From positions 1 to 32,462 of the forward strand of contig CAYGHG010000017.1 of NCBI GenBank assembly GCA_964349515.1: 32,462 nucleotides of DNA, given 5' to 3'. Within the stretch, counting starts at the first letter, position 1. Each line of letters starts with the position of its first letter. Made by a program: the position numbers and the translations under genes. This document shows, in pieces, positions 1-32,462 of this stretch. Below the pieces are notes generated by a model. That model ran no database searches, was not told where the DNA came from, and saw only the letters and a list, made by a program, of their open reading frames with translations. This DNA comes from an uncultured Spirochaetia bacterium (GTDB taxonomy: Bacteria; Oederibacteriota; PGYV01; CAYGHG01).

Positions 1-94
1 GGTTAAAACTGCTTTTGAAAAGATAGGGTATTCGGTTGCTTCACTGTATACAGAAACTGTTGAAAATAAAAATATTTAATAAAAGGAGGAACGG

Positions 95-1216
95 ATGAAA
101 CTGAAAAAAGTTTTTGTTCTGGCTGTTGTGTTCTTGGCTCTGGTTTTCGGGCAGGTTATAGCAAGTGAGGCAGGAAAGACAACGGTGGGCGGGCATGTCA
201 GGCTTAAACTATATGATAATCCTACCGGCTGGAGCAGCTGGGGAGCGCCTTTTAACCTGACCACGAGCACGAAATCAGAAGACTATATGGGAATGGGTTT
301 TACGGGCGCTTACATATACCTCTCTCAGGATATAACGGACAATTTTTCAATAGAGCTTGTCCCGATAATTTCCGCAAGCACGGGCGCTACCCCTAAATTT
401 CACTCCACAATAGGGGCGCACGCAACGGCGGCGCCTGCTGTCAGTCTCGGAATTGACAAGGCTGTTATTAAATACAGGGCGCCTTTTGATATAGATGTGA
501 CATTTGGCGTCATGAAGCCCGTGTTTACAATGGACTATGGGCACGATATGTTCTGGGAGGAAGAGTATAACGGAGGCAAGTTTATCTGCAACCCAAAACT
601 CGGCTCAATGCACGACACCGGCATTGAAATATACAAGAACTTTGAAATAGAGGAAGTGTCATTGCCGGTTTATTTGTATCTGTTAAACGGGGATGATAAC
701 AGTTTTAAATACTATAATGACAGCAATAACCAGCCGCAGGGGCTCATACATATAGAGCCGGGATGGGGTCCTTTTAAACTGTCGGCATCGTTTACCGCCG
801 GAAGGCGTGACGCCAAAGAACTTCTTGGCATGCACAAATGGAGCCTCGGATTTTTGGTCAACTGGATGGGGCTGCACGTGAGAAGTGAGTTTGCCAAAGG
901 GAAATGGGAAAAATCTATTTCTAATTCGAGGGATGCTCTGACAGAAGGATATTACATTATGGCTTCCTACAAACCTCTTGAATGGCTCAGGGTATTTTTT
1001 CACCACGATTCCGTGCTGCATAATTTCAACGGTTTCTTTTTTACAGCACCCGGTGCGGGTGAAAGATACATAACGAATACCGCGGGAATCAGCATATTCA
1101 TTACAGAAAGTTCCATTCTTCAGTTCCAAGTGGATGTGGCTGACTGGCGCAGGCGGGATGATTCCGCGATACTGATATTCACGAGGCCGACTCTTGGGAC
1201 AAGAATAACATTTTAA
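95..1216 (+). CDS. Exported hypothetical protein, possibly outer-membrane/beta-rich. N-terminal signal peptide MKLKKVFVLAVVFLALVFGQVIASEA.
   Basis: 373-aa ORF with an AAGGAGG RBS 6 nt upstream of the ATG. It has a classic signal peptide and a Gly/aromatic-rich composition. I recognise no family motif. Confidence 0.55.
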   Translation: MKLKKVFVLAVVFLALVFGQVIASEAGKTTVGGHVRLKLYDNPTGWSSWGAPFNLTTSTKSEDYMGMGFTGAYIYLSQDITDNFSIELVPIISASTGATPKFHSTIGAHATAAPAVSLGIDKAVIKYRAPFDIDVTFGVMKPVFTMDYGHDMFWEEEYNGGKFICNPKLGSMHDTGIEIYKNFEIEEVSLPVYLYLLNGDDNSFKYYNDSNNQPQGLIHIEPGWGPFKLSASFTAGRRDAKELLGMHKWSLGFLVNWMGLHVRSEFAKGKWEKSISNSRDALTEGYYIMASYKPLEWLRVFFHHDSVLHNFNGFFFTAPGAGERYITNTAGISIFITESSILQFQVDVADWRRRDDSAILIFTRPTLGTRITF

Positions 1217-1231
1217 TAAGGAGGAACAAAC

Positions 1232-1768
1232 ATGAAACTTTTTGCAAAAGTATTTTTAGCCCTTGTTTTACTGCCTGCCGGGATTTTTTCGGCGCAGCTC
1301 ATAGAAGAAGAAACCGCGCTTAAGGATGCCTTTCCTGAAGGGTATAAGACATCTGCGGTAAAGGTTACTGTGGAGCATAAAAAAGATATCAATTCAAGGC
1401 TTGGAGATTCGGCTTTTTCTGACCTGAAAAAAGAAAGCGAATATAAGTTTTACAAAGGAAAAGAGGGAACAGCCATTTTGGAACATCACGCCGGCAAGTG
1501 GGGTGAGATAGAAGTGCTTGTGCTGATAGACACCGAGGGAAAGGTTAAAAACGTGGTGGTGCTTGCATCCTCTGAAAAGCGCGGCAGGCCCATAGTCATG
1601 AGGACTTTTTTAAATCAGTTTACAGGAAAGGTATTAAAGGATAAAATGGAAATAGGTAAGGCGATAAATGCAGTAACGGGCGCGACGATTTCTTCAAAGG
1701 CAGTTTGCCTGATGGTTAAAAGAGCCCTTGAAGTATACGAGTTAAGTGCGGTGGCCGATAAAAAATAA
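1232..1768 (+). CDS. Exported FMN-binding domain protein (NqrC/RnfG-type FMN_bind domain).
   Basis: Signal peptide. The C-terminal motif AINAVTGATISSKAV matches the FMN_bind S/TGAT(I/V)(S/T)S flavin-attachment motif. RBS AAGGAGG. Confidence 0.75.
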   Translation: MKLFAKVFLALVLLPAGIFSAQLIEEETALKDAFPEGYKTSAVKVTVEHKKDINSRLGDSAFSDLKKESEYKFYKGKEGTAILEHHAGKWGEIEVLVLIDTEGKVKNVVVLASSEKRGRPIVMRTFLNQFTGKVLKDKMEIGKAINAVTGATISSKAVCLMVKRALEVYELSAVADKK

Positions 1769-1786
1769 TATAAGAGGTGGTATTAG

Positions 1787-3574
1787 GTGAAGCTCAAGAT
1801 TTCGCTGGGGGCACAGACAGCCGTAATACTTTTTGCGGGAGTCATGCTGCTTGCCGCGGTATTGGTGAATTTCAACAGCAGTGCATACAGCAGGCTGGTA
1901 GAACAGAAATTCGCGGAAAAAGTAGTTACACTCGGCGAGAACGGGATTTACATGATAGAACCTTTTGTAAGGGCAGCCATGGAAAGGACTGACAGGCAGT
2001 TAAGGCCGGCCGAGCTTCAACAGTTAAACATGATTCTTGAAGCCGCTGTAACCCGAGAGGACATGCTTTATGCAGCTGTCAGGATTGACGGAAAAATTCT
2101 CGGAGTTTCAAGCGCCGACGGCAGACAGAATATCAGTATTCCTGAAACAGTGCAGCTTGAAAAAGACATGCTTGGGTACTTCGTTTCTGAAATCAAGGAG
2201 ATGAAGGGTACCGGTTATGAAATAAGTTTTCCGGTTGTTTATAAATCAAGGGACGTAGGGTCGATGTTGGTAGGGTTTGACAGGACAACAATAAACGCAG
2301 AACTAAAAAGAGTTTCCGGCCAGGCTGTCCTGATAGGGATGGCAGGTTCGGTGATTATGTCGCTGATTCTTGTCGGTTACATGCTTTTGAGAATAATAGG
2401 CCCTGTAAATACCGTCGCCAAAGTCGCCGATGAAATAAGCAGGGGAGAGGTCGGGGATACCATAAAGGTGATAAAGGGTGAGGATGAGATCGCCCGCATG
2501 ACGCAGAGTTTTGACGCGATGTCTAAATATATCACTGGTGTGGCCGCGGTTTCGGAGTCATTGGCGGTAGGCGAACTTACCGACAGATTTGAGCCAAAGT
2601 CTGACAAGGACGTCCTCGGCAATTCTTTTAAAAAAATGATCCTTTATATAAATGAAATATCACTTGTGTTAAGCGACATAGCCGCAGGCAACCTGCAGTC
2701 GCCTTTTAAACACCGCTCCGAGCGGGATCTTCTCGGCACAATGGTTATTTCAATGCTTGAGGGGCTGAAAGAACTTGTAGGCGCTATAAAACAGAGTTCT
2801 GACTCAATGGCGGGCTCGTCAAAGCAGCTTGCATCCATCGCGTCGGAAAGCCAGGCCACCATATCACAGCTTGCGGAAACAATAGCCAATATCTCGCAGG
2901 CCACAAGCGAGGCTGCAAGGAATTCGCAGACGGCTTCGGCTGCGGCGATGAAGGCTGAAGCCTCCGCCAGGGCGGGTTCGGAAAAGATGGACCTTTTGAT
3001 GGAAAAAATGGCGGCTTTAAGACAGTCCTCCGACCTGTCCAATAAGCAGATGGAAATACTCGGCAAACATTCGGAAGAAATCAAGAACATGGTATCCATA
3101 ATTGAATCGGTTGCCGATGAGACGAAGCTGCTGTCGTTTAACGCCGCTATAGAGGCGGCAAGGGCGGGTGAGGCAGGACGGGGGTTTGCGGTAGTAGCTG
3201 AAGAAATCAGAAACCTCTCTGAAATGTCAACGGCTCAGGCCAAGAAAATCAGCAGCAGGATAAAGCTTGTGCGGGATGACATTGCTGCTGCAGTTGGAAT
3301 CGCCCAGGAAAGCCTTAAAGAACTGACAGAAGGCTCGCTCCTTTCAGAAGAGGCGCATAAAAATTTTGCGGACATTGTAGCAAGCGTTGACGAGGCTGCG
3401 GCGCAGGTTGAAAACATAGCGGCATCCTCCCAGCAGATAGCCGCATCTTCCGAGGAGGCTTCCGCTTCTTCGCAGGAGCAGGCGGCGTCAATGGAAGAAC
3501 TAAATGCTTCTGCTGAAGAACTGTCTGCCGCCGCGGAACTCCTCAAGCAGATGACGGATAAGTTTACTACGTAA
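1787..3574 (+). CDS. Methyl-accepting chemotaxis protein (TM - periplasmic sensor - TM - HAMP - MCP signalling domain).
   Basis: GTG start immediately after an in-frame stop, with RBS AGAGGTGG. It contains the highly conserved MCP signalling core [35 protein letters not shown] and Ala/Ser/Gln-rich methylation helices. Confidence 0.9.
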
Positions 3575-3720
3575 GACGAGTGTAAAGGTGTAAAGGTTTG
3601 AAGGTTTAGAACCAATATAACAGTTATTTTCACGAGGCTTACTTCCTGTTGACGGTCTTGCCCCGCAGGTGACGCCGGTGAGATTTGATTTAATAAGTTT
3701 TTACGGCCCAAAATTTCCAA

Positions 3721-3748
3721 TTGACAATAAAACCTAAATACATATAAT
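3721..3748 (+). promoter_or_regulatory. Consensus sigma70-type promoter: TTGACA, 16-nt spacer, TATAAT. It lies upstream of the TPR gene.
   Basis: Perfect -35 at 3721-3726 and perfect -10 at 3743-3748. The predicted roughly 55-nt leader contains an imperfect hairpin (GGGGATTGAG...CTCAACCC). Confidence 0.45.
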
Positions 3749-3804
3749 TAAAACTCAAAATAGAGGGGATTGAGCTTTCTCAACCCAAAAAACGGGAGAT
3801 TTCT

Positions 3805-5409
3805 ATGCGCACATTTTTTGTATGTATTTTTCTGTCATTTTTTCTTTCGCAGTGTCTTTATGCTTCGGGCTTTTTCGGTTCGGTTTACGGCGGCGCGGCA
3901 GCAGCTAAAATGGAGGGGTATAATTCCGGAATACAAAGCACAAACGAATACAATGAATCGCTCGGTGCGGGGCCTTCCCTAAAAAAGCTTGAGCTGTCTC
4001 TTGCCCCTGAAATCTCGGCAGGCTATGTTTTTGACACTCCTATAGGCGGCGCAGGGGTGTATGTTAAAAACTCAGCCATGCTGTTGTACGATGAAGGCAG
4101 CGCCGCATTATGGCCTGATAAAAAAACAGCCCACTATATCAAATCTGATTTGAGCGCTTTTTATTCCGCTCTCGGGATAAGGATAGGTTTCACGGGAGGC
4201 GCGCTGGCGGGTATTACGGGATATGCGGCGGCAGAAGGCGGGATATGCCACTACTATTCAAATTTTACAGAAGAAGAGACATATAAAGAAGACGGAGGCG
4301 TACTTTACAAAATCAGAAAAGAATGGAAGTTGGCAATACCGTCGGCGGCTGTTGAAGCGGGGGTTGAGTGGAAATTCAGCGGGAATATCGGGCTTGGAGT
4401 AAAGGGCGGCTACCGGTTTGCTTCGGGCAGGGTTCCGGTAACAGTAAAGAATATTGAAGGCTGGACAGGGCCGCTGTCAGGGGAAGACAGCGTTGATTAT
4501 TCGGGTTTTTACGCCGGTCTGGGGATGATTTTCAATTTTGAAGACGCGCCTGTCAGATTGGACCCGATGAAAGACAGCTCGTTTCCCGGTATTGCCGGGA
4601 TTTTGTATAAGGACGCTGAAAGTTATTACAGCGAAGGCCTCTATAGGCAGGCGTGGCAGAAAATATCAGAGGCAAGAAATGCCGCCCCACAAAACAGTAT
4701 GATACAGAGCCTGGCGCAAAAAATAGAGGAACGGCTCAAAGATGAGAACAGCGTGGAAAAAACAAGAAGGCTGATGAAAGAGGCGGATGATTTAAGGGTG
4801 CACGGCAGCTACAAACAGGCCGCGAAAAGATACAGTGAAGTGCTGAAGGCTGATCCCGAGAACACCCAGGCACAGTTTTATACTGAAGAGATGAAGAAAT
4901 CAGGGGAAGCTTCGTATCAGGCGGCGGCTGTACTGGTTAAAGAAGGAAACCTGACAAAGGCGCTTGAAAGCGCAAAAGCCTCTTCTGATTACGGGCATGA
5001 GCCGGCTGAAGGGCTGAAAAAGGATATAGAAGAGATGATAAAGAAAAAGAAAGAAAACAACAGGTTATTTAATCTCGGCGTTGAATACTACAGAAAGGGC
5101 GATTATAAAAATGCGGCTCTGAGTTGGGACGCAGTGCTGAAATCAGACCCGTCAGACGCGGAGGCTGCGGACAATCTAAAGAAAGCCTGGAAAAAAATAG
5201 ACGAAAATTCCGGGCAGGAGGCAAAAAGCGAGGCGCTTGCCGCGAAAGAAGCTGCGGAATGCTTCAAACTCGGTGATTTTAACTGCGCTTCGGGCAAGTG
5301 CGGTTATGCGCTCAGGCTCAACCCGGACAACAAAGAATGCGCGGCAATGCTGGAGGAAATAAAGGCAGCGGAGTTGAAAACTGAGGCGGAGAAACTGAAT
5401 AAGAGGTAG
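3805..5409 (+). CDS. Exported protein with an N-terminal beta-rich (OM beta-barrel-like) half and C-terminal TPR repeats.
   Basis: Signal peptide. It has Gly/Tyr-rich alternating segments. The C-terminal region shows TPR-like repeats (YYRKGDYKNAALSWDAVLKSDPSDAEA; ECFKLGDFNCASGKCGYALRLNPDN). Confidence 0.65.
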   Translation: MRTFFVCIFLSFFLSQCLYASGFFGSVYGGAAAAKMEGYNSGIQSTNEYNESLGAGPSLKKLELSLAPEISAGYVFDTPIGGAGVYVKNSAMLLYDEGSAALWPDKKTAHYIKSDLSAFYSALGIRIGFTGGALAGITGYAAAEGGICHYYSNFTEEETYKEDGGVLYKIRKEWKLAIPSAAVEAGVEWKFSGNIGLGVKGGYRFASGRVPVTVKNIEGWTGPLSGEDSVDYSGFYAGLGMIFNFEDAPVRLDPMKDSSFPGIAGILYKDAESYYSEGLYRQAWQKISEARNAAPQNSMIQSLAQKIEERLKDENSVEKTRRLMKEADDLRVHGSYKQAAKRYSEVLKADPENTQAQFYTEEMKKSGEASYQAAAVLVKEGNLTKALESAKASSDYGHEPAEGLKKDIEEMIKKKKENNRLFNLGVEYYRKGDYKNAALSWDAVLKSDPSDAEAADNLKKAWKKIDENSGQEAKSEALAAKEAAECFKLGDFNCASGKCGYALRLNPDNKECAAMLEEIKAAELKTEAEKLNKR

Positions 5410-5492
5410 TCAAATATGAATGCTGCGTCCGATTACGGTTGCGCTATTTTGTTAAAACAGTTAGAATACAGAAAAATTCAAGGAGGTGTTTT

Positions 5493-6335
5493 ATGGCATC
5501 AGATGAGATTTATGAATTGAAAAGGATTTTAAGCAAGGTCCCGAAATCTGTTATGGCGGGCATTATCACGGTAGGTGTTCTGATTATGCTGCAGCCTTGG
5601 GCCATGGTGGGTGCGGGTGAAAGGGGCGTTGTTTTAAATTTTGGCGCAGTAAGCCCGGTAGTGCTTGACGAAGGGCTGCATTTCAGAATACCTATAATGC
5701 AGAGAGTAATATCGATGGATGTAAAGGTGCAAAAAGCAGTTACGGATACAATCGCGGCTTCTTCCGACCTGCAGGATGTTACTTCAACGATTGCCCTGAA
5801 CTATCATTTGATTCCCGATCAGGCAAATGTGGTGTATCAGAATCTCGGGGTTTCTTTCAAAGAGAGGATAATTGATCCTGCCATACTTGAAGTTGTGAAA
5901 GCGGTCACTGCGAGATATACAGCCGAAGAACTGATCACGAAAAGGCCCCAGGTCAGTGAAGAGATGAGGGCAAATTTAAGCGACAGGCTTAAAGCGTATG
6001 ACATAGCTGTAAATGCTTTTTCTATAGTATCATTCAGTTTTTCCAAAGTCTTTACTGAAGCGATAGAATCAAAGCAGACTGCCGAACAGCTTGCGTTAAA
6101 GGCAAGGCGCGACCTTGACAGGATAAGAATTGAAGCTGAACAGAAAATAACAACCGCCAAGGCTGAAGCAGAGTCATTAAGACTGCAGAGGGCAAATATT
6201 TCGCCTGACCTCATTGAGCTAAGAAGGATTGAGGCTACTTTAAAAGCAATTGAAAAATGGAACGGCATAATGCCTAACGTTACCGGCGCCGGAACAGTGC
6301 CGTTTATAGGAGTAGGGGACGAAAAGAGAAGGTAA
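5493..6335 (+). CDS. SPFH/Band-7 (prohibitin/HflC-like) membrane protein.
   Basis: Start chosen at the ATG preceded by AAGGAGGTG. The ORF track's upstream ATG at 5439 has no RBS. TM helix, then the SPFH core GERGVVLNFGAVSPVVLDEGLHFRIPIMQRVISMDVKVQ, then a C-terminal coiled coil. Confidence 0.85.
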   Translation: MASDEIYELKRILSKVPKSVMAGIITVGVLIMLQPWAMVGAGERGVVLNFGAVSPVVLDEGLHFRIPIMQRVISMDVKVQKAVTDTIAASSDLQDVTSTIALNYHLIPDQANVVYQNLGVSFKERIIDPAILEVVKAVTARYTAEELITKRPQVSEEMRANLSDRLKAYDIAVNAFSIVSFSFSKVFTEAIESKQTAEQLALKARRDLDRIRIEAEQKITTAKAEAESLRLQRANISPDLIELRRIEATLKAIEKWNGIMPNVTGAGTVPFIGVGDEKRR

Positions 6336-6398
6336 ATGAAGTTTAAAAATTAAAAGCTTAAAATTTACGGATTAGTGTAAATTAAAGCATATAAAGAA

Positions 6399-6426
6399 AA
6401 AGGCCCGTAAAGCGGGCTTTTTTCTT
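6399..6426 (+). terminator. Rho-independent terminator after the SPFH gene.
   Basis: GC stem GCCCG / CGGGC (6403-6407 / 6412-6416) with a 4-nt loop, followed by TTTTTTCTTT. Confidence 0.6.
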
Positions 6427-6440
6427 TATGGGAGGTTTTA

Positions 6441-6947
6441 ATGAAAGAGATAAAGGTAAAGCTTGAGGAAAAAGATTACAGGCAGTTTCTTTTTTACCAT
6501 ATGTACCGCGGTTTTAAGGGCAAAGTGAAACTTGCCATACCATTTATACTGATTCCTGTCATGTATGCTTCTCTGGTACAGAGCGGCAGGACGGAAAATA
6601 TGGATTCACTGCTGATTGTCTCACTGATTGCAGTCGTGTATACCGCATTTCTGCCTGTGTTAATTATGTTTATATCAAAGAAAACATACAATAAATCCGA
6701 ACAGTTGAGGCAGGAGGCTTTTTATGATTTTACGGCTGAGGGGCTTAAAATCCGGGGCGCGGCATTTACAGGAACCGCAGGGTGGGGCAAGTTTCACGCG
6801 GCCGGAATTACCGATAAGGCTGTATATATGTACACTTCCGCCCGAAAGGCACTGATTCTGCCTCTGCGTTTTTTTGACGAGGATTATGCGAAGGAGGTTG
6901 TGAAACTGGTGCGGGAGAATATGGGGAAAAAGGTCATGGGAAGGTGA
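6441..6947 (+). CDS. Small membrane protein, YcxB-like (two N-terminal TM helices plus a C-terminal soluble domain).
   Basis: RBS GGGAGG. Its stop overlaps the next gene's GTG start (GTGA). Confidence 0.5.
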   Translation: MKEIKVKLEEKDYRQFLFYHMYRGFKGKVKLAIPFILIPVMYASLVQSGRTENMDSLLIVSLIAVVYTAFLPVLIMFISKKTYNKSEQLRQEAFYDFTAEGLKIRGAAFTGTAGWGKFHAAGITDKAVYMYTSARKALILPLRFFDEDYAKEVVKLVRENMGKKVMGR

Positions 6948-7687
6948 AAGGTAAAACAGTAATAGTAACAGGCGCCGCGCAGGGTATAGGGCTGTGTATG
7001 GCGGGGTACTTTTCAGAGATGTCAATGAACGTAATAGCAACTGACATTGATAATGCTGCGATAAAAGAAGCAACAGTGTCTTTTCCAAAAATAAGGTTTG
7101 TCAAGACTGACAATGCGGACGAGAAGGCAATAGTAAAATGCGTTAAGTATGCAGCCGAAGAATTTGGAACCATAGACTGCCTTGTAAACAATGCCGGCAT
7201 CGGGATTAACAAGCCTGTTACTGAGATGAAATTGAAAGAATGGGAGCGCGTGATGTCGGTTAACGTTACCGGAGCAATGCTCTGGGTGAAATACTGCGCG
7301 CCTTATCTAAAGGCTTCAAAGGGCGCTGTGGTAAACATCGCGTCAACGCGGGCCCTTATGTCGGAAAAAAATACAGAGGCATACTCTGCGTCAAAAGGCG
7401 CGGTCTTAAGCCTGACTCACGCACTGGCCGTCAGCCTGGGCCCGGATATCAGGGTTAATGCCATCAGCCCGGGATGGATAGAAGTATCTGAATGGAAAAA
7501 GAAATCAGATGCAAAACAGCCGGCACACAGCGAATCCGACAAAAACCAGCACCCCGCAGGCAGAGTGGGCGTCCCGCAGGATATTGCGCACCTCGCATAT
7601 TATCTGTTAACAGATAAGGCGGGTTTCATAACCGGCCAGAATTTCACCGTGGACGGCGGTATGACGGTTAAGATGATTTATGAATGA
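6944..7687 (+). CDS. SDR-family oxidoreductase (FabG-like short-chain dehydrogenase).
   Basis: TGAAQGIG Rossmann motif, NNAG, catalytic S...YSASK, and the PG motif. GTG start overlaps the upstream stop. Confidence 0.9.
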   Translation: MKGKTVIVTGAAQGIGLCMAGYFSEMSMNVIATDIDNAAIKEATVSFPKIRFVKTDNADEKAIVKCVKYAAEEFGTIDCLVNNAGIGINKPVTEMKLKEWERVMSVNVTGAMLWVKYCAPYLKASKGAVVNIASTRALMSEKNTEAYSASKGAVLSLTHALAVSLGPDIRVNAISPGWIEVSEWKKKSDAKQPAHSESDKNQHPAGRVGVPQDIAHLAYYLLTDKAGFITGQNFTVDGGMTVKMIYE

Positions 7688-7693
7688 TAAAAT

Positions 7694-7760
7694 AAGCCAA
7701 TAAGACAGAAAAGATAAGTAAGAAAAAACCGGTACTTTTAAACTTTTGTCTTATTGGCTT
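7694..7760. repeat. Inverted repeat with 14-bp perfect stems (AAGCCAATAAGACA / TGTCTTATTGGCTT) and a 39-nt loop, between convergent genes.
   Basis: Arms at 7694-7707 and 7747-7760 are exact reverse complements. The repeat sits between the SDR stop (7687) and the response-regulator stop (7777). The loop is too long for a canonical intrinsic terminator. Confidence 0.4.
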
Positions 7761-7776
7761 TTATGAACTTGCCTGA

Positions 7777-8151
7777 CTACTGCGCCCTCCCCCCTCCTAA
7801 CTGTGTAATGACCGACGTCAGCTTTGTTATGCCCCTTGCTTTTGTGAGAAACGCGGAAGCGCCTGTTTCCATCATTTTTCTTTCAAGCCAGGGTTCTTCG
7901 GACTGGGCGAAAATCACTACAGGTATTGCCGAGGTCGTGATGTTCTGTTTTAACTCCCTTAAAGTTTCTTCGCCGTCCATACCGGGCATTTCGTTATCAA
8001 GGAGTATCACGTCGGGCTTTTCTCTTCTTGCTTTTTCGATTCCGTCAACTGCGTTAGTAGCCGGCACAAGTTCAAGCCCCGGAATGTGCCGTAAGTAGAT
8101 TGAAACCATCCTGATCAGCATAGGTGAGTCGTCAATGTAGAGTACCTTCAT
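7777..8151 (-). CDS. Single-domain CheY-like response regulator (receiver domain only).
   Basis: Start set at MKVLYIDDS, preceded by GGAGGGGG. The track's longer ORF has no RBS. It has the receiver hallmarks DD, the phospho-acceptor D in ILLDNEMPGMDG, T and K. Confidence 0.85.
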   Translation of the reverse strand: MKVLYIDDSPMLIRMVSIYLRHIPGLELVPATNAVDGIEKARREKPDVILLDNEMPGMDGEETLRELKQNITTSAIPVVIFAQSEEPWLERKMMETGASAFLTKARGITKLTSVITQLGGGRAQ

Positions 8152-8365
8152 TCTTACCCCCTCCGGCAGAAGACGCTGCAGAGCAAAAAACATACAATTG
8201 CCGTTTTTATTTTGTAACCGTCAAGAATAAACCGCCCTTGCAGAGTTTATACACTATAAACGCGGATAAGTCAAAGTTTTCGCTGATTTCGCCTTAAATA
8301 TCAGGGGAAAAAGGGTTTGGCGGATGTATCGCAAACCGCTGTGCCGGTATTAACCCAATCTTAAT

Positions 8366-8417
8366 TTGACTTAGTGCGCGGCTGTCTGATAATATATTAC
8401 TGTTCGGTAATATATTA
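8366..8417 (+). promoter_or_regulatory. arsR promoter (TTGACT, 18-nt spacer, TAATAT) with an overlapping perfect palindromic operator TAATATATTAC-TGTTCG-GTAATATATTA.
   Basis: 11-bp perfect inverted arms (8390-8400 / 8407-8417) overlap the -10 region just upstream of arsR. This is a typical ArsR/SmtB autoregulatory site. Confidence 0.5.
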
Positions 8418-8429
8418 AAGAGGTGGTAT

Positions 8430-8726
8430 ATGTCAGATGAATTGAAAGTTTTTAAGGCTTTAGGAGATAAGACAAGGCTGAAGATCATGAGAATGCTTCT
8501 GTCCGCCGGTGAGGTATGTGTATGTAAAATAATGTCATCGCTAAAACTCAATCAGGCTGCCGTGTCAAAAGCCCTTGGCGTGCTGAAAAGGGCCGGGCTT
8601 GTAAAAAAAAGGCGGGACGGCAGGTGGATGCATTACAGCATCGTACGGGGCGGCGGCCTTGCCTCAAAAGTCTGCGGGCTCATTGAAGCTGATAAAAAAT
8701 CAAAAAATAAGATGAGGTGTATGTGA
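8430..8726 (+). CDS. arsR: ArsR/SmtB-family metalloregulator with the canonical As(III)-binding CVC motif.
   Basis: wHTH with ELCVCDL-type site GEVCVCKIM and recognition helix [17 protein letters not shown]. It is the first gene of an arsR-acr3-arsC operon. Confidence 0.9.
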
Positions 8727-9790
8727 TGGAAAGAAGGCTTTCATTTGTTGACAGGTATCTTACTCTCTGGATTTTTCTGGCTATCGGCGCGGGAATACTG
8801 CTGGGCTTTTATGTCCCGCAGATATCAGAATCTATAAATTTGATGCAGATAGGCTCAACTTCGGTGCCTATTGCCATAGGCCTTATTCTCATGATGTACC
8901 CGCCTCTCGCAAAAGTAAAGTATGAAAAAATGGGGGAGGTTTTTCACAACAAAAAACTTCTCATATTCTCGCTGATACAAAACTGGATAGTGGGGCCTTT
9001 TGTGATGTTCGGTCTGGCGGTGTTATTCCTGCGCGATTACCCCGAATACATGGTCGGAGTCATACTGGTGGGTCTTGCGCGCTGTATCGCCATGGTAATT
9101 GTATGGAACGACCTGGCGCAGGGCGACAGGGAGCTCGGCGTGGGGCTGGTTGCTTTTAATGCAATAGCGCAGGTGTTATTTTATGCAGTGTATATCTGGT
9201 TCTTTGTTTCATTTCTTTTAAACGCGCTCGGCCTTGCAGAAGGAATGAATGTGCATATTTCAATATGGGAATCGGCAAAAATTGTTTTAGTATATCTGGG
9301 AATTCCGTTCGCGGCCGGCACTGTGACAAGGTACTCGCTTATGAAAGCAAAGGGCGCCGAATGGTATGAAAAGGTTTTTATACCAAAAATCAGCCCGATT
9401 ACACTCATTGCCCTGCTTTTCACGATAGTAGTAATGTTTTCTCTCAAGGGCGAGTACATAGTCAGGAAACCGCTTGATGTTTTGATTGTTGCCGTTCCGA
9501 TGATTTTTTATTTCCTGATAATGTGGTTCGGAACTTTCTTTATCGCAAAGGCTTTGGGTGCCGGGTATAAGCAGACGGTAACGGTGGCTTTTACCGCCGC
9601 AGGCAATGATTTTGAACTTGCGATAGCGGTTGCCATAGCAATTTTTGGCATAGCCTCTCATCAGGCTTTCGCGACCGTAATAGGCCCGCTTGTAGAGGTG
9701 CCGATTCTCGTACTTCTTGTAAATGCGGCTTTTGCGATGAAAAAACTATTCAAGGAAAATCAACCGCAGGTTAACCAAAAATTAACATAG
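8726..9790 (+). CDS. acr3: ACR3-family arsenite efflux carrier.
   Basis: About ten TM helices. The N-terminal region [25 protein letters not shown] is typical of the ACR3/ArsB(ACR3) family. The ATG overlaps the arsR stop (TGATG), with RBS GAGGTG 7 nt upstream. Confidence 0.88.
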
Positions 9791-9823
9791 GCCTGTTATG
9801 ATTTATAAAAACGGAGGTGAAGT

Positions 9824-10243
9824 ATGAATAAGGTGCTTTTTGTATGTATTCACAACAGCGCTCGCAGCCAGATGGCAGAGGCGTATCTAAACAAATTTGG
9901 AGAGGGAAAAGCAACTGCCGAGAGCGCGGGGCTTGAACCTGGAAATCTGAACCCGCTTGTCGTTAAGGTGATGGCAGAAGACGGAATAGACATATCAGGA
10001 AATAAAACCAAGAGTGTCTTTGATTTCTTCAAAGAAGGCAGGCTCTTCTCGCACGTTGTAGCGGTTTGCGACGCCGAAGCTGCAGAACGCTGCCCTATAT
10101 TCCCCGGAACAGGCAAAAAACTTCACTGGCCTTTTAAGGACCCGTCAAAAGCCGAAGGGACGGAAGAAGAAAAACTCGTTCAGATACGGGCGATAAGGGA
10201 TGAAATCAGGGAAAAGGTAAAAGAGTTTCTGGCAACGCTGTAA
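9824..10243 (+). CDS. arsC: Arsenate reductase, thioredoxin-coupled LMW-PTP type.
   Basis: N-terminal P-loop VLFVCIHNSARSQMAEA (CX5R(S/T) with catalytic Cys) plus downstream Cys residues (VCDAEAAERC), as in B. subtilis-type ArsC. RBS GGAGGTG. Confidence 0.9.
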   Translation: MNKVLFVCIHNSARSQMAEAYLNKFGEGKATAESAGLEPGNLNPLVVKVMAEDGIDISGNKTKSVFDFFKEGRLFSHVVAVCDAEAAERCPIFPGTGKKLHWPFKDPSKAEGTEEEKLVQIRAIRDEIREKVKEFLATL

Positions 10244-10247
10244 GTTA

Positions 10248-11354
10248 TTACAGCCCGCCGCTTTCAAGGGCTTTCAGGTTCTTTTTTATTTCTTCTTCAA
10301 GCGCGGGCGGCAGCCCGAATAGTTTTACATCCATAAAACCGCTGACTATGGAAGATATTGCCTCTGATTTTGTGAGGCCGCGGGCCATAAGGTAGAGTAT
10401 CTGGTCTTCATCGAGTTTTCCTATGGCCGCTTCGTGGGACATGTTGACATCTTTGAACCTTGTTTCAAGCTCGGGGATGGCGGAAATCAACCCTGTATCT
10501 TTCAGCATCAATCCGTCGCATTCCAGATGAGCATATACACCGGGGGCGTTGCCTTCAAGTTTTCCGCGCGCTATAACGTCTCCTCCGCTTGAAACCGTGC
10601 GGCTTATTATCTCCGCGCGGCTTCCTTCGCCGTTTAGCCTTACCCGCGCGCCCAGGTCATAAACCGAGCCTTCCGGCGCGAGCACGAGGGAGTTAAATTT
10701 AGCGACGGCGTTTTTGCCTAAATCCGCGACAGGATACATCTGCGTGATTTTTGTTTCACGCAGGGCTATGTAGTTTGAAATGTAAGTGCCGTTTTCCTCA
10801 ACTTTTATCGCAGAGCGCGGCCTTACTTCCATGTTTTTTGACCAGTCGTGTATCATGGTGTACATTAACGTCGCTCCCTTATCTACGAACATCTCTGTGA
10901 CGCCGATGTGAGAGCCATCGCCGAGATGTGATGAAGAAGCACAGCCGTTTATGATGTGAAGGGAAGACCCTTCTTCTAAAAAAATCATGTTATGGACTTT
11001 TTGTCTGAATTTGTCCTGTTTAATGAAAAAACAGGCCTGAAAAGGCATGTATGCTTTTACGCCTTTGCTTACTTTTATGAAGTATCCCGACTGGGTGTCT
11101 TTAAATGCGTCTTTTGTATATTCGTCCTTTTCAGGGCTGACAAGTGTCCACATCTTTTCTTTTACCCTGGGGTATTTCTCAACAGCTTTCTGCAGGGAAA
11201 GCATCTCCACGCCCTCCTGCCTCATGGAAACGTGGGTCACGCCGCTGTCGGTCATCATAAATGAACCTGCGCGGTTGTTTTCGTCGAGGTTTATTCCGGC
11301 GCGTTCTATTTTTTCCTTATCTTTTGGATCGACTGTTATTTCGTGTCCCGGCAT
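10248..11354 (-). CDS. sufB: Fe-S cluster assembly scaffold protein of the SufB/SufD family.
   Basis: About 368 aa with a beta-helix-type SufBD C-terminal region. It lies immediately downstream of sufC and overlaps it by 19 nt. The ATG with a GGGAG RBS is preferred to the upstream GTG. Confidence 0.8.
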   Translation of the reverse strand: MPGHEITVDPKDKEKIERAGINLDENNRAGSFMMTDSGVTHVSMRQEGVEMLSLQKAVEKYPRVKEKMWTLVSPEKDEYTKDAFKDTQSGYFIKVSKGVKAYMPFQACFFIKQDKFRQKVHNMIFLEEGSSLHIINGCASSSHLGDGSHIGVTEMFVDKGATLMYTMIHDWSKNMEVRPRSAIKVEENGTYISNYIALRETKITQMYPVADLGKNAVAKFNSLVLAPEGSVYDLGARVRLNGEGSRAEIISRTVSSGGDVIARGKLEGNAPGVYAHLECDGLMLKDTGLISAIPELETRFKDVNMSHEAAIGKLDEDQILYLMARGLTKSEAISSIVSGFMDVKLFGLPPALEEEIKKNLKALESGGL

Positions 11355-12076
11355 GCCGCACACTCCCTGAATCCGTTTTTCTGAATATCTTCAAAAAGCC
11401 TTTTTGCATCGTGCCTGCATTTTATCTTTCCGTCAAGCAGGGTATAACCATAGTCCGCGTCCACATAGTCAAGGATGTAGCCTGTGTGCGTAATTATTAA
11501 TGATGATTTTATTCTTTTTTCTTTATCCAGGTCGCGGCCGAGCAGCTGCCTGATTTTTGAGCCGATGAGCTTCATATTTTCTATGTCAACACCCGACTCG
11601 GGTTCGTCAAACATAACAAATGAGGGTTTCTGGGCAAATAACTGAAGCAGCTCGGAGCGCTTTATCTCGCCGCCGGAAAAACCCTGGTTTATGTCCCGTT
11701 CCATTAGATACCCGAGGTTAAGCGCCTTTGCGGCGACAGAAGGGTCCATGTTTACGTTGTTTTTTGTTTTGATCAGGTCAGCCATGCCTGAGAGTTTAAT
11801 TCCCTTGATGGAGGGCGGCCTCTGGAAATACATGCCGATACCCAGCCTCGCGCGCTCGTCAACCGGCATTGTATCAATTCTGCGTCCGTTGAATTCTATT
11901 GAACCTGATTTGATTTTATACTGGGGATACCCCATGATTGCCATCAGCAGGGAAGTCTTGCCCGAGCCGTTTGGCCCGAAAAGTATGTGTGTCTCGCCGT
12001 CGGGTATTGAGAGTTCGATGCCGTTTAGTATTTCTTTGCCAAAAACATCCACGTGAAGGCCTTTTACTTCAAACAT
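11336..12076 (-). CDS. sufC: Fe-S cluster assembly ATPase SufC.
   Basis: Walker A GPNGSGKTSL, Q-loop, ABC signature LSGGEIKR and Walker B FVMFDEPESGVD. It has the typical SufC length with no TM domain. Start at MFEVKG with an AAGGAG RBS. Confidence 0.9.
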   Translation of the reverse strand: MFEVKGLHVDVFGKEILNGIELSIPDGETHILFGPNGSGKTSLLMAIMGYPQYKIKSGSIEFNGRRIDTMPVDERARLGIGMYFQRPPSIKGIKLSGMADLIKTKNNVNMDPSVAAKALNLGYLMERDINQGFSGGEIKRSELLQLFAQKPSFVMFDEPESGVDIENMKLIGSKIRQLLGRDLDKEKRIKSSLIITHTGYILDYVDADYGYTLLDGKIKCRHDAKRLFEDIQKNGFRECAACRDTK

Positions 12077-12193
12077 TATCAGCTCCTTTTTTATTTGTGA
12101 CAATATATCATATTATCAGGTCAAAAAAACAGTAAAAATATTTGACAGTGTAATGCGGGTATACTAACATAGGTGAATAAGGAGCGTGAAGAG

Positions 12194-13135
12194 ATGAACT
12201 ATAAATACAAATATTCAGGGCTTTTTTTGAGTGCGGCGGTTTTTATAATATTCTTCAGTGCCGTATCGGTATATGCTGGCGGCGGGCCCGAACCGGTGAT
12301 TTTACAGCACGGCATGCAGGCGCCGGAGGCCGCAGCGCAGGGCCAAAAAAGTGAAGCCCCGGTGATAAAACCCGTGGCTGAAAAATACAGGCATCTTCTT
12401 GCTGAAATATCCGACATCAGAAACATTCCCGTAATTCACCTGGATGAAGCAAAAGCCCTGCTTGAAAGCGGCGAAGCTGTGTTCATAGACGCAAGGTCAA
12501 GGCAGGAGTATAATGCCTCGCATATACCGGGCTCGGAGTATATAGGAGCGGGGGATGCCCGCTATCGCATACCGTATCTTCGCGAAAAACTTGAGGGAAA
12601 GGTGCTGGTGCCTTACTGCCACGGCACGGCGTGCAGGCTCTCTGACAAGGTGGCGCAGAGTCTTTTTGACGCGGGCTACAGAAGGCTTGTAATTTTTAAC
12701 GGCGGATGGCCTGAATGGACACAGGCTTTTATGCCGGTTGAAAAGTATAATCCGCCTGAAACATACAGGTTCCTTGACGAGCCTGCGCCTTCAATAGCCT
12801 CAATAAGAAAAGTCAGCATTGAGCAGGCGCGGTATATTTTTGATAATGCACTGGCGCATTTTATGGATGCGGATGCAGAGGCAAAGTTTCATGATTTCAG
12901 GGTTCAGAATGCATACTCCATACCGCCCGAACGTTTCGACGAGAAAATGAGGGCTTATAACGGCATCTTTTTGAACGGCCCGGTTATTATATACGGCAGG
13001 GATATGTTCGGAATGAGGGCCTCTGAAGCGGCAAAAAGGCTGTATAGCGCGGGTTACAAGAGGGTGTTTTTAATGAAGGGGAGCCTTTCAAAGTGGGAAA
13101 AAGCGGGGCATCCGGTTTTTAAAAAAGCAAAGTAA
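12194..13135 (+). CDS. Exported/membrane-anchored tandem rhodanese-domain protein. Domain 1 has active-site loop CHGTACR (CX5R); domain 2 has no Cys.
   Basis: N-terminal hydrophobic anchor/signal. First rhodanese domain: FIDARSRQEY...VLVPYCHGTACRLSDKVAQ...GGWPEW. The second domain is degenerate. ATG at 12194 is preceded by AAGGAG. The track's 12173 start is a GTG inside the RBS. Confidence 0.8.
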   Translation: MNYKYKYSGLFLSAAVFIIFFSAVSVYAGGGPEPVILQHGMQAPEAAAQGQKSEAPVIKPVAEKYRHLLAEISDIRNIPVIHLDEAKALLESGEAVFIDARSRQEYNASHIPGSEYIGAGDARYRIPYLREKLEGKVLVPYCHGTACRLSDKVAQSLFDAGYRRLVIFNGGWPEWTQAFMPVEKYNPPETYRFLDEPAPSIASIRKVSIEQARYIFDNALAHFMDADAEAKFHDFRVQNAYSIPPERFDEKMRAYNGIFLNGPVIIYGRDMFGMRASEAAKRLYSAGYKRVFLMKGSLSKWEKAGHPVFKKAK

Positions 13136-13158
13136 ATCCCTCTATAAAACAATTCTGC

Positions 13159-13206
13159 TTGACTTTCTGATTGCGCCTGCTAATATATGCGTGTTAGCGC
13201 ATATAT
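13159..13206 (+). promoter_or_regulatory. Promoter (TTGACT, 16-nt spacer, TAATAT) with an overlapping palindromic operator ATATATGCG-TGTTAG-CGCATATAT. It lies upstream of the permease operon.
   Basis: 9-bp perfect inverted arms (13183-13191 / 13198-13206) with a 6-nt spacer TGTTAG. It closely resembles the arsR operator at 8390-8417 (TAATATAT outer half-sites, TGTT(C/A)G spacer). Confidence 0.5.
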
Positions 13207-13228
13207 GCATATATTATAGGAGTCTTCA

Positions 13229-14380
13229 ATGAACGATACGAAAAAAGCAATTTACATAATAGCAGGTTTTTTGATTCTGTTTTTCATCCCTTTTGAAAAC
13301 GCCGCCGTACGCGGCGCTGTCATGGAAGCCTTTTACATGGCTCAGGACTACGCCCGCGAGCACGTACTGCTGTGCCTGATACCCGCGTTTTTGATAGCGG
13401 GCGCCATTGCGGTTTTTATCAAGAGCGATTCCGTGCTGAAATACCTGGGGGCCGGCGCTAATAAAATCATTGCTTACGGTGTTGCTGCGGTTTCCGGCAG
13501 CGTGCTGGCTGTTTGTTCCTGTACGGTGCTTCCTCTATTCGCCGGGCTATATAAAAGAGGAGCCGGCATCGGGCCTGCGACAGCTTTTCTGTATGCGGGC
13601 CCTGCGATAAATGTGCTTGCCATAATACTGACCGCAAGAGTGCTGGGGTTTGAGCTCGGGGTGGCAAGGGTAATAGGCGCGGTGGTGTTCTCTATTGTAA
13701 TAGGGCTTCTCATGCAGCTATTTTTTTCAAAAGAAGAAGAGAAGAGGATGGAATCATTTCAGGCTGAAACCGAAAAGGGCAAGCCGGCTTTTAAGCTGGT
13801 TTCCTATTTTTTAGTCATGATTGCACTGCTTGTTTTTCTTAACTGGGGCAAAGACGAGTCCATGCCTGTATGGAACTCAATACATCAGGCCAAGTGGATA
13901 ATCTCGGGGATACTGCTGGCTGTACTTGTTTTTATGTCTGTTTTTTGGTTCGGGAAAGAAGAGCGAAAAGAGTGGTTTGCCGAGTCAGGCGGTTTTGCGC
14001 TGCAGATAATGCCGCTTTTATTTGCAGGGGTGCTGATTGCAGGTTTTCTTCTGGGCAGGCCCGGGCACAGCGGAATAATACCGGCGGAATGGATATCATC
14101 GCTTGTGGGCGGCAACTCAATAAAAGCAAATCTTTTCGCGTCAGTTGCGGGCGCTTTTATGTACTTTGCGACGCTGACGGAGATACCGATACTTCAAGGG
14201 CTGATCGGCTCGGGTATGGGAAAGGGCCCGGCGCTTGCGCTGCTGCTTGCAGGCCCGGCGCTCAGCCTGCCAAACATGCTTGTCATTAACAGTGTGATGG
14301 GTTTTAAAAAGACGGCTGTTTACACAGTGCTTGTAATAGTCATGGCCGCTGTCTCGGGGATGATATACGGAAGTATTTAA
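13229..14380 (+). CDS. DUF318 / ArsP-like permease (COG0701 family, conserved CxC in a TM helix).
   Basis: Polytopic membrane protein with the CSC-containing helix AVCSCTVLPLFAGLYKRGAGIGPATAFLYAGPAINVLAI. Its pairing with a small 'redox-active disulfide protein 2' and an ArsR is the typical genomic context of this family. Confidence 0.8.
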   Translation: MNDTKKAIYIIAGFLILFFIPFENAAVRGAVMEAFYMAQDYAREHVLLCLIPAFLIAGAIAVFIKSDSVLKYLGAGANKIIAYGVAAVSGSVLAVCSCTVLPLFAGLYKRGAGIGPATAFLYAGPAINVLAIILTARVLGFELGVARVIGAVVFSIVIGLLMQLFFSKEEEKRMESFQAETEKGKPAFKLVSYFLVMIALLVFLNWGKDESMPVWNSIHQAKWIISGILLAVLVFMSVFWFGKEERKEWFAESGGFALQIMPLLFAGVLIAGFLLGRPGHSGIIPAEWISSLVGGNSIKANLFASVAGAFMYFATLTEIPILQGLIGSGMGKGPALALLLAGPALSLPNMLVINSVMGFKKTAVYTVLVIVMAAVSGMIYGSI

Positions 14381-14408
14381 GAATGCCAAATAGAAAAGGA
14401 GGAAACTG

Positions 14409-14837
14409 ATGAGTGATTGCTGCAAAGGAAAGAAAGGCAGTTATGTTTATTCCTGTTCGGGTGCGGCGGATACGGGCTTCATAAGCGACAGGGTTGCGAG
14501 AATGCTCTCTGTTGCCGGGCACGGCAGTATGTACTGTCTCGCGGGGCTGGGAGGCGGTATTGAATCATTTGTAAAATCAGCTTCCGAAGCGGAGAGAAAC
14601 ATAGTTATTGACGGCTGTGCGGTCAAGTGCGGAAAGAAGATAATGGACAGGCATAGTATCTCATGCGAAAGCTATGTAGTCACAGATTTTGGTTTTAAAA
14701 AGGGTGAAACGGGAATGAGCGAAGAACTCGTGAGATATGCTTTTGTGAAAATCAACGAAGCGGTGGAAACAAAAACACCGTCTGAAAACGTCCAATCTTC
14801 AGGGCCCGGCCCGTGCTCTTGCGGGGGTAAGTGCTGA
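14409..14837 (+). CDS. Cys-rich DGC-domain protein (putative metal/metalloid-binding).
   Basis: Conserved IDGCAVKCG (DGC motif). Cys clusters at the N-terminus (MSDCCKG, YSCSG) and C-terminus (GPGPCSCGGKC). RBS AAGGAGG. Confidence 0.65.
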   Translation: MSDCCKGKKGSYVYSCSGAADTGFISDRVARMLSVAGHGSMYCLAGLGGGIESFVKSASEAERNIVIDGCAVKCGKKIMDRHSISCESYVVTDFGFKKGETGMSEELVRYAFVKINEAVETKTPSENVQSSGPGPCSCGGKC

Positions 14838-15226
14838 TGGAGCGCGCCCTTGAAATGTTCGCGGCCCTGTCGGATAAAACCAGGCTCAGGGCATACAGGC
14901 TGCTAATCAGGGCCGGCAGTGATGTTGCTGTATGCGAACTGATTGACGCCCTGCGGGAGTCGCAGTACAACGTGTCAAAACACCTTCAGGTTTTAAAAAA
15001 TGCCGGGCTGGTAAAAGAGGCGAAAAAAGGGCGCTGGTCGCTTTACTCTGCCGTAGAGGGCGCTGACTCGGGAATCGCTCAGGCAGTGCTGAAAATGCGC
15101 GAGGAAGTTTTTGAAGAGGATTACGGGTTTCTTAAAAAAAGGCTTGCTTTGAGGCGCAACGGCGAGATAGTTTCGTGCAAACTCGCGGGAGAACTCATGG
15201 AAAGTTTAAAAGGAGAAAAAAAATGA
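14837..15226 (+). CDS. Second ArsR/SmtB-family regulator, lacking the CVC As(III) site.
   Basis: wHTH LSDKTRLRAYRLLIRAGSDVAVCELIDAL...NVSKHLQVLKNAGLV. The site has a single Cys (AVC) instead of CVC. The ATG overlaps the upstream stop (TGATG). Confidence 0.85.
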   Translation: MERALEMFAALSDKTRLRAYRLLIRAGSDVAVCELIDALRESQYNVSKHLQVLKNAGLVKEAKKGRWSLYSAVEGADSGIAQAVLKMREEVFEEDYGFLKKRLALRRNGEIVSCKLAGELMESLKGEKK

Positions 15227-15456
15227 AAATTTCAGTGTTGGGCACGGGCTGCCAGAAATGCCACAAGCTTGAAGAACTGGCGAGAAAAGTGGTAAGTGAA
15301 AACAATATTAAGGCTGAAGTGGAAAAGGTAAGTGAGATAAAAAAGATAATGGAATTTGGTGTTATGATGACCCCTGCCCTGGCAATTGACGGCAAAGTTG
15401 TTCTTGCCGGAAAAGTGCCTTCGGAACAGGAAATAAAAAAACTGCTCGGAGCATAA
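15223..15456 (+). CDS. Small thioredoxin-fold 'redox-active disulfide protein 2' (CxxC = GCQKC).
   Basis: 77 aa. Start at MKISVLGTGCQKCHKL, preceded by AAAGGAG. The ATGA junction overlaps the ArsR2 stop. This family is characteristically adjacent to DUF318 permeases. Confidence 0.8.
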   Translation: MKISVLGTGCQKCHKLEELARKVVSENNIKAEVEKVSEIKKIMEFGVMMTPALAIDGKVVLAGKVPSEQEIKKLLGA

Positions 15457-15465
15457 GGAGGAAAA

Positions 15466-15945
15466 ATGAAGAGGTTATTAATCGCAGCAGGAGTACTGGC
15501 GGTTGCGGCCGTATTTTTGTTCGCCGGAAGCAAACCCAAAACGCAGGTTTCAGCCGAGCAGTCAAATCAGCCGGGAGCGGTAAGTTTAAACCGGGTTTCA
15601 AAGGAAACTGCGCCAGCTGTAAAGGAAAAAGACGGCGCAAAGAAGAAGTACAAGGTCACTTTTGTGGAGTTGGGCTCTGTACGCTGCATCCCATGTAAGA
15701 TGATGATACCGATAATGGAAGAGGTGGAGAGGCGTTTTGGCGACGAGGTTCTGGTGGTGTTTCATGACGTGTGGACGCAGGAGGGCCAGCCCTACGCGGA
15801 CAAGTATAAAATAAGGGGAATACCCACGCAGGTTTTTCTTGACGCTGACGGCAAGGAATTTTTCAGGCATACAGGTTTTTTTCCAAAAGAAGAACTTTTC
15901 AAGGTGCTTGAAAAGGGCGGGGTAAACATCAATGCCGGCAGCTAA
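15466..15945 (+). CDS. Exported TlpA/MauD-like thioredoxin (CxxC = CIPC).
   Basis: Signal peptide. Thioredoxin fold with VELGSVRCIPCKMMIP active site and the cis-Pro region IRGIPTQVFLDADGKEF. RBS AAGGAGG. Confidence 0.8.
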   Translation: MKRLLIAAGVLAVAAVFLFAGSKPKTQVSAEQSNQPGAVSLNRVSKETAPAVKEKDGAKKKYKVTFVELGSVRCIPCKMMIPIMEEVERRFGDEVLVVFHDVWTQEGQPYADKYKIRGIPTQVFLDADGKEFFRHTGFFPKEELFKVLEKGGVNINAGS

Positions 15946-16420
15946 AAAGAGCAGAAGCCTGAAAAAGGCAGGTAAAAAAAAGCGGCCGGCCCTTCGCAGG
16001 CAGCCTGCGAAAAAAAGAAAGCCGGTAAAAAAAGAAGCTGAAAAAAGGGTTTTTAAGCCGGGGCACGGCATAATCGCCGCAATATTAATAGGGGTTTTGA
16101 TTTTCTCCGCGGTATCGGTTCTATCCGGTGCGGATAAAGAGGTAATAATGATAACCGATTCAAAGGCCTGCAAATGCGTGAAGGTCAGGTGTATTTCGAT
16201 GGAAGAGCAGGTAAGGGAACAGCTTTCAAAAAGCAAAGCAGGGGCAAAGTTCACACTTATAGAGCTCAAAGACGAGAAACGCTCCAAACCGCTTATGGAT
16301 AAATACACCATGGGAATGGTGCCCTGCCTTGTTGTGGTGGACAAAAATGACAGCGTTGTTTACAGCGCGGGTGCATTTAACTTTAACACGGAAGAATTTT
16401 CAGCCGTGCTAAAAAACTGA
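15932..16420 (+). CDS. Membrane-anchored protein with a polybasic N-terminal tail and a thioredoxin-like C-terminal domain carrying an atypical CKC (CxC) motif.
   Basis: N-terminus MPAAKKSRSLKKAGKKKRPALRRQPAKKRKPVKKEAEKR, then one TM helix. Trx-like pattern (VIMITDSKACKCVKV ... MGMVPCLVVVD ... EEFSAVLKN). It overlaps the upstream gene by 14 nt. No RBS is evident. Confidence 0.5.
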   Translation: MPAAKKSRSLKKAGKKKRPALRRQPAKKRKPVKKEAEKRVFKPGHGIIAAILIGVLIFSAVSVLSGADKEVIMITDSKACKCVKVRCISMEEQVREQLSKSKAGAKFTLIELKDEKRSKPLMDKYTMGMVPCLVVVDKNDSVVYSAGAFNFNTEEFSAVLKN

Positions 16421-16431
16421 AAGGATGAGCG

Positions 16432-17148
16432 ATGATTGAACAGATATTTACTTCACTTACTCTTGCGCTTGAAAAGAGCGCGCTTATTGCCGTAGGAGCT
16501 TCTTTCTTATGGGGAATACTCAGCATTGTCTTGAGCCCGTGCCATCTGGCGAGCATACCTCTTATTATAGGGTTTGTGAGCTCACAGGAGGAAAAACTGA
16601 CTGTCCGCAAGGCATTCATAATTTCGCTCTTGTTTTCAGCGGGTATTCTTATTACAATTGCCATTATAGGGCTGATAACGGGGCTGGCTGGCAGGATGCT
16701 CGGAGACCTGGGAATCTGGGGGACGCTCGGAGTATCGGCGGTGTTCTTTGTAATAGGGCTTCATCTGCTCGGACTTTTTGAGCTGCCTTTTATAAGCGGC
16801 GGAATGAACCAGCCGGGGTTTACAAAAAAAGGTTATGTGGCGGCTTTTGTGCTCGGGCTGGTATTCGGGCTTGCTCTCGGGCCGTGTACTTTTGCCTTTA
16901 TGATGCCGATACTTGCGGTTGCTTTCAAACAGGCCGCGGCCAACTGGTTCTATTCATTCACGCTTGTAGCGGCTTACGCCATAGGGCACTGCGGGGTAAT
17001 AGTGCTCGCAGGCACTTTTACGGAGGCTGTTGAGAAATACCTGAAATGGGGCGAGAAGTCAAAGGCTGTAATAATTATTAAAAAAACCTGCGGCGTGCTG
17101 ATATTGGCGGCAGGGGTTTACATGATAGCGGGTATAGTTAAATTTTAA
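16432..17148 (+). CDS. ccdA: CcdA/DsbD-family transmembrane thiol:disulfide electron transporter.
   Basis: Six TM helices with the two conserved membrane Cys residues in IVLSPCHLASIPL and LALGPCTFAFMMPILA. Confidence 0.85.
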   Translation: MIEQIFTSLTLALEKSALIAVGASFLWGILSIVLSPCHLASIPLIIGFVSSQEEKLTVRKAFIISLLFSAGILITIAIIGLITGLAGRMLGDLGIWGTLGVSAVFFVIGLHLLGLFELPFISGGMNQPGFTKKGYVAAFVLGLVFGLALGPCTFAFMMPILAVAFKQAAANWFYSFTLVAAYAIGHCGVIVLAGTFTEAVEKYLKWGEKSKAVIIIKKTCGVLILAAGVYMIAGIVKF

Positions 17149-17159
17149 GGAGGAAAGAC

Positions 17160-18161
17160 ATGAAGAAAAAAAAGGCAGGAAAAAAAGTAAAATCCGCAAA
17201 GACACCAAAAAAGCCCCCCGCAGCCGCTGCTGTTACATGGAAAGACACTCTGACAGGTTCGGTGATAATATGTGCGGTGGCGGCGGCTGTTGCCCTGATG
17301 TACACGGGCACGCGGGTGCTTGCGGGAGTTGACAAGATTGATACGCAAGGCGGCGCGGAAACTTCGGCGTCATCAGAACCTGCGCCCGAGACGCTTAAAA
17401 AAATACCGCTTCCGGCAAAGTTCAGGCATTTGGCAAATAATGTGGCTAAAAAAGAAGACATACCCAAGATACACATAGAAGAGGCAAAGGCGCTTTTTGA
17501 AAGCGGCCGGGCTCTTTTTATCGACGCGAGAAGCGAACAGGAGTATAAGCAGTCCAGGATACCCGGCTCAATTTTCATAAGCGCGGGCGACCAGCCTTCA
17601 AAGATAGAAACATTGGCCGAGAAGCTGAAGGGCAAAGTGCTTGTCCCTTACTGCCACGGCGCGGGCTGCCATTTATCGGACAAAGTCGCCCACAGGCTGC
17701 ATGATATGGGATACAAAAAGGTCGCGATATTTTTCGGAGGCTGGCCGGAATGGACACAGGCGGCAATGCCCATAGAGGAGTACACTCCTCCCGCTGAGTT
17801 TGCGCATCTTTTCAAGGAAACCGGTTCTGTGAGTGAAATCAGGGAGGTCACGCTTGAAGAGGCAAAATTTCTTTATGACAACGGGCTGGGTATTTTTGTG
17901 GATGCGGACTACCGCGAAAAATACAACGAAAAGACCATATCAGGAGCGATATCAATCCCTTATGACAGTGTAAAACAGATATACCCGTCTTACAGAGGTT
18001 ATCTGCTGCAGAAACCGGTTATTGTTTATTGCCATGGCCGCGGAGGGAAATCAAAAAAAGCCGCTGAAGAACTGTATAATGAAGGGATAAAGAAAATTAA
18101 TGTATTTATCAACGCAATACCGCTCTGGGAGCAAAACAGCTACCCTATGATAAAGAGGTAG
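17160..18161 (+). CDS. Membrane-anchored tandem rhodanese-domain protein with a polybasic N-terminal tail (paralog 2; loops CHGAGCH and CHGRGGK).
   Basis: Strong RBS AAGGAGG. N-terminus MKKKKAGKKVKSAKTPKKPP, then a TM helix. Domain 1: FIDARSEQEY...VLVPYCHGAGCHLSDKVAH...GGWPEW. Domain 2: VIVYCHGRGGKS. Confidence 0.8.
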   Translation: MKKKKAGKKVKSAKTPKKPPAAAAVTWKDTLTGSVIICAVAAAVALMYTGTRVLAGVDKIDTQGGAETSASSEPAPETLKKIPLPAKFRHLANNVAKKEDIPKIHIEEAKALFESGRALFIDARSEQEYKQSRIPGSIFISAGDQPSKIETLAEKLKGKVLVPYCHGAGCHLSDKVAHRLHDMGYKKVAIFFGGWPEWTQAAMPIEEYTPPAEFAHLFKETGSVSEIREVTLEEAKFLYDNGLGIFVDADYREKYNEKTISGAISIPYDSVKQIYPSYRGYLLQKPVIVYCHGRGGKSKKAAEELYNEGIKKINVFINAIPLWEQNSYPMIKR

Positions 18162-18167
18162 GTGAAA

Positions 18168-18635
18168 ATGGAAAAAATTAAAGCTGTTTTAAGCAACAAA
18201 TATTTACTCGCGGCGTGCAGGATCTCAATAGGCGCGGTATTTGTACTCGCCAGTGTGGGGAAGATTCTCTTTCCTCATGAATTTGCGAGGGATGTTTACT
18301 CGTATATGCTGATGCCGGCTTTTGTTGTGCCTGCGTTTGCGGCCATACTGCCTTGGATAGAGTTTGCTTCCGGGCTCCTGCTTTTGGCAGACATAAAACC
18401 TAAGAGTTCGGCGGTGCTGGTTATGGGGCTGTTGTTGATGTTTATTGCGGCCATACTCTGGACAGTTGCAAACGGAATAGAGATTTCCTGCGGTTGTTTT
18501 GACATACTGTTTCCCGGGGAGAAAGCAGGCTGGTCAACAATTATCAGGGATGTGGTCATGATGGCAGTTATTGCGCCTGTGATGTTTTTTGACCACAATG
18601 ACGTAAGGATATACGGGCTGATTAATAAAAAATGA
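18168..18635 (+). CDS. MauE/DoxX-like membrane protein with the conserved CGCF motif.
   Basis: Four TM helices. Motif EISCGCFDILFPG is typical of MauE-family proteins, which are often fused or adjacent to rhodanese. ATG at 18168 is preferred (RBS AAGAGGTAGG) to the GTG at 18162. Confidence 0.7.
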   Translation: MEKIKAVLSNKYLLAACRISIGAVFVLASVGKILFPHEFARDVYSYMLMPAFVVPAFAAILPWIEFASGLLLLADIKPKSSAVLVMGLLLMFIAAILWTVANGIEISCGCFDILFPGEKAGWSTIIRDVVMMAVIAPVMFFDHNDVRIYGLINKK

Positions 18636-18674
18636 TTAAGCGGTTTATTCACCGTAAACCGGGGAGACAGTGTA

Positions 18675-19985
18675 ATGGGTAAAGCAAAGCCTTTGATGTC
18701 GATCGCGCGCAGTTATTTTGAGCAGGACCCGATAGCTGCCACACGGGCGCTGGAGGCCATGAGCGACGAAGACGTGATATCAGTGCTGCGCAGCCTTCCG
18801 CTGGCTGTTTCCATAGAGGCTTTCTGGCACATGAATGCCGCGAGAGCCGCAACTCTTCTGACATCGGTTTCGCCCATTTTGTTTGGCGAGATTGTTTCGC
18901 GCATGCATCCCAGGCAGGTGGCTGCAGTTTTTTTCAGCCTGCCGCAGGAAATGCGTCCAAAACTTCTTGAGGGGCTGTCTGATAAGAGCAGGGCTCAGGT
19001 AAAAGAATACCTTACGTTTCCCTTAAACAGCGCCGGGCGGATAATGTCCACTGAATTCATTTCGCTGCGCGGCGACCTGAAGGTTAAGGAAGCGGTAAGA
19101 AAAATCAGGCAGATGTCAAAAAAGAAAGTACCTTCATCATATATCTATGTTGTGGATGATTCGAATCATCTTATCGGGGTTATAAACATGCGCGATATGA
19201 TGCTTGCTTCCGGAAACCAGCTGCTATCGGAGGTGATGCATAAGGAGGTTTTTTCCGTCAATTCCTTTATGGACGGGGAAGAGGTGGCAAACCAGATGTC
19301 TGACCGCAGATTTTTTGCCGTGCCTGTGGTGGATGCGGAAAACAGGCTTCTGGGTATCGTACATTCGCAGACGCTGCTTGAGCATGTACAGGAAGGGGCG
19401 GCCGAAGACATTCAGAAAATGTTCGGTGCCGGCGGAGATGAGACTCCTTTTTCAACAGTGGCTTTTTCCGTAAAAAAAAGGCTGCCATGGCTCCATATAA
19501 ATCTTTTAACAGCATTCATGGCTGCTTTTGTTGTGTCGTTTTTTGAAGACATAATCGCAAAAGTTACCATACTGGCAGTTTTTCTTCCCGTGGTGGCCGG
19601 ACAGGGCGGAAACGCAGGAGCCCAGTCCCTTGCCGTGGTAATGCGAGGGCTTGTCATGAGGGAGATACCGAAAGAAAAAGCCGGAAAGATGATTTTAAAG
19701 GAAACCATGACCGGATTGGTGAACGGCATTATTATAGGCGCTGTAACTGCCGGTGTGGCCTATTTATGGCACGGGAACCCGTGGCTTGGCCTTGTAATAG
19801 GCCTTGCAATGGTTGCCACGCTTGTAATTGCAGGCCTGTCGGGAGCGGCAATACCCATGATAATGAAGGGGCTTGGTTTTGATCCCGCGCAGTCATCAAA
19901 CATAATACTGACCACCATAACTGATATTACGGGATTTTTTGCTTTTCTGGGGCTTGCGGTAGTGTTCAAAAATTTTCTTATCTGA
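18675..19985 (+). CDS. mgtE: Magnesium transporter MgtE (MgtE-N domain + tandem CBS + 5-TM channel).
   Basis: Two CBS motifs. Channel signature AGQGGNAGAQSLAVVMRGL and a C-terminal TM bundle. Confidence 0.9.
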   Translation: MGKAKPLMSIARSYFEQDPIAATRALEAMSDEDVISVLRSLPLAVSIEAFWHMNAARAATLLTSVSPILFGEIVSRMHPRQVAAVFFSLPQEMRPKLLEGLSDKSRAQVKEYLTFPLNSAGRIMSTEFISLRGDLKVKEAVRKIRQMSKKKVPSSYIYVVDDSNHLIGVINMRDMMLASGNQLLSEVMHKEVFSVNSFMDGEEVANQMSDRRFFAVPVVDAENRLLGIVHSQTLLEHVQEGAAEDIQKMFGAGGDETPFSTVAFSVKKRLPWLHINLLTAFMAAFVVSFFEDIIAKVTILAVFLPVVAGQGGNAGAQSLAVVMRGLVMREIPKEKAGKMILKETMTGLVNGIIIGAVTAGVAYLWHGNPWLGLVIGLAMVATLVIAGLSGAAIPMIMKGLGFDPAQSSNIILTTITDITGFFAFLGLAVVFKNFLI

Positions 19986-20114
19986 TTGTTTCGTAATCGA
20001 ACGCAGACGTACCATATTGAGACCCGCCTTGAGCAAATAATAGCAATAACAATTATTTTTTTGCGGCATAGTAATTGCTCTTACATTCACAAAAAATAAT
20101 AGGAGGCGGTAAAA

Positions 20115-22661
20115 ATGATAAATCCGGAAAAACTTACAATTAAGGCTCAGGAGGCATTGAACAGTGCGCATTCGATTGCTTCTGAAAATTCCAACCAGCA
20201 GATAATGCCTGTGCATGTGCTGTTGGCAATGCTGGGTGATGAGGCGGGATTGATAAGAGCAATAGCGGAAAAAGCCGGGGTTTCTTCCTCGAAACTTAAG
20301 GCTGCCGCTGAAAAGGAAGTGTCCGGGCTGCCAAAAGTATCCGGTACTGCTGAGGTTTACATTTCACAGGAGACTGCGGGTATGCTGGAGGCTGCTTCCA
20401 AAAAGGCAAAAGAGATGAAGGATGAGTTTATCAACACAGAACATTTTTTGCTTGCAATGTCAGAACTTGGCGCGGTTAAGGAAGCCGGTCTCTCGGCGAA
20501 ACTGCTGCTGAAAGCACTGGCTGAAATCCGGGGCGGGCATCAGGTAACGGACCGCTCGCCTGAGGAAAAATACAGGGCGCTGAAAAAATACGGCAAGGAT
20601 TTGGTGGAGCTCGCTGAGAATAACAAACTGGACCCTGTGATAGGCCGGGACGCTGAAATCCGGCGTGTCATGCAGGTGTTATCCAGGCGGACAAAGAACA
20701 ACCCTGTGTTAATCGGAGAGGCAGGGGTGGGAAAGACCGCGGTAGCGGAGGGCGTCGCGATACGAATTCACAAAGGGGATGTGCCGGATAACCTTAGAAA
20801 CAAAAGAATCATCGCGCTTGACATGGGCGCGCTGGTAGCCGGCGCAAAATTCAGGGGGGAGTTTGAAGAGCGGCTTAAAGCCGTGCTCAAGGAAGCATCG
20901 GATGCAGACGGAAAAATAATTCTGTTCATAGACGAAATGCACCTGCTGGTAGGCGCGGGAAAAACTGAGGGCGCGATGGATGCGGCAAATCTGCTGAAAC
21001 CCGCGCTGTCGCGCGGCGAGCTGCAGGCAATAGGCGCGACCACGCTTAATGAATACAGGCTTCACATAGAAAAAGATGCCGCACTTGAGCGGCGATTTCA
21101 GCCGGTGCTTGTGGCAGAGCCTTCTGTTGAAGACACCATTTCCATCCTGCGCGGTCTTAAAGAAAGATACGAAGTACACCACGGGGTCAAAATACTTGAT
21201 TCTGCGATTATCGCAGCCGCAAAACTTTCGTCGCGTTACATACAGGGCAGGTTCATGCCTGATAAGGCAATTGACCTGATAGACGAGGCAGCTTCAAAAC
21301 TCAAACTTGAGATAGGTTCAAAACCGTACGAAGTGGACGGCCTGGAAAGAGAAATAGCAAGGCTTGAAACAGAACGAGAGGGCATAAGGCAGGAAAAAAA
21401 CGAAAACAGAGGTTCTGCGAAGCTTAAAGAGATAGAAAAAGAGATATCGAACTTAAAAGGGGAAAAAGATGCCCTTACGGCACGCTGGCTGAAGGAAAAG
21501 GAAGCCATAGAAAAGGTAAGAAGCCTTAAGGGTGAAATAGAACAGCTGAAAGCAGACGGAGAAAGGCATGAGCGTGAGGGGGAGTATGAAAAAGCAGCCA
21601 GAATCAAATACGGCGCTCTTAATGAAAAGGAAAAACAGCTTGCAGAGTCTGAAAAACTGCTTTCTTAAAACGCGGGAGCATCAAGGCTGCTTCAGGAAGA
21701 GGTGACTCCGGAGGAAATAGCAGGCATAGTGTCGTCCTGGACGGGAATTCCTGTTTCGAAAATGCTGGAGGCTGAGAGTGAAAAACTGCTGCACATGGAA
21801 GACGAACTAAAAAAGCGCGTGGCCGGACAGGACAATGCCGTGGCAGTGATATCCAACGGAATCAGGCGCAGCAGGGCGGGCGTTGCAGACTCTTCAAGGC
21901 CGCTCGGCGTGTACATGTTTCTTGGGCCGACAGGCGTAGGAAAGACAGAACTTGCCAAGTCACTTGCGTCATTCCTTTTTGATGATGAAAACTCGCTCGT
22001 GCGCATTGACATGTCCGAGTACATGGAAAAGCACGAAGTCTCAAGGCTTGTAGGAGCGCCCCCGGGATACATAGGGTATGAGGAGGGCGGGCAGCTGACA
22101 GAAAAGGTAAGGCGCAAGCCCTACTCGGTGATACTGCTCGATGAGATCGAAAAGGCGCACCCTGATGTATTTAACATACTGCTTCAGGTATTTGACGACG
22201 GCAGGTTAACCGACGGACAGGGCAGGACCGTAAATTTCAGAAATTCAATAATCATAATGACCTCCAATATTGCCTCGCACCTTCTGGCTGAAAAAATAGC
22301 AGGCGAAGAAGAAATGGAATCAGAATTAAAGAAACACTTCCGGCCGGAGTTCTTAAACAGGATAGACGACATAATCCTGTTCAAACGCCTGGATCGTGCT
22401 GTGATGGAAGGCATAGTTGACATGAGGATGAGCGAGCTTAATGCCCGGCTCGCGGAGCGCGGCATAATGGTGGAGGCTGACGCAGAGGCTAAAAAGCTTC
22501 TTGCCGAAGAAGGCTACGATGAGGTCTATGGCGCAAGGCCGCTGCGTCGTGTAATTCAGCGCCAGGTAGAAAACAAACTCGCATCCCTGCTGCTCGCGGG
22601 GAAAGTAAAAGAAGGAACGAAACTTGTTCTGACCGTGAAAGAAGGCGTCTTGTCCTTTTAA
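20115..22661 (+). pseudogene. clpB: clpB (Hsp100 disaggregase) interrupted by a single in-frame TAA at 21666-21668. The two parts stay in the same frame.
   Basis: First ORF: Clp-N, NBD1 (Walker [10 protein letters not shown]; Walker B ILFIDEMH) and the coiled-coil M-domain. Second ORF continues in frame 0: [23 protein letters not shown]2 [15 protein letters not shown], sensor/arginine-finger GARPLRR. Combined length is about 848 aa, as for a full ClpB. The second part has no credible independent RBS. Confidence 0.8.
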
Positions 22662-22834
22662 CCCCCTTTCCCAAAGGGGGGCAGGGGGGATTTGACTTAA
22701 GCCATAAGCTATAAGCAGTAAGTTAAGTACAAGACAGGAGACAGAAGACAAAAGTTTTAAGACAAGAGACAGAAAATAAGCACAAAACAAACACCCCTCA
22801 CCCGGCCTCTCCCCTGAAAAAGGGGAGAGGGGCA
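22659..22834 (+). repeat. Structured intergenic element, copy 1. Layout: stop-codon-abutting hairpin (CCCCCTTT...AAAGGGGGG), CAGGGGGGATTTGACTTAAG, a purine-rich AAGACA/ATAAG repeat tract, CCCCTCACC, and a second hairpin (CCTCTCCCCT-GAAAA-AGGGGAGAGG).
   Basis: Direct comparison with 23742-23920 shows both terminal modules nearly identical, the same order and the same orientation. Hairpin loops differ while the stems are retained. Confidence 0.7.
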
Positions 22835-22907
22835 ATGAAAATAACATTTTCTTGTTTAAACTTCATTTTAGTAATATAATATTTGCACAAACCTAAAGGA
22901 GGTTTTT

Positions 22908-23744
22908 ATGAAAAAGATTCTTGTTTTGTTTTGCGTTTTGGTATTTGCATCTTCTCTTACCGCTTCGACGGAATCGCTGATCAACGCTGAAGGGAAGGAT
23001 TATAAAATATCTCTTTCAGCGGAGCTCGGGACTGTGTTTGTGGCTTCTCATAAGATACAGTTTGGGGAAACAGGGACTTTGTTTGATTATGTGGAAGACG
23101 GAAACCAGAATGTACTGTTTCCTTTTTCGCGCTACACTGCCGAACTCAGGCTTTTTGACAGGCACGCTGTAGTCTTTCTTTATCAGCCGCTGGAAGTTTT
23201 TACGGAAGCCATAGTTGACCGCGATGTTACGGTATATGACGTGACTTTCCTTGCCGGGACTCCTATGAAACTAAAATATGGATTTACTTTTTACAGGGCG
23301 AGCTATCTATACTACTTCATCAAAGAAAACAACATGGAACTGGGAGCGGGGCTTTCTCTTCAGATCCGCAATGCTTCCATATCATTTGCATCTGCTGACG
23401 GAGAACAGTTTGTAACCTCTCAGAATATAGGGCCCGTGCCTATTATCAAGCTTGCGGGCAAATACACCTTTGACAACGGAATATGGACCGCTCTGGAGGC
23501 TGACGGCTTTTACGCCAACAGCGAATTTTTTAACGGAGCATCGTTCCCGTTCGAGGGCGCGATATGGGACATTAGCGGCCGCGCCGGAATTGAACTTAAA
23601 AACGGCATCAAGCCCTTCATTAATGTAAGATTCCTGGCCGGAGGCGCAAAAGGCACATCGCGCTACGAAGACGCAGAAGGCGACGGTTTTGCCAACAACT
23701 GGCTGAGCACGCTCTCGCTGACGCTCGGGGTTGTTTTAGATTAA
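22908..23744 (+). CDS. Exported hypothetical protein (beta-rich, possible outer-membrane protein).
   Basis: Strong RBS AAAGGAGG. Signal peptide MKKILVLFCVLVFASSLTAS. Alternating amphipathic composition. I recognise no family motif. Confidence 0.6.
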   Translation: MKKILVLFCVLVFASSLTASTESLINAEGKDYKISLSAELGTVFVASHKIQFGETGTLFDYVEDGNQNVLFPFSRYTAELRLFDRHAVVFLYQPLEVFTEAIVDRDVTVYDVTFLAGTPMKLKYGFTFYRASYLYYFIKENNMELGAGLSLQIRNASISFASADGEQFVTSQNIGPVPIIKLAGKYTFDNGIWTALEADGFYANSEFFNGASFPFEGAIWDISGRAGIELKNGIKPFINVRFLAGGAKGTSRYEDAEGDGFANNWLSTLSLTLGVVLD

Positions 23745-23920
23745 CCCCCTTTGCTACGGAAAGGGGGGCAGGGGGGATTTGACTTAAGTTTTATGTTATA
23801 AGTTATAAGCTATAGGCTATAAGTTAAAGGCAAGACAAAAGACAAAAGACAGAAGTAAATACGAATACAAGACAAAAGCCCCTCACCTAAATCCTCTCCC
23901 CTCAGGGGAGAGGAGGATTA
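23742..23920 (+). repeat. Structured intergenic element, copy 2 (same architecture as 22659-22834).
   Basis: Begins at the stop codon of the preceding gene with TTAACCCCCTTT...AAAGGGGGGCAGGGGGGATTTGACTTAAG. It ends with CCCCTCACC...CCTCTCCCCT-C-AGGGGAGAGGAGG just upstream of the next start codon. Confidence 0.7.
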
Positions 23921-23931
23921 GAGGTAATGCG

Positions 23932-26892
23932 TTGAAGAACATTTTTATTACTTTATTACTGCTGCTAAATACATCTGCTTTTGCAGCAGTTTCTACTGTT
24001 AATATCGACGCTTCCTCTGACGAGCATTTCTATGAGCGCGACATGGCTTTTGGAACCAATTTTCTCGGCGAGTGGACTGATTTCAAACTTTACAGGGACA
24101 ATGTTTACCGCTTTCAGCAGGCCGGCACGAGATTCTTACGGTTTCCCGGCGGCTCAAACTCAAACGAATACCACTGGAACGGTGACGGTTATTATGATGG
24201 TGATAAAGTGTGGCACATCAATAACAGCCCAAATGTCACCTCTTTTCAGAGGGGGTTCTATAACTTATCAGTCCATCGCGGTTCATCCTCTATAGGCTAC
24301 GGCAAGCCTGCTGTTGTAACAGACGGAGATTTGGATACATACTGGCTGAGTTATCCGGGCGCCGAAGGGCTGCAGTGGGTTTATATTGACATACAAACCG
24401 CATCATACCAGCCTGTGGCTGTGACAAGGATTGTCATTGACTGGGGCGACCCTTACGCCTCGCAGTACAAAATACAGTACTCAAACGCAAACTGGAACTA
24501 CACCGGGCACTGGGCTTATAATGACACTGCCTGGGCAGATACAACACAGAATAACGTCGCAGGCGCCGGAGGGCAGGCGGATTTGAGCTTTGACCAGGTA
24601 AGTGCCAAGTATGTCCGCGTGCTGTGTGAGACTTCTTCGTCAGCCGGAGGGCAGATTGCAATTAAAGAGATAAAACTATTCGGACCCGCCGGGCAGATAA
24701 CCAACAATGTAAATAGTGTCGCCCAGACGCCTTCTGTTGCTTCATCCATGGCTTTAGGGGACGTTTTCCACGAATACGACACAATGGATTTTGAGCAGTT
24801 TATCGGAGTAGCAAAATCAATGACCCCGCATGCAGAGCCCATGATAACCATAAACTTTTTCACAGGCACGGTTCAGGAGGCGGCTGACTGGGTCTATTAC
24901 GCAAATGTACACAGAGGATACAATATTAAGTACTGGGAGATCGGAAATGAAAACTGGGGCAACTGGGAGTCAGGCGGGCCCTGTGACCCTGTTAACTACG
25001 CAAAACGTTTCATCGCGCTGTATGACGCCATGACTGCGGTTGACCCTTCGATTATTATCGCGCCTCAGTTTAACGGCGTCCCTGACAGGTCAAATGTGAC
25101 CATGACCGCGGGAAACAATCCGGGAGATTACGATTATTATATCGATACTTTTTTAAAGTACCTGGCAGATAACGGCAGGGCAGGCATTTTAAAAGGGCTT
25201 TCTGTTCATAAATACCCGTCGTGGATGCCTGTCGCGGAAGCAACTCCGCTTGCGCAGGTTGACATATGGGACACGGAAGTACCGATGGTAAAATCCTGGA
25301 TAAATAACAGATGCTCAAACCCTGAAGAGGTGAAAATATGGCTGACAGAATATAATGACGGCATAGACAGCGGTTTTACGAACCGATTCTACAACTCGCT
25401 TTTTGTGACCGCGTACACTCTTAACTTCCTGCGTAACGGCGGGGACTACACCTGTTTTTTCAGGCCCTTTGGCACGCCCGGGCCGGGCCAGACGGATAAA
25501 ACAATTTTTTCAGATTTCGGGTACCTTGAGGGCGGCGGGCTTTACGGCAGCCTCGCTGATTACAGGTGCCAGCCGAGATCCTCCTTTTACGCTTTTGAGA
25601 TGATGTACAACAGGTTTTCCGCGGCTGATGAATTTGGAAATACTCTGGTTGCGGCTTCGTCATCGCTTTCTGCGCTGAAAGTTTACGCCAACAGGAGAGG
25701 CGACAGAAAACTGTCAATTGCCTTTATTAATACCGATCAATCAAACACGGTAAACGCGGCTGTATCAATAACGGGGTTTACTCCGCTCAGCCAGGCAGAG
25801 GAAGTAACATATACCCGTCAGAACTATTCCTGGGTGCATAACGGCACTAATTCCTACGCAAACCCCAATACCCCGCCGGTAATAACCTCATACAGCGGCG
25901 CCGCGCAGAATTTTACCTTTGTATCGCCGCCGTATTCGGTAAAAATTTTAACCATGTATGATTCCTTGCAGCCTACCCTTGTGCCTTCACACACGCCTAC
26001 AATGCTGCCGACGCCTACGATAACTCCGACTCCGGTACCGAACGGAGGCGCGCTTGTGGACGACTGCGAGGACGGAGACTTAAGAAATCTGTGGGGAGGG
26101 CAGTGGTCTGTGTATGGTGATGGAATATCTTTATATCCGCAGGCTGTTGATTCGATGACCTGCGACGGCGCGGGGGCGGCAGGTTCTTCGTGCTACATGC
26201 GGGTAACAGGCACCGTACTTAACAACACGTGGGGTTTCGGTGTAAACTGCCCGCTTAATTCGTCGTGGAATCCGACTGACATAAGCATGTATGACGGAAT
26301 ATTTTTTCACTGCAAAGGCTCTGCAAACAGCGCCAGAATGGCAATGCCCCAGTATGATACGGCTGATGGGAATTTCGGCGCTGACTTTATGGTAAATACA
26401 TACTGGGCATATTATGAGATACCTTTTTCAGCCCTGATATTCGCGGTATGGGCGACGCCGGGCCCCGTCTGGACGGCTCAGAACATACAGGCTGTGCAGT
26501 TCCAGCCTGACGGCGGTTATTCGGGGGAGGTTTACAGGGAGATAGCTGTAGATAATGTGGGTTTTTACAGGAATACGCCCACTCCCGAACCTACGGTTGT
26601 AGAGCTGCCTGCCGCGCTTACAGATGTAAAGGCCGTGCCTTCTCTTTGTGTACTGCAGGATGGCTGCAGCGGAATAAGGTTTACGGGCCTTACCGCGAAT
26701 AATAAGATTTCGATTTATTCACTGGAAGGCAGCCTGGTTCATTACGCGGAAGTACAGACGGCAGACGGCACATATTTCTGGAAAATAGCGGGCATTAGAA
26801 AAGGAAAAGCAGCCGCGCCGGGAATATACATTTATGTAATACAGGGTGAAGACGGAAGCATGGTTAAGGGGAAGGCCGCGGTGGTACGGTAA
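23932..26892 (+). CDS. Large secreted glycoside hydrolase (clan GH-A TIM barrel; GH51/GH44/GH30-like, family not resolved). It has an inserted F5/8 type C (discoidin) domain, a Pro/Thr linker, a further beta-sandwich domain and a T9SS-type C-terminal sorting (Por_Secre_tail / FlgD-Ig-like) domain.
   Basis: TTG start with RBS AGAGGT. Signal peptide. Motifs: FLRFPGGSNSNEYHWNGDG and YWEIGNENWGNWESGG (acid/base Glu) with a later TEYND (nucleophile region). Discoidin-like VVTDGDLDTYWLS...AKYVRVLCETSS...IKEIKLFG. Linker PTLVPSHTPTMLPTPTITPTPVP. C-terminus ISIYSLEGSLVHY...GTYFWKIAG...GIYIYVIQGEDGSMVKGKAAVVR. Confidence 0.75.
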   Translation: MKNIFITLLLLLNTSAFAAVSTVNIDASSDEHFYERDMAFGTNFLGEWTDFKLYRDNVYRFQQAGTRFLRFPGGSNSNEYHWNGDGYYDGDKVWHINNSPNVTSFQRGFYNLSVHRGSSSIGYGKPAVVTDGDLDTYWLSYPGAEGLQWVYIDIQTASYQPVAVTRIVIDWGDPYASQYKIQYSNANWNYTGHWAYNDTAWADTTQNNVAGAGGQADLSFDQVSAKYVRVLCETSSSAGGQIAIKEIKLFGPAGQITNNVNSVAQTPSVASSMALGDVFHEYDTMDFEQFIGVAKSMTPHAEPMITINFFTGTVQEAADWVYYANVHRGYNIKYWEIGNENWGNWESGGPCDPVNYAKRFIALYDAMTAVDPSIIIAPQFNGVPDRSNVTMTAGNNPGDYDYYIDTFLKYLADNGRAGILKGLSVHKYPSWMPVAEATPLAQVDIWDTEVPMVKSWINNRCSNPEEVKIWLTEYNDGIDSGFTNRFYNSLFVTAYTLNFLRNGGDYTCFFRPFGTPGPGQTDKTIFSDFGYLEGGGLYGSLADYRCQPRSSFYAFEMMYNRFSAADEFGNTLVAASSSLSALKVYANRRGDRKLSIAFINTDQSNTVNAAVSITGFTPLSQAEEVTYTRQNYSWVHNGTNSYANPNTPPVITSYSGAAQNFTFVSPPYSVKILTMYDSLQPTLVPSHTPTMLPTPTITPTPVPNGGALVDDCEDGDLRNLWGGQWSVYGDGISLYPQAVDSMTCDGAGAAGSSCYMRVTGTVLNNTWGFGVNCPLNSSWNPTDISMYDGIFFHCKGSANSARMAMPQYDTADGNFGADFMVNTYWAYYEIPFSALIFAVWATPGPVWTAQNIQAVQFQPDGGYSGEVYREIAVDNVGFYRNTPTPEPTVVELPAALTDVKAVPSLCVLQDGCSGIRFTGLTANNKISIYSLEGSLVHYAEVQTADGTYFWKIAGIRKGKAAAPGIYIYVIQGEDGSMVKGKAAVVR

Positions 26893-26979
26893 GGGGCAAT
26901 TAAAAACAGTTAATTGATTTATAGCAACGTGTGATTGGACGTTATATTGGCATTCCGGGAAGACCCGTTAAAATTAAAG

Positions 26980-27016
26980 TTGAAAAATAAGATTTCATAT
27001 TATATAATTATAATAT
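26980..27016 (+). promoter_or_regulatory. Promoter (TTGAAA, 17-nt spacer, TATAAT) with an overlapping inverted repeat ATATTATA-TAAT-TATAATAT. It lies upstream of the RHH-PIN pair.
   Basis: -35 at 26980-26985 and -10 at 27003-27008. The 8-bp inverted arms (26997-27004 / 27009-27016) span the -10, as expected for an antitoxin-autoregulated TA promoter. Confidence 0.5.
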
Positions 27017-27038
27017 AAAATCATATAAGGAGGATGCC

Positions 27039-27299
27039 ATGAAAAAGGTAAAGGCATTGTCTGTTACGATACCTAATGAGCTTACCGAAAAGATATACAG
27101 GATAAGTGAAGATGAGATGAAAAGCGTAAGCTCCATTGTAAGCGAAGCTGTGATGACTTACTGCATTAAAAAAGACTTGGAAAAAGTCCGTGCCGAGTTT
27201 TCTGAAAGAGCCCGTAAAATGGGGATAGTGAGCGAAGATGACATAAACAGGGTGATACATGAGTACAGAAAAGAACGTAAAAATAAAAATAACCGTTGA
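27039..27299 (+). CDS. Ribbon-helix-helix (CopG-like) antitoxin, putative.
   Basis: 86 aa with strong RBS AAGGAGG. The N-terminal beta-strand-like KALSVTIPNELTEKI is followed by helices. It lies immediately upstream of, and overlaps, a PIN-domain gene. Confidence 0.6.
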   Translation: MKKVKALSVTIPNELTEKIYRISEDEMKSVSSIVSEAVMTYCIKKDLEKVRAEFSERARKMGIVSEDDINRVIHEYRKERKNKNNR

Positions 27300-27681
27300 T
27301 ACAAACATCCTTATATCCGCTTTTATATACCCGGGTATGACGGTCGTTAAAATATTTGACATGATAATGGACGGCAAGGTGCTGCTGGGCCTGTCAGAGG
27401 ATATTTTAAGGGAGTTCGCCGGCGTTTGTGTCCGCAAATTTGACTATGAACCGGAAGAAGCTATCCGGCATACGGATATTATCAGGCAGAGCTCGGAAAT
27501 CGTAAGGCCGAAAGATAGAGTGAGGATTATCAGGGATGAACCTGATAACAGGATTCTTGAATGCGCGGCGGAGTATGAAGCGGATTATATCGTTTCAGGT
27601 GATAAACACATACTTGATGTAAAAAAATACAGGGGGATTGAAATTCTGACTCCGGCTGAATTTATAAAAAAACTTCCGTGA
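27259..27681 (+). CDS. PIN-domain toxin (TIGR00305-like putative RNase).
   Basis: N-terminal KIKITVDTNILISAFIYPG (first acidic residue of the PIN fold) and C-terminal acidic residues (DYIVSGDKHIL). About 140 aa. It overlaps the antitoxin gene in a different frame. Confidence 0.75.
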   Translation: MSTEKNVKIKITVDTNILISAFIYPGMTVVKIFDMIMDGKVLLGLSEDILREFAGVCVRKFDYEPEEAIRHTDIIRQSSEIVRPKDRVRIIRDEPDNRILECAAEYEADYIVSGDKHILDVKKYRGIEILTPAEFIKKLP

Positions 27682-27753
27682 ATATTGAAATCGATTGTAT
27701 GCTGACAGAGGTAATTGCTCTATTATTCAAGCCGGAATTCCTTCTCTGCCCTG

Positions 27754-27782
27754 TTGTACTGAACAGCTGCTTTTGATATAAT
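27754..27782 (+). promoter_or_regulatory. Promoter TTGTAC, 17-nt spacer, with an extended -10 TGATATAAT. It lies upstream of the GT4 gene.
   Basis: -35 at 27754-27759, TG at 27774-27775, and TATAAT at 27777-27782. Confidence 0.4.
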
Positions 27783-27821
27783 ATTTAAAATGAATTCAAA
27801 TAACAGCTTCGGAGGCACAAA

Positions 27822-29057
27822 ATGAAAATCGGAATCCTGACAAACGAATTCCCGCCAAACGTCTATGGAGGCGCAGGCGTGCACGTTGAATATCTGACTG
27901 ATGAGATGAAAAAACTCAATGACGGCGCCAATAAGGTCGAGGTTGTATGTTTCGGCACCCAGAAGGTAAGGGAACCGAACCTGGAGGTTGACGGGGTATC
28001 CGCGGATTATACATATGAGGTAAAGGACGAGAAGCACCGTAAATTTCTGGATACTGTATTTAAAAACACGGTAATGGCCGGCGAGCTGGGCGAGGTGGAC
28101 GTAGTCCACTGTCATACCTGGTACAGCCACTTCGCGGGAATCCTCGTCAGAGAACTTCATCAGGTGCCGCTGGTGCTATCAACACACTCTCTGGAACCGC
28201 ACAGGCCCTGGAAGGCAGAGCAGCTTGGGACCGCTTATTTCGGCTCTTCGTGGGTGGAAAAAACAGCTTATGAAAACGCGGACGGCGTAATAGCGGTTTC
28301 TGAAGCGATGAAAAAAGATGTGCACGATCTGTACAACGTGCCCTTTGAAAAAATCAGGGTAATTCACAACGGGATAAATCTTTCCCAGTACAAGCCGAAG
28401 CCGGACAATGCAGTGCTTGACAAATACAAAATTGACAGGGACAAGCCGTTTATTCTGTTTGTGGGAAGAATAACACGGCAAAAAGGCATAATCCACCTGG
28501 TCAATGCCCTGAAATATCTTAAAGAAGGCTTCCAGATTGTGCTTTGCGCAGGCGCGCCAGATACAAAGGAAATAGCGGCTGAGATGGAAAAGGCGGTAGC
28601 CGAGGCAAAGAAAGAAGCAAAAAACCCCATACTGTGGATTCCCGAGATGGTTCCTAAAGATGATGTAATAACACTGTACACAATGGCTTCCATATTTGTA
28701 TGCCCCTCTGTGTATGAGCCTTTCGGCATTATCAACCTTGAGGCTATGGCCTGCGAAACACCGGTAGTCGCTACAAAAGTGGGCGGTATACCGGAGGTTG
28801 TAATCCCGGGCGAGACGGGGCTGCTGGTGCCTATTGATAATAAAGGCGGAGCTGACGTAGAGCCTAAAGACCCTGATAAGTTTGCGCGCGACCTGGCTGA
28901 GGCGGTTAACTCCATAGTTGACAAGCCCGACACACTGAAAGCGATGGCGTTAAAATCCCGCAAAAGAGTGGAAGACCACTTCAGCTGGATTTCTATAGCG
29001 GCCAAAACGGTTGATTTCTATGCGGAGCTCATAAGGAATTTTAAAAAGAAAGGGTGA
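27822..29057 (+). CDS. GT4-family glycosyltransferase (actinobacterial GlgA/GlgM-like glucosyltransferase).
   Basis: N-terminus MKIGILTNEFPPNVYGGAGVHVEYL is characteristic of the GT4 glycogen-synthase-like family. C-terminal GT-B motif EPFGIINLEAMACETPVVATKVGGIPEVV. Confidence 0.85.
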   Translation: MKIGILTNEFPPNVYGGAGVHVEYLTDEMKKLNDGANKVEVVCFGTQKVREPNLEVDGVSADYTYEVKDEKHRKFLDTVFKNTVMAGELGEVDVVHCHTWYSHFAGILVRELHQVPLVLSTHSLEPHRPWKAEQLGTAYFGSSWVEKTAYENADGVIAVSEAMKKDVHDLYNVPFEKIRVIHNGINLSQYKPKPDNAVLDKYKIDRDKPFILFVGRITRQKGIIHLVNALKYLKEGFQIVLCAGAPDTKEIAAEMEKAVAEAKKEAKNPILWIPEMVPKDDVITLYTMASIFVCPSVYEPFGIINLEAMACETPVVATKVGGIPEVVIPGETGLLVPIDNKGGADVEPKDPDKFARDLAEAVNSIVDKPDTLKAMALKSRKRVEDHFSWISIAAKTVDFYAELIRNFKKKG

Positions 29058-29063
29058 ACAAAT

Positions 29064-29702
29064 ATGGCAGTAAAGAAAAAGAAAACTGCTAAGAAAAAGA
29101 GTGTAAAAAAAACTGTAAAGCCTGCGCAGGTAAAGCAGCCTGAAAACGCGGGCCCTGACAGCCTGAAACTGATGATGGCAGGCATAGCGGCTGTTGCTGT
29201 GGTGATAATAATGATTATAGCCGCGGCAGCGCTGAAGCCGAAGCCGAGTGCACCGGATTCAAGCGGGATTACCCTTGCAGAATCACAGGAGCAGCCGGAT
29301 ACGGCGGTGGCTGATGAGAATGTAAAGCCTGATTTTAAAAAACTGTTTCAGGAAGTATCTTTAAAGCAGGAAATTCATAAAATAGACATTGACGCGGCAA
29401 AATATCTGTTTGATTCGGGAAGGGCTGTATTTGTGGATTCGCGCAGTAAAGGCGAATACGACAGGCAGAGAATTAAAGGCTCGATTTTTCTTCCTGTAAA
29501 CGCTTCCCAGGATGAAATAGACAGGGCCGCGAAAAAATACCGGGGAAAAGTTCTGGTAACATACTGCCACGGCAGCGGCTGCCACCTGGCTGACAAGGTG
29601 GCTTACAGGCTGTTTGATGCCGGCCATAAAAAACTCGCCATATTTTGGGGAGGCTGGCCAAAGTGGGACGAGCACAAATATCCCGAAACGCTCGGGAATT
29701 AA
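29064..29702 (+). CDS. Membrane-anchored single-domain rhodanese with a polybasic N-terminal tail (paralog 3; loop CHGSGCH).
   Basis: N-terminus MAVKKKKTAKKKSVKKTVKPAQVKQPE, then a TM helix. Rhodanese domain FVDSRSKGEY...VLVTYCHGSGCHLADKVAY...GGWPKW. It starts 6 nt after the GT4 stop. Confidence 0.8.
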   Translation: MAVKKKKTAKKKSVKKTVKPAQVKQPENAGPDSLKLMMAGIAAVAVVIIMIIAAAALKPKPSAPDSSGITLAESQEQPDTAVADENVKPDFKKLFQEVSLKQEIHKIDIDAAKYLFDSGRAVFVDSRSKGEYDRQRIKGSIFLPVNASQDEIDRAAKKYRGKVLVTYCHGSGCHLADKVAYRLFDAGHKKLAIFWGGWPKWDEHKYPETLGN

Positions 29703-29706
29703 AATA

Positions 29707-29739
29707 AAAGCCGCCCCTTTTGGGGCGGCTTTTATTTTA
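29707..29739 (+). terminator. Rho-independent terminator (AAAGCCGCCCC-TTTT-GGGGCGGCTTT followed by TATTTTAT).
   Basis: 11-bp GC-rich stem with a 4-nt loop and a U-rich tail, directly after the rhodanese-3 stop. Confidence 0.75.
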
Positions 29740-29795
29740 TCCGCACGGGGAACCGGAAATCCAAATAAAGCGTCCAATTCTTATCTACTCAGGGA

Positions 29796-31031
29796 ATGAG
29801 GTATTCAATTTTGAAAAGCGTCAATATTGCTGCAGCCCTTTTTTTGATTTTTTCGGCAATTCTCCACCCGATGGAATTGTCCCTGGAAGAATGCCTTGAA
29901 ATATCCGAAAAAAGCAGCCGCGACCTTAAAACAGCCCAAAACAGGGCGGATACTGCGCGCGCCAGCCTGCTTAACAGCACAGGCAGTCTGCTGCCCCGGA
30001 TAGGGGCAGGCGCTTCATACGATGTAAAAGACGGAAGTGCGATGTCCTACTCGGTCAGCGCGAGCCAGGTTTTGTTTAGTGGTTTTTCACTCATTAACAG
30101 CCTCAACGCCGCTTCTGAAAATCTAAAAGCCGCAGAAGCGGACCTTTCTGCCGCAAAATCGCGTGCGGCCTATGACGCAAAGGCAGGTTTCATAAGGCTT
30201 TACAAATCAAAAGAAGCGCTCAAACTTTCCGAGGACATACACGGCCGCAGAAAGATTCAATCTGACATAGTCAGGGTAAAGTTTGACGCAGGCAGGGAGC
30301 ACAAGGGTTCTTACCTGACGTCGATGGCGCAGCTGATGGAGTCTGAAGCTGAAATCAAATCCGCAAGGCGTGCGCTTGAACTGTCGGGAATGAGGCTGGC
30401 GTCCGCCATAGGGCTGGAAGGCTTTCCCGTGATTACTCCAAAGGGCGCTTTTGAAGTGAAGAAAACATCCGCTGTGGAGCCTGATTTTATTGCGCTGGCC
30501 GCTAAGGTGCCTTCGGTTATCAGGTCGCAGGCTTCGTTAAAATCGGCGGAACACGAATTCAACAGTTCGCTCGGGTCTTTTCTTCCCTCGGTTTCGCTCT
30601 CGGGCGGGTATTCCAGGTCGGGAAGTGAATTTATATTTGAAAATGAATCTTGGAGGCTGGGTTTAAGCATATCTCTTCCGGTTTTTGAAGGCTTCTCAAA
30701 TGTTGTGAGGTCTTCAAATTCACTGAGGTCATTTTCCAACGCCGAAACAACCGCGGTGCAGGCTTTAAACGACGCGGTGCTGGGGCTTAAAGAAAAGTGG
30801 AACGTTCTTAAAGCCGCGGAGGATTCTTACGAAACAGCATCTTCGTTTCTGGAAGCCGCAGAGACCCGGGCGCAGATAGCGCAGGCGCAGTACTCGGCCG
30901 GGCTGTTGAATTATGATTCCTGGATAATAATTGAAAATGACCTCGTGCGGTATAAAAAATCATTCCTTGACGCTGCTGCGGCTCTTTATCTCGCAGAAGC
31001 TGATTGGGAACTCCAGAAAGGGGAATACTGA
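29796..31031 (+). CDS. TolC-like outer-membrane efflux protein (OMF family).
   Basis: Signal peptide. Two-repeat coiled-coil/beta-barrel OMF architecture with Ala/Ser/Leu-rich helices. It is the first gene of an adaptor/ABC efflux operon. Confidence 0.8.
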   Translation: MRYSILKSVNIAAALFLIFSAILHPMELSLEECLEISEKSSRDLKTAQNRADTARASLLNSTGSLLPRIGAGASYDVKDGSAMSYSVSASQVLFSGFSLINSLNAASENLKAAEADLSAAKSRAAYDAKAGFIRLYKSKEALKLSEDIHGRRKIQSDIVRVKFDAGREHKGSYLTSMAQLMESEAEIKSARRALELSGMRLASAIGLEGFPVITPKGAFEVKKTSAVEPDFIALAAKVPSVIRSQASLKSAEHEFNSSLGSFLPSVSLSGGYSRSGSEFIFENESWRLGLSISLPVFEGFSNVVRSSNSLRSFSNAETTAVQALNDAVLGLKEKWNVLKAAEDSYETASSFLEAAETRAQIAQAQYSAGLLNYDSWIIIENDLVRYKKSFLDAAAALYLAEADWELQKGEY

Positions 31032-31033
31032 AT

Positions 31034-31984
31034 ATGAAAGCAAGAACGAAAATGATGATTCTCGCTGCTGTCGTGGCGGCGGGAATTGCACTTTTTTTTG
31101 CGTTTAAAGGCGGGCAGAGCAAGCCCCCCCGGATGAGTGAGGTTGAGGCTCAGACTGCGGATTTAAAAAGCGTGATTGCAATTACCGGCGTTGTGGAGCC
31201 GATGAACAGGCTTGAGGTCAGGCCGCCGATGGCGGGCAGGATAGAGGCCATGCTGGTCAAAGAGGGGGACTATCTGCGCGAGGGTGAGACAGCCGCGCTT
31301 TTGAGCTCCACGGAACGCGCCGCGCTTCTTGATATGGCCAAATCAAAAGGGGCCGAAGAGGTGAAAAAATGGGAGGCGCTATACAAACCCATACCCATAA
31401 CCGCGCCTATTGCCGGTACTGTCATAGTAAGAAAAGTCGAGCCGGGACAATCCATATCGCAGTCTGAAGCGGTAATCGTAATATCTGACAGGCTGATAAT
31501 CAGGGCGCAGGCGGATGAGACAGACATAAGCAGGATAAAAAAAGGGGCGGCTGCATCTGTTACACTTGACGCCTTTCAGGGGAAAAAAGTCCGGGGCAGG
31601 GTGGAGCACATATCTTTTGAGTCGCGGGTAATCAGCAACGTGACTGTTTATGAGGTGCTTGTAGTAACCGGCAACGTGCCGGATTATTTCCGCTCGGGGA
31701 TGAGCGCGGGTGTGGAGATAACGGAAAAGGAAGCTCACGGTGTTGTGGTTGTTCCGGCGGCTGCCGTTAAAACCGAGCGCAAAAGCAGTTATGTGCTTGT
31801 AAGAAAAAATGGTTCGCAGGAAAAAATTCAGGTAGAAACCGGTATTACCGAAAACGGAATGACTGAAATAAAATCAGGCTTAAGCGCGGGCGACAGGGTG
31901 CTTGTGCAGCCGGGACAGCAGGCGGCAAACCGCGGCAGAAATCAGGGCACCAGCCCGTTTGTGCCGCAGAGAAGGGCGAGATGA
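31034..31984 (+). CDS. Periplasmic adaptor subunit (HlyD/MacA-type membrane fusion protein).
   Basis: ATG at 31034 (RBS AAAGGGGA) rather than the track's 31004, which lies inside the TolC gene. N-terminal TM anchor, lipoyl/beta-barrel domains, and an RRAR-rich C-terminus. Its stop overlaps the next ATG (ATGA). Confidence 0.85.
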   Translation: MKARTKMMILAAVVAAGIALFFAFKGGQSKPPRMSEVEAQTADLKSVIAITGVVEPMNRLEVRPPMAGRIEAMLVKEGDYLREGETAALLSSTERAALLDMAKSKGAEEVKKWEALYKPIPITAPIAGTVIVRKVEPGQSISQSEAVIVISDRLIIRAQADETDISRIKKGAAASVTLDAFQGKKVRGRVEHISFESRVISNVTVYEVLVVTGNVPDYFRSGMSAGVEITEKEAHGVVVVPAAAVKTERKSSYVLVRKNGSQEKIQVETGITENGMTEIKSGLSAGDRVLVQPGQQAANRGRNQGTSPFVPQRRAR

Positions 31985-32462
31985 TAGAGTTAAAAGGCAT
32001 AACTAAAACTTATAAAACCGGCAAAGTGGCGTTTACCGCTCTTAAAAATGTTTCCCTCACAATAAAAAAAGGGGAGTTCTGCGCCATAATGGGGCCTTCA
32101 GGTTCGGGAAAATCAACGCTGATGCACCTGATAGGTTTTTTGGATTCGCCTGATGCGGGTTCTTACAAGCTGTATGGCAGGGAAACTGCCGGCTTAAGCG
32201 ACGCCGAGTACTCGGATTTCAGAAAAAACGCTGTTGGGTTTGTCTTTCAGCAGTTTCATCTCCTTCCCCGCTATGACGCCGCTTCCAACGTAAAGCTGCC
32301 TGTTGTTTATTCGGGCAAATACGGCAGGGAGCAGGAAGCGCACAAGCTGCTTGAACTAACCGGCCTCAAGGGAAAAGAAAAAAATCTTCCGGGAGAACTG
32401 TCGGGAGGCGAGAGGCAGAGGGTGGCGGTGGCGCGCTCGCTAATAAACGGGCCTGAGATAAT
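31981..32462 (+). CDS. MacB/LolD-like ABC transporter ATP-binding protein. It is 5' partial and runs off the window end.
   Basis: MIELKGITKTY..., Walker A GPSGSGKST, Q-loop FVFQQ and signature LSGGERQRVAVAR. The ORF is open to the last base of the window. Confidence 0.85.
   Translation, partial: MIELKGITKTYKTGKVAFTALKNVSLTIKKGEFCAIMGPSGSGKSTLMHLIGFLDSPDAGSYKLYGRETAGLSDAEYSDFRKNAVGFVFQQFHLLPRYDAASNVKLPVVYSGKYGREQEAHKLLELTGLKGKEKNLPGELSGGERQRVAVARSLINGPEI

Follow-up and report, generated by a model that had tools for sequence, protein, structure and literature searches.

The window, meaning the whole 32,462-nucleotide stretch analysed, carries two plus-strand operons, each of which encodes an ArsR/SmtB repressor and is preceded by a palindrome overlapping its promoter. 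The first comprises arsR1 (8430..8726, 98 aa), acr3 (8726..9790) and an arsC-like gene (9824..10243). Acr3, an arsenite efflux transporter, matched NCBIfam TIGR00832 (acr3) with 443.7 bits (cutoff 282.8). The ArsC-like protein falls into the low-molecular-weight phosphatase family, with the arsenate reductases of the thioredoxin-type family (Pfam LMWPc); its TIGR02691 score of 121 bits lies under the NCBIfam cutoff of 174, and it was therefore assigned at family level only.

The second operon is led by an arsP-type permease gene (13229..14380; Pfam ArsP_1, 262 bits), whose product has HVLLCLIPAFLIAG and LAV-CSC motifs in agreement with their description in PMC4435449. It is followed by genes for a DGC-domain protein with a Cys-rich C-terminus, CSCGGKC (14409..14837; Pfam DGC), for ArsR2 (14837..15226, 129 aa) and for a small thioredoxin-like protein of the MTH895/ArsE family (15223..15456; Pfam Thioredoxin_3; NCBIfam TIGR00412, 113 bits, cutoff 62). 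Further downstream lie genes for a TlpA-like thioredoxin-domain protein with an N-terminal hydrophobic segment (15466..15945; Pfam Thioredoxin and Thioredoxin_2), a conserved 162-aa protein with no match in Pfam or NCBIfam (15932..16420), and a CcdA/DsbD-type transmembrane thiol-disulfide transfer protein (16432..17148; Pfam DsbD_TM). Both the DGC gene and, in synteny, the gene for the 162-aa protein were found in 6 of 9 loci with an ArsR2-like (AVC-type) regulator. A rhodanese-domain gene (17160..18161) is the probable distal gene of the operon; this ORF has a tblastn rhodanese match at +2569 and takes the position of a PF00581 gene in the relative locus L001. The next ORF (18162..18635) was named a MauE-like membrane protein by synteny only, its L001 counterpart carrying PF07291 (MauE). 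The initial annotation had set these genes apart as a redox cluster. Instead, ArsP, the ArsE-like thioredoxin, the TlpA-like thioredoxin and CcdA form a module found repeatedly within ars gene clusters.

ArsR1 and ArsR2 are bona fide ArsR/SmtB family members, 43% identical to each other. ArsR1 was identified by Pfam HTH_5, the NCBIfam metalloregulator ArsR/SmtB model (91.3 bits, cutoff 55) and alignments. It contains the segment GEVCVCKIM, with the CVC motif at C30/C32, a conserved C97 and the recognition helix QAAVSKAL. ArsR2, identified by Pfam and NCBIfam and modelled by AlphaFold2 with a pLDDT of 87, matches CzrA/SmtB over about 83 residues of its core. It reads SDVAVCELI, an AVC motif with C33, and has a C-terminal extension with C114; its recognition helix, ESQYNVSKHLQVLK, includes QYNVSKHL and differs from that of ArsR1 at the relevant residues. 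The CVC/AVC difference, noticed in the initial annotation, was confirmed in the translations and is a clade-level feature. That ArsR2 might be a non-sensing paralog, as also suggested there, is unlikely. All 11 aligned AVC-type sequences have C114 as well as the invariant C33, and in relatives the clusters with AVC-type regulators also include same-strand genes for ACR3 or ArsC. ArsR2 is probably still a sensor, because these two conserved cysteines have been kept.

Consensus scanning placed the arsR1 operon promoter at 8366..8371 (-35 box TTGACT) and 8390..8395 (-10 box TAATAT, 18-nt spacer), with GATAAT at 8388-8393 (16-nt spacer) as an alternative -10 box. The arsP operon promoter has TTGACT at 13159..13164 and TAATAT at 13181..13186 (16-nt spacer). 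TTGAC is kept in orthologous promoters of the arsR1 operon and in 6 of the arsP operon, and conservation islands are present in the orthologous promoters of both sites. Site 1 (8390..8417, no strand assigned) reads TAATATATTAC-TGTTCG-GTAATATATTA, a perfect 11-6-11 inverted repeat, and its left arm overlaps the -10 box. The site 2 palindrome (13183-13206) reads ATATATGCG-TGTTAG-CGCATATAT, a perfect 9-6-9 inverted repeat, whose first half-site is abutted and overlapped by the -10 box. The two repeats had thus been described correctly to the base, and their overlap with the -10 boxes was confirmed at these coordinates. The pattern ATATAT-N3-TGTTNG-N3-ATATAT had exactly 2 matches in the window with 0 mismatches, and still 2 when 3 mismatches were allowed; 0.06 were expected from shuffles, and 0/100 shuffles had 2 matches. 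The window holds 9 perfect inverted repeats whose arms reach 9 nt or more and whose spacers measure 4-8 nt, vs 1.02 in shuffles, nested repeats being counted in both.

While the palindrome of site 2 stood as annotated, its extent did not. The predicted ArsR2 operator, supported by family matrix score and conservation, runs from 13183 to 13214 on the plus strand. It contains the half-sites ATATGC (h1, 13185-13190) and GCATAT (h2, 13199-13204), and a previously missed third one, GCATAT (h3, 13207-13212), on the gene-proximal side, 2 bp beyond h2. A wider repeat, TAATATATGC/GCATATATTA, spans 13181-13216. The outer AT-rich TAATATAT, initially taken as the half-site, is mostly -10 box; the conserved part is ATATGC/GCATAT plus the third half-site. 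Site 2 is near-identical in relatives whose ArsR2 is 84%, 68%, 61%, 62% and 57% identical, where the promoter spacer has diverged.

Site 2 is a member of a cross-phylum motif, TATATGC-N8-GCATAT-AT-G(A/C)ATAT, which is usually fused to a -10 box. A TTGACA-like -35 box at 15-19 nt spacing accompanied 42/74 distinct family sites, vs 43/1660 random positions. In a scan with an ArsR2-family weight matrix, site 2 was the top match in the window (38.0 bits). In 75/83 loci from many phyla, the scan found a site that outscored the best shuffle (16.4 bits), a result that is partly circular, since 45 of these loci had also trained the matrix. Nearly all of these sites lay either 28-75 nt ahead of the ArsR2 homolog or upstream of a permease gene preceding it. 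Three further tests, of k-mers, spacers and offsets, were independent of the matrix. ATATGC/GCATAT occurred in 58/82 upstream regions, compared with 80/820 background windows, in an unbiased k-mer test. Perfect 6-nt inverted-repeat arms in the upstream regions had a spacer peak of 8. Among 52 sites defined by h1 and h2 only, h3 lay at exactly +8 from h2 in 32, vs 0-5 sites at any other offset and 3 at the mirror position.

At site 1, the conserved core is ATATTA-N8-TAATAT (8394-8413). The left half-site, ATATT(A/G), was present in 8/8 ArsR1-type loci, which amount to some 5-6 independent sequences, each of them from a Goldbacteria-like genome. Its TAATAT partner follows at N8 or, in one clade, 8 bp further downstream. 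Taken alone, this pattern also occurs outside ars promoters: it matches an AT-rich palindrome in an unrelated toxin-antitoxin promoter (26997-27016). The TGTT(C/A)G spacer, initially regarded as a common core of both sites, did not hold up: at site 1 equivalents, the spacer is CAAATA in the nearest relative and elsewhere CAAATG or TATATG, and constraint on it is only weak throughout the ArsR2 family. Their position on the promoters and their conservation nevertheless support the initial reading of both palindromes as putative repressor operators ahead of ArsR-encoding operons.

Both sites fit a general 6-8-6 layout, ATAT-NN-N8-NN-ATAT. This layout was found upstream of 84/165 ArsR loci, vs 12/1403 background windows, and the inner dinucleotide varied with the class of recognition helix (QY with GC, QP with TC, QS with CC, QAA with TA). 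The mutual information between helix and dinucleotide was 1.67 bits, vs 0.85 at most among 2000 permutations. The loci in this and the foregoing comparisons share ancestry, and their independence is overstated by both the counts and the permutation test. The seed pattern had prescribed the four inner positions that differ between the sites (TA/TA vs GC/GC), and their information content is therefore not independent evidence, which comes instead from the tracking of the recognition helix across subfamilies. This covariation supports an inner dinucleotide that follows the regulator's helix, with TA matched to ArsR1 and GC to ArsR2. It also backs the initial proposal that outer contacts are shared while inner ones discriminate, and points to the inner dinucleotide as the main specificity determinant.

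With good confidence, we predict that each palindrome serves as the operator of the ArsR/SmtB repressor encoded in the operon behind it, in classical autoregulation. Judging from the comparative data, the two ArsRs very probably dock on these palindromes, each reading its own. We infer that a repressor dimer would sit on the 6-8-6 element and exclude RNA polymerase, because this element overlaps the -10 hexamer and the likely point of transcription start. An effector bound to the repressor's cysteines would then release it from the DNA and allow transcription. ArsR1, through QAAVSKAL, would read ATATTA-N8-TAATAT and control arsR1-acr3-arsC, probably sensing As(III) via C30, C32 and perhaps C97. 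ArsR2, through QYNVSKHL, would read ATATGC-N8-GCATAT and control the operon from arsP through the DGC gene, arsR2, the ArsE-like and second thioredoxin genes and the 162-aa protein gene to ccdA (and the rhodanese and mauE genes); with only C33 and C114, it would have a two-thiol site and probably respond to a thiol-reactive arsenical. This would be a switch of the ordinary kind, documented here across many phyla. With specificity set by the inner dinucleotide, the two regulators most likely act independently.

The initial annotation had suggested a cross-regulatory circuit, in which both ArsRs would act on both sites via the shared outer ATAT and couple the ars and arsP/redox operons. The common geometry, the same position on near-identical promoters and the 43% identity of the regulators would fit such a circuit. 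However, we found no evidence of it and consider it improbable: the ArsR2-family matrix gives site 1 only -0.6 bits, the recognition helices differ and are tracked by the inner positions, and the TGTTNG spacer is not kept at site 1. More doubtful still are real operators with another binder, either an HTH_3 protein or a single ArsR at both sites. In some relatives, as at the relative locus L010, an HTH_3 gene lies just ahead of arsP, but neither the window nor L001 has it, although the site is conserved there. The site 2 motif also accompanies ArsR2-family genes in different phyla, often placed right before arsR itself. Chance AT-rich sequence around strong -10 boxes is very improbable. Although (TA)n-like sequence is self-complementary and the site 1 core recurs at an unrelated promoter, the excess of the shared pattern over shuffles, the conservation islands and the cross-phylum occurrence of the motif speak against it, and conservation already largely refutes it. 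Least credible are RNA leader hairpins affecting translation or stability: perfect palindromes can fold, and the right arm of site 1 pairs weakly with the start-codon region (-3.2 kcal/mol), but the left arms overlap the -10 hexamers and would thus be untranscribed from these promoters, the arms are kept in sequence without compensatory variation, the predicted leaders are unstructured, with folding no stronger than that of shuffles (z = +1.5 and -1.5), and no Rfam family matched in the window.

Autoregulation by ArsR/SmtB repressors, as predicted for ArsR1 and ArsR2, has parallels in known systems. In B. subtilis, the ArsR/SmtB family member AseR has its cysteine site in alpha-3 and represses its own operon for arsenite efflux; according to a review (PMC12607644), it binds TATATAACGATTTGCTTATATA. 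This operator, ATATAA-N8-TTATAT, has the 6-8-6 layout and outer ATAT of sites 1 and 2 (PMC12607644), whereas its inner dinucleotide is AA/TT and no third half-site was described. AseR belongs to a different subfamily from ArsR1 and ArsR2 and has a different recognition helix. E. coli R773 ArsR is, as proposed for ArsR1, a homodimeric autorepressor of its ars operon. Its type 1 As(III) site consists of Cys32, Cys34 and Cys37; the CVC pair of ArsR1 lies at the equivalent position, but ArsR1 lacks the third alpha-3 cysteine and has the conserved C-terminal C97 instead, and ArsR2 lacks the first cysteine. The R773 operator is found upstream of the promoter (-64 to -40; review PMC12607644), and not on the -10 box as here.

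SmtB and CzrA are the solved folds closest to ArsR2. They sense Zn/Co at alpha-5 sites, without a cysteine sensor of the ArsR1/ArsR2 type. Their operators are 12-2-12 inverted repeats with half-sites of the TGAA/TTCA type. Site 1 can be written similarly, as a 13-2-13 repeat with one mismatch, TAATATATTACTG-TT-CGGTAATATATTA, although the half-site sequences differ. An SmtB operator is reported to take up more than one dimer, a possible parallel to the third half-site of site 2. Shewanella putrefaciens SpArsR, a regulator of the arsP promoter, is reported to be an MAs(III)-selective repressor (Chen, Nadar and Rosen 2017), with only two sensor cysteines, an adjacent C-terminal pair. ArsR2 likewise has two cysteines and a predicted arsP-led target operon, but C33 lies in alpha-3 and C114 in the C-terminal extension; the two proteins are not close relatives, and the analogy would thus be functional only. 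In Campylobacter jejuni, a four-gene ars operon (arsP-arsR-arsC-acr3) likewise encodes an ArsP permease together with an ArsR, arsP preceding arsR, and deals with organic arsenicals by ArsP and inorganic ones by Acr3. By comparison, the genes here are divided over two operons with two regulators, and the arsP operon additionally contains DGC, thioredoxin-like, CcdA and rhodanese genes.

Two inverted repeats were located at the promoters of the two operons that contain arsR genes. Site 1 (8390-8417), in front of operon 1, reads TAATATATTAC-TGTTCG-GTAATATATTA, and site 2 (13183-13206), in front of operon 2, reads ATATATGCG-TGTTAG-CGCATATAT. The initial annotation had given both sequences exactly, and both repeats are perfect. 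It had also placed each repeat over a promoter, and each indeed overlaps a TAATAT -10 box, with a TTGACT -35 box at a spacing of 18 nt (site 1) or 16 nt (site 2). The pattern ATATAT-N3-TGTTNG-N3-ATATAT matched the window at these two sites only, compared with 0.06 matches expected by chance. Both sites have a 6-8-6 layout, ATATTA-CTGTTCGG-TAATAT at site 1 and ATATGC-GTGTTAGC-GCATAT at site 2. These are two inverted, ATAT-containing 6-nt half-sites, 8 nt apart, in the promoter of the regulator's own operon, which is the arrangement of AseR-type operators. The B. subtilis AseR operator, reported as TATATAACGATTTGCTTATATA (review PMC12607644), fits the same geometry and provides an experimental anchor for the layout. 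As conserved inverted repeats placed at the promoters of their own operons, sites 1 and 2 are predicted to be ordinary autoregulatory ArsR operators with distinct specificities. By themselves, the two sites represent routine bacterial gene regulation. What sequence comparison adds is a cross-phylum operator consensus with a third half-site, a rule relating recognition helix and half-site dinucleotide, and a clade-specific cysteine pair in ArsR2.

Both regulators belong to the ArsR/SmtB winged helix-turn-helix proteins (HTH_5/metalloregulator). ArsR1 (8430-8726, 98 aa) matched Pfam HTH_5 with E = 3.4e-13 and NCBIfam NF033788 with 91.3 bits; the values for ArsR2 (14837-15226, 129 aa) were E = 1.2e-8 and 76.1 bits (NF033788 cutoff 55). 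The difference previously pointed out between them, CVC in ArsR1 and AVC in ArsR2, was borne out by translations and alignments. In ArsR1, C30 and C32 (GEVCVCKIM) form a type 1 CVC pair in alpha-3, invariant in a three-sequence alignment, and a conserved C97 lies near the C-terminus. The type 1 As(III) site of R773 ArsR comprises Cys32-Val-Cys34 and Cys37 in alpha-3. ArsR1 shares only the CVC pair, which is followed by KIMS, and an equivalent of the third alpha-3 cysteine, Cys37, is absent. Two cysteines are reported to suffice in R773 ArsR.

ArsR2 and ten relatives carry AVC in place of the type 1 CVC pair, together with a C-terminal (S/A)C; in ArsR2 this cysteine is C114, and it is present in 11/11 AVC-type sequences. 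Two stretches are invariant across the ArsR2-family alignment, V32-C33-E34 and the helix ESQYNVS(K/R)HL. Most family members combine CVC with a C-terminal G-x-C, and a third group, from Firmicutes, has SVS and keeps the operator. An AlphaFold2 model of ArsR2 (pLDDT 87) matched CzrA/SmtB in Foldseek with a TM-score of about 0.75 to the target. The match covered the core, about 83 of the 129 residues, so the extension bearing C114 is without a solved counterpart. A sequence search of the PDB likewise returned generic CzrA/SmtB-level matches only, and the C-terminal extension was not covered in Foldseek. SqrR was one of many generic fold matches to ArsR2. In the BigR/SqrR type, which senses persulfide or sulfite, a di- or tetrasulfide forms between paired cysteines of alpha-2/alpha-5; the BigR equivalog model (NCBIfam NF040642, cutoff 155) gave only 19.4 bits for ArsR2 and 35.6 bits for ArsR1. 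The hgcAB-associated ArsR-like regulator of P. mercurii was rejected as a family member due to its different cysteine layout (Cys47/49/86/88).

Homolog searches assigned the window to Candidatus Goldiibacteriota. Site 2 was compared with two syntenic relatives, whose ArsR2 proteins are 84% (L001) and 68% (L010) identical to that of the window. At their arsP promoters, the -35 box and the block ATGC(G/A)(T/C)G(T/A)TAGCGCATATA(T/A)GCATAT are conserved, but the promoter spacer of 16-17 nt is not. The alignment used (A4) includes one spurious 4-nt row ('x'), which accounts for the lack of columns flagged as invariant in it. Because the block was kept while the promoter spacer diverged, the conserved unit is ATATGC-N8-GCATAT plus a further GCATAT; in the window, the three half-sites lie at 13185-13190, 13199-13204 and 13207-13212. 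Site 2 is also part of a wider inverted repeat, TAATATATGC/GCATATATTA (13181-13216), which makes it more complex than first reported. The outer half-site TAATATAT described in the initial annotation is present at site 2, but as an operator feature it is largely the -10 box.

Scanning a genome collection with an alignment of ArsR2 homologs yielded 80 loci from many phyla, including Spirochaetia, WOR-3, Nitrospirota, Thermodesulfobacteriota, Elusimicrobia, Clostridia, Aminicenantes, one euryarchaeote and others. In a motif-free test, the 6-mers ATATGC/GCATAT were among the most enriched in the 150 nt upstream of the regulator (58/82 loci, vs 80/820 background windows), and perfect inverted repeats with 6-nt arms peaked at a spacer of 8 in these upstream regions. 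With a weight matrix, 75/83 loci had a site that outscored the best shuffle, a figure that is partly circular, as 45 of the same loci had been used to construct the matrix. The orientation of the sites was constant, and nearly all of them lay either 28-75 nt ahead of the regulator gene or, as in the window, ahead of a permease gene that precedes it. The family consensus is TATATGC-N8-GCATAT-AT-G(A/C)ATAT. Among 52 sites chosen by the first two half-sites alone, the third was exactly +8 from the second in 32, compared with 0-5 at other offsets and 3 at the upstream mirror position. Site 2 has all three half-sites of this operator of regulators with a QYNVSxHL helix, the gene-proximal third one 2 nt downstream of the second, and is fused to the -10 box. 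Its score of 38.0 bits is among the higher ones, most family sites scoring roughly 17-46, and nothing else in the window reached the shuffle threshold. Literature searches returned nothing relevant linking ATATGC or GCATATATG to ArsR or arsenic, and the C. jejuni ArsB paper (PMC3598800) is without an operator sequence. For this widespread ArsR clade of mostly uncultured lineages, the consensus is well supported and should help to annotate the ars regulons of metagenome-assembled genomes.

The association of the motif with the ArsR2-family gene makes it unlikely that some other regulator binds these operators. The promoter arrangement recurs as well: TAATAT or TATTAT is the commonest hexamer abutting ATGC in family sites, and a TTGACA-like box was found 15-19 nt upstream of that hexamer at 42/74 distinct sites, vs 43/1660 random positions. 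The fusion of operator and core promoter is thus itself conserved. That the palindromes act as RNA elements is also unlikely, since each left arm coincides in part with a -10 box, folding of the predicted leaders is no better than that of shuffled sequences, and the window is without a match to an Rfam family.

Two subgroups of the family deserve mention. In many CVC-type members (L019, L020, L022, L035, L038, L044, L045), whose site lies at -28 relative to the start of arsR, the regulator's start codon falls within or directly next to the third half-site ATGAATATG. No Shine-Dalgarno sequence is visible, implying that the transcript begins within the operator and is leaderless or very short. 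The Firmicutes-type SVS subgroup (L039, L047, L051, L052, L061, L063, L070, L079), without a cysteine in the alpha-3 site and mostly without ars/ArsP neighbours among those tested, retains this operator motif, in many cases as two copies, one about 70 nt and the other 1.2-2.6 kb upstream of the regulator. The missing cysteine and the shared motif suggest a different effector with the same DNA code.

Regulators of the ArsR1 type (helix QAAVSKAL) are rare, and eight loci were assembled, about 5-6 of them independent. The left half-site ATATT(A/G) was present in all eight. In the window and L001, its TAATAT partner is separated from it by 8 nt. The clade of L010, L173, L175 and L176 has a degenerate (T/A)CATAT after 8 nt and a perfect TAATA(T/C) 2 nt further on, giving the layout h1-N8-h2-N2-h3 of three half-sites, as in site 2. 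The TGTT(C/A)G core common to the two sites of the window is not conserved at site 1: TGTTCG is replaced by CAAATA in L001 and by CAAATG or TATATG in others. The TGTTNG spacer was therefore dismissed as a functional core. A chance origin of the palindromes is excluded by the conservation of the sites.

A metagenome scan with ArsR1-type proteins added 80 generic CVC-type ArsR loci. Over all sets, ATATnn-N8-nnATAT occurred within 130 nt upstream in 84/165 ArsR loci, vs 12/1403 background windows. The inner dinucleotide tracked the residues that follow the invariant recognition-helix Gln: GC with QY(N/Q/K), TC with QP(T/R), CC with QST, AA with QPK and TA with QAA. The mutual information between helix and dinucleotide was 1.67 bits, a value inflated by relatedness among the sequences, vs a maximum of 0.85 in 2000 permutations. 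This covariation and the common ATAT-NN-N8-NN-ATAT layout lend support to the earlier idea that the regulators may share outer contacts and discriminate by inner ones. The two-regulator circuit proposed with it is argued against, as the score of site 1 with the ArsR2 matrix is -0.6 bits. The rule from helix residues to inner dinucleotide could be used to predict or re-engineer ArsR operators, and this apparent recognition code could guide the design of orthogonal arsenic biosensors.

Translations, Pfam and NCBIfam agreed with the initial gene assignments for both operons. Operon 1 contains arsR1, acr3 and an arsC-like gene. Operon 2 encodes an ArsP_1 permease, a DGC-domain protein, ArsR2, an MTH895/ArsE-family thioredoxin-like protein, a thioredoxin-domain protein, an unknown protein and a CcdA/DsbD_TM protein; rhodanese and MauE-like genes follow downstream, as indicated by ORFs and synteny. 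The permease matched Pfam ArsP_1 (PF03773) with 262 bits, and its translation has HVLLCLIPAFLIAG and LAVCSC. ArsP cluster 1 is described by PF03773, a transmembrane C(S/T)C after LAV and an N-terminal Hv(L/I)xClvPAfFIAG (Yang et al. 2015, PMC4435449), and the permease fits this description at the motif level. ArsP of C. jejuni is an exporter of trivalent organoarsenicals (PMC6205960). The same-strand neighbours of ArsR2-family regulators frequently include ArsP and a small thioredoxin, often a TlpA-like thioredoxin and CcdA, and often ACR3 and/or ArsC. AVC-type operons in relatives contain ACR3 (L015) or LMWP ArsC (L010, L013). The "redox cluster" had been treated as separate, but its genes recur inside arsenic clusters. 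Considering these neighbours, the 'MTH895/ArsE family' name that NCBIfam gives the small thioredoxin, the ArsP motifs and the export function of C. jejuni ArsP, the cluster is most readily interpreted as one component of an extended arsenic system, with ArsR2 retaining a link to arsenic. This indicates that the module of ArsP, ArsE-like thioredoxin, TlpA-like thioredoxin and CcdA belongs with arsenic gene clusters, not with a separate redox system. The DGC-domain protein (14409-14837), encoded between arsP and arsR2, has a cysteine-rich C-terminal tail (…PCSCGGKC), and its gene is syntenic in 6/9 AVC-type loci; a metalloid-binding or chaperone role is conceivable.

With AVC and C114, ArsR2 is a candidate for a different effector specificity. 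Cys33 in alpha-3 and Cys114 in the family-specific C-terminal extension could form the two-thiol site of a previously uncharacterised ArsR sensor type. Instead of inorganic arsenite, the site might select trivalent organoarsenicals (methylarsenite) or respond to thiol oxidation, in which case ArsR2 may be a thiol-redox switch. Selectivity for organoarsenicals may be likened to that of SpArsR, reportedly an MAs(III)-selective ArsR with two adjacent C-terminal cysteines in a two-coordinate site; C33 and C114 are not adjacent, so ArsR2 does not have the SpArsR-type cysteine arrangement and the resemblance is a functional analogy only. Switching of ArsR2 would turn on ArsP efflux and an extracytoplasmic thiol-reduction module, and two dimers may be accommodated on the conserved operator of three half-sites, in overlapping registers offset by 8 bp. 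The joint proposal, in which the AVC clade is a new Cys33-Cys114 two-thiol sensor type that does not sense inorganic arsenite, with induction of the module, a two-dimer operator and the dinucleotide rule, is speculative and rather unlikely to be correct in full.

An operon led by the ArsR1-type regulator is present in several Goldbacteria relatives (L010:4404-5857; L173:4375-5792; L176:4377-5767), where arsR is followed by acr3 and by genes for a CdhD-domain membrane protein and a small ferredoxin; the window has arsC in place of the last two. The membrane protein carries the HgcA cap-helix motif NVWC(A/S)AGK, and the two genes look like an hgcA/hgcB-like pair under an ArsR1-type operator. One relative, L177 (5726-5803), has no ArsR2-type site ahead of arsP, and its arsP begins 25 nt after the ferredoxin gene; arsP may be co-transcribed with the ArsR1-type operon there, a natural fusion of both regulons.

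Three genes lie between the two operons of the window (10248-13135). On the minus strand is a SufBD-like and SufC-like pair (10248-12103), assigned to SUFBD_core and ABC_tran through synteny with L001. The plus strand carries, upstream of the arsP operon, a two-domain rhodanese gene (12173-13135) that is absent in L001 and has its own TTGACA/TAACAT promoter-like site (12142-12170). A second perfect match to ATATTA-N8-TAATAT (26997-27016) was discarded as an ArsR1 target and is apparently a coincidence. It lies in the middle of an AT-rich inverted repeat (26987-27026, 18-4-18, 89% complementarity) on the promoter of an 86-aa gene (27039-27299), which overlaps a 140-aa gene (27259-27681); by eye, the pair resembles an RHH-type antitoxin and a PIN-like toxin. 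Two GC-cored hairpins flanked by A-runs and T-runs, at 29700-29739 and 6391-6429, with the arms TAAAATAAAAGCCGCCCC/GGGGCGGCTTTTATTTTA (18-4-18, perfect) and ATAAAGAAAAAGGCCCG/CGGGCTTTTTTCTTTAT, look like bidirectional intrinsic terminators.

What the first reader, a model, noticed from the sequence alone, without database searches (positions are those of the whole stretch)
12194..18635. Ten-gene + strand cluster encoding an ArsR-linked extracytoplasmic thiol-redox / sulfurtransferase relay
Gene order is: exported rhodanese (CX5R loop), DUF318/ArsP-like CxC permease, Cys-rich DGC protein, ArsR-family regulator, 'redox-active disulfide protein 2', exported TlpA/MauD-like thioredoxin, membrane-anchored CxC thioredoxin-like protein, CcdA, membrane-anchored rhodanese, MauE-like CGCF protein. 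The genes are tightly packed and several have overlapping start/stop codons. A promoter with a palindromic operator sits at its 5' end (13159-13206). Taken together this is a complete pathway for moving reducing equivalents across the membrane (CcdA to a periplasmic thioredoxin) to rhodanese-fold acceptors. It sits beside a canonical ars operon and a SufBC pair. Rhodanese 1 has a Cdc25/Acr2-like CX5R loop with an extra Cys (CHGTACR). That is compatible with a thioredoxin-recycled periplasmic arsenate or selenite/polysulfide reductase or sulfurtransferase. I do not recognise this combination as a described system.
Basis: partly seen in the sequence, partly recalled or inferred. Interest (0 to 1): 0.72.

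Follow-up and report, generated by a model that had tools for sequence, protein, structure and literature searches.

The report
ArsR-controlled envelope thiol relay with rhodanese
A tightly packed operon in an uncultured bacterium appears to pass reducing power across the membrane to an unusual two-cysteine rhodanese that is almost always partnered with a small membrane protein (MauE), a pairing found in many phyla but not, as far as I could find, described.

Summary
All ten genes exist with the stated domains, and the promoter and palindrome are real. The functional unit is different, though. It is a nine-gene operon (13229-18635) that starts at a conserved operator. The first rhodanese (12194-13135) lies upstream of that operator and is missing from a fully syntenic relative. 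The same gene set recurs in three further lineages, once in a different order: 2-Cys ArsR, ArsP, thioredoxin_3, exported thioredoxin, CcdA, rhodanese, MauE. The family hallmark is not a Cdc25/Acr2-type CX5R loop. It is an invariant YC-x4-C loop in an exported or anchored rhodanese. That loop is strongly tied to a MauE gene immediately downstream carrying an invariant outward-facing CGCF motif: 72 of 92 CX4C rhodaneses against 1 of 52 others, across at least eight lineages. One natural MauE-rhodanese fusion was found. The published selenoprotein TsoB (rhodanese/DsbD/thioredoxin, UxxxxU) is the fused counterpart of the CcdA arm. Best reading: a stress-inducible outer-face dithiol relay centred on a redox-cycling rhodanese, probably responding to arsenicals or reactive sulfur. 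Parts are already published. The rhodanese-MauE pairing and its merger with a CcdA arm appear undescribed. It is a new variant of a known kind.

The parts
12142..12170 (+). Promoter-like site of g1 (TTGACA-17-TAACAT)
   Evidence: A consensus match only, in the divergent region shared with sufC.
12194..13135 (+). g1: exported tandem rhodanese. It has a signal peptide (...SVYA/GGG), a domain-1 loop YCHGTACR (CX4C) and no Cys in domain 2. It is an accessory paralog, not part of the conserved operon.
   Evidence: (46% identical to g9). It is absent between sufC and arsP in the syntenic locus L093.
13159..13216 (+). Operon promoter (-35 at 13159-13164, -10 at 13181-13186) overlapping the operator, inverted repeat ATATATGCG-N6-CGCATATAT (13183-13206), with outer arms to 13216
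   Evidence: The core TAATATATGCnnGTTAGCGCATATATGCATAT is nearly invariant in L093 and L007 while the flanks diverge. A related inverted repeat sits upstream of the L102 operon.
13229..14380 (+). g2: ArsP_1-family permease with vicinal cysteines C96-S-C98
   Evidence: 262 bits. SaoE and SO_0444 models hit well below cutoff..
14409..14837 (+). g3: cytoplasmic Cys-rich DGC-domain protein (10 Cys)
14831..15226 (+). g4: ArsR/SmtB-family repressor with only two conserved cysteines (C35 in the AVCEL helix, C116 in a C-terminal extension)
15223..15456 (+). g5: cytoplasmic MTH895/ArsE-family thioredoxin-like protein (CQKC)
   Evidence: (TIGR00412, 113 bits against a cutoff of 62).
15466..15945 (+). 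g6: exported or anchored thioredoxin, with CIPC and the cis-Pro region conserved
15932..16420 (+). g7: N-in membrane-anchored small protein (20 K/R in the tail). Its outer domain carries C80-K-C82, C87 and C132. It is a near-orphan and possibly thioredoxin-like.
   Evidence: Thioredoxin_8, E=0.0015, below cutoff. (a single homolog in 5.8 billion proteins). (phmmer hits in L102 and L103).
16432..17148 (+). g8: CcdA/DsbD-type membrane thiol-disulfide transporter (C37 in SPCH, C152 in GPCT)
17160..18161 (+). g9: N-in anchored tandem rhodanese. Domain 1 has YC165HGAGC170H (CX4C, invariant). Domain 2 has YC291HGRGGKS (about 90% conserved).
18162..18635 (+). g10: MauE-family four-helix membrane protein with the invariant C110-G-C112-F-D in the outward loop after helix 3
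29064..29702 (+). Third paralog of the same rhodanese family (single domain, anchored, TYCHGSGCH), outside the finding
8430..10243 (+). Neighbouring canonical ars operon (context only): ArsR with CVC motif, Acr3, LMW-PTP ArsC

Best explanation
Genes g2-g10 form one autoregulated operon. It is repressed by a two-cysteine ArsR-family protein bound at a conserved palindrome over the -10 box, and released by a thiol-reactive signal. A trivalent or organo-arsenical is the most likely signal, and reactive sulfur is second.

Inside the cell, the operon supplies an ArsP-type exporter lined by a Cys-x-Cys pair, plus two cytoplasmic cysteine proteins: an ArsE-family thioredoxin-like protein and a DGC protein.

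At the outer face it builds a dithiol relay. CcdA carries reducing equivalents from the cytoplasm to the exported CxxC thioredoxin g6, and perhaps to the CxC protein g7. That thioredoxin then reduces the YC-x4-C loop of the membrane-anchored rhodanese g9. The rhodanese therefore works as a redox-cycling protein. The canonical cysteine reacts with a substrate or picks up sulfane sulfur. The second cysteine resolves the adduct into an intramolecular disulfide, and the disulfide must then be re-reduced. It is not an Acr2-type arsenate reductase.

MauE, with its CGC pair on the same face, is the rhodanese's dedicated membrane partner. By analogy with DsbB, VKOR and DoxD, it probably links the rhodanese to the quinone pool.

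Shown here: gene content, domains, conserved cysteines, operator conservation, conserved co-occurrence, and the existence of fusions. Inferred: topology (simple rules only), the direction of electron flow, the inducer and the substrate.
For: Domains and cysteine motifs.

Topology: signal peptide or K/R-rich N-in anchors, and the MauE CGC loop after TM3.

Operon boundary and regulation: the operator is conserved across window, L093 and L007 while flanking DNA diverges. A related palindrome lies upstream of the rearranged L102 operon. The C35/C116 pair is conserved in all four regulators.

Conserved gene set:
- L093/L094/L095: same nine genes in the same order.
- L007/L100: eight of the nine.
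- L102/L103: ArsR-Trx3-TauE-Trx-g7-CcdA-ArsP-DUF5714-Rhd-MauE, a different order.
- L004/L105: a Spirochaetota ars island with DGC-ArsP-CcdA-Trx3-Trx-Rhd-Acr3.

Fusion evidence for the CcdA arm: the 572-position TsoB profile is matched by g9/g1 at positions 39-161, by g8 at 175-395 and by g6 at 470-568. TsoB's listed motif is UxxxxU (PMC13188914). A MauE-adjacent rhodanese in L023 scores 105 bits on TsoB positions 4-158 and carries YCGFTQC.

Rhodanese-MauE link: 72 of 92 CX4C rhodaneses have MauE adjacent, against 1 of 52 without CX4C. Of the 150 best MauE-family representatives, 146 carry C[GAS]C[FYW]. The fusion P0185 is MauE + a fifth TM + rhodanese with TYCSGEEC. Fifteen of 19 other long MauE fusions carry a CxxC motif downstream of the MauE domain. 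Pfam recognises a thioredoxin-fold domain in six of them, one of which is DsbA-like. In the seven fusions whose hydropathy I checked, an extra hydrophobic segment puts the fused domain on the CGC side.

Arsenic link: a canonical ars operon lies 2 kb upstream. L004 is embedded in ars genes. Published reports describe CcdA/Trx/redox-active disulfide protein 2 in ars operons (PMC2963123) and As-induction of ArsR-ArsP-ArsE-DGC in P. mercurii ND132.
Against: - There are no expression or biochemical data for this locus.
- Most rhodanese-MauE pairs sit in unrelated neighbourhoods with no ars, CcdA or thioredoxin genes. The pair's core job is therefore not arsenic-specific and does not need CcdA.
- Some family members lie in Fur/thioredoxin/DsrE/Fe-S clusters. 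The L102 variant carries a TauE/SafE exporter and no ars genes. Both point toward sulfur or general redox stress.
- g4 lacks the canonical As(III) triad and matches no sensor subfamily above cutoff.
- A reducing arm (CcdA) and a possibly oxidising arm (MauE) acting on one protein would be a futile cycle unless they are kinetically separated.
- MauE has no structural match to DsbB or VKOR, so its quinone link is pure analogy.
- Topology rests on hydropathy and charge rules, not on a dedicated predictor.
- The co-occurrence statistics are not corrected for phylogeny.
Confidence: 0.45

Rival explanations
1. Envelope disulfide-bond system. The CX4C rhodanese is a DsbA-like oxidant (or a DsbC-like isomerase) for exported proteins. 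MauE is its DsbB/VKOR-like re-oxidase, and CcdA-thioredoxin is the usual reducing/isomerising arm. The ArsR-type control only boosts envelope protein folding under thiol stress.
For: In fusions, MauE is joined interchangeably to CxxC-bearing domains or to a CX4C rhodanese. Six of the CxxC domains are recognised by Pfam as thioredoxin-fold and one is DsbA-like. The pair occurs alone in many housekeeping contexts. Own knowledge: MauE/MauD are needed for the disulfide-rich small subunit of methylamine dehydrogenase, and overexpressed PspE rhodanese can replace DsbA in E. coli (Chng et al. 2012).
Against: A rhodanese fold with an added second, single-Cys rhodanese domain (C291) suggests sulfur chemistry rather than pure disulfide exchange. 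The operon's ArsP/ArsE/DGC genes and repressor argue for a toxicant response. No fold similarity of MauE to DsbB or VKOR was found.
Confidence: 0.2
2. Sulfane-sulfur processing. The rhodanese takes sulfur from thiosulfate or polysulfide at the outer face. The second cysteine releases it as sulfide, and CcdA-thioredoxin (or MauE/quinol) re-reduces the disulfide. The sulfide would neutralise thiophilic metal(loid)s as thio-complexes, or the system would detoxify polysulfide.
For: The best fold matches are sulfurtransferases. DsrE genes lie next to family members. The L102 operon carries a TauE/SafE sulfite-exporter family gene. The two-Cys ArsR arrangement resembles persulfide sensors, with a weak BigR hit. 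The ND132 preprint reports possible thioarsenicals and an As-induced rhodanese. Own knowledge: thioredoxin accepts sulfur from GlpE (Ray et al. 2000).
Against: The active-site loop is two residues longer than in the aligned sulfurtransferase. No sulfur oxidation or reduction genes are in the window. The BigR score is far below cutoff, and BigR/SqrR structures were not among the PDB sequence hits.
Confidence: 0.2
3. One reading: a thioredoxin-recycled periplasmic arsenate (or selenite) reductase of the Cdc25/Acr2 type.
For: g1 has CHGTACR. The ars operon is nearby. L004 and L006 place the rhodanese between ars genes. A Cys-Cys cascade reduced by thioredoxin is how LMW-PTP ArsC works (own knowledge).
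Against: The Arg is replaced by His in g9 and in most of the 20 aligned members, and Tyr rather than His precedes the Cys. None of the 50 best PDB fold matches is named as Cdc25, Acr2 or ArsC. Most family members have no ars context. A cytoplasmic ArsC is already present. Producing arsenite outside the cell gives no obvious benefit.
Confidence: 0.08
4. Chance juxtaposition of independent modules: an ArsP/ArsE/DGC cassette, a CcdA-ResA-like cytochrome c maturation pair, and a housekeeping rhodanese-MauE pair, with no shared function.
For: Each module occurs separately elsewhere: the rhodanese-MauE pair alone, and ArsR-ArsP-ArsE-DGC alone in ND132.
Against: The same set recurs in at least four lineages, and in two gene orders. 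Genes overlap or are 9-28 nt apart behind one conserved operator. No ccsBA/resBC genes are in the window. The TsoB fusion joins three of the parts.
Confidence: 0.07

Closest known systems
TsoB, rhodanese/DsbD fusion-like selenoprotein (NCBIfam NF045694; Haft & Tolstoy 2025, listed in PMC13188914)
   Same: It has the same three modules in one chain: an N-terminal rhodanese, a DsbD-type membrane domain and a C-terminal thioredoxin. g9/g1, g8 and g6 match profile positions 39-161, 175-395 and 470-568 respectively. The listed motif UxxxxU has the same spacing as YC-x4-C. TsoR is also an ArsR/SmtB regulator.
   Different: Here the parts are separate genes with Cys instead of Sec. Scores are 22-45 bits against a cutoff of 805, so this is not a member. 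MauE, ArsP, DGC and Trx3 are additional. I could not read the primary paper or a TsoB sequence, so placing UxxxxU in the rhodanese loop is an inference.
[quoted passage not shown]
   Same: The same families (ArsR, ArsP_1, PF13192/TIGR00412, DGC, CcdA, thioredoxin) are clustered next to or inside ars genes. A related gene set responds transcriptionally to arsenic in ND132.
   Different: Neither report includes a rhodanese or MauE. The function of these genes was left open in both. The 2010 paper guessed that they serve cytoplasmic ArsC.
MauE-MauD of methylamine dehydrogenase gene clusters (Pfam PF07291)
   Same: g10 is a clear MauE-family member (90.7 bits). In both cases a small membrane protein is paired with an exported thiol-redox protein.
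   Different: There are no mau genes here. The partner is a rhodanese rather than a DsbE/TlpA-like MauD. No biochemical mechanism is known for MauE itself (own knowledge).
DsbB-DsbA and VKOR-thioredoxin (including VKOR-Trx fusions)
   Same: The logic matches: a four-helix membrane protein with outward cysteines is paired or fused with a soluble dithiol protein on the outer face, and fusions need one extra helix.
   Different: No sequence or fold similarity was detected. MauE has a single CxC pair. Quinone use is untested. The partner has a rhodanese fold.
DoxX-SseA-SodA membrane oxidoreductase complex of M. tuberculosis, and DoxDA thiosulfate:quinone oxidoreductase (own knowledge; the complex is mentioned in PMC11614215)
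   Same: A DoxX-clan membrane protein works with a rhodanese in thiol or sulfur redox. g10 also gives a weak DoxX Pfam hit.
   Different: SseA is a cytoplasmic single-Cys sulfurtransferase. The genes are not a conserved adjacent pair with a CX4C/CGC signature.
CcdA/DsbD reductive relays (CcdA-ResA in cytochrome c maturation, ScsBCD in copper stress)
   Same: CcdA with both PC-motif cysteines sits next to an exported CxxC thioredoxin. The Scs system sets a precedent for stress-inducible control.
   Different: The proposed client is a rhodanese. No cytochrome c synthase or Scs genes are present.
Acr2/Cdc25 rhodanese-fold arsenate reductases
   Same: A rhodanese fold, an extended active-site loop, and arsenic-related neighbours.
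   Different: The HC(X)5R signature is not conserved. The nearest structures are sulfurtransferases. The location is outside the cytoplasm.

Membership tests
Rhodanese homology domain (PF00581) | Profile match above the gathering score, an alpha/beta rhodanese fold, and a catalytic Cys at the start of the active-site loop | tested here: met
   g1 scores 86 bits and g9 94 bits against a cutoff of 22, with two domains each. The AF2 model has pLDDT 85, and its top PDB matches are tandem rhodaneses. C165 aligns with the catalytic Cys of 6mxv.
Cdc25/Acr2 arsenate reductase-phosphatase subgroup | An H-C-X5-R active-site signature with a conserved Arg | tested here: not met
   g9 has Y-C-HGAGC-H. Arg is present only in g1 and a few relatives, and His predominates. 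None of the top 50 fold matches is named as Cdc25, Acr2 or ArsC.
TsoB (NF045694) | A single polypeptide of rhodanese + DsbD_TM + thioredoxin, with two Sec (UxxxxU), scoring at least 805 bits | tested here: not met
   The genes are separate, with Cys instead of Sec. Scores are 45, 42 and 22 bits for g9, g8 and g6 on consecutive profile regions. It works like TsoB but is not a member.
CcdA/DsbD membrane domain (PF02683) | Profile match above cutoff, and two conserved Cys in Pro-Cys motifs of two transmembrane helices | tested here: met
   54.9 bits against a cutoff of 27.1. C37 is in SPCH and C152 in GPCT, within hydrophobic segments.
MauE (PF07291) | Profile match above cutoff | tested here: met
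   90.7 bits against a cutoff of 27. The CGCFD motif is invariant in the family alignment.
mau (methylamine dehydrogenase) cluster | MauE encoded together with mauA/mauB/mauD | tested here: not met
   No such genes are among the window ORFs scanned.
ArsP methylarsenite efflux permease | ArsP_1 profile, a vicinal Cys pair in a membrane helix, and MAs(III) efflux activity | tested here: inconclusive
   The profile is met (262 bits) and C96-S-C98 is present. NCBIfam equivalogs of other substrates (SaoE, SO_0444 Cu/Zn) score about 110 bits, below their cutoffs. Transport activity cannot be tested here.
As(III)-sensing ArsR | ArsR/SmtB HTH plus a three-Cys As(III) site (for example CVC-x-x-C in helix 3) | tested here: not met
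   The HTH is met (76 bits on NF033788). Only C35 remains of the CVC motif, and the second conserved Cys (C116) is in a C-terminal extension. The neighbouring ArsR 8430-8726 does have CVC.
BigR/SqrR persulfide-sensing ArsR subgroup | Equivalog score, and a two-Cys pair (helix 2 and helix 5) | tested here: inconclusive
   The BigR model gives 19.6 bits against a cutoff of 155. No BigR/SqrR structure is among the PDB sequence hits. A conserved two-Cys pattern is nevertheless present.
MTH895/ArsE thioredoxin-like family (TIGR00412) | Profile score above cutoff, and a CxxC motif | tested here: met
   113 bits against a cutoff of 62, with C10-QK-C13.
DsbB / VKOR | Sequence or fold similarity to the four-helix quinone-dependent thiol oxidases | tested here: not met
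   A Foldseek search of the MauE model (pLDDT 80.6) against PDB gave no match with E <= 0.001. Only a functional analogy is proposed.
System II cytochrome c maturation (CcdA-ResA-CcsBA) | ccsB/ccsA (resB/resC) encoded with ccdA and resA | tested here: not met
   No ResB/CcsA-type families are among the window ORFs scanned.

The most novel reading that the evidence does not exclude
The YC-x4-C rhodanese together with CGC-MauE is an unrecognised two-component thiol oxidoreductase of the cell envelope. It is widespread, occurring in at least eight bacterial lineages. A rhodanese fold takes the place that thioredoxin-fold proteins hold in DsbA-DsbB or VKOR-Trx. This would give MauE/DoxX-clan proteins their first defined partner and mechanism. 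In this Goldbacteria-like genome the pair has been wired to a CcdA reducing arm and an ArsP exporter under a thiol-stress repressor.
Probability: 0.3. Interest if true: 0.8.

Novelty: new variant of a known kind. Interest (0 to 1): 0.6.

Why it matters
MauE/DoxX-clan membrane proteins are very common: 6,847 cluster representatives matched the profile at E <= 1e-10. NCBI names them 'redox-associated', yet no mechanism is known. The strict pairing of CGC-MauE with a two-cysteine rhodanese, together with natural fusions, gives a concrete and testable partner and topology.

The operon also offers a possible role for the CcdA/thioredoxin/redox-active-disulfide genes noted in ars operons since 2010. 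They may serve an outer-face rhodanese rather than cytoplasmic ArsC.

If the relay handles arsenicals or sulfane sulfur at the envelope, it would add a step to anaerobic arsenic and sulfur detoxification. It would also supply a Cys-based, genetically separable model of the selenoprotein TsoB.

Tried and rejected
- The primary TsoB paper could not be opened. A term search for Tso names returned noise. The ArsP paper PMC4681449 is not held.
- A literature search for MauE + rhodanese gave only two irrelevant papers.
- Neighbourhood enrichment around 18 rhodanese-MauE pairs (110 neighbour proteins scanned against Pfam) found no recurrent third partner. Glycosyltransferases matched 5 of 110 and PurD 4 of 110.
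- Contexts of the short homologs P0047 and P0043 were uninformative.
- The word-indexed homolog search with MauE gave no fusions. The exhaustive profile search was needed to find them.
- g7 has a single database homolog, so no useful alignment or structure prediction was possible.
- An Rfam scan of the window found nothing, so there is no riboswitch ahead of mgtE or the operon.
- The MauE model has no PDB fold neighbour.
- MgtE as part of the system was rejected. It follows MauE only in the window and its close relative L093, and elsewhere other genes follow MauE.
- Two long rhodanese proteins in L054 were checked as possible rhodanese-DsbD fusions. They are MBL-rhodanese and YedE-rhodanese proteins.

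Full report
**Observation.**
- g1 12194-13135: tandem rhodanese.
- g2 13229-14380: ArsP_1 permease with C96-S-C98.
- g3 14409-14837: DGC.
- g4 14831-15226: ArsR/SmtB HTH.
- g5 15223-15456: MTH895/ArsE-family thioredoxin-like protein (TIGR00412, 113 bits against a cutoff of 62).
- g6 15466-15945: thioredoxin with CIPC.
- g7 15932-16420: only a sub-threshold Thioredoxin_8 hit, with CKC.
- g8 16432-17148: CcdA/DsbD_TM.
- g9 17160-18161: tandem rhodanese.
- g10 18162-18635: MauE with CGCF.

g3/g4, g4/g5 and g6/g7 overlap, g9/g10 abut, and the other spacers are 9-28 nt. A sigma-70-like promoter (TTGACT-16-TAATAT, 13159-13186) overlaps a perfect inverted repeat, ATATATGCG-N6-CGCATATAT (13183-13206). 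The core is unique in the window. The neighbours are also as stated. ArsR (8430-8726, CVC motif), Acr3 and LMW-PTP ArsC lie upstream, and SufBD and SufC are on the opposite strand.

**The unit is nine genes, not ten.** The promoter/operator lies between g1 and g2, and g1 has its own promoter-like site. A related genome (L093/L094/L095) is syntenic from the SDR gene through ArsR-Acr3-ArsC, SufBD/SufC, ArsP-DGC-ArsR-Trx3-Trx-g7-CcdA-Rhd-MauE, MgtE and ClpB. It has nothing between sufC and arsP. g1 is therefore an extra paralog of g9 (46% identity). It has a cleavable signal peptide instead of an anchor, and no cysteine in its second domain. The operator core is nearly invariant in the window, L093 and L007, although the flanking intergenic DNA and the proteins (56-84% identity) have diverged. 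That is a phylogenetic footprint. MgtE follows MauE only in the window and its close relative.

**Conservation of the gene set.**
- L007/L100 (56% identity for the rhodanese) has ArsP-DGC-ArsR-Trx3-Trx-CcdA-Rhd, and a MauE that runs off the contig end.
- L102/L103 has the same families in another order: ArsR-Trx3-TauE/SafE-Trx-g7-like-CcdA-ArsP-DUF5714/C_GCAxxG_C_C-Rhd-MauE. A related palindrome, AATATATGTA-N6-TGCATATATT, lies upstream.
- A Spirochaetota ars island (L004/L105) has ArsR-ArsC-DGC-ArsP-CcdA-DUF2798-x-Trx3-Trx-CdhD-Rhd-Acr3.

Recurrence after rearrangement argues against chance juxtaposition. The regulators in the window, L093, L007 and L102 all keep just two cysteines. One is in the AVCEL helix, at the first Cys of the canonical CVC motif. 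The other is in a C-terminal extension. The neighbouring ars-operon ArsR keeps CVC and has an operator of the same architecture but with different inner bases.

**Topology.** Hydropathy and the positive-inside rule give the following.
- g1 has a signal peptide.
- g6 has a signal peptide or anchor.
- g7 and g9 have lysine/arginine-rich cytoplasmic tails (20 and 11 K/R) followed by one helix, which puts their domains outside.
- g3, g4 and g5 have no hydrophobic segment.

The AF2 model of g9 (pLDDT 85) shows the anchor helix at residues 27-54 and two well-folded domains. The MauE model (pLDDT 81) has its transmembrane helices with C110-G-C112 in the loop after helix 80-103. That is the outer face if the basic N-terminus is inside. 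These are simple rules, not a dedicated predictor.

**The rhodanese family.** Only 49 homologs were found by the indexed search. Those with a source name come from Goldbacteria/Goldiibacteriota and Spirochaetota MAGs. In a 20-member alignment C165 and C170 are invariant (YC-HGxG-C), and C291 of domain 2 is about 90% conserved. The residue after C170 is mostly His. Arg occurs in g1 and a few others, so the Cdc25/Acr2 HC(X)5R signature is not a family feature. The loop is two residues longer than in the closest solved rhodanese, 6mxv. The best PDB fold matches are sulfurtransferase-type tandem rhodaneses, 3-MST and EanB. None of the top 50 is named as Cdc25, Acr2 or ArsC.

**The strongest signal: rhodanese-MauE.** Scans of one genome per species and of metagenomes returned 160 loci. 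After removing identical proteins and cases without downstream sequence, the counts were as follows.

| Rhodanese type | MauE adjacent | No MauE adjacent |
|---|---|---|
| With [YFW]C-x4-C | 72 | 20 |
| Without the motif | 1 (a truncated ORF) | 51 |

Fisher p = 3e-21, not corrected for phylogeny. The pairs occur in Goldbacteria, Spirochaetia, Firestonebacteria, Ignavibacteria, Bacteroidota, Dissulfurispiraceae, Victivallales and Geothrix. The linked MauE proteins carry a CxC motif at the same position, nearly always CGCF and occasionally CGCY, CGCL or CSCF. No third gene is consistently associated.

An exhaustive profile search shows that the MauE family is very large: 6,847 representatives at E <= 1e-10, and 146 of the top 150 carry C[GAS]C[FYW]. 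Nineteen long proteins start with a MauE domain. One (P0185) continues with a fifth hydrophobic helix and a rhodanese carrying TYCSGEEC. Fifteen others carry a CxxC motif downstream of the MauE domain. Pfam recognises a thioredoxin-fold domain in six of these, one of which is DsbA-like. In the seven fusions whose hydropathy I checked, including P0185, an extra hydrophobic segment places the fused domain on the same side as the CGC loop. The CX4C rhodanese therefore occupies the slot that CxxC-bearing, probably thioredoxin-fold, domains occupy in other MauE proteins. I found no paper that mentions the pairing. NCBI's family name 'MauE/DoxX family redox-associated membrane protein' shows that curators had noticed redox neighbours.

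**The CcdA arm and TsoB.** The NCBIfam model for the selenoprotein TsoB ('rhodanese/DsbD fusion-like') has 572 positions. g9/g1 match positions 39-161, g8 matches 175-395 and g6 matches 470-568, all far below the family cutoff. A 2026 review lists TsoB with the motif UxxxxU and two Sec, within the 'three selenoprotein operon' that also has an ArsR-type TsoR. A MauE-adjacent rhodanese in a Dissulfurispiraceae MAG scores 105 bits on TsoB positions 4-158 and has YCGFTQC. I therefore infer that UxxxxU is the same loop. TsoB is a fusion that links rhodanese, DsbD membrane domain and thioredoxin. The window encodes the split, Cys-only equivalent.

**What was already known.**
[quoted passage not shown] They noted that a transmembrane role was puzzling because ArsC is cytoplasmic.
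- A preprint on P. mercurii ND132 describes an ArsR-ArsP-ArsE(PF13192)-DGC operon that is up-regulated by arsenic.
- ArsP is known as a methylarsenite/roxarsone(III) exporter with a vicinal Cys pair. ArsE comes from the ArsEFG roxarsone/nitarsone system. For both, the references were seen and the details are from my own knowledge.

**Mechanism proposed.**
1. The two-Cys repressor sits on the palindrome over the -10 box. A thiol-reactive ligand or oxidant releases it. MAs(III)-type arsenicals need only two thiols, and persulfides are the alternative.
2. ArsP exports the toxicant. The cytoplasmic ArsE-like thioredoxin and the DGC protein handle it or supply reductant.
3. CcdA passes reducing equivalents to g6 at the outer face, and possibly to g7.
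4. g6 reduces the C165-C170 disulfide of the anchored rhodanese. That disulfide forms each time C165 reacts with a substrate or carries sulfane sulfur and C170 resolves the adduct.
5. MauE is the rhodanese's dedicated membrane partner. By analogy with DsbB/VKOR/DoxD it is probably linked to quinones.

Shown: anatomy, conservation and fusions. Inferred: the direction of electron flow, the inducer and the substrate.

**Evidence against an arsenic-only role.** Most pairs have no ars neighbours. Some family members sit in Fur/thioredoxin/DsrE/Fe-S clusters. The L102 operon carries a TauE/SafE exporter.

**Verdict.** The Acr2-like reductase idea is not supported. The system is a new variant of known envelope thiol-disulfide relays, and its rhodanese-MauE core appears undescribed.

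Noticed in passing
window 29064-29702 (+): A third paralog of the same CX4C rhodanese family: 212 aa, a Lys-rich N-tail plus one TM helix, a single domain, TYCHGSGCHLADK. It lies directly after a GT4/glycogen-synthase-like gene (27822-29057) and before a TolC-like OEP (29796-31031) and an RND adaptor (31004-31984). There is no MauE beside it. NCBIfam has a model named 'rhoda_near_glyco' that these proteins hit below cutoff.
   Followed up: partly
window 21666-21668 (clpB, 20115-22661): ClpB is interrupted by an in-frame TAA (...[22 protein letters not shown]...), giving 517-aa and 319-aa ORFs in the same frame. The same split is present in two other assemblies (L001, L002). The related genome L093 has an intact 848-aa ClpB. 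This is either a nonsense mutation/pseudogene or a strain-specific variant.
   Followed up: partly
window 8367-8418, upstream of ArsR 8430-8726: The canonical ars operon has its own promoter-like TTGACT...TAATAT and an inverted repeat, TAATATATTAC-TGTTCG-GTAATATATTA. The architecture is the same as the g4 operator (AT-rich arms, 6-bp spacer TGTTnG), but the inner triplet is TAC/GTA instead of GCG/CGC. This suggests two paralogous ArsR repressors with diverged operator specificity.
   Followed up: partly
L004 8648-9670; L006 14246-15693: CdhD-like genes (PF03599, corrinoid Fe-S protein small-subunit family) lie inside or next to ars islands that also carry the CX4C rhodanese. The L006 copy has an adjacent ferredoxin gene. 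L004 also has a methyltransferase and DsrE after Acr3. This may point to an anaerobic corrinoid-dependent arsenic methyl-transfer system.
   Followed up: no
L102 5031-13555: A variant operon carries a TauE/SafE-family exporter and two C_GCAxxG_C_C 'putative redox-active' proteins (one also DUF5714) in place of DGC. It has no ars genes nearby, and an AcrB pump lies upstream.
   Followed up: partly
L097, L098, L099 (rhodanese at 8001-9044): Other two-domain family members sit at the end of clusters encoding Fur, thioredoxin, DsrE, YgaP-like TM protein, Nitro_FeMo-Co (NifX-like) proteins, CbiA/ParA-type Fe-S ATPases, an MBL-fold hydrolase and a CoA-binding protein. This is a recurrent anaerobe redox/metal cluster of unknown function.
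   Followed up: no
window 7777-8193 (-): A 138-aa response-regulator receiver ORF on the minus strand lies between the SDR gene and the ars operon. The syntenic relative L093 goes directly from the SDR gene to ArsR. The 114-aa + strand ORF at 7754-8098 that overlaps it has no family hit and is probably not a gene.
   Followed up: partly
window 15932-16420 (g7): g7 is a near-orphan, with one homolog at 58% identity among 5.8 billion proteins by the indexed search and weaker phmmer hits in L102/L103. All four outer-domain cysteines (C80, C82, C87, C132) are conserved in the homolog.
   Followed up: partly

Follow-up and report, generated by a model that had tools for sequence, protein, structure and literature searches.

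Three genes within a 32,462-nucleotide stretch of DNA from an uncultured Spirochaetia bacterium (contig CAYGHG010000017.1; the whole stretch analysed is called the window here) encode exported rhodanese-like proteins with two cysteines, spaced C-x4-C, in the catalytic loop. Proteins of this kind might transfer sulfur, reduce arsenate or exchange disulfides, and the locus raises the question of which of these activities best fits the three proteins and with which partner they work.

Three exported rhodaneses and their neighbours

The genes and their motifs, the latter read from the translations, are as follows.

12194-13135, + strand: paralog 1, a two-domain exported rhodanese and the first gene of its operon
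12617-12637 and 12701-12718, + strand: loop CHGTACR and motif GGWPEW, domain 1 of paralog 1
17160-18161, + strand: paralog 2, with a Lys-rich tail, a transmembrane (TM) anchor and a two-domain rhodanese
17652-17672 and 17736-17753, + strand: loop CHGAGCH and motif GGWPEW, domain 1 of paralog 2
18030-18050, + strand: loop CHGRGGK, domain 2 of paralog 2
29064-29702, + strand: paralog 3, with a Lys-rich tail, a TM anchor and one rhodanese domain
29565-29585 and 29649-29666, + strand: loop CHGSGCH and motif GGWPKW of paralog 3

The translated cores—VLVPYCHGTACRLSDKVAQ in paralog 1 (12194-13135), VLVPYCHGAGCHLSDKVAH in paralog 2 (17160-18161) and VLVTYCHGSGCHLADKVAY in paralog 3 (29064-29702)—match exactly those quoted in the original prediction of three dispersed paralogs. 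They share the pattern Y-C-H-G-x-x-C-[R/H]-L-[S/A]-D-K, followed about 22 residues past the core by GGWPEW, GGWPEW and GGWPKW, respectively (GGWP[E/K]W), with an N-terminal signal or anchor ahead of both. Pfam model PF00581 (Rhodanese) matched paralogs 1 to 3 with E-values of 2e-24, 7e-27 and 6e-13; their bit scores of 86, 94 and 50 clear the cut-off of 22.2 and place them in the rhodanese homology domain. Pairwise identities of 51-61% between the catalytic domains rule out chance matches and mark the three genes as true paralogs. In paralog 1 the second rhodanese domain is devoid of cysteine; in paralog 2 it carries CHGRGGK. The loop cysteines of the window genes are specified by Cys codons, with no in-frame TGA.

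The longest open reading frame for paralog 1 opens at GTG 12173, but because a promoter-like element (TTGACA-17-TAACAT) occupies 12142-12170, just 5′ of the gene, ATG 12194 is the more likely start. A membrane anchor had been predicted for all three proteins. This holds for paralogs 2 and 3, in which the Lys-rich N-terminal tail leads into a single TM helix (residues 27-54 form a helix in the AlphaFold2 (AF2) model of paralog 2), whereas the N-terminus of paralog 1 (MNYKYKYSGLFLSAAVFIIFFSAVSVYA/GGG) resembles, as judged by eye, a cleavable signal peptide. The positive-inside rule supports a location of the catalytic domains outside the cytoplasm, in agreement with the original prediction.

Paralogs 1 and 2 flank a series of redox and arsenic-related genes, and paralog 2 is followed by a gene missed on first reading.

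13229-14380, + strand: ArsP_1-type permease with a CSC motif
14409-14837, + strand: Cys-rich DGC-domain protein
14831-15226, + strand: ArsR-family regulator within the operon, with one Cys and without the CVC motif
15175-15456, + strand: cytoplasmic thioredoxin-like protein of the MTH895/ArsE family, with CQKC
15466-15945, + strand: exported thioredoxin with a signal peptide and CIPC
15932-16420, + strand: membrane-anchored thioredoxin-like protein with a Lys-rich tail, a TM helix and CKC (weak Thioredoxin_8 Pfam match, below cut-off)
16432-17148, + strand: CcdA/DsbD-type transmembrane electron transporter with two PC motifs, stopping 12 bases before paralog 2
18162-18635, + strand: MauE/DoxX-family protein with four TM helices, opening right after the stop codon of paralog 2
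18489-18500, + strand: invariant CGCF of this MauE, in the TM3-TM4 loop, periplasmic by the positive-inside rule

The Pfam match of the last protein to MauE (1e-25) is far stronger than that to DoxX (7e-4). The window also holds an arsR (with CVC), ACR3 and arsC set at 8430-10243, its ArsC being of the cytoplasmic LMWP type. Paralog 3 begins 7 bases 3′ of a GT4 glycosyltransferase gene and has OEP and HlyD genes downstream. MauE thus lies directly downstream of paralog 2, while no MauE gene adjoins paralogs 1 and 3 in the window.

A large subfamily with two loop cysteines

The loop had been thought unusual, yet C-x4-C proved to be the rule: it occupies the loop position in 134 of the 144 best cluster representatives of a subfamily in which 2712 cluster representatives match at E ≤ 1e-10, and both cysteines are invariant in 51/51 aligned homologs. 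The hallmarks of the subfamily are a seven-residue loop with two invariant cysteines (Y-C-x-G-x-x-C-x-x-S) and GGWxxW; all three paralogs carry this loop in an exported rhodanese domain. The loop therefore belongs to a common subfamily, albeit one without a characterised function.

The AF2 model of paralog 2 has an alpha/beta rhodanese fold, in which strand 160-164 runs into a seven-residue loop (C165-H171) and a helix from L172, so that both cysteines do sit within the catalytic loop, as had been proposed; the loop is two residues longer than that of 6mxv. A Foldseek search of the PDB with the full two-domain model returned generic tandem rhodaneses and did not discriminate among them. The only solved structure we found with the two-Cys loop is the structural-genomics entry BH2092 (PDB 3nhv/3o3w). 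Across the family, the second cysteine is followed by His in 23%, Asp or Glu in 19% and Arg in 7% of loops; the family-wide residue count found no conserved basic residue in the loop, and position i+6, where an anion would be bound, is often Asp or Glu. The reading of CHGTACR as a Cdc25/Acr2-type CX5R loop, part of the original prediction, accordingly fails for the family.

Curated models gave no assignment. The nearest were rhodanese_LYCAU (NF041203) and rhoda_near_glyco (NF045521), with best scores of 80 against 115 and 77 against 145, so that the paralogs belong to neither. GlpE models scored 41-49 bits against a cut-off of 102, and PspE models 30-32 bits against cut-offs of 102 (NF007627) and 126 (TIGR02981). 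A DsbA-like donor with a thioredoxin fold and CxxC was also discarded, as the paralogs have a rhodanese fold.

Linkage with MauE across genomes

A genome scan seeded on the rhodanese motifs alone returned 68 C-x4-C rhodanese open reading frames, two of them at contig ends, leaving 66 assessable loci. MauE lies directly downstream on the same strand in 56 of these 66, mostly with a 4-base overlap; the term C-x4-C rhodanese/MauE module was coined in this analysis and is not a curated family. Judged by the names of their records, the loci come from lineages that include Goldbacteria, Spirochaetia, FCPU426, Ignavibacteria/Bacteroidota and Zixibacteria, and also Firestonebacteria, Desulfobacterales, Desulfovibrio, Anaerolineales and Eubacteriales. 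In the reverse direction, all five contigs picked via MauE had an anchored C-x4-C rhodanese directly upstream. The MauE proteins of these loci share an invariant CGCF past TM3, a conserved Lys in TM1 and PWxE in TM2.

At least 13 distinct protein clusters unite PF07291 and PF00581 in one polypeptide. The two fusions examined show both orders, MauE-TM-rhodanese (locus L036) and TM-rhodanese-TM-MauE (L052), and in each an extra TM helix keeps the rhodanese part periplasmic. Modelled with AF2, one natural fusion of rhodanese and MauE (P0315) reached a pTM of 0.66 with pLDDT 59-76 at the CGC loop, and its docking is not confident.

No third broadly conserved neighbour of the pair emerged, the best being DUF1573 in 11/54 loci. 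CcdA was found in only 3/54 neighbourhoods, against the 56/66 for MauE. The gene order thioredoxin, thioredoxin-like protein, CcdA, rhodanese is kept in three loci (L005, L006, L008), and a Spirochaetota homolog shares its operon with CcdA and thioredoxin genes, MauE being absent. In L082 and L083, two loci of Desulfobacterales type, the rhodanese-MauE pair has a thioredoxin gene ahead of it. Homologs without an adjoining MauE stand beside ArsR-ACR3-ArsC genes in L002, L013 and L016, and the L002 operon also holds a DsrE gene. The specialisation by substrate that had been suggested for the three copies found no echo in the tree, which gives lineage-specific duplication only, some of the copies having moved next to ars genes; we take paralogs 1 and 3 for lineage-specific duplicates. 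A literature search on the pairing of rhodanese with MauE/DoxX returned nothing relevant.

Role of the module and comparison with known systems

According to a 2026 preprint, MauE substitutes for DsbB in E. coli through its CXC motif, and the CGCF, TM1 Lys and PWxE features form its active site and quinone site (10.64898/2026.03.05.709764). The same preprint never mentions rhodanese. Against this background, gene linkage leads us to favour, with a probability of roughly 55%, a role for the paralogs as extracytoplasmic dithiol/disulfide partners of MauE; they are probably relay partners of this kind sooner than classical sulfur-transfer or arsenate-reducing enzymes. The loop cysteines would alternate between a dithiol and an intraloop (or mixed) disulfide. 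The MauE encoded just 3′ of paralog 2 would oxidise the rhodanese loop via its periplasmic CGC motif and send the electrons on to the quinone pool, as DsbB does, and the oxidised rhodanese would donate its disulfide to envelope substrates. The protein would thus work like DsbA, with a rhodanese in place of a thioredoxin fold; we do not claim that it is a DsbA. Paralogs 1 and 3 presumably use the same single MauE, or else CcdA and thioredoxin.

Three parts of this scheme are our inference: formation of an intraloop disulfide, the way in which electrons flow, and what the substrates are. Our one precedent for such a disulfide is LMW-PTP, in whose loop (C12-x4-C17-R18) a reversible disulfide links Cys12 to Cys17 (PMC2172955), an analogy that makes the same competence plausible for the C-x4-C loop. 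The original prediction had a disulfide cycle resolved by neighbouring thioredoxins: a dithiol/disulfide cycle remains plausible, and exported thioredoxins and CcdA do lie just upstream of paralog 2, but the most conserved partner, by adjacency and by fusion, is MauE and not thioredoxin. CcdA and the exported thioredoxins may instead supply an opposing reductive branch acting on one or more paralogs, comparable to DsbD with DsbC/CcmG.

Some observations weigh against a MauE relay. MauE can oxidise E. coli DsbA without any rhodanese, and 8.2% of MauE entries carry a fused thioredoxin-fold domain (10.64898/2026.03.05.709764); two of the three paralogs lack an adjoining MauE. Given the thioredoxin gene ahead of the pair in L082 and L083, the rhodanese could have an accessory role instead of partnering MauE directly. 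Moreover, the CcdA and thioredoxin genes beside paralog 2, together with the architecture of TsoB, point to reduction of the loop and not oxidation. On that account, which we regard as a serious though distinctly less probable alternative, the paralogs would be an unfused, all-Cys version of TsoB, the terminal reductase of a pathway in which CcdA takes electrons from thioredoxin in the cytoplasm and exported thioredoxin relays them to the C-x4-C loop of the rhodanese. The rhodanese would then reduce a substrate in the periplasm, for instance a sulfenate, polysulfide, selenite/tellurite or arsenate, and MauE would be functionally separate or have another target. The conserved order in L005, L006 and L008 and the MauE-less Spirochaetota operon fit this account, as does the match of paralog 2, CcdA and TrxP to positions 39-161, 175-395 and 470-568 of the TsoB model. 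Selenocysteine occupies both positions of the TsoB motif UxxxxU, as entered in PMC13188914. Yet the window parts score only 45, 42 and 22 bits against the TsoB (NF045694) cut-off of 805, their genes are separate and use Cys codons, CcdA is rare near the family as a whole, and the fusions found are to MauE, with no DsbD fusion among the 150 best representatives by inspection of motifs and lengths.

A classical sulfurtransferase or persulfide carrier is improbable and was rejected as a family-level reading. Here the first cysteine would bear a persulfide from thiosulfate or polysulfide, the second would merely resolve or protect it, and MauE/DoxX would be a DoxD-like, quinone-linked partner in sulfur oxidation. 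The strong PF00581 matches, nearest solved folds that are sulfurtransferases, hosts that, judged by their names, are mostly anaerobes of sulfidic habitats, and the DsrE gene in L002 agree with it. Sulfurtransferases typically have a six-residue active-site loop, whereas the modelled loop has seven residues and no conserved basic ones; the GlpE and PspE scores and the preference of the window protein for the MauE over the DoxX model also speak against it, and the demonstrated activity of MauE is protein disulfide formation (10.64898/2026.03.05.709764). Very unlikely, and likewise rejected for the family, is an arsenate reductase or phosphatase of the Acr2/Cdc25 type that acts together with the ars genes of the neighbourhood, an idea that would suit paralog 1 at least, given its C-x5-R in a seven-residue loop, the arsR-ACR3-arsC set nearby and the ars-linked homologs in other genomes. 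The Arg is rare family-wide and is not kept even in ars-linked copies (His in L013 and L016), Tyr replaces the His of HCX5R, and the domain is exported. Arsenate reduction that feeds ACR3 efflux takes place in the cytoplasm, for which the window already encodes an ArsC.

More tentative than the role of the paralogs themselves is an extension of it, that MauE has in the C-x4-C rhodanese its own native and dedicated partner, which would be the DsbA-equivalent primary disulfide donor in many phyla, mostly anaerobic ones—Goldbacteria, Spirochaetota, Ignavibacteria, Zixibacteria, Desulfobacterota and Anaerolineae—and possibly for the MauE proteins of Desulfatibacillum and Caldithrix. The latter were assayed in E. 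coli with a foreign partner, DsbA, and the tested proteins include B8FLW7 and H1XRV2 (10.64898/2026.03.05.709764); among the 120 MauE matches listed in our analysis, none was named Desulfatibacillum or Caldithrix. If the relay is real, thiol-disulfide exchange in the envelope draws on a second, recruited protein fold, thousands of proteins named "rhodanese-like domain-containing" and now annotated as sulfurtransferases would gain a function, the selenocysteines at the same loop positions in TsoB would be accounted for, and the recently described MauE pathway would have a candidate native partner. The three "sulfurtransferases" of the window would then belong to an operon for redox chemistry in the envelope, together with CcdA, exported thioredoxins and an ArsP-type permease, adjoining a genuine arsR-ACR3-arsC set.

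To our knowledge, the partner in every established bacterial oxidative-folding relay (DsbB-DsbA, VKOR-thioredoxin and, as proposed, MauE-MauD) has a thioredoxin fold. Like the window pair, these relays have a small, quinone-linked 4-TM protein with periplasmic redox cysteines that adjoins or is fused with an exported Cys-pair protein; here, by contrast, the putative exported partner is built on the rhodanese fold, and its catalytic loop bears C-x4-C in place of CxxC. We know of no MauE component in TsoB, from which the window genes differ in being unfused, in encoding Cys and not Sec, and in their order. TsoB, a rhodanese/DsbD/thioredoxin fusion in NCBIfam, resembles them in its rhodanese domain, DsbD-type TM domain, thioredoxin domain and Cys-pair spacing (UxxxxU against CxxxxC), and from the motif list in PMC13188914 we infer that UxxxxU sits in the rhodanese loop. 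BH2092 of Bacillus halodurans has the loop YCWGPACNGATK, which aligns without gaps to YCHGxGCHLSDK (E 6e-12); it is short, has no GGWPxW and shows no TM anchor in the deposited chain, and our literature search found no paper on it. The P-loop of LMW-PTP/ArsC (C-x4-C-R-S) likewise sets C-x4-C-[R] in a seven-residue cradle, a likeness that is convergent since the fold is unrelated to rhodanese, and its Arg is essential, whereas that of C-x4-C rhodaneses is not conserved.

PspE and GlpE have a six-residue loop with one Cys, and Cdc25 and Acr2 require HCX5R. Neither signature is conserved in C-x4-C rhodaneses (paralogs 2 and 3 have His for the Arg, and all three have Tyr for the preceding His), although all share the fold and the position of the catalytic Cys between strand, loop and helix; with Cdc25/Acr2, only loop length agrees. 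PspE is also periplasmic, can support disulfide formation and is able to stand in for DsbA (PMC5403849). The window rhodaneses are exported, with two loop cysteines and, beside paralog 2, a MauE with CGC, and in this they differ from the DoxX-SseA(-SodA) system of M. tuberculosis. As far as we know, SseA is a tandem rhodanese of the cytoplasm that has one catalytic Cys, its gene does not adjoin doxX, and DoxX has no CGC motif. What the two systems have in common is a DoxX/MauE-clan membrane protein paired with a rhodanese-family thiol oxidoreductase, and in M. tuberculosis DoxX interacts and cooperates with SseA (PMC9227533).

Three rhodanese paralogs and their gene neighbourhood

Translation of the window bore out the three forward-strand open reading frames originally predicted, together with the catalytic cores quoted for them:

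12194-13135, + strand: rhodanese copy 1, core VLVPYCHGTACRLSDKVAQ, loop at 12617-12637
17160-18161, + strand: rhodanese copy 2, core VLVPYCHGAGCHLSDKVAH, loop at 17652-17672
29064-29702, + strand: rhodanese copy 3, core VLVTYCHGSGCHLADKVAY, loop at 29565-29585

All three copies carry GGWPEW or GGWPKW downstream of the core and match Pfam Rhodanese well above threshold; as their catalytic domains are 51-61% identical in pairwise comparisons, they are genuine paralogs. Copies 1 and 2 possess a second rhodanese domain, which has no cysteine in copy 1 and its own C-x5-K loop in copy 2 (CHGRGGK, window 18030-18050). Because the cysteine of this loop is unconserved among homologs and missing from copy 1, the second domain of copy 2 is probably non-catalytic or accessory. 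An N-terminal membrane anchor had been proposed for every copy, which holds for copies 2 and 3, where a Lys-rich tail and a single transmembrane helix place the domain outside the cytoplasm under the positive-inside rule, but not for copy 1, whose N-terminus resembles, on visual inspection, a cleavable signal peptide. The AlphaFold2 (AF2) model of copy 2 comprises a helix (27-54), a disordered linker (59-74) and folded domains with pLDDT >90. For copy 1, a promoter-like site at 12142-12170, ahead of the gene, favours a start at ATG 12194 over the upstream GTG 12173.

When the whole window was scanned with Pfam and NCBIfam models, copies 1 and 2 were seen to bracket a single tight forward-strand gene string (gaps ≤94 bases), which runs from rhodanese 1 through an ArsP_1-type permease (CSC motif), a DGC-domain protein, an ArsR-family regulator, an MTH895/ArsE-type thioredoxin (CQKC), an exported thioredoxin (CIPC), an anchored thioredoxin-like protein (CKC) and CcdA (two PC motifs) to rhodanese 2, a MauE/DoxX protein and MgtE. 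Upstream of this operon lies an arsR (CVC), ACR3 and LMWP-type arsC set (8430-10243), adjoined by divergent SufBD and SufC genes on the opposite strand (10248-12103), immediately upstream of the operon. Copy 3 is preceded by a GT4 glycosyltransferase gene and followed by OEP and HlyD genes. The protein encoded at 15932-16420 shares the Lys-rich tail and transmembrane anchor of rhodaneses 2 and 3 and has a CKC motif; its sole Pfam match is a weak one to Thioredoxin_8, below cut-off, and it is possibly a further redox component of the envelope.

Elsewhere in the window, one in-frame TAA at 21666-21668 (context CTT TCT TAA AAC) divides a ClpB homolog (20115-22661) into same-frame reading frames of 517 aa and 319 aa; nonsense mutation, pseudogene status or an error in assembly could account for this. 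Among the reading frames at 95-1216, 22908-23744 and 23932-26892, those of 373 and 278 aa had no Pfam match and the 986-aa protein matched an F5/8 type C domain only.

The C-x4-C loop across the rhodanese family

The description of the loop as unusual did not survive a wider search: a domain profile recovered 13,244 cluster representatives at E≤1e-3, of which 2,712 remained at E≤1e-10, and the pattern [VI]-x-[YF]-C-x4-C-x2-[SA] occupied the catalytic position, in many cases repeated over two or three tandem domains, in 134 of the 144 best representatives (those beyond the first homolog search, among the 150 matches listed). Both loop cysteines are invariant among 51 close homologs and the residue following the second is variable (H 23%, D/E 19%, R 7%), so that the CX5R pattern of copy 1 (CHGTACR), previously likened to Cdc25 and Acr2, is not a family signature. 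BH2092 of Bacillus halodurans (3nhv/3o3w), a structural-genomics entry for which our literature search found no paper, provides one solved structure with an identical-type loop, YCWGPACNGATK, in a gap-free alignment. The AF2 model places a seven-residue loop (C165-H171) between a strand (160-164) and a helix beginning at L172; in 6mxv, the best match by sequence, the loop is shorter by two residues. Seven residues is the loop length of Cdc25 and LMW-PTP, a figure reportedly given in the rhodanese/Cdc25 comparison of Bordo and Bork. Curated relatives exist, none of which was matched above its cut-off by the window proteins in the NCBIfam scan; these proteins have a known fold and belong to a widespread uncharacterised subfamily.

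Genomic coupling with MauE and paralog history

The MauE gene of the window (18162-18635; Pfam MauE, 1e-25) begins directly past the stop codon of copy 2. A genome scan seeded on rhodanese motifs alone, followed by neighbourhood analysis, yielded 78 loci with 68 C-x4-C rhodanese reading frames, 56 of which have MauE directly downstream on the same strand, usually with a 4-base overlap; two lie at contig ends and ten are without an adjacent MauE (seven of them from Spirochaetia genomes with several paralogs). By record title, the pairs come from Goldbacteria, Spirochaetia, FCPU426, Ignavibacteria/Bacteroidota, Zixibacteria, Firestonebacteria, Desulfobacterales, Desulfovibrio, Anaerolineales and Eubacteriales. 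When contigs were instead chosen by MauE similarity, an anchored C-x4-C rhodanese was found directly upstream in all five. No third gene was broadly conserved beside the pair across the scanned neighbourhoods.

Natural fusions occur in both orders, as MauE, transmembrane helix and rhodanese (locus L036) or as transmembrane helix, rhodanese, transmembrane helix and MauE (locus L052), the extra helix keeping the rhodanese domain periplasmic; proteins combining PF07291 (MauE) with PF00581 (rhodanese) form at least 13 distinct clusters. In an alignment of the window's MauE with the 59 from the loci (60 sequences), CGCF following TM3 is invariant, TM1 has a conserved Lys and TM2 has PWxE, and the charge distribution predicts a periplasmic CGCF loop. 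Within the literature searched, this systematic coupling and fusion of a rhodanese subfamily with MauE appears to be new.

Several loci hold further genes near the pair. Directly upstream, 11 loci belonging to Ignavibacteria/Bacteroidota and to a single uncultured lineage (L029-L034, L039, L040, L065, L069, L071, L073; for example L033:2736-3434) encode an Ig-like DUF1573 lipoprotein bearing the motif SCGCT, which is a candidate for a substrate or for a third component. Two Desulfobacterales-type loci (L082:4772-5350 and L083:4740-5363) encode an exported thioredoxin, the rhodanese, MauE and then a UbiE-like methyltransferase, hinting at a quinone link, since that family includes quinone-biosynthesis enzymes. 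A 225-aa ArsR-type HTH-rhodanese fusion lies ~2.3 kb downstream of another pair (L086:5773-6450). The pair in L009 (DYJU01000019.1), binned as 'Candidatus Methylomirabilis sp.', is 65% identical to the Goldbacteria-type copy and may represent mis-binning or horizontal transfer.

In a neighbour-joining tree of C-x4-C domains, the window copies fall within a clade of Goldbacteria and Spirochaetia whose loop reads CHGxGC[H/R]. Outside it, all members except one deep outlier (locus L079) are MauE-adjacent, so pairing is the ancestral state; within it, lineage-specific duplications gave rise to two types, one with a single domain (copy 3) and one with two domains (copies 1 and 2). Copies that have lost MauE as a neighbour often adjoin ArsR-ACR3-ArsC (L002, L013, L016), like copy 1. 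The tree does not demonstrate the functional specialisation by substrate originally suggested; the pattern is compatible with sub-functionalisation, possibly tied to metalloid stress. A Spirochaetota ars-like operon (L002:2571-10956) comprises ArsR, ArsC, DGC, ArsP_1, CcdA, DUF2798, an unannotated gene, Trx_3, Trx, CdhD-like, C-x4-C rhodanese, ACR3, methyltransferase and DsrE genes, two of which, the CdhD-like gene and the methyltransferase gene, may indicate methyl or organo-metalloid chemistry.

A proposed relay and its alternatives

We favour, with a probability of roughly 0.55, a reading in which copies 1-3 act outside the cytoplasm as dithiol/disulfide relay proteins in the MauE pathway. 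The CGC of MauE would oxidise the C-x4-C loop and pass electrons to quinone, the oxidised rhodanese would hand its disulfide to envelope substrates, and CcdA with the exported thioredoxins would form a reductive counter-branch; what we infer is that a disulfide forms at all, which way the electrons flow and what the substrates are. According to a 2026 preprint (10.64898/2026.03.05.709764), Caldithrix and Desulfatibacillum MauE substitute for DsbB in E. coli, an activity that needs a periplasmic CXC between TM3 and TM4, and the predicted quinone site is lined by conserved Lys, Glu and Phe; its authors assume a thioredoxin-fold partner and the word 'rhodanese' is absent from the paper. Genomic coupling and fusion with MauE suggest a disulfide relay with a non-thioredoxin partner. 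Against this relay, MauE functions with E. coli DsbA alone and fusions of MauE with thioredoxin folds exist (10.64898/2026.03.05.709764), a thioredoxin gene precedes the pair in both Desulfobacterales-type loci examined (L082, L083), and the AF2 model of a natural fusion lacks confident docking.

Adjacent CcdA and thioredoxin genes and the architecture of TsoB also count against the relay and point to loop reduction, so that a TsoB-like terminal reductase supplied by CcdA and thioredoxin deserves consideration, albeit as an unlikely reading. Still less probable is a classical sulfurtransferase or persulfide carrier, given the seven-residue loop, the acidic residue often present at i+6, and scores below threshold for GlpE and PspE. 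That copy 1 is an Acr2/Cdc25-type arsenate reductase seems very improbable: the Arg is unconserved, the protein is exported and a cytoplasmic ArsC is already encoded.

Known systems lend further support to a redox-active loop. TsoB (NCBIfam), a rhodanese/DsbD/thioredoxin fusion selenoprotein, is listed in PMC13188914 with two Sec and a UxxxxU motif, which would sit in the rhodanese loop; rhodanese 2, CcdA and the exported thioredoxin of the window match model positions 39-161, 175-395 and 470-568, respectively. LMW-PTP has a convergent loop of equal length, C12-x4-C17-R18, within which a disulfide forms reversibly (PMC2172955); PspE, a periplasmic rhodanese with a single Cys, is able to replace DsbA (PMC5403849); and in M. 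tuberculosis the rhodanese SseA has a membrane protein of the DoxX clan as an interaction partner (PMC9227533).

Follow-up and report, generated by a model that had tools for sequence, protein, structure and literature searches.

An in-frame ochre codon at position 518 separates the two ATPase rings of clpB in an uncultured Spirochaetia bacterium

The clpB gene of an uncultured Spirochaetia bacterium, carried on a 32,462-nucleotide stretch of DNA that was analysed at its full length and is referred to below as the window (contig CAYGHG010000017.1 of assembly GCA_964349515.1), is cut in two by one TAA codon in an otherwise open frame. What does such a stop mean for a chaperone that normally carries both of its rings on one polypeptide: a gene recently lost, an enzyme now made in two pieces, an error in the sequence, or a codon that is not read as a stop?

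Layout of the interrupted gene

The clpB frame opens on the forward strand at ATG 20115, 8 nt downstream of a Shine-Dalgarno sequence, AGGAGG (20101..20106, + strand), whose anti-SD duplex (-13.0 kcal/mol) is the second strongest in the window and whose sequence is the same in the sister species described below. The 5′ ORF (20115..21668, + strand) comprises 517 codons and the premature TAA, and encodes the N-domain, NBD1, and the complete coiled coil of the M-domain (predicted mass of the product, 56.9 kDa). The ORF listing and the translation place the ochre codon at 21666..21668 (+ strand), in the frame set by ATG 20115 and in the context ...CTG CTT TCT TAA AAC GCG GGA GCA.... Eleven loop codons (21669..21701, + strand) are orphaned between the stop and the GTG that follows, and would be translated only with read-through of the stop. 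The 3′ ORF from this GTG (21702..22661, + strand; 319 aa, 35.6 kDa) encodes NBD2 and the D2-small domain. Counted from 21669, the frame stays open for 330 codons to the TAA at 22659-22661, with no second stop or frameshift. The reconstructed gene thus has 517 + 1 + 330 = 848 codons, and its homologues have 850-870 aa. The original prediction had described ORFs of 517 and 319 aa in one frame, parted only by this TAA, with a combined length that matches an intact ClpB; the ORF listing and the codon count agree with it on both points.

Pfam domains Clp_N, AAA, and AAA_lid_9 are found in the 5′ ORF, and AAA_2 and ClpB_D2-small in the 3′ frame. The ClpB equivalog model TIGR03346 (853 positions) is matched at positions 1-513 by the 5′ ORF (698 bits) and at 529-852 by the 3′ ORF (520.7 bits), each under the cut-off of 1232.1 bits, which the intact ClpB of the sister species exceeds (1244.1 bits). 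The locus is a clpB gene, yet neither of its products is a complete ClpB.

A motif search found the catalytic motifs all intact across both halves: Walker A GEAGVGKT (at 201), Walker B ILFIDE (269), and ERRF (325) in NBD1, and Walker A GPTGVGKT (604), the pore loop GYIGY (651), Walker B VILLDE (672), and the sensor-2 motif GARPL (806) in NBD2. The M-domain aligns without a break to the structures 1QVR, 4D2Q, and 6DJU, including the tyrosine of the motif-2 YG (E. coli Y503), and it is this coiled-coil domain, inserted in AAA-1, that separates ClpB/Hsp104 from ClpA/ClpX. The claim that homology continues straight across the stop is accordingly upheld, both by the continuous alignments to solved ClpB structures and by the two stretches of TIGR03346 that the ORFs match. 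The domain order (N-domain, AAA-1 with an inserted four-helix M-domain, AAA-2, D2-small) is shared with canonical bacterial ClpB (TIGR03346; E. coli and T. thermophilus; PDB 1QVR and 4D2Q), and both have the full set of Walker, pore-loop, arginine-finger, and sensor motifs. The difference is that canonical ClpB has both rings on one polypeptide, whereas in the window the TAA at codon 518 separates them.

The stop aligns to E509 of T. thermophilus ClpB and to an insertion or loop of variable length that follows E520 in E. coli ClpB. Its structural context was taken from the AlphaFold model (mean pLDDT 81) of P0001, which at 69% identity is the closest ClpB outside the lineage. In this model, long helices extend over residues 383-517, with the last M-domain helix at 492-517; a loop follows at 518-528, which the orphaned codons match, and the next helix starts at 532. 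Judged by the model, the N-terminal fragment ends just past a complete M-domain, and a fragment from Val530 would begin two residues ahead of the next helix. The GTG that encodes this valine aligns to V521 of T. thermophilus ClpB, one residue past the start of the crystallised NBD2 construct (4LJ4, ~520). The original prediction had put the break exactly between the M-domain and NBD2. In view of the helix end at 517 and the loop at 518-528 this is essentially right, except that AAA-1 may extend to the first element past the loop, since the M-domain is itself an insertion in AAA-1 (PMC4436881).

Comparison with a sister species and age of the stop

The 90% cluster that contains the N-terminal half in a collection of 15 billion proteins has only three members: the two halves and an intact ClpB of 848 aa (P0122), which is present on 21 contigs from many samples. 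The loci of this protein share the gene order DsbD-rhodanese-MauE-MgtE-ClpB-278aa-986aa with the window, and their DNA is 74-93% identical to it over the region (~93% in clpB), so that the source of P0122 is a sister species. Codon 518 in the sister is GAA (Glu) in all six of the loci fetched (...CTT TCT GAA AAC GCG...). The TAA of the window is therefore derived, by a single G-to-T transversion at 21666 (E518*), and measured against the intact orthologue this GAA-to-TAA change at codon 518 is a disabling lesion. In outgroup ClpBs, column 518 is occupied by E, Q, A, or S, and the length of the stretch varies from one ClpB to another. The nearest named relatives by ClpB are Goldbacteria MAGs (62% identical). 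The split is found only in the clonal lineage of the window; the sister and 119 other homologues, among the matches listed, are single ORFs. A scan of JGI contigs with a 36-mer across the junction, in which the stop base and one variable base were left open, gave no match. The comparison of orthologs at the stop codon that the original prediction had proposed thus returned a sense codon in an intact gene, and of the explanations it had offered, a recent nonsense mutation gains support from the sister's GAA and from the lack of decay 3′ of the stop.

We compared the window and sister genes by the Nei-Gojobori method. Codons 1-517 give a dS of 0.186 and a dN of 0.0102 (dN/dS 0.055), and codons 519-848 a dS of 0.442 and a dN of 0.0328 (dN/dS 0.074); both halves lie inside the range of the flanking genes (dN/dS 0.02-0.13 in the 13 comparisons with usable dS). 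No sign of relaxed constraint, whether raised dN/dS, extra stops, or frameshifts, was detected in the window clpB relative to the sister. Amino-acid divergence from the sister is greater in the C-terminal half (5.5%, against 1.7% in the N-terminal half). We rejected relaxed selection as its cause: dS is higher as well (0.44 versus 0.19), dN/dS is alike in the two halves, and neither lineage has markedly more of the changes than the other. Instead, the last ~450 nt of the gene, which are 79-86% identical to the sister (93-98% over the first 2.1 kb), form a more divergent mosaic block that accounts for the higher divergence of the C-terminal half.

The 27 amino-acid differences between window and sister were polarised with 60 outgroup ClpBs. 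On the 5′ side of the stop, three changes fall on the window lineage and five on the sister, with one ambiguous; on the 3′ side, the counts are seven, nine, and two. Of 304 columns conserved at 95% or more, just two carry a substitution private to the window, K228R and I724L. With ~757 non-synonymous sites and ~0.22 dS per branch, neutral evolution would be expected to leave ~170 changes over a full branch. At most a handful of surplus changes is seen. If the gene is a pseudogene, we therefore estimate that it has evolved neutrally for under about 5% of its branch, counted from the divergence of the two species. The lack of decay would fit a young lesion and continued selection on both halves equally well: low dN/dS in the two halves and a 3′ balance of seven changes to nine are what is seen, and if the mutation is recent, nearly all of these differences could be older than it.

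From the stop to beyond GTG 21702, the window is the same as the intact sister save for one synonymous GCA/GCC change. Together with the background-level Shine-Dalgarno pairing at the GTG (see below), this indicates that there has been no adaptation to being split.

Lost function or a two-piece enzyme

We favour, with moderate confidence, a genuine, recent, and lineage-specific nonsense mutation of an ordinary clpB, most likely one that has produced a fresh loss-of-function or strongly hypomorphic allele. A single G-to-T change at 21666 replaced Glu518 (GAA) with TAA in an ordinary ClpB disaggregase. Ribosomes recruited by the strong clpB Shine-Dalgarno would then stop at codon 518, yielding a 57-kDa fragment made up of the N-domain, NBD1, and the M-domain, while the NBD2/D2-small part, 33 nt past the stop and devoid of a ribosome-binding site of its own, would be translated poorly or not at all. 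The resulting clpB would be a pseudogene too young for decay, rather than an evolved pair of genes or a recoding mechanism, and it is plausible that the organism has no functional ClpB, unless the rest of its genome supplies a second clpB or a suppressor tRNA.

Like young nonsense pseudogenes and split genes in other bacteria, the window clpB differs from the intact orthologue of its closest relative by one disabling substitution, with no further decay. What sets it apart from an ordinary young pseudogene is that the lesion sits in a structurally permissive inter-domain loop, so that loss of function cannot be assumed. The position of the cut speaks against the lost-function reading: the stop occupies the beginning of the loop, and the next in-frame start lies at its end. 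We estimate that a random nonsense change would hit this loop of ~12 codons about 1-2% of the time, which keeps a tolerated and partly functional split in contention.

In that alternative, the 517-aa and 319-aa fragments, the latter started at GTG 21702 or at CTG 21687, assemble non-covalently into an enzyme that is active or partly so, and the lesion is tolerated or nearly neutral. We regard this as unlikely, though a serious contender. In its favour, the cut is structurally clean, coming after the last M-domain helix and two residues before the next one, and the C-terminal fragment would start at the equivalent of T. thermophilus residue 521, next to the beginning (~520) of the NBD2 construct that was crystallised on its own. 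T. thermophilus ClpB has, moreover, been split by design near here: in the work of Beinker et al. (2005, J Biol Chem 280:37965; structures 4HSE and 4LJ4), as PMC7343390 and PMC4239642 cite it, the protein is reported to have been reconstituted in trans from NTD-NBD1-MD and NBD2. Judged by the boundaries of the crystallised constructs, the engineered break point is within ~10 residues of that in the window. The halves of the window gene carry no further lesions and have dN/dS values of about 0.06-0.07, although this low ratio mostly dates from before the mutation. Finally, at least three samples have the TAA allele as their consensus, from which it follows that it is not strongly counter-selected there.

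The comparison with the engineered protein has its limits. The T. thermophilus split is a construct, whereas that of the window is a natural point mutation; both window pieces, unlike the engineered ones, are without loop residues 519-529; and the second window piece has no proper ribosome-binding site, its synthesis and assembly being putative. The activity in trans, as the citing papers report it, was in vitro, with the amounts of the fragments presumably set by the experimenter. The split is also not conserved, the sister being intact.

Most of the weight against a two-piece enzyme comes from the start of its second piece. GTG 21702 is the first in-frame start 3′ of the stop, at a spacing of 33 nt, and its anti-SD pairing amounts to -4.3 kcal/mol, compared with -13.0 at the clpB start. 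The duplex is weaker than those of 72% of the genes in the window, which typically have strong Shine-Dalgarno sequences of the AGGAGG type, and 45% of the NTG triplets on the + strand pair with the anti-SD as well as this one or better, which is to say at random level. RNA folding places the GTG in a weak hairpin loop. The triplet is readily explained as a coding one: GAA-GAG-GTG spells the conserved EEV of ClpB, in which the GTG is the conserved Val530, and the same valine codon is GTG in 27 of 80 other ClpB genes. Since the split, the start has acquired no substitution that would strengthen it. The doubt expressed in the original prediction, that the 3′ part has no convincing ribosome-binding site, was thus well placed.

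An in-frame CTG at 21687..21689 (+ strand), with GGGAG (21674-21678) 8 nt on its 5′ side, pairs better (-8.1 kcal/mol) and is a possible near-cognate restart, intrinsically a poor one, CTG being a poor initiator. A promoter and terminator scan of 19900-23000 gave no match on the + strand, and counts were at the level of shuffled sequence. As regards coupling to the upstream ORF, termination-reinitiation in E. coli reporter pairs falls by 40-80% at a spacing of 14 nt and by 80-100% at 38 nt (PMC10666635), so that at 33 nt, where reinitiation nearly vanishes, the NBD2 fragment would be far scarcer than the N-terminal fragment, if it is made at all. An evolved split gene would be expected to have its own Shine-Dalgarno and start, or to be coupled by overlapping or abutting ORFs; here we find background pairing at the GTG and a gap of 33 nt. 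We consider it unlikely that the window encodes a natural two-polypeptide Hsp100, in which the ochre codon is tolerated in the sole cuttable loop, the cryptic GTG (Val530) supplies the NBD2 fragment, and the two reassemble non-covalently.

A second start inside clpB is not in itself novel. The ClpB-80, or delta-N, form of E. coli arises from an internal start at Val149, a conserved programmed site in the linker between the N-domain and NBD1. The putative window product resembles ClpB-80 in that it would come from a second start inside clpB, at a Val codon, and would be N-terminally shortened. ClpB-80, however, keeps both rings, whereas the GTG product of the window would have one ring and is relevant only through the premature stop. 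An internal clpB start that gives an N-terminally shortened isoform is also described for M. tuberculosis (PMC6168691). We retain the recent nonsense mutation as the preferred account, and no new kind of system is involved.

Reality and decoding of the stop, and lesions in other clpB loci

An artefact or a minority allele, with GAA the true or dominant codon and TAA a consensus or systematic error or an assembled sub-population, is improbable. When the 517-aa protein was looked up by exact sequence, it turned up on three more contigs with different sample accessions (ENA ERZ27247806, ENA ERZ27247803, and Logan ERR3094291), and gene callers placed the 319-aa ORF beside it in all three assemblies. 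Over 5.4-6.9 kb these contigs match the window at 100% identity, with the TAA in place, but their ends differ; an artefact of one assembler is thereby ruled out, and a sequencing error is unlikely. The TAA is thus shared by four assemblies, all of them consensus sequence: the NCBI contig, two MEGAHIT-style ENA assemblies, and one Logan per-run assembly. The TAA copies represent one clone and probably come from one study, so that their independence is incomplete; nevertheless, the same base recurs across the four assemblies and three sample accessions, the change is a substitution and not a homopolymer indel, and the remaining genes of the 32 kb are undamaged. The 15-billion-protein collection contains no intact clpB allele of the window lineage. 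The TAA stop is real, and the sequencing or assembly error that the original prediction had allowed for is unlikely.

The least probable account, to which we give very little credence, is that TAA is decoded often enough (by a suppressor tRNA, through a leaky context, or after reassignment) to yield useful full-length ClpB, perfectly continuous as the frame is and acceptable as any amino acid would be in the variable loop. Both release factors recognise UAA, which leaks less than the other stops in bacteria. Of the ~31 non-overlapping ORFs in the window, TAA closes 15 (the clpB stop included), TGA 12, and TAG four; TAA is therefore the commonest stop and terminates 14 other ORFs, with no second interrupted ORF in the 32-kb window and with the genes comparable with the sister locus all uninterrupted. 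On this stop-codon usage we rejected an alternative genetic code or reassignment of TAA. Programmed read-through, the third option of the original prediction, has no support either: the stop is absent in the sister (GAA), the RNA fold of 21630-21760 is no better than that of shuffled sequence (z = +0.76), and an Rfam search of the window matched no family. A tRNA gene scan of the window found none, so there is no suppressor tRNA there. The stop is thus real, derived, and not reassigned, with neither decay nor adaptation around it.

As a point lesion of a single lineage in a well-understood chaperone gene, which annotation pipelines would flag as a pseudogene, the case is mostly a minor one. 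It offers a worked example in which an apparent split Hsp100 in a MAG is a real allele, neither assembly error nor recoding, with its ancestral codon identified. The TAA allele and the GAA sister also form a natural pair for asking whether the covalent linkage of the AAA+ rings matters in vivo. Were the two-polypeptide Hsp100 to prove true, it would mirror in vivo the split engineered in T. thermophilus, and would illustrate how a tandem-AAA+ machine could evolve into, or from, separate ring subunits. Literature searches for naturally split ClpB or Hsp100 and for clpB pseudogenes showed, among the results listed, no split at this site.

To obtain a base rate, we surveyed 81 clpB loci among the matches listed, comprising 80 GTDB species representatives (with ClpBs 51-57% identical, among the matches listed) and the locus of P0001. 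The gene is intact in 67 of these, and in 12 it is cut by a contig end or the alignment falls just short of the C-terminus. The remaining two have lesions, a frameshift in one (L007) and an in-frame TAA in the other (L039). Apparent clpB lesions in MAGs are therefore not rare, at about 2.5% of the loci listed.

Divergence from the sister species

Synonymous divergence (dS) between the window and the aligned locus of the sister species, L085, is strongly mosaic over window 9000-31500. Within clpB, the first 2.1 kb have a dS of ~0.19, and the last 290 nt have a dS of ~0.96. The values for mgtE and the gene for a 986-aa protein lie at 0.38-0.44, and those for arsP, dsbD, the GT4 gene, the OEP gene, and others are >1.3 or saturated. 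Since dS varies in this way across the region, the alignment points to recombination between the window and sister lineages, with a putative breakpoint near clpB codon 700.

Gene content differences within the syntenic region

The gene directly downstream of clpB, which encodes a 278-aa protein without Pfam domains, is present as a single copy in the window (within 22662-23744). The sister species has, within L085 12548-15539, two tandem paralogs of this gene, separated by a 119-aa ORF, and the difference in copy number is located right beside the 3′ end of clpB. The window copy resembles the distal sister copy (95.7% amino acid identity; dS, 0.40) more closely than it does the proximal copy (87.4%; dS, 1.55). 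This closer match to the distal copy suggests that either the window lineage underwent a deletion between tandem copies or the gene was duplicated in the sister.

A second difference involves a cluster of thiol/arsenic-type genes (SBF, LMWPc, ArsP, thioredoxins, DsbD, rhodanese, and MauE). The sister species lacks an equivalent of the 320-aa double-rhodanese ORF at window 12173..13135: In L085, the positions matching window 12077 and window 13178 lie only ~100 nt apart. The segment missing from the sister locus (window 12078-13177), which contains this ORF, is a lineage-specific insertion or deletion within the cluster.

The region upstream of clpB

The 129-nt stretch 5′ of clpB (window 19986-20114) is ~90% identical to that of the sister species, and the similar region includes both an AGGAGG motif and the stretch CCTTGAG...TTGCGGCATAG. 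A sigma-70 consensus scan of 19900-23000 returned no plus-strand promoters and inspection by eye revealed no CIRCE-like inverted repeat; by these two approaches, no heat-shock control element was found there.

Lesions in clpB at other loci

Among the 81 surveyed clpB loci, that of the Acidobacteria MAG KW1-S15_279 (L039; JAPUKU010000178.1) has an in-frame TAA at nt 1086, near the N-domain/NBD1 boundary, where it replaces the tyrosine in the EEKYxAL stretch (residue 153 in the window). The in-frame stops in the window and in L039 are both close to domain boundaries, an anecdotal observation (n = 2). The clpB of the Nitrospirota MAG MFD03726 (L007; CAVPZX010000002.1) has an apparent frameshift near residue 692, around nt 8085, where two tblastn pieces in different frames abut; the frameshift may be genuine or may reflect an indel introduced during assembly.
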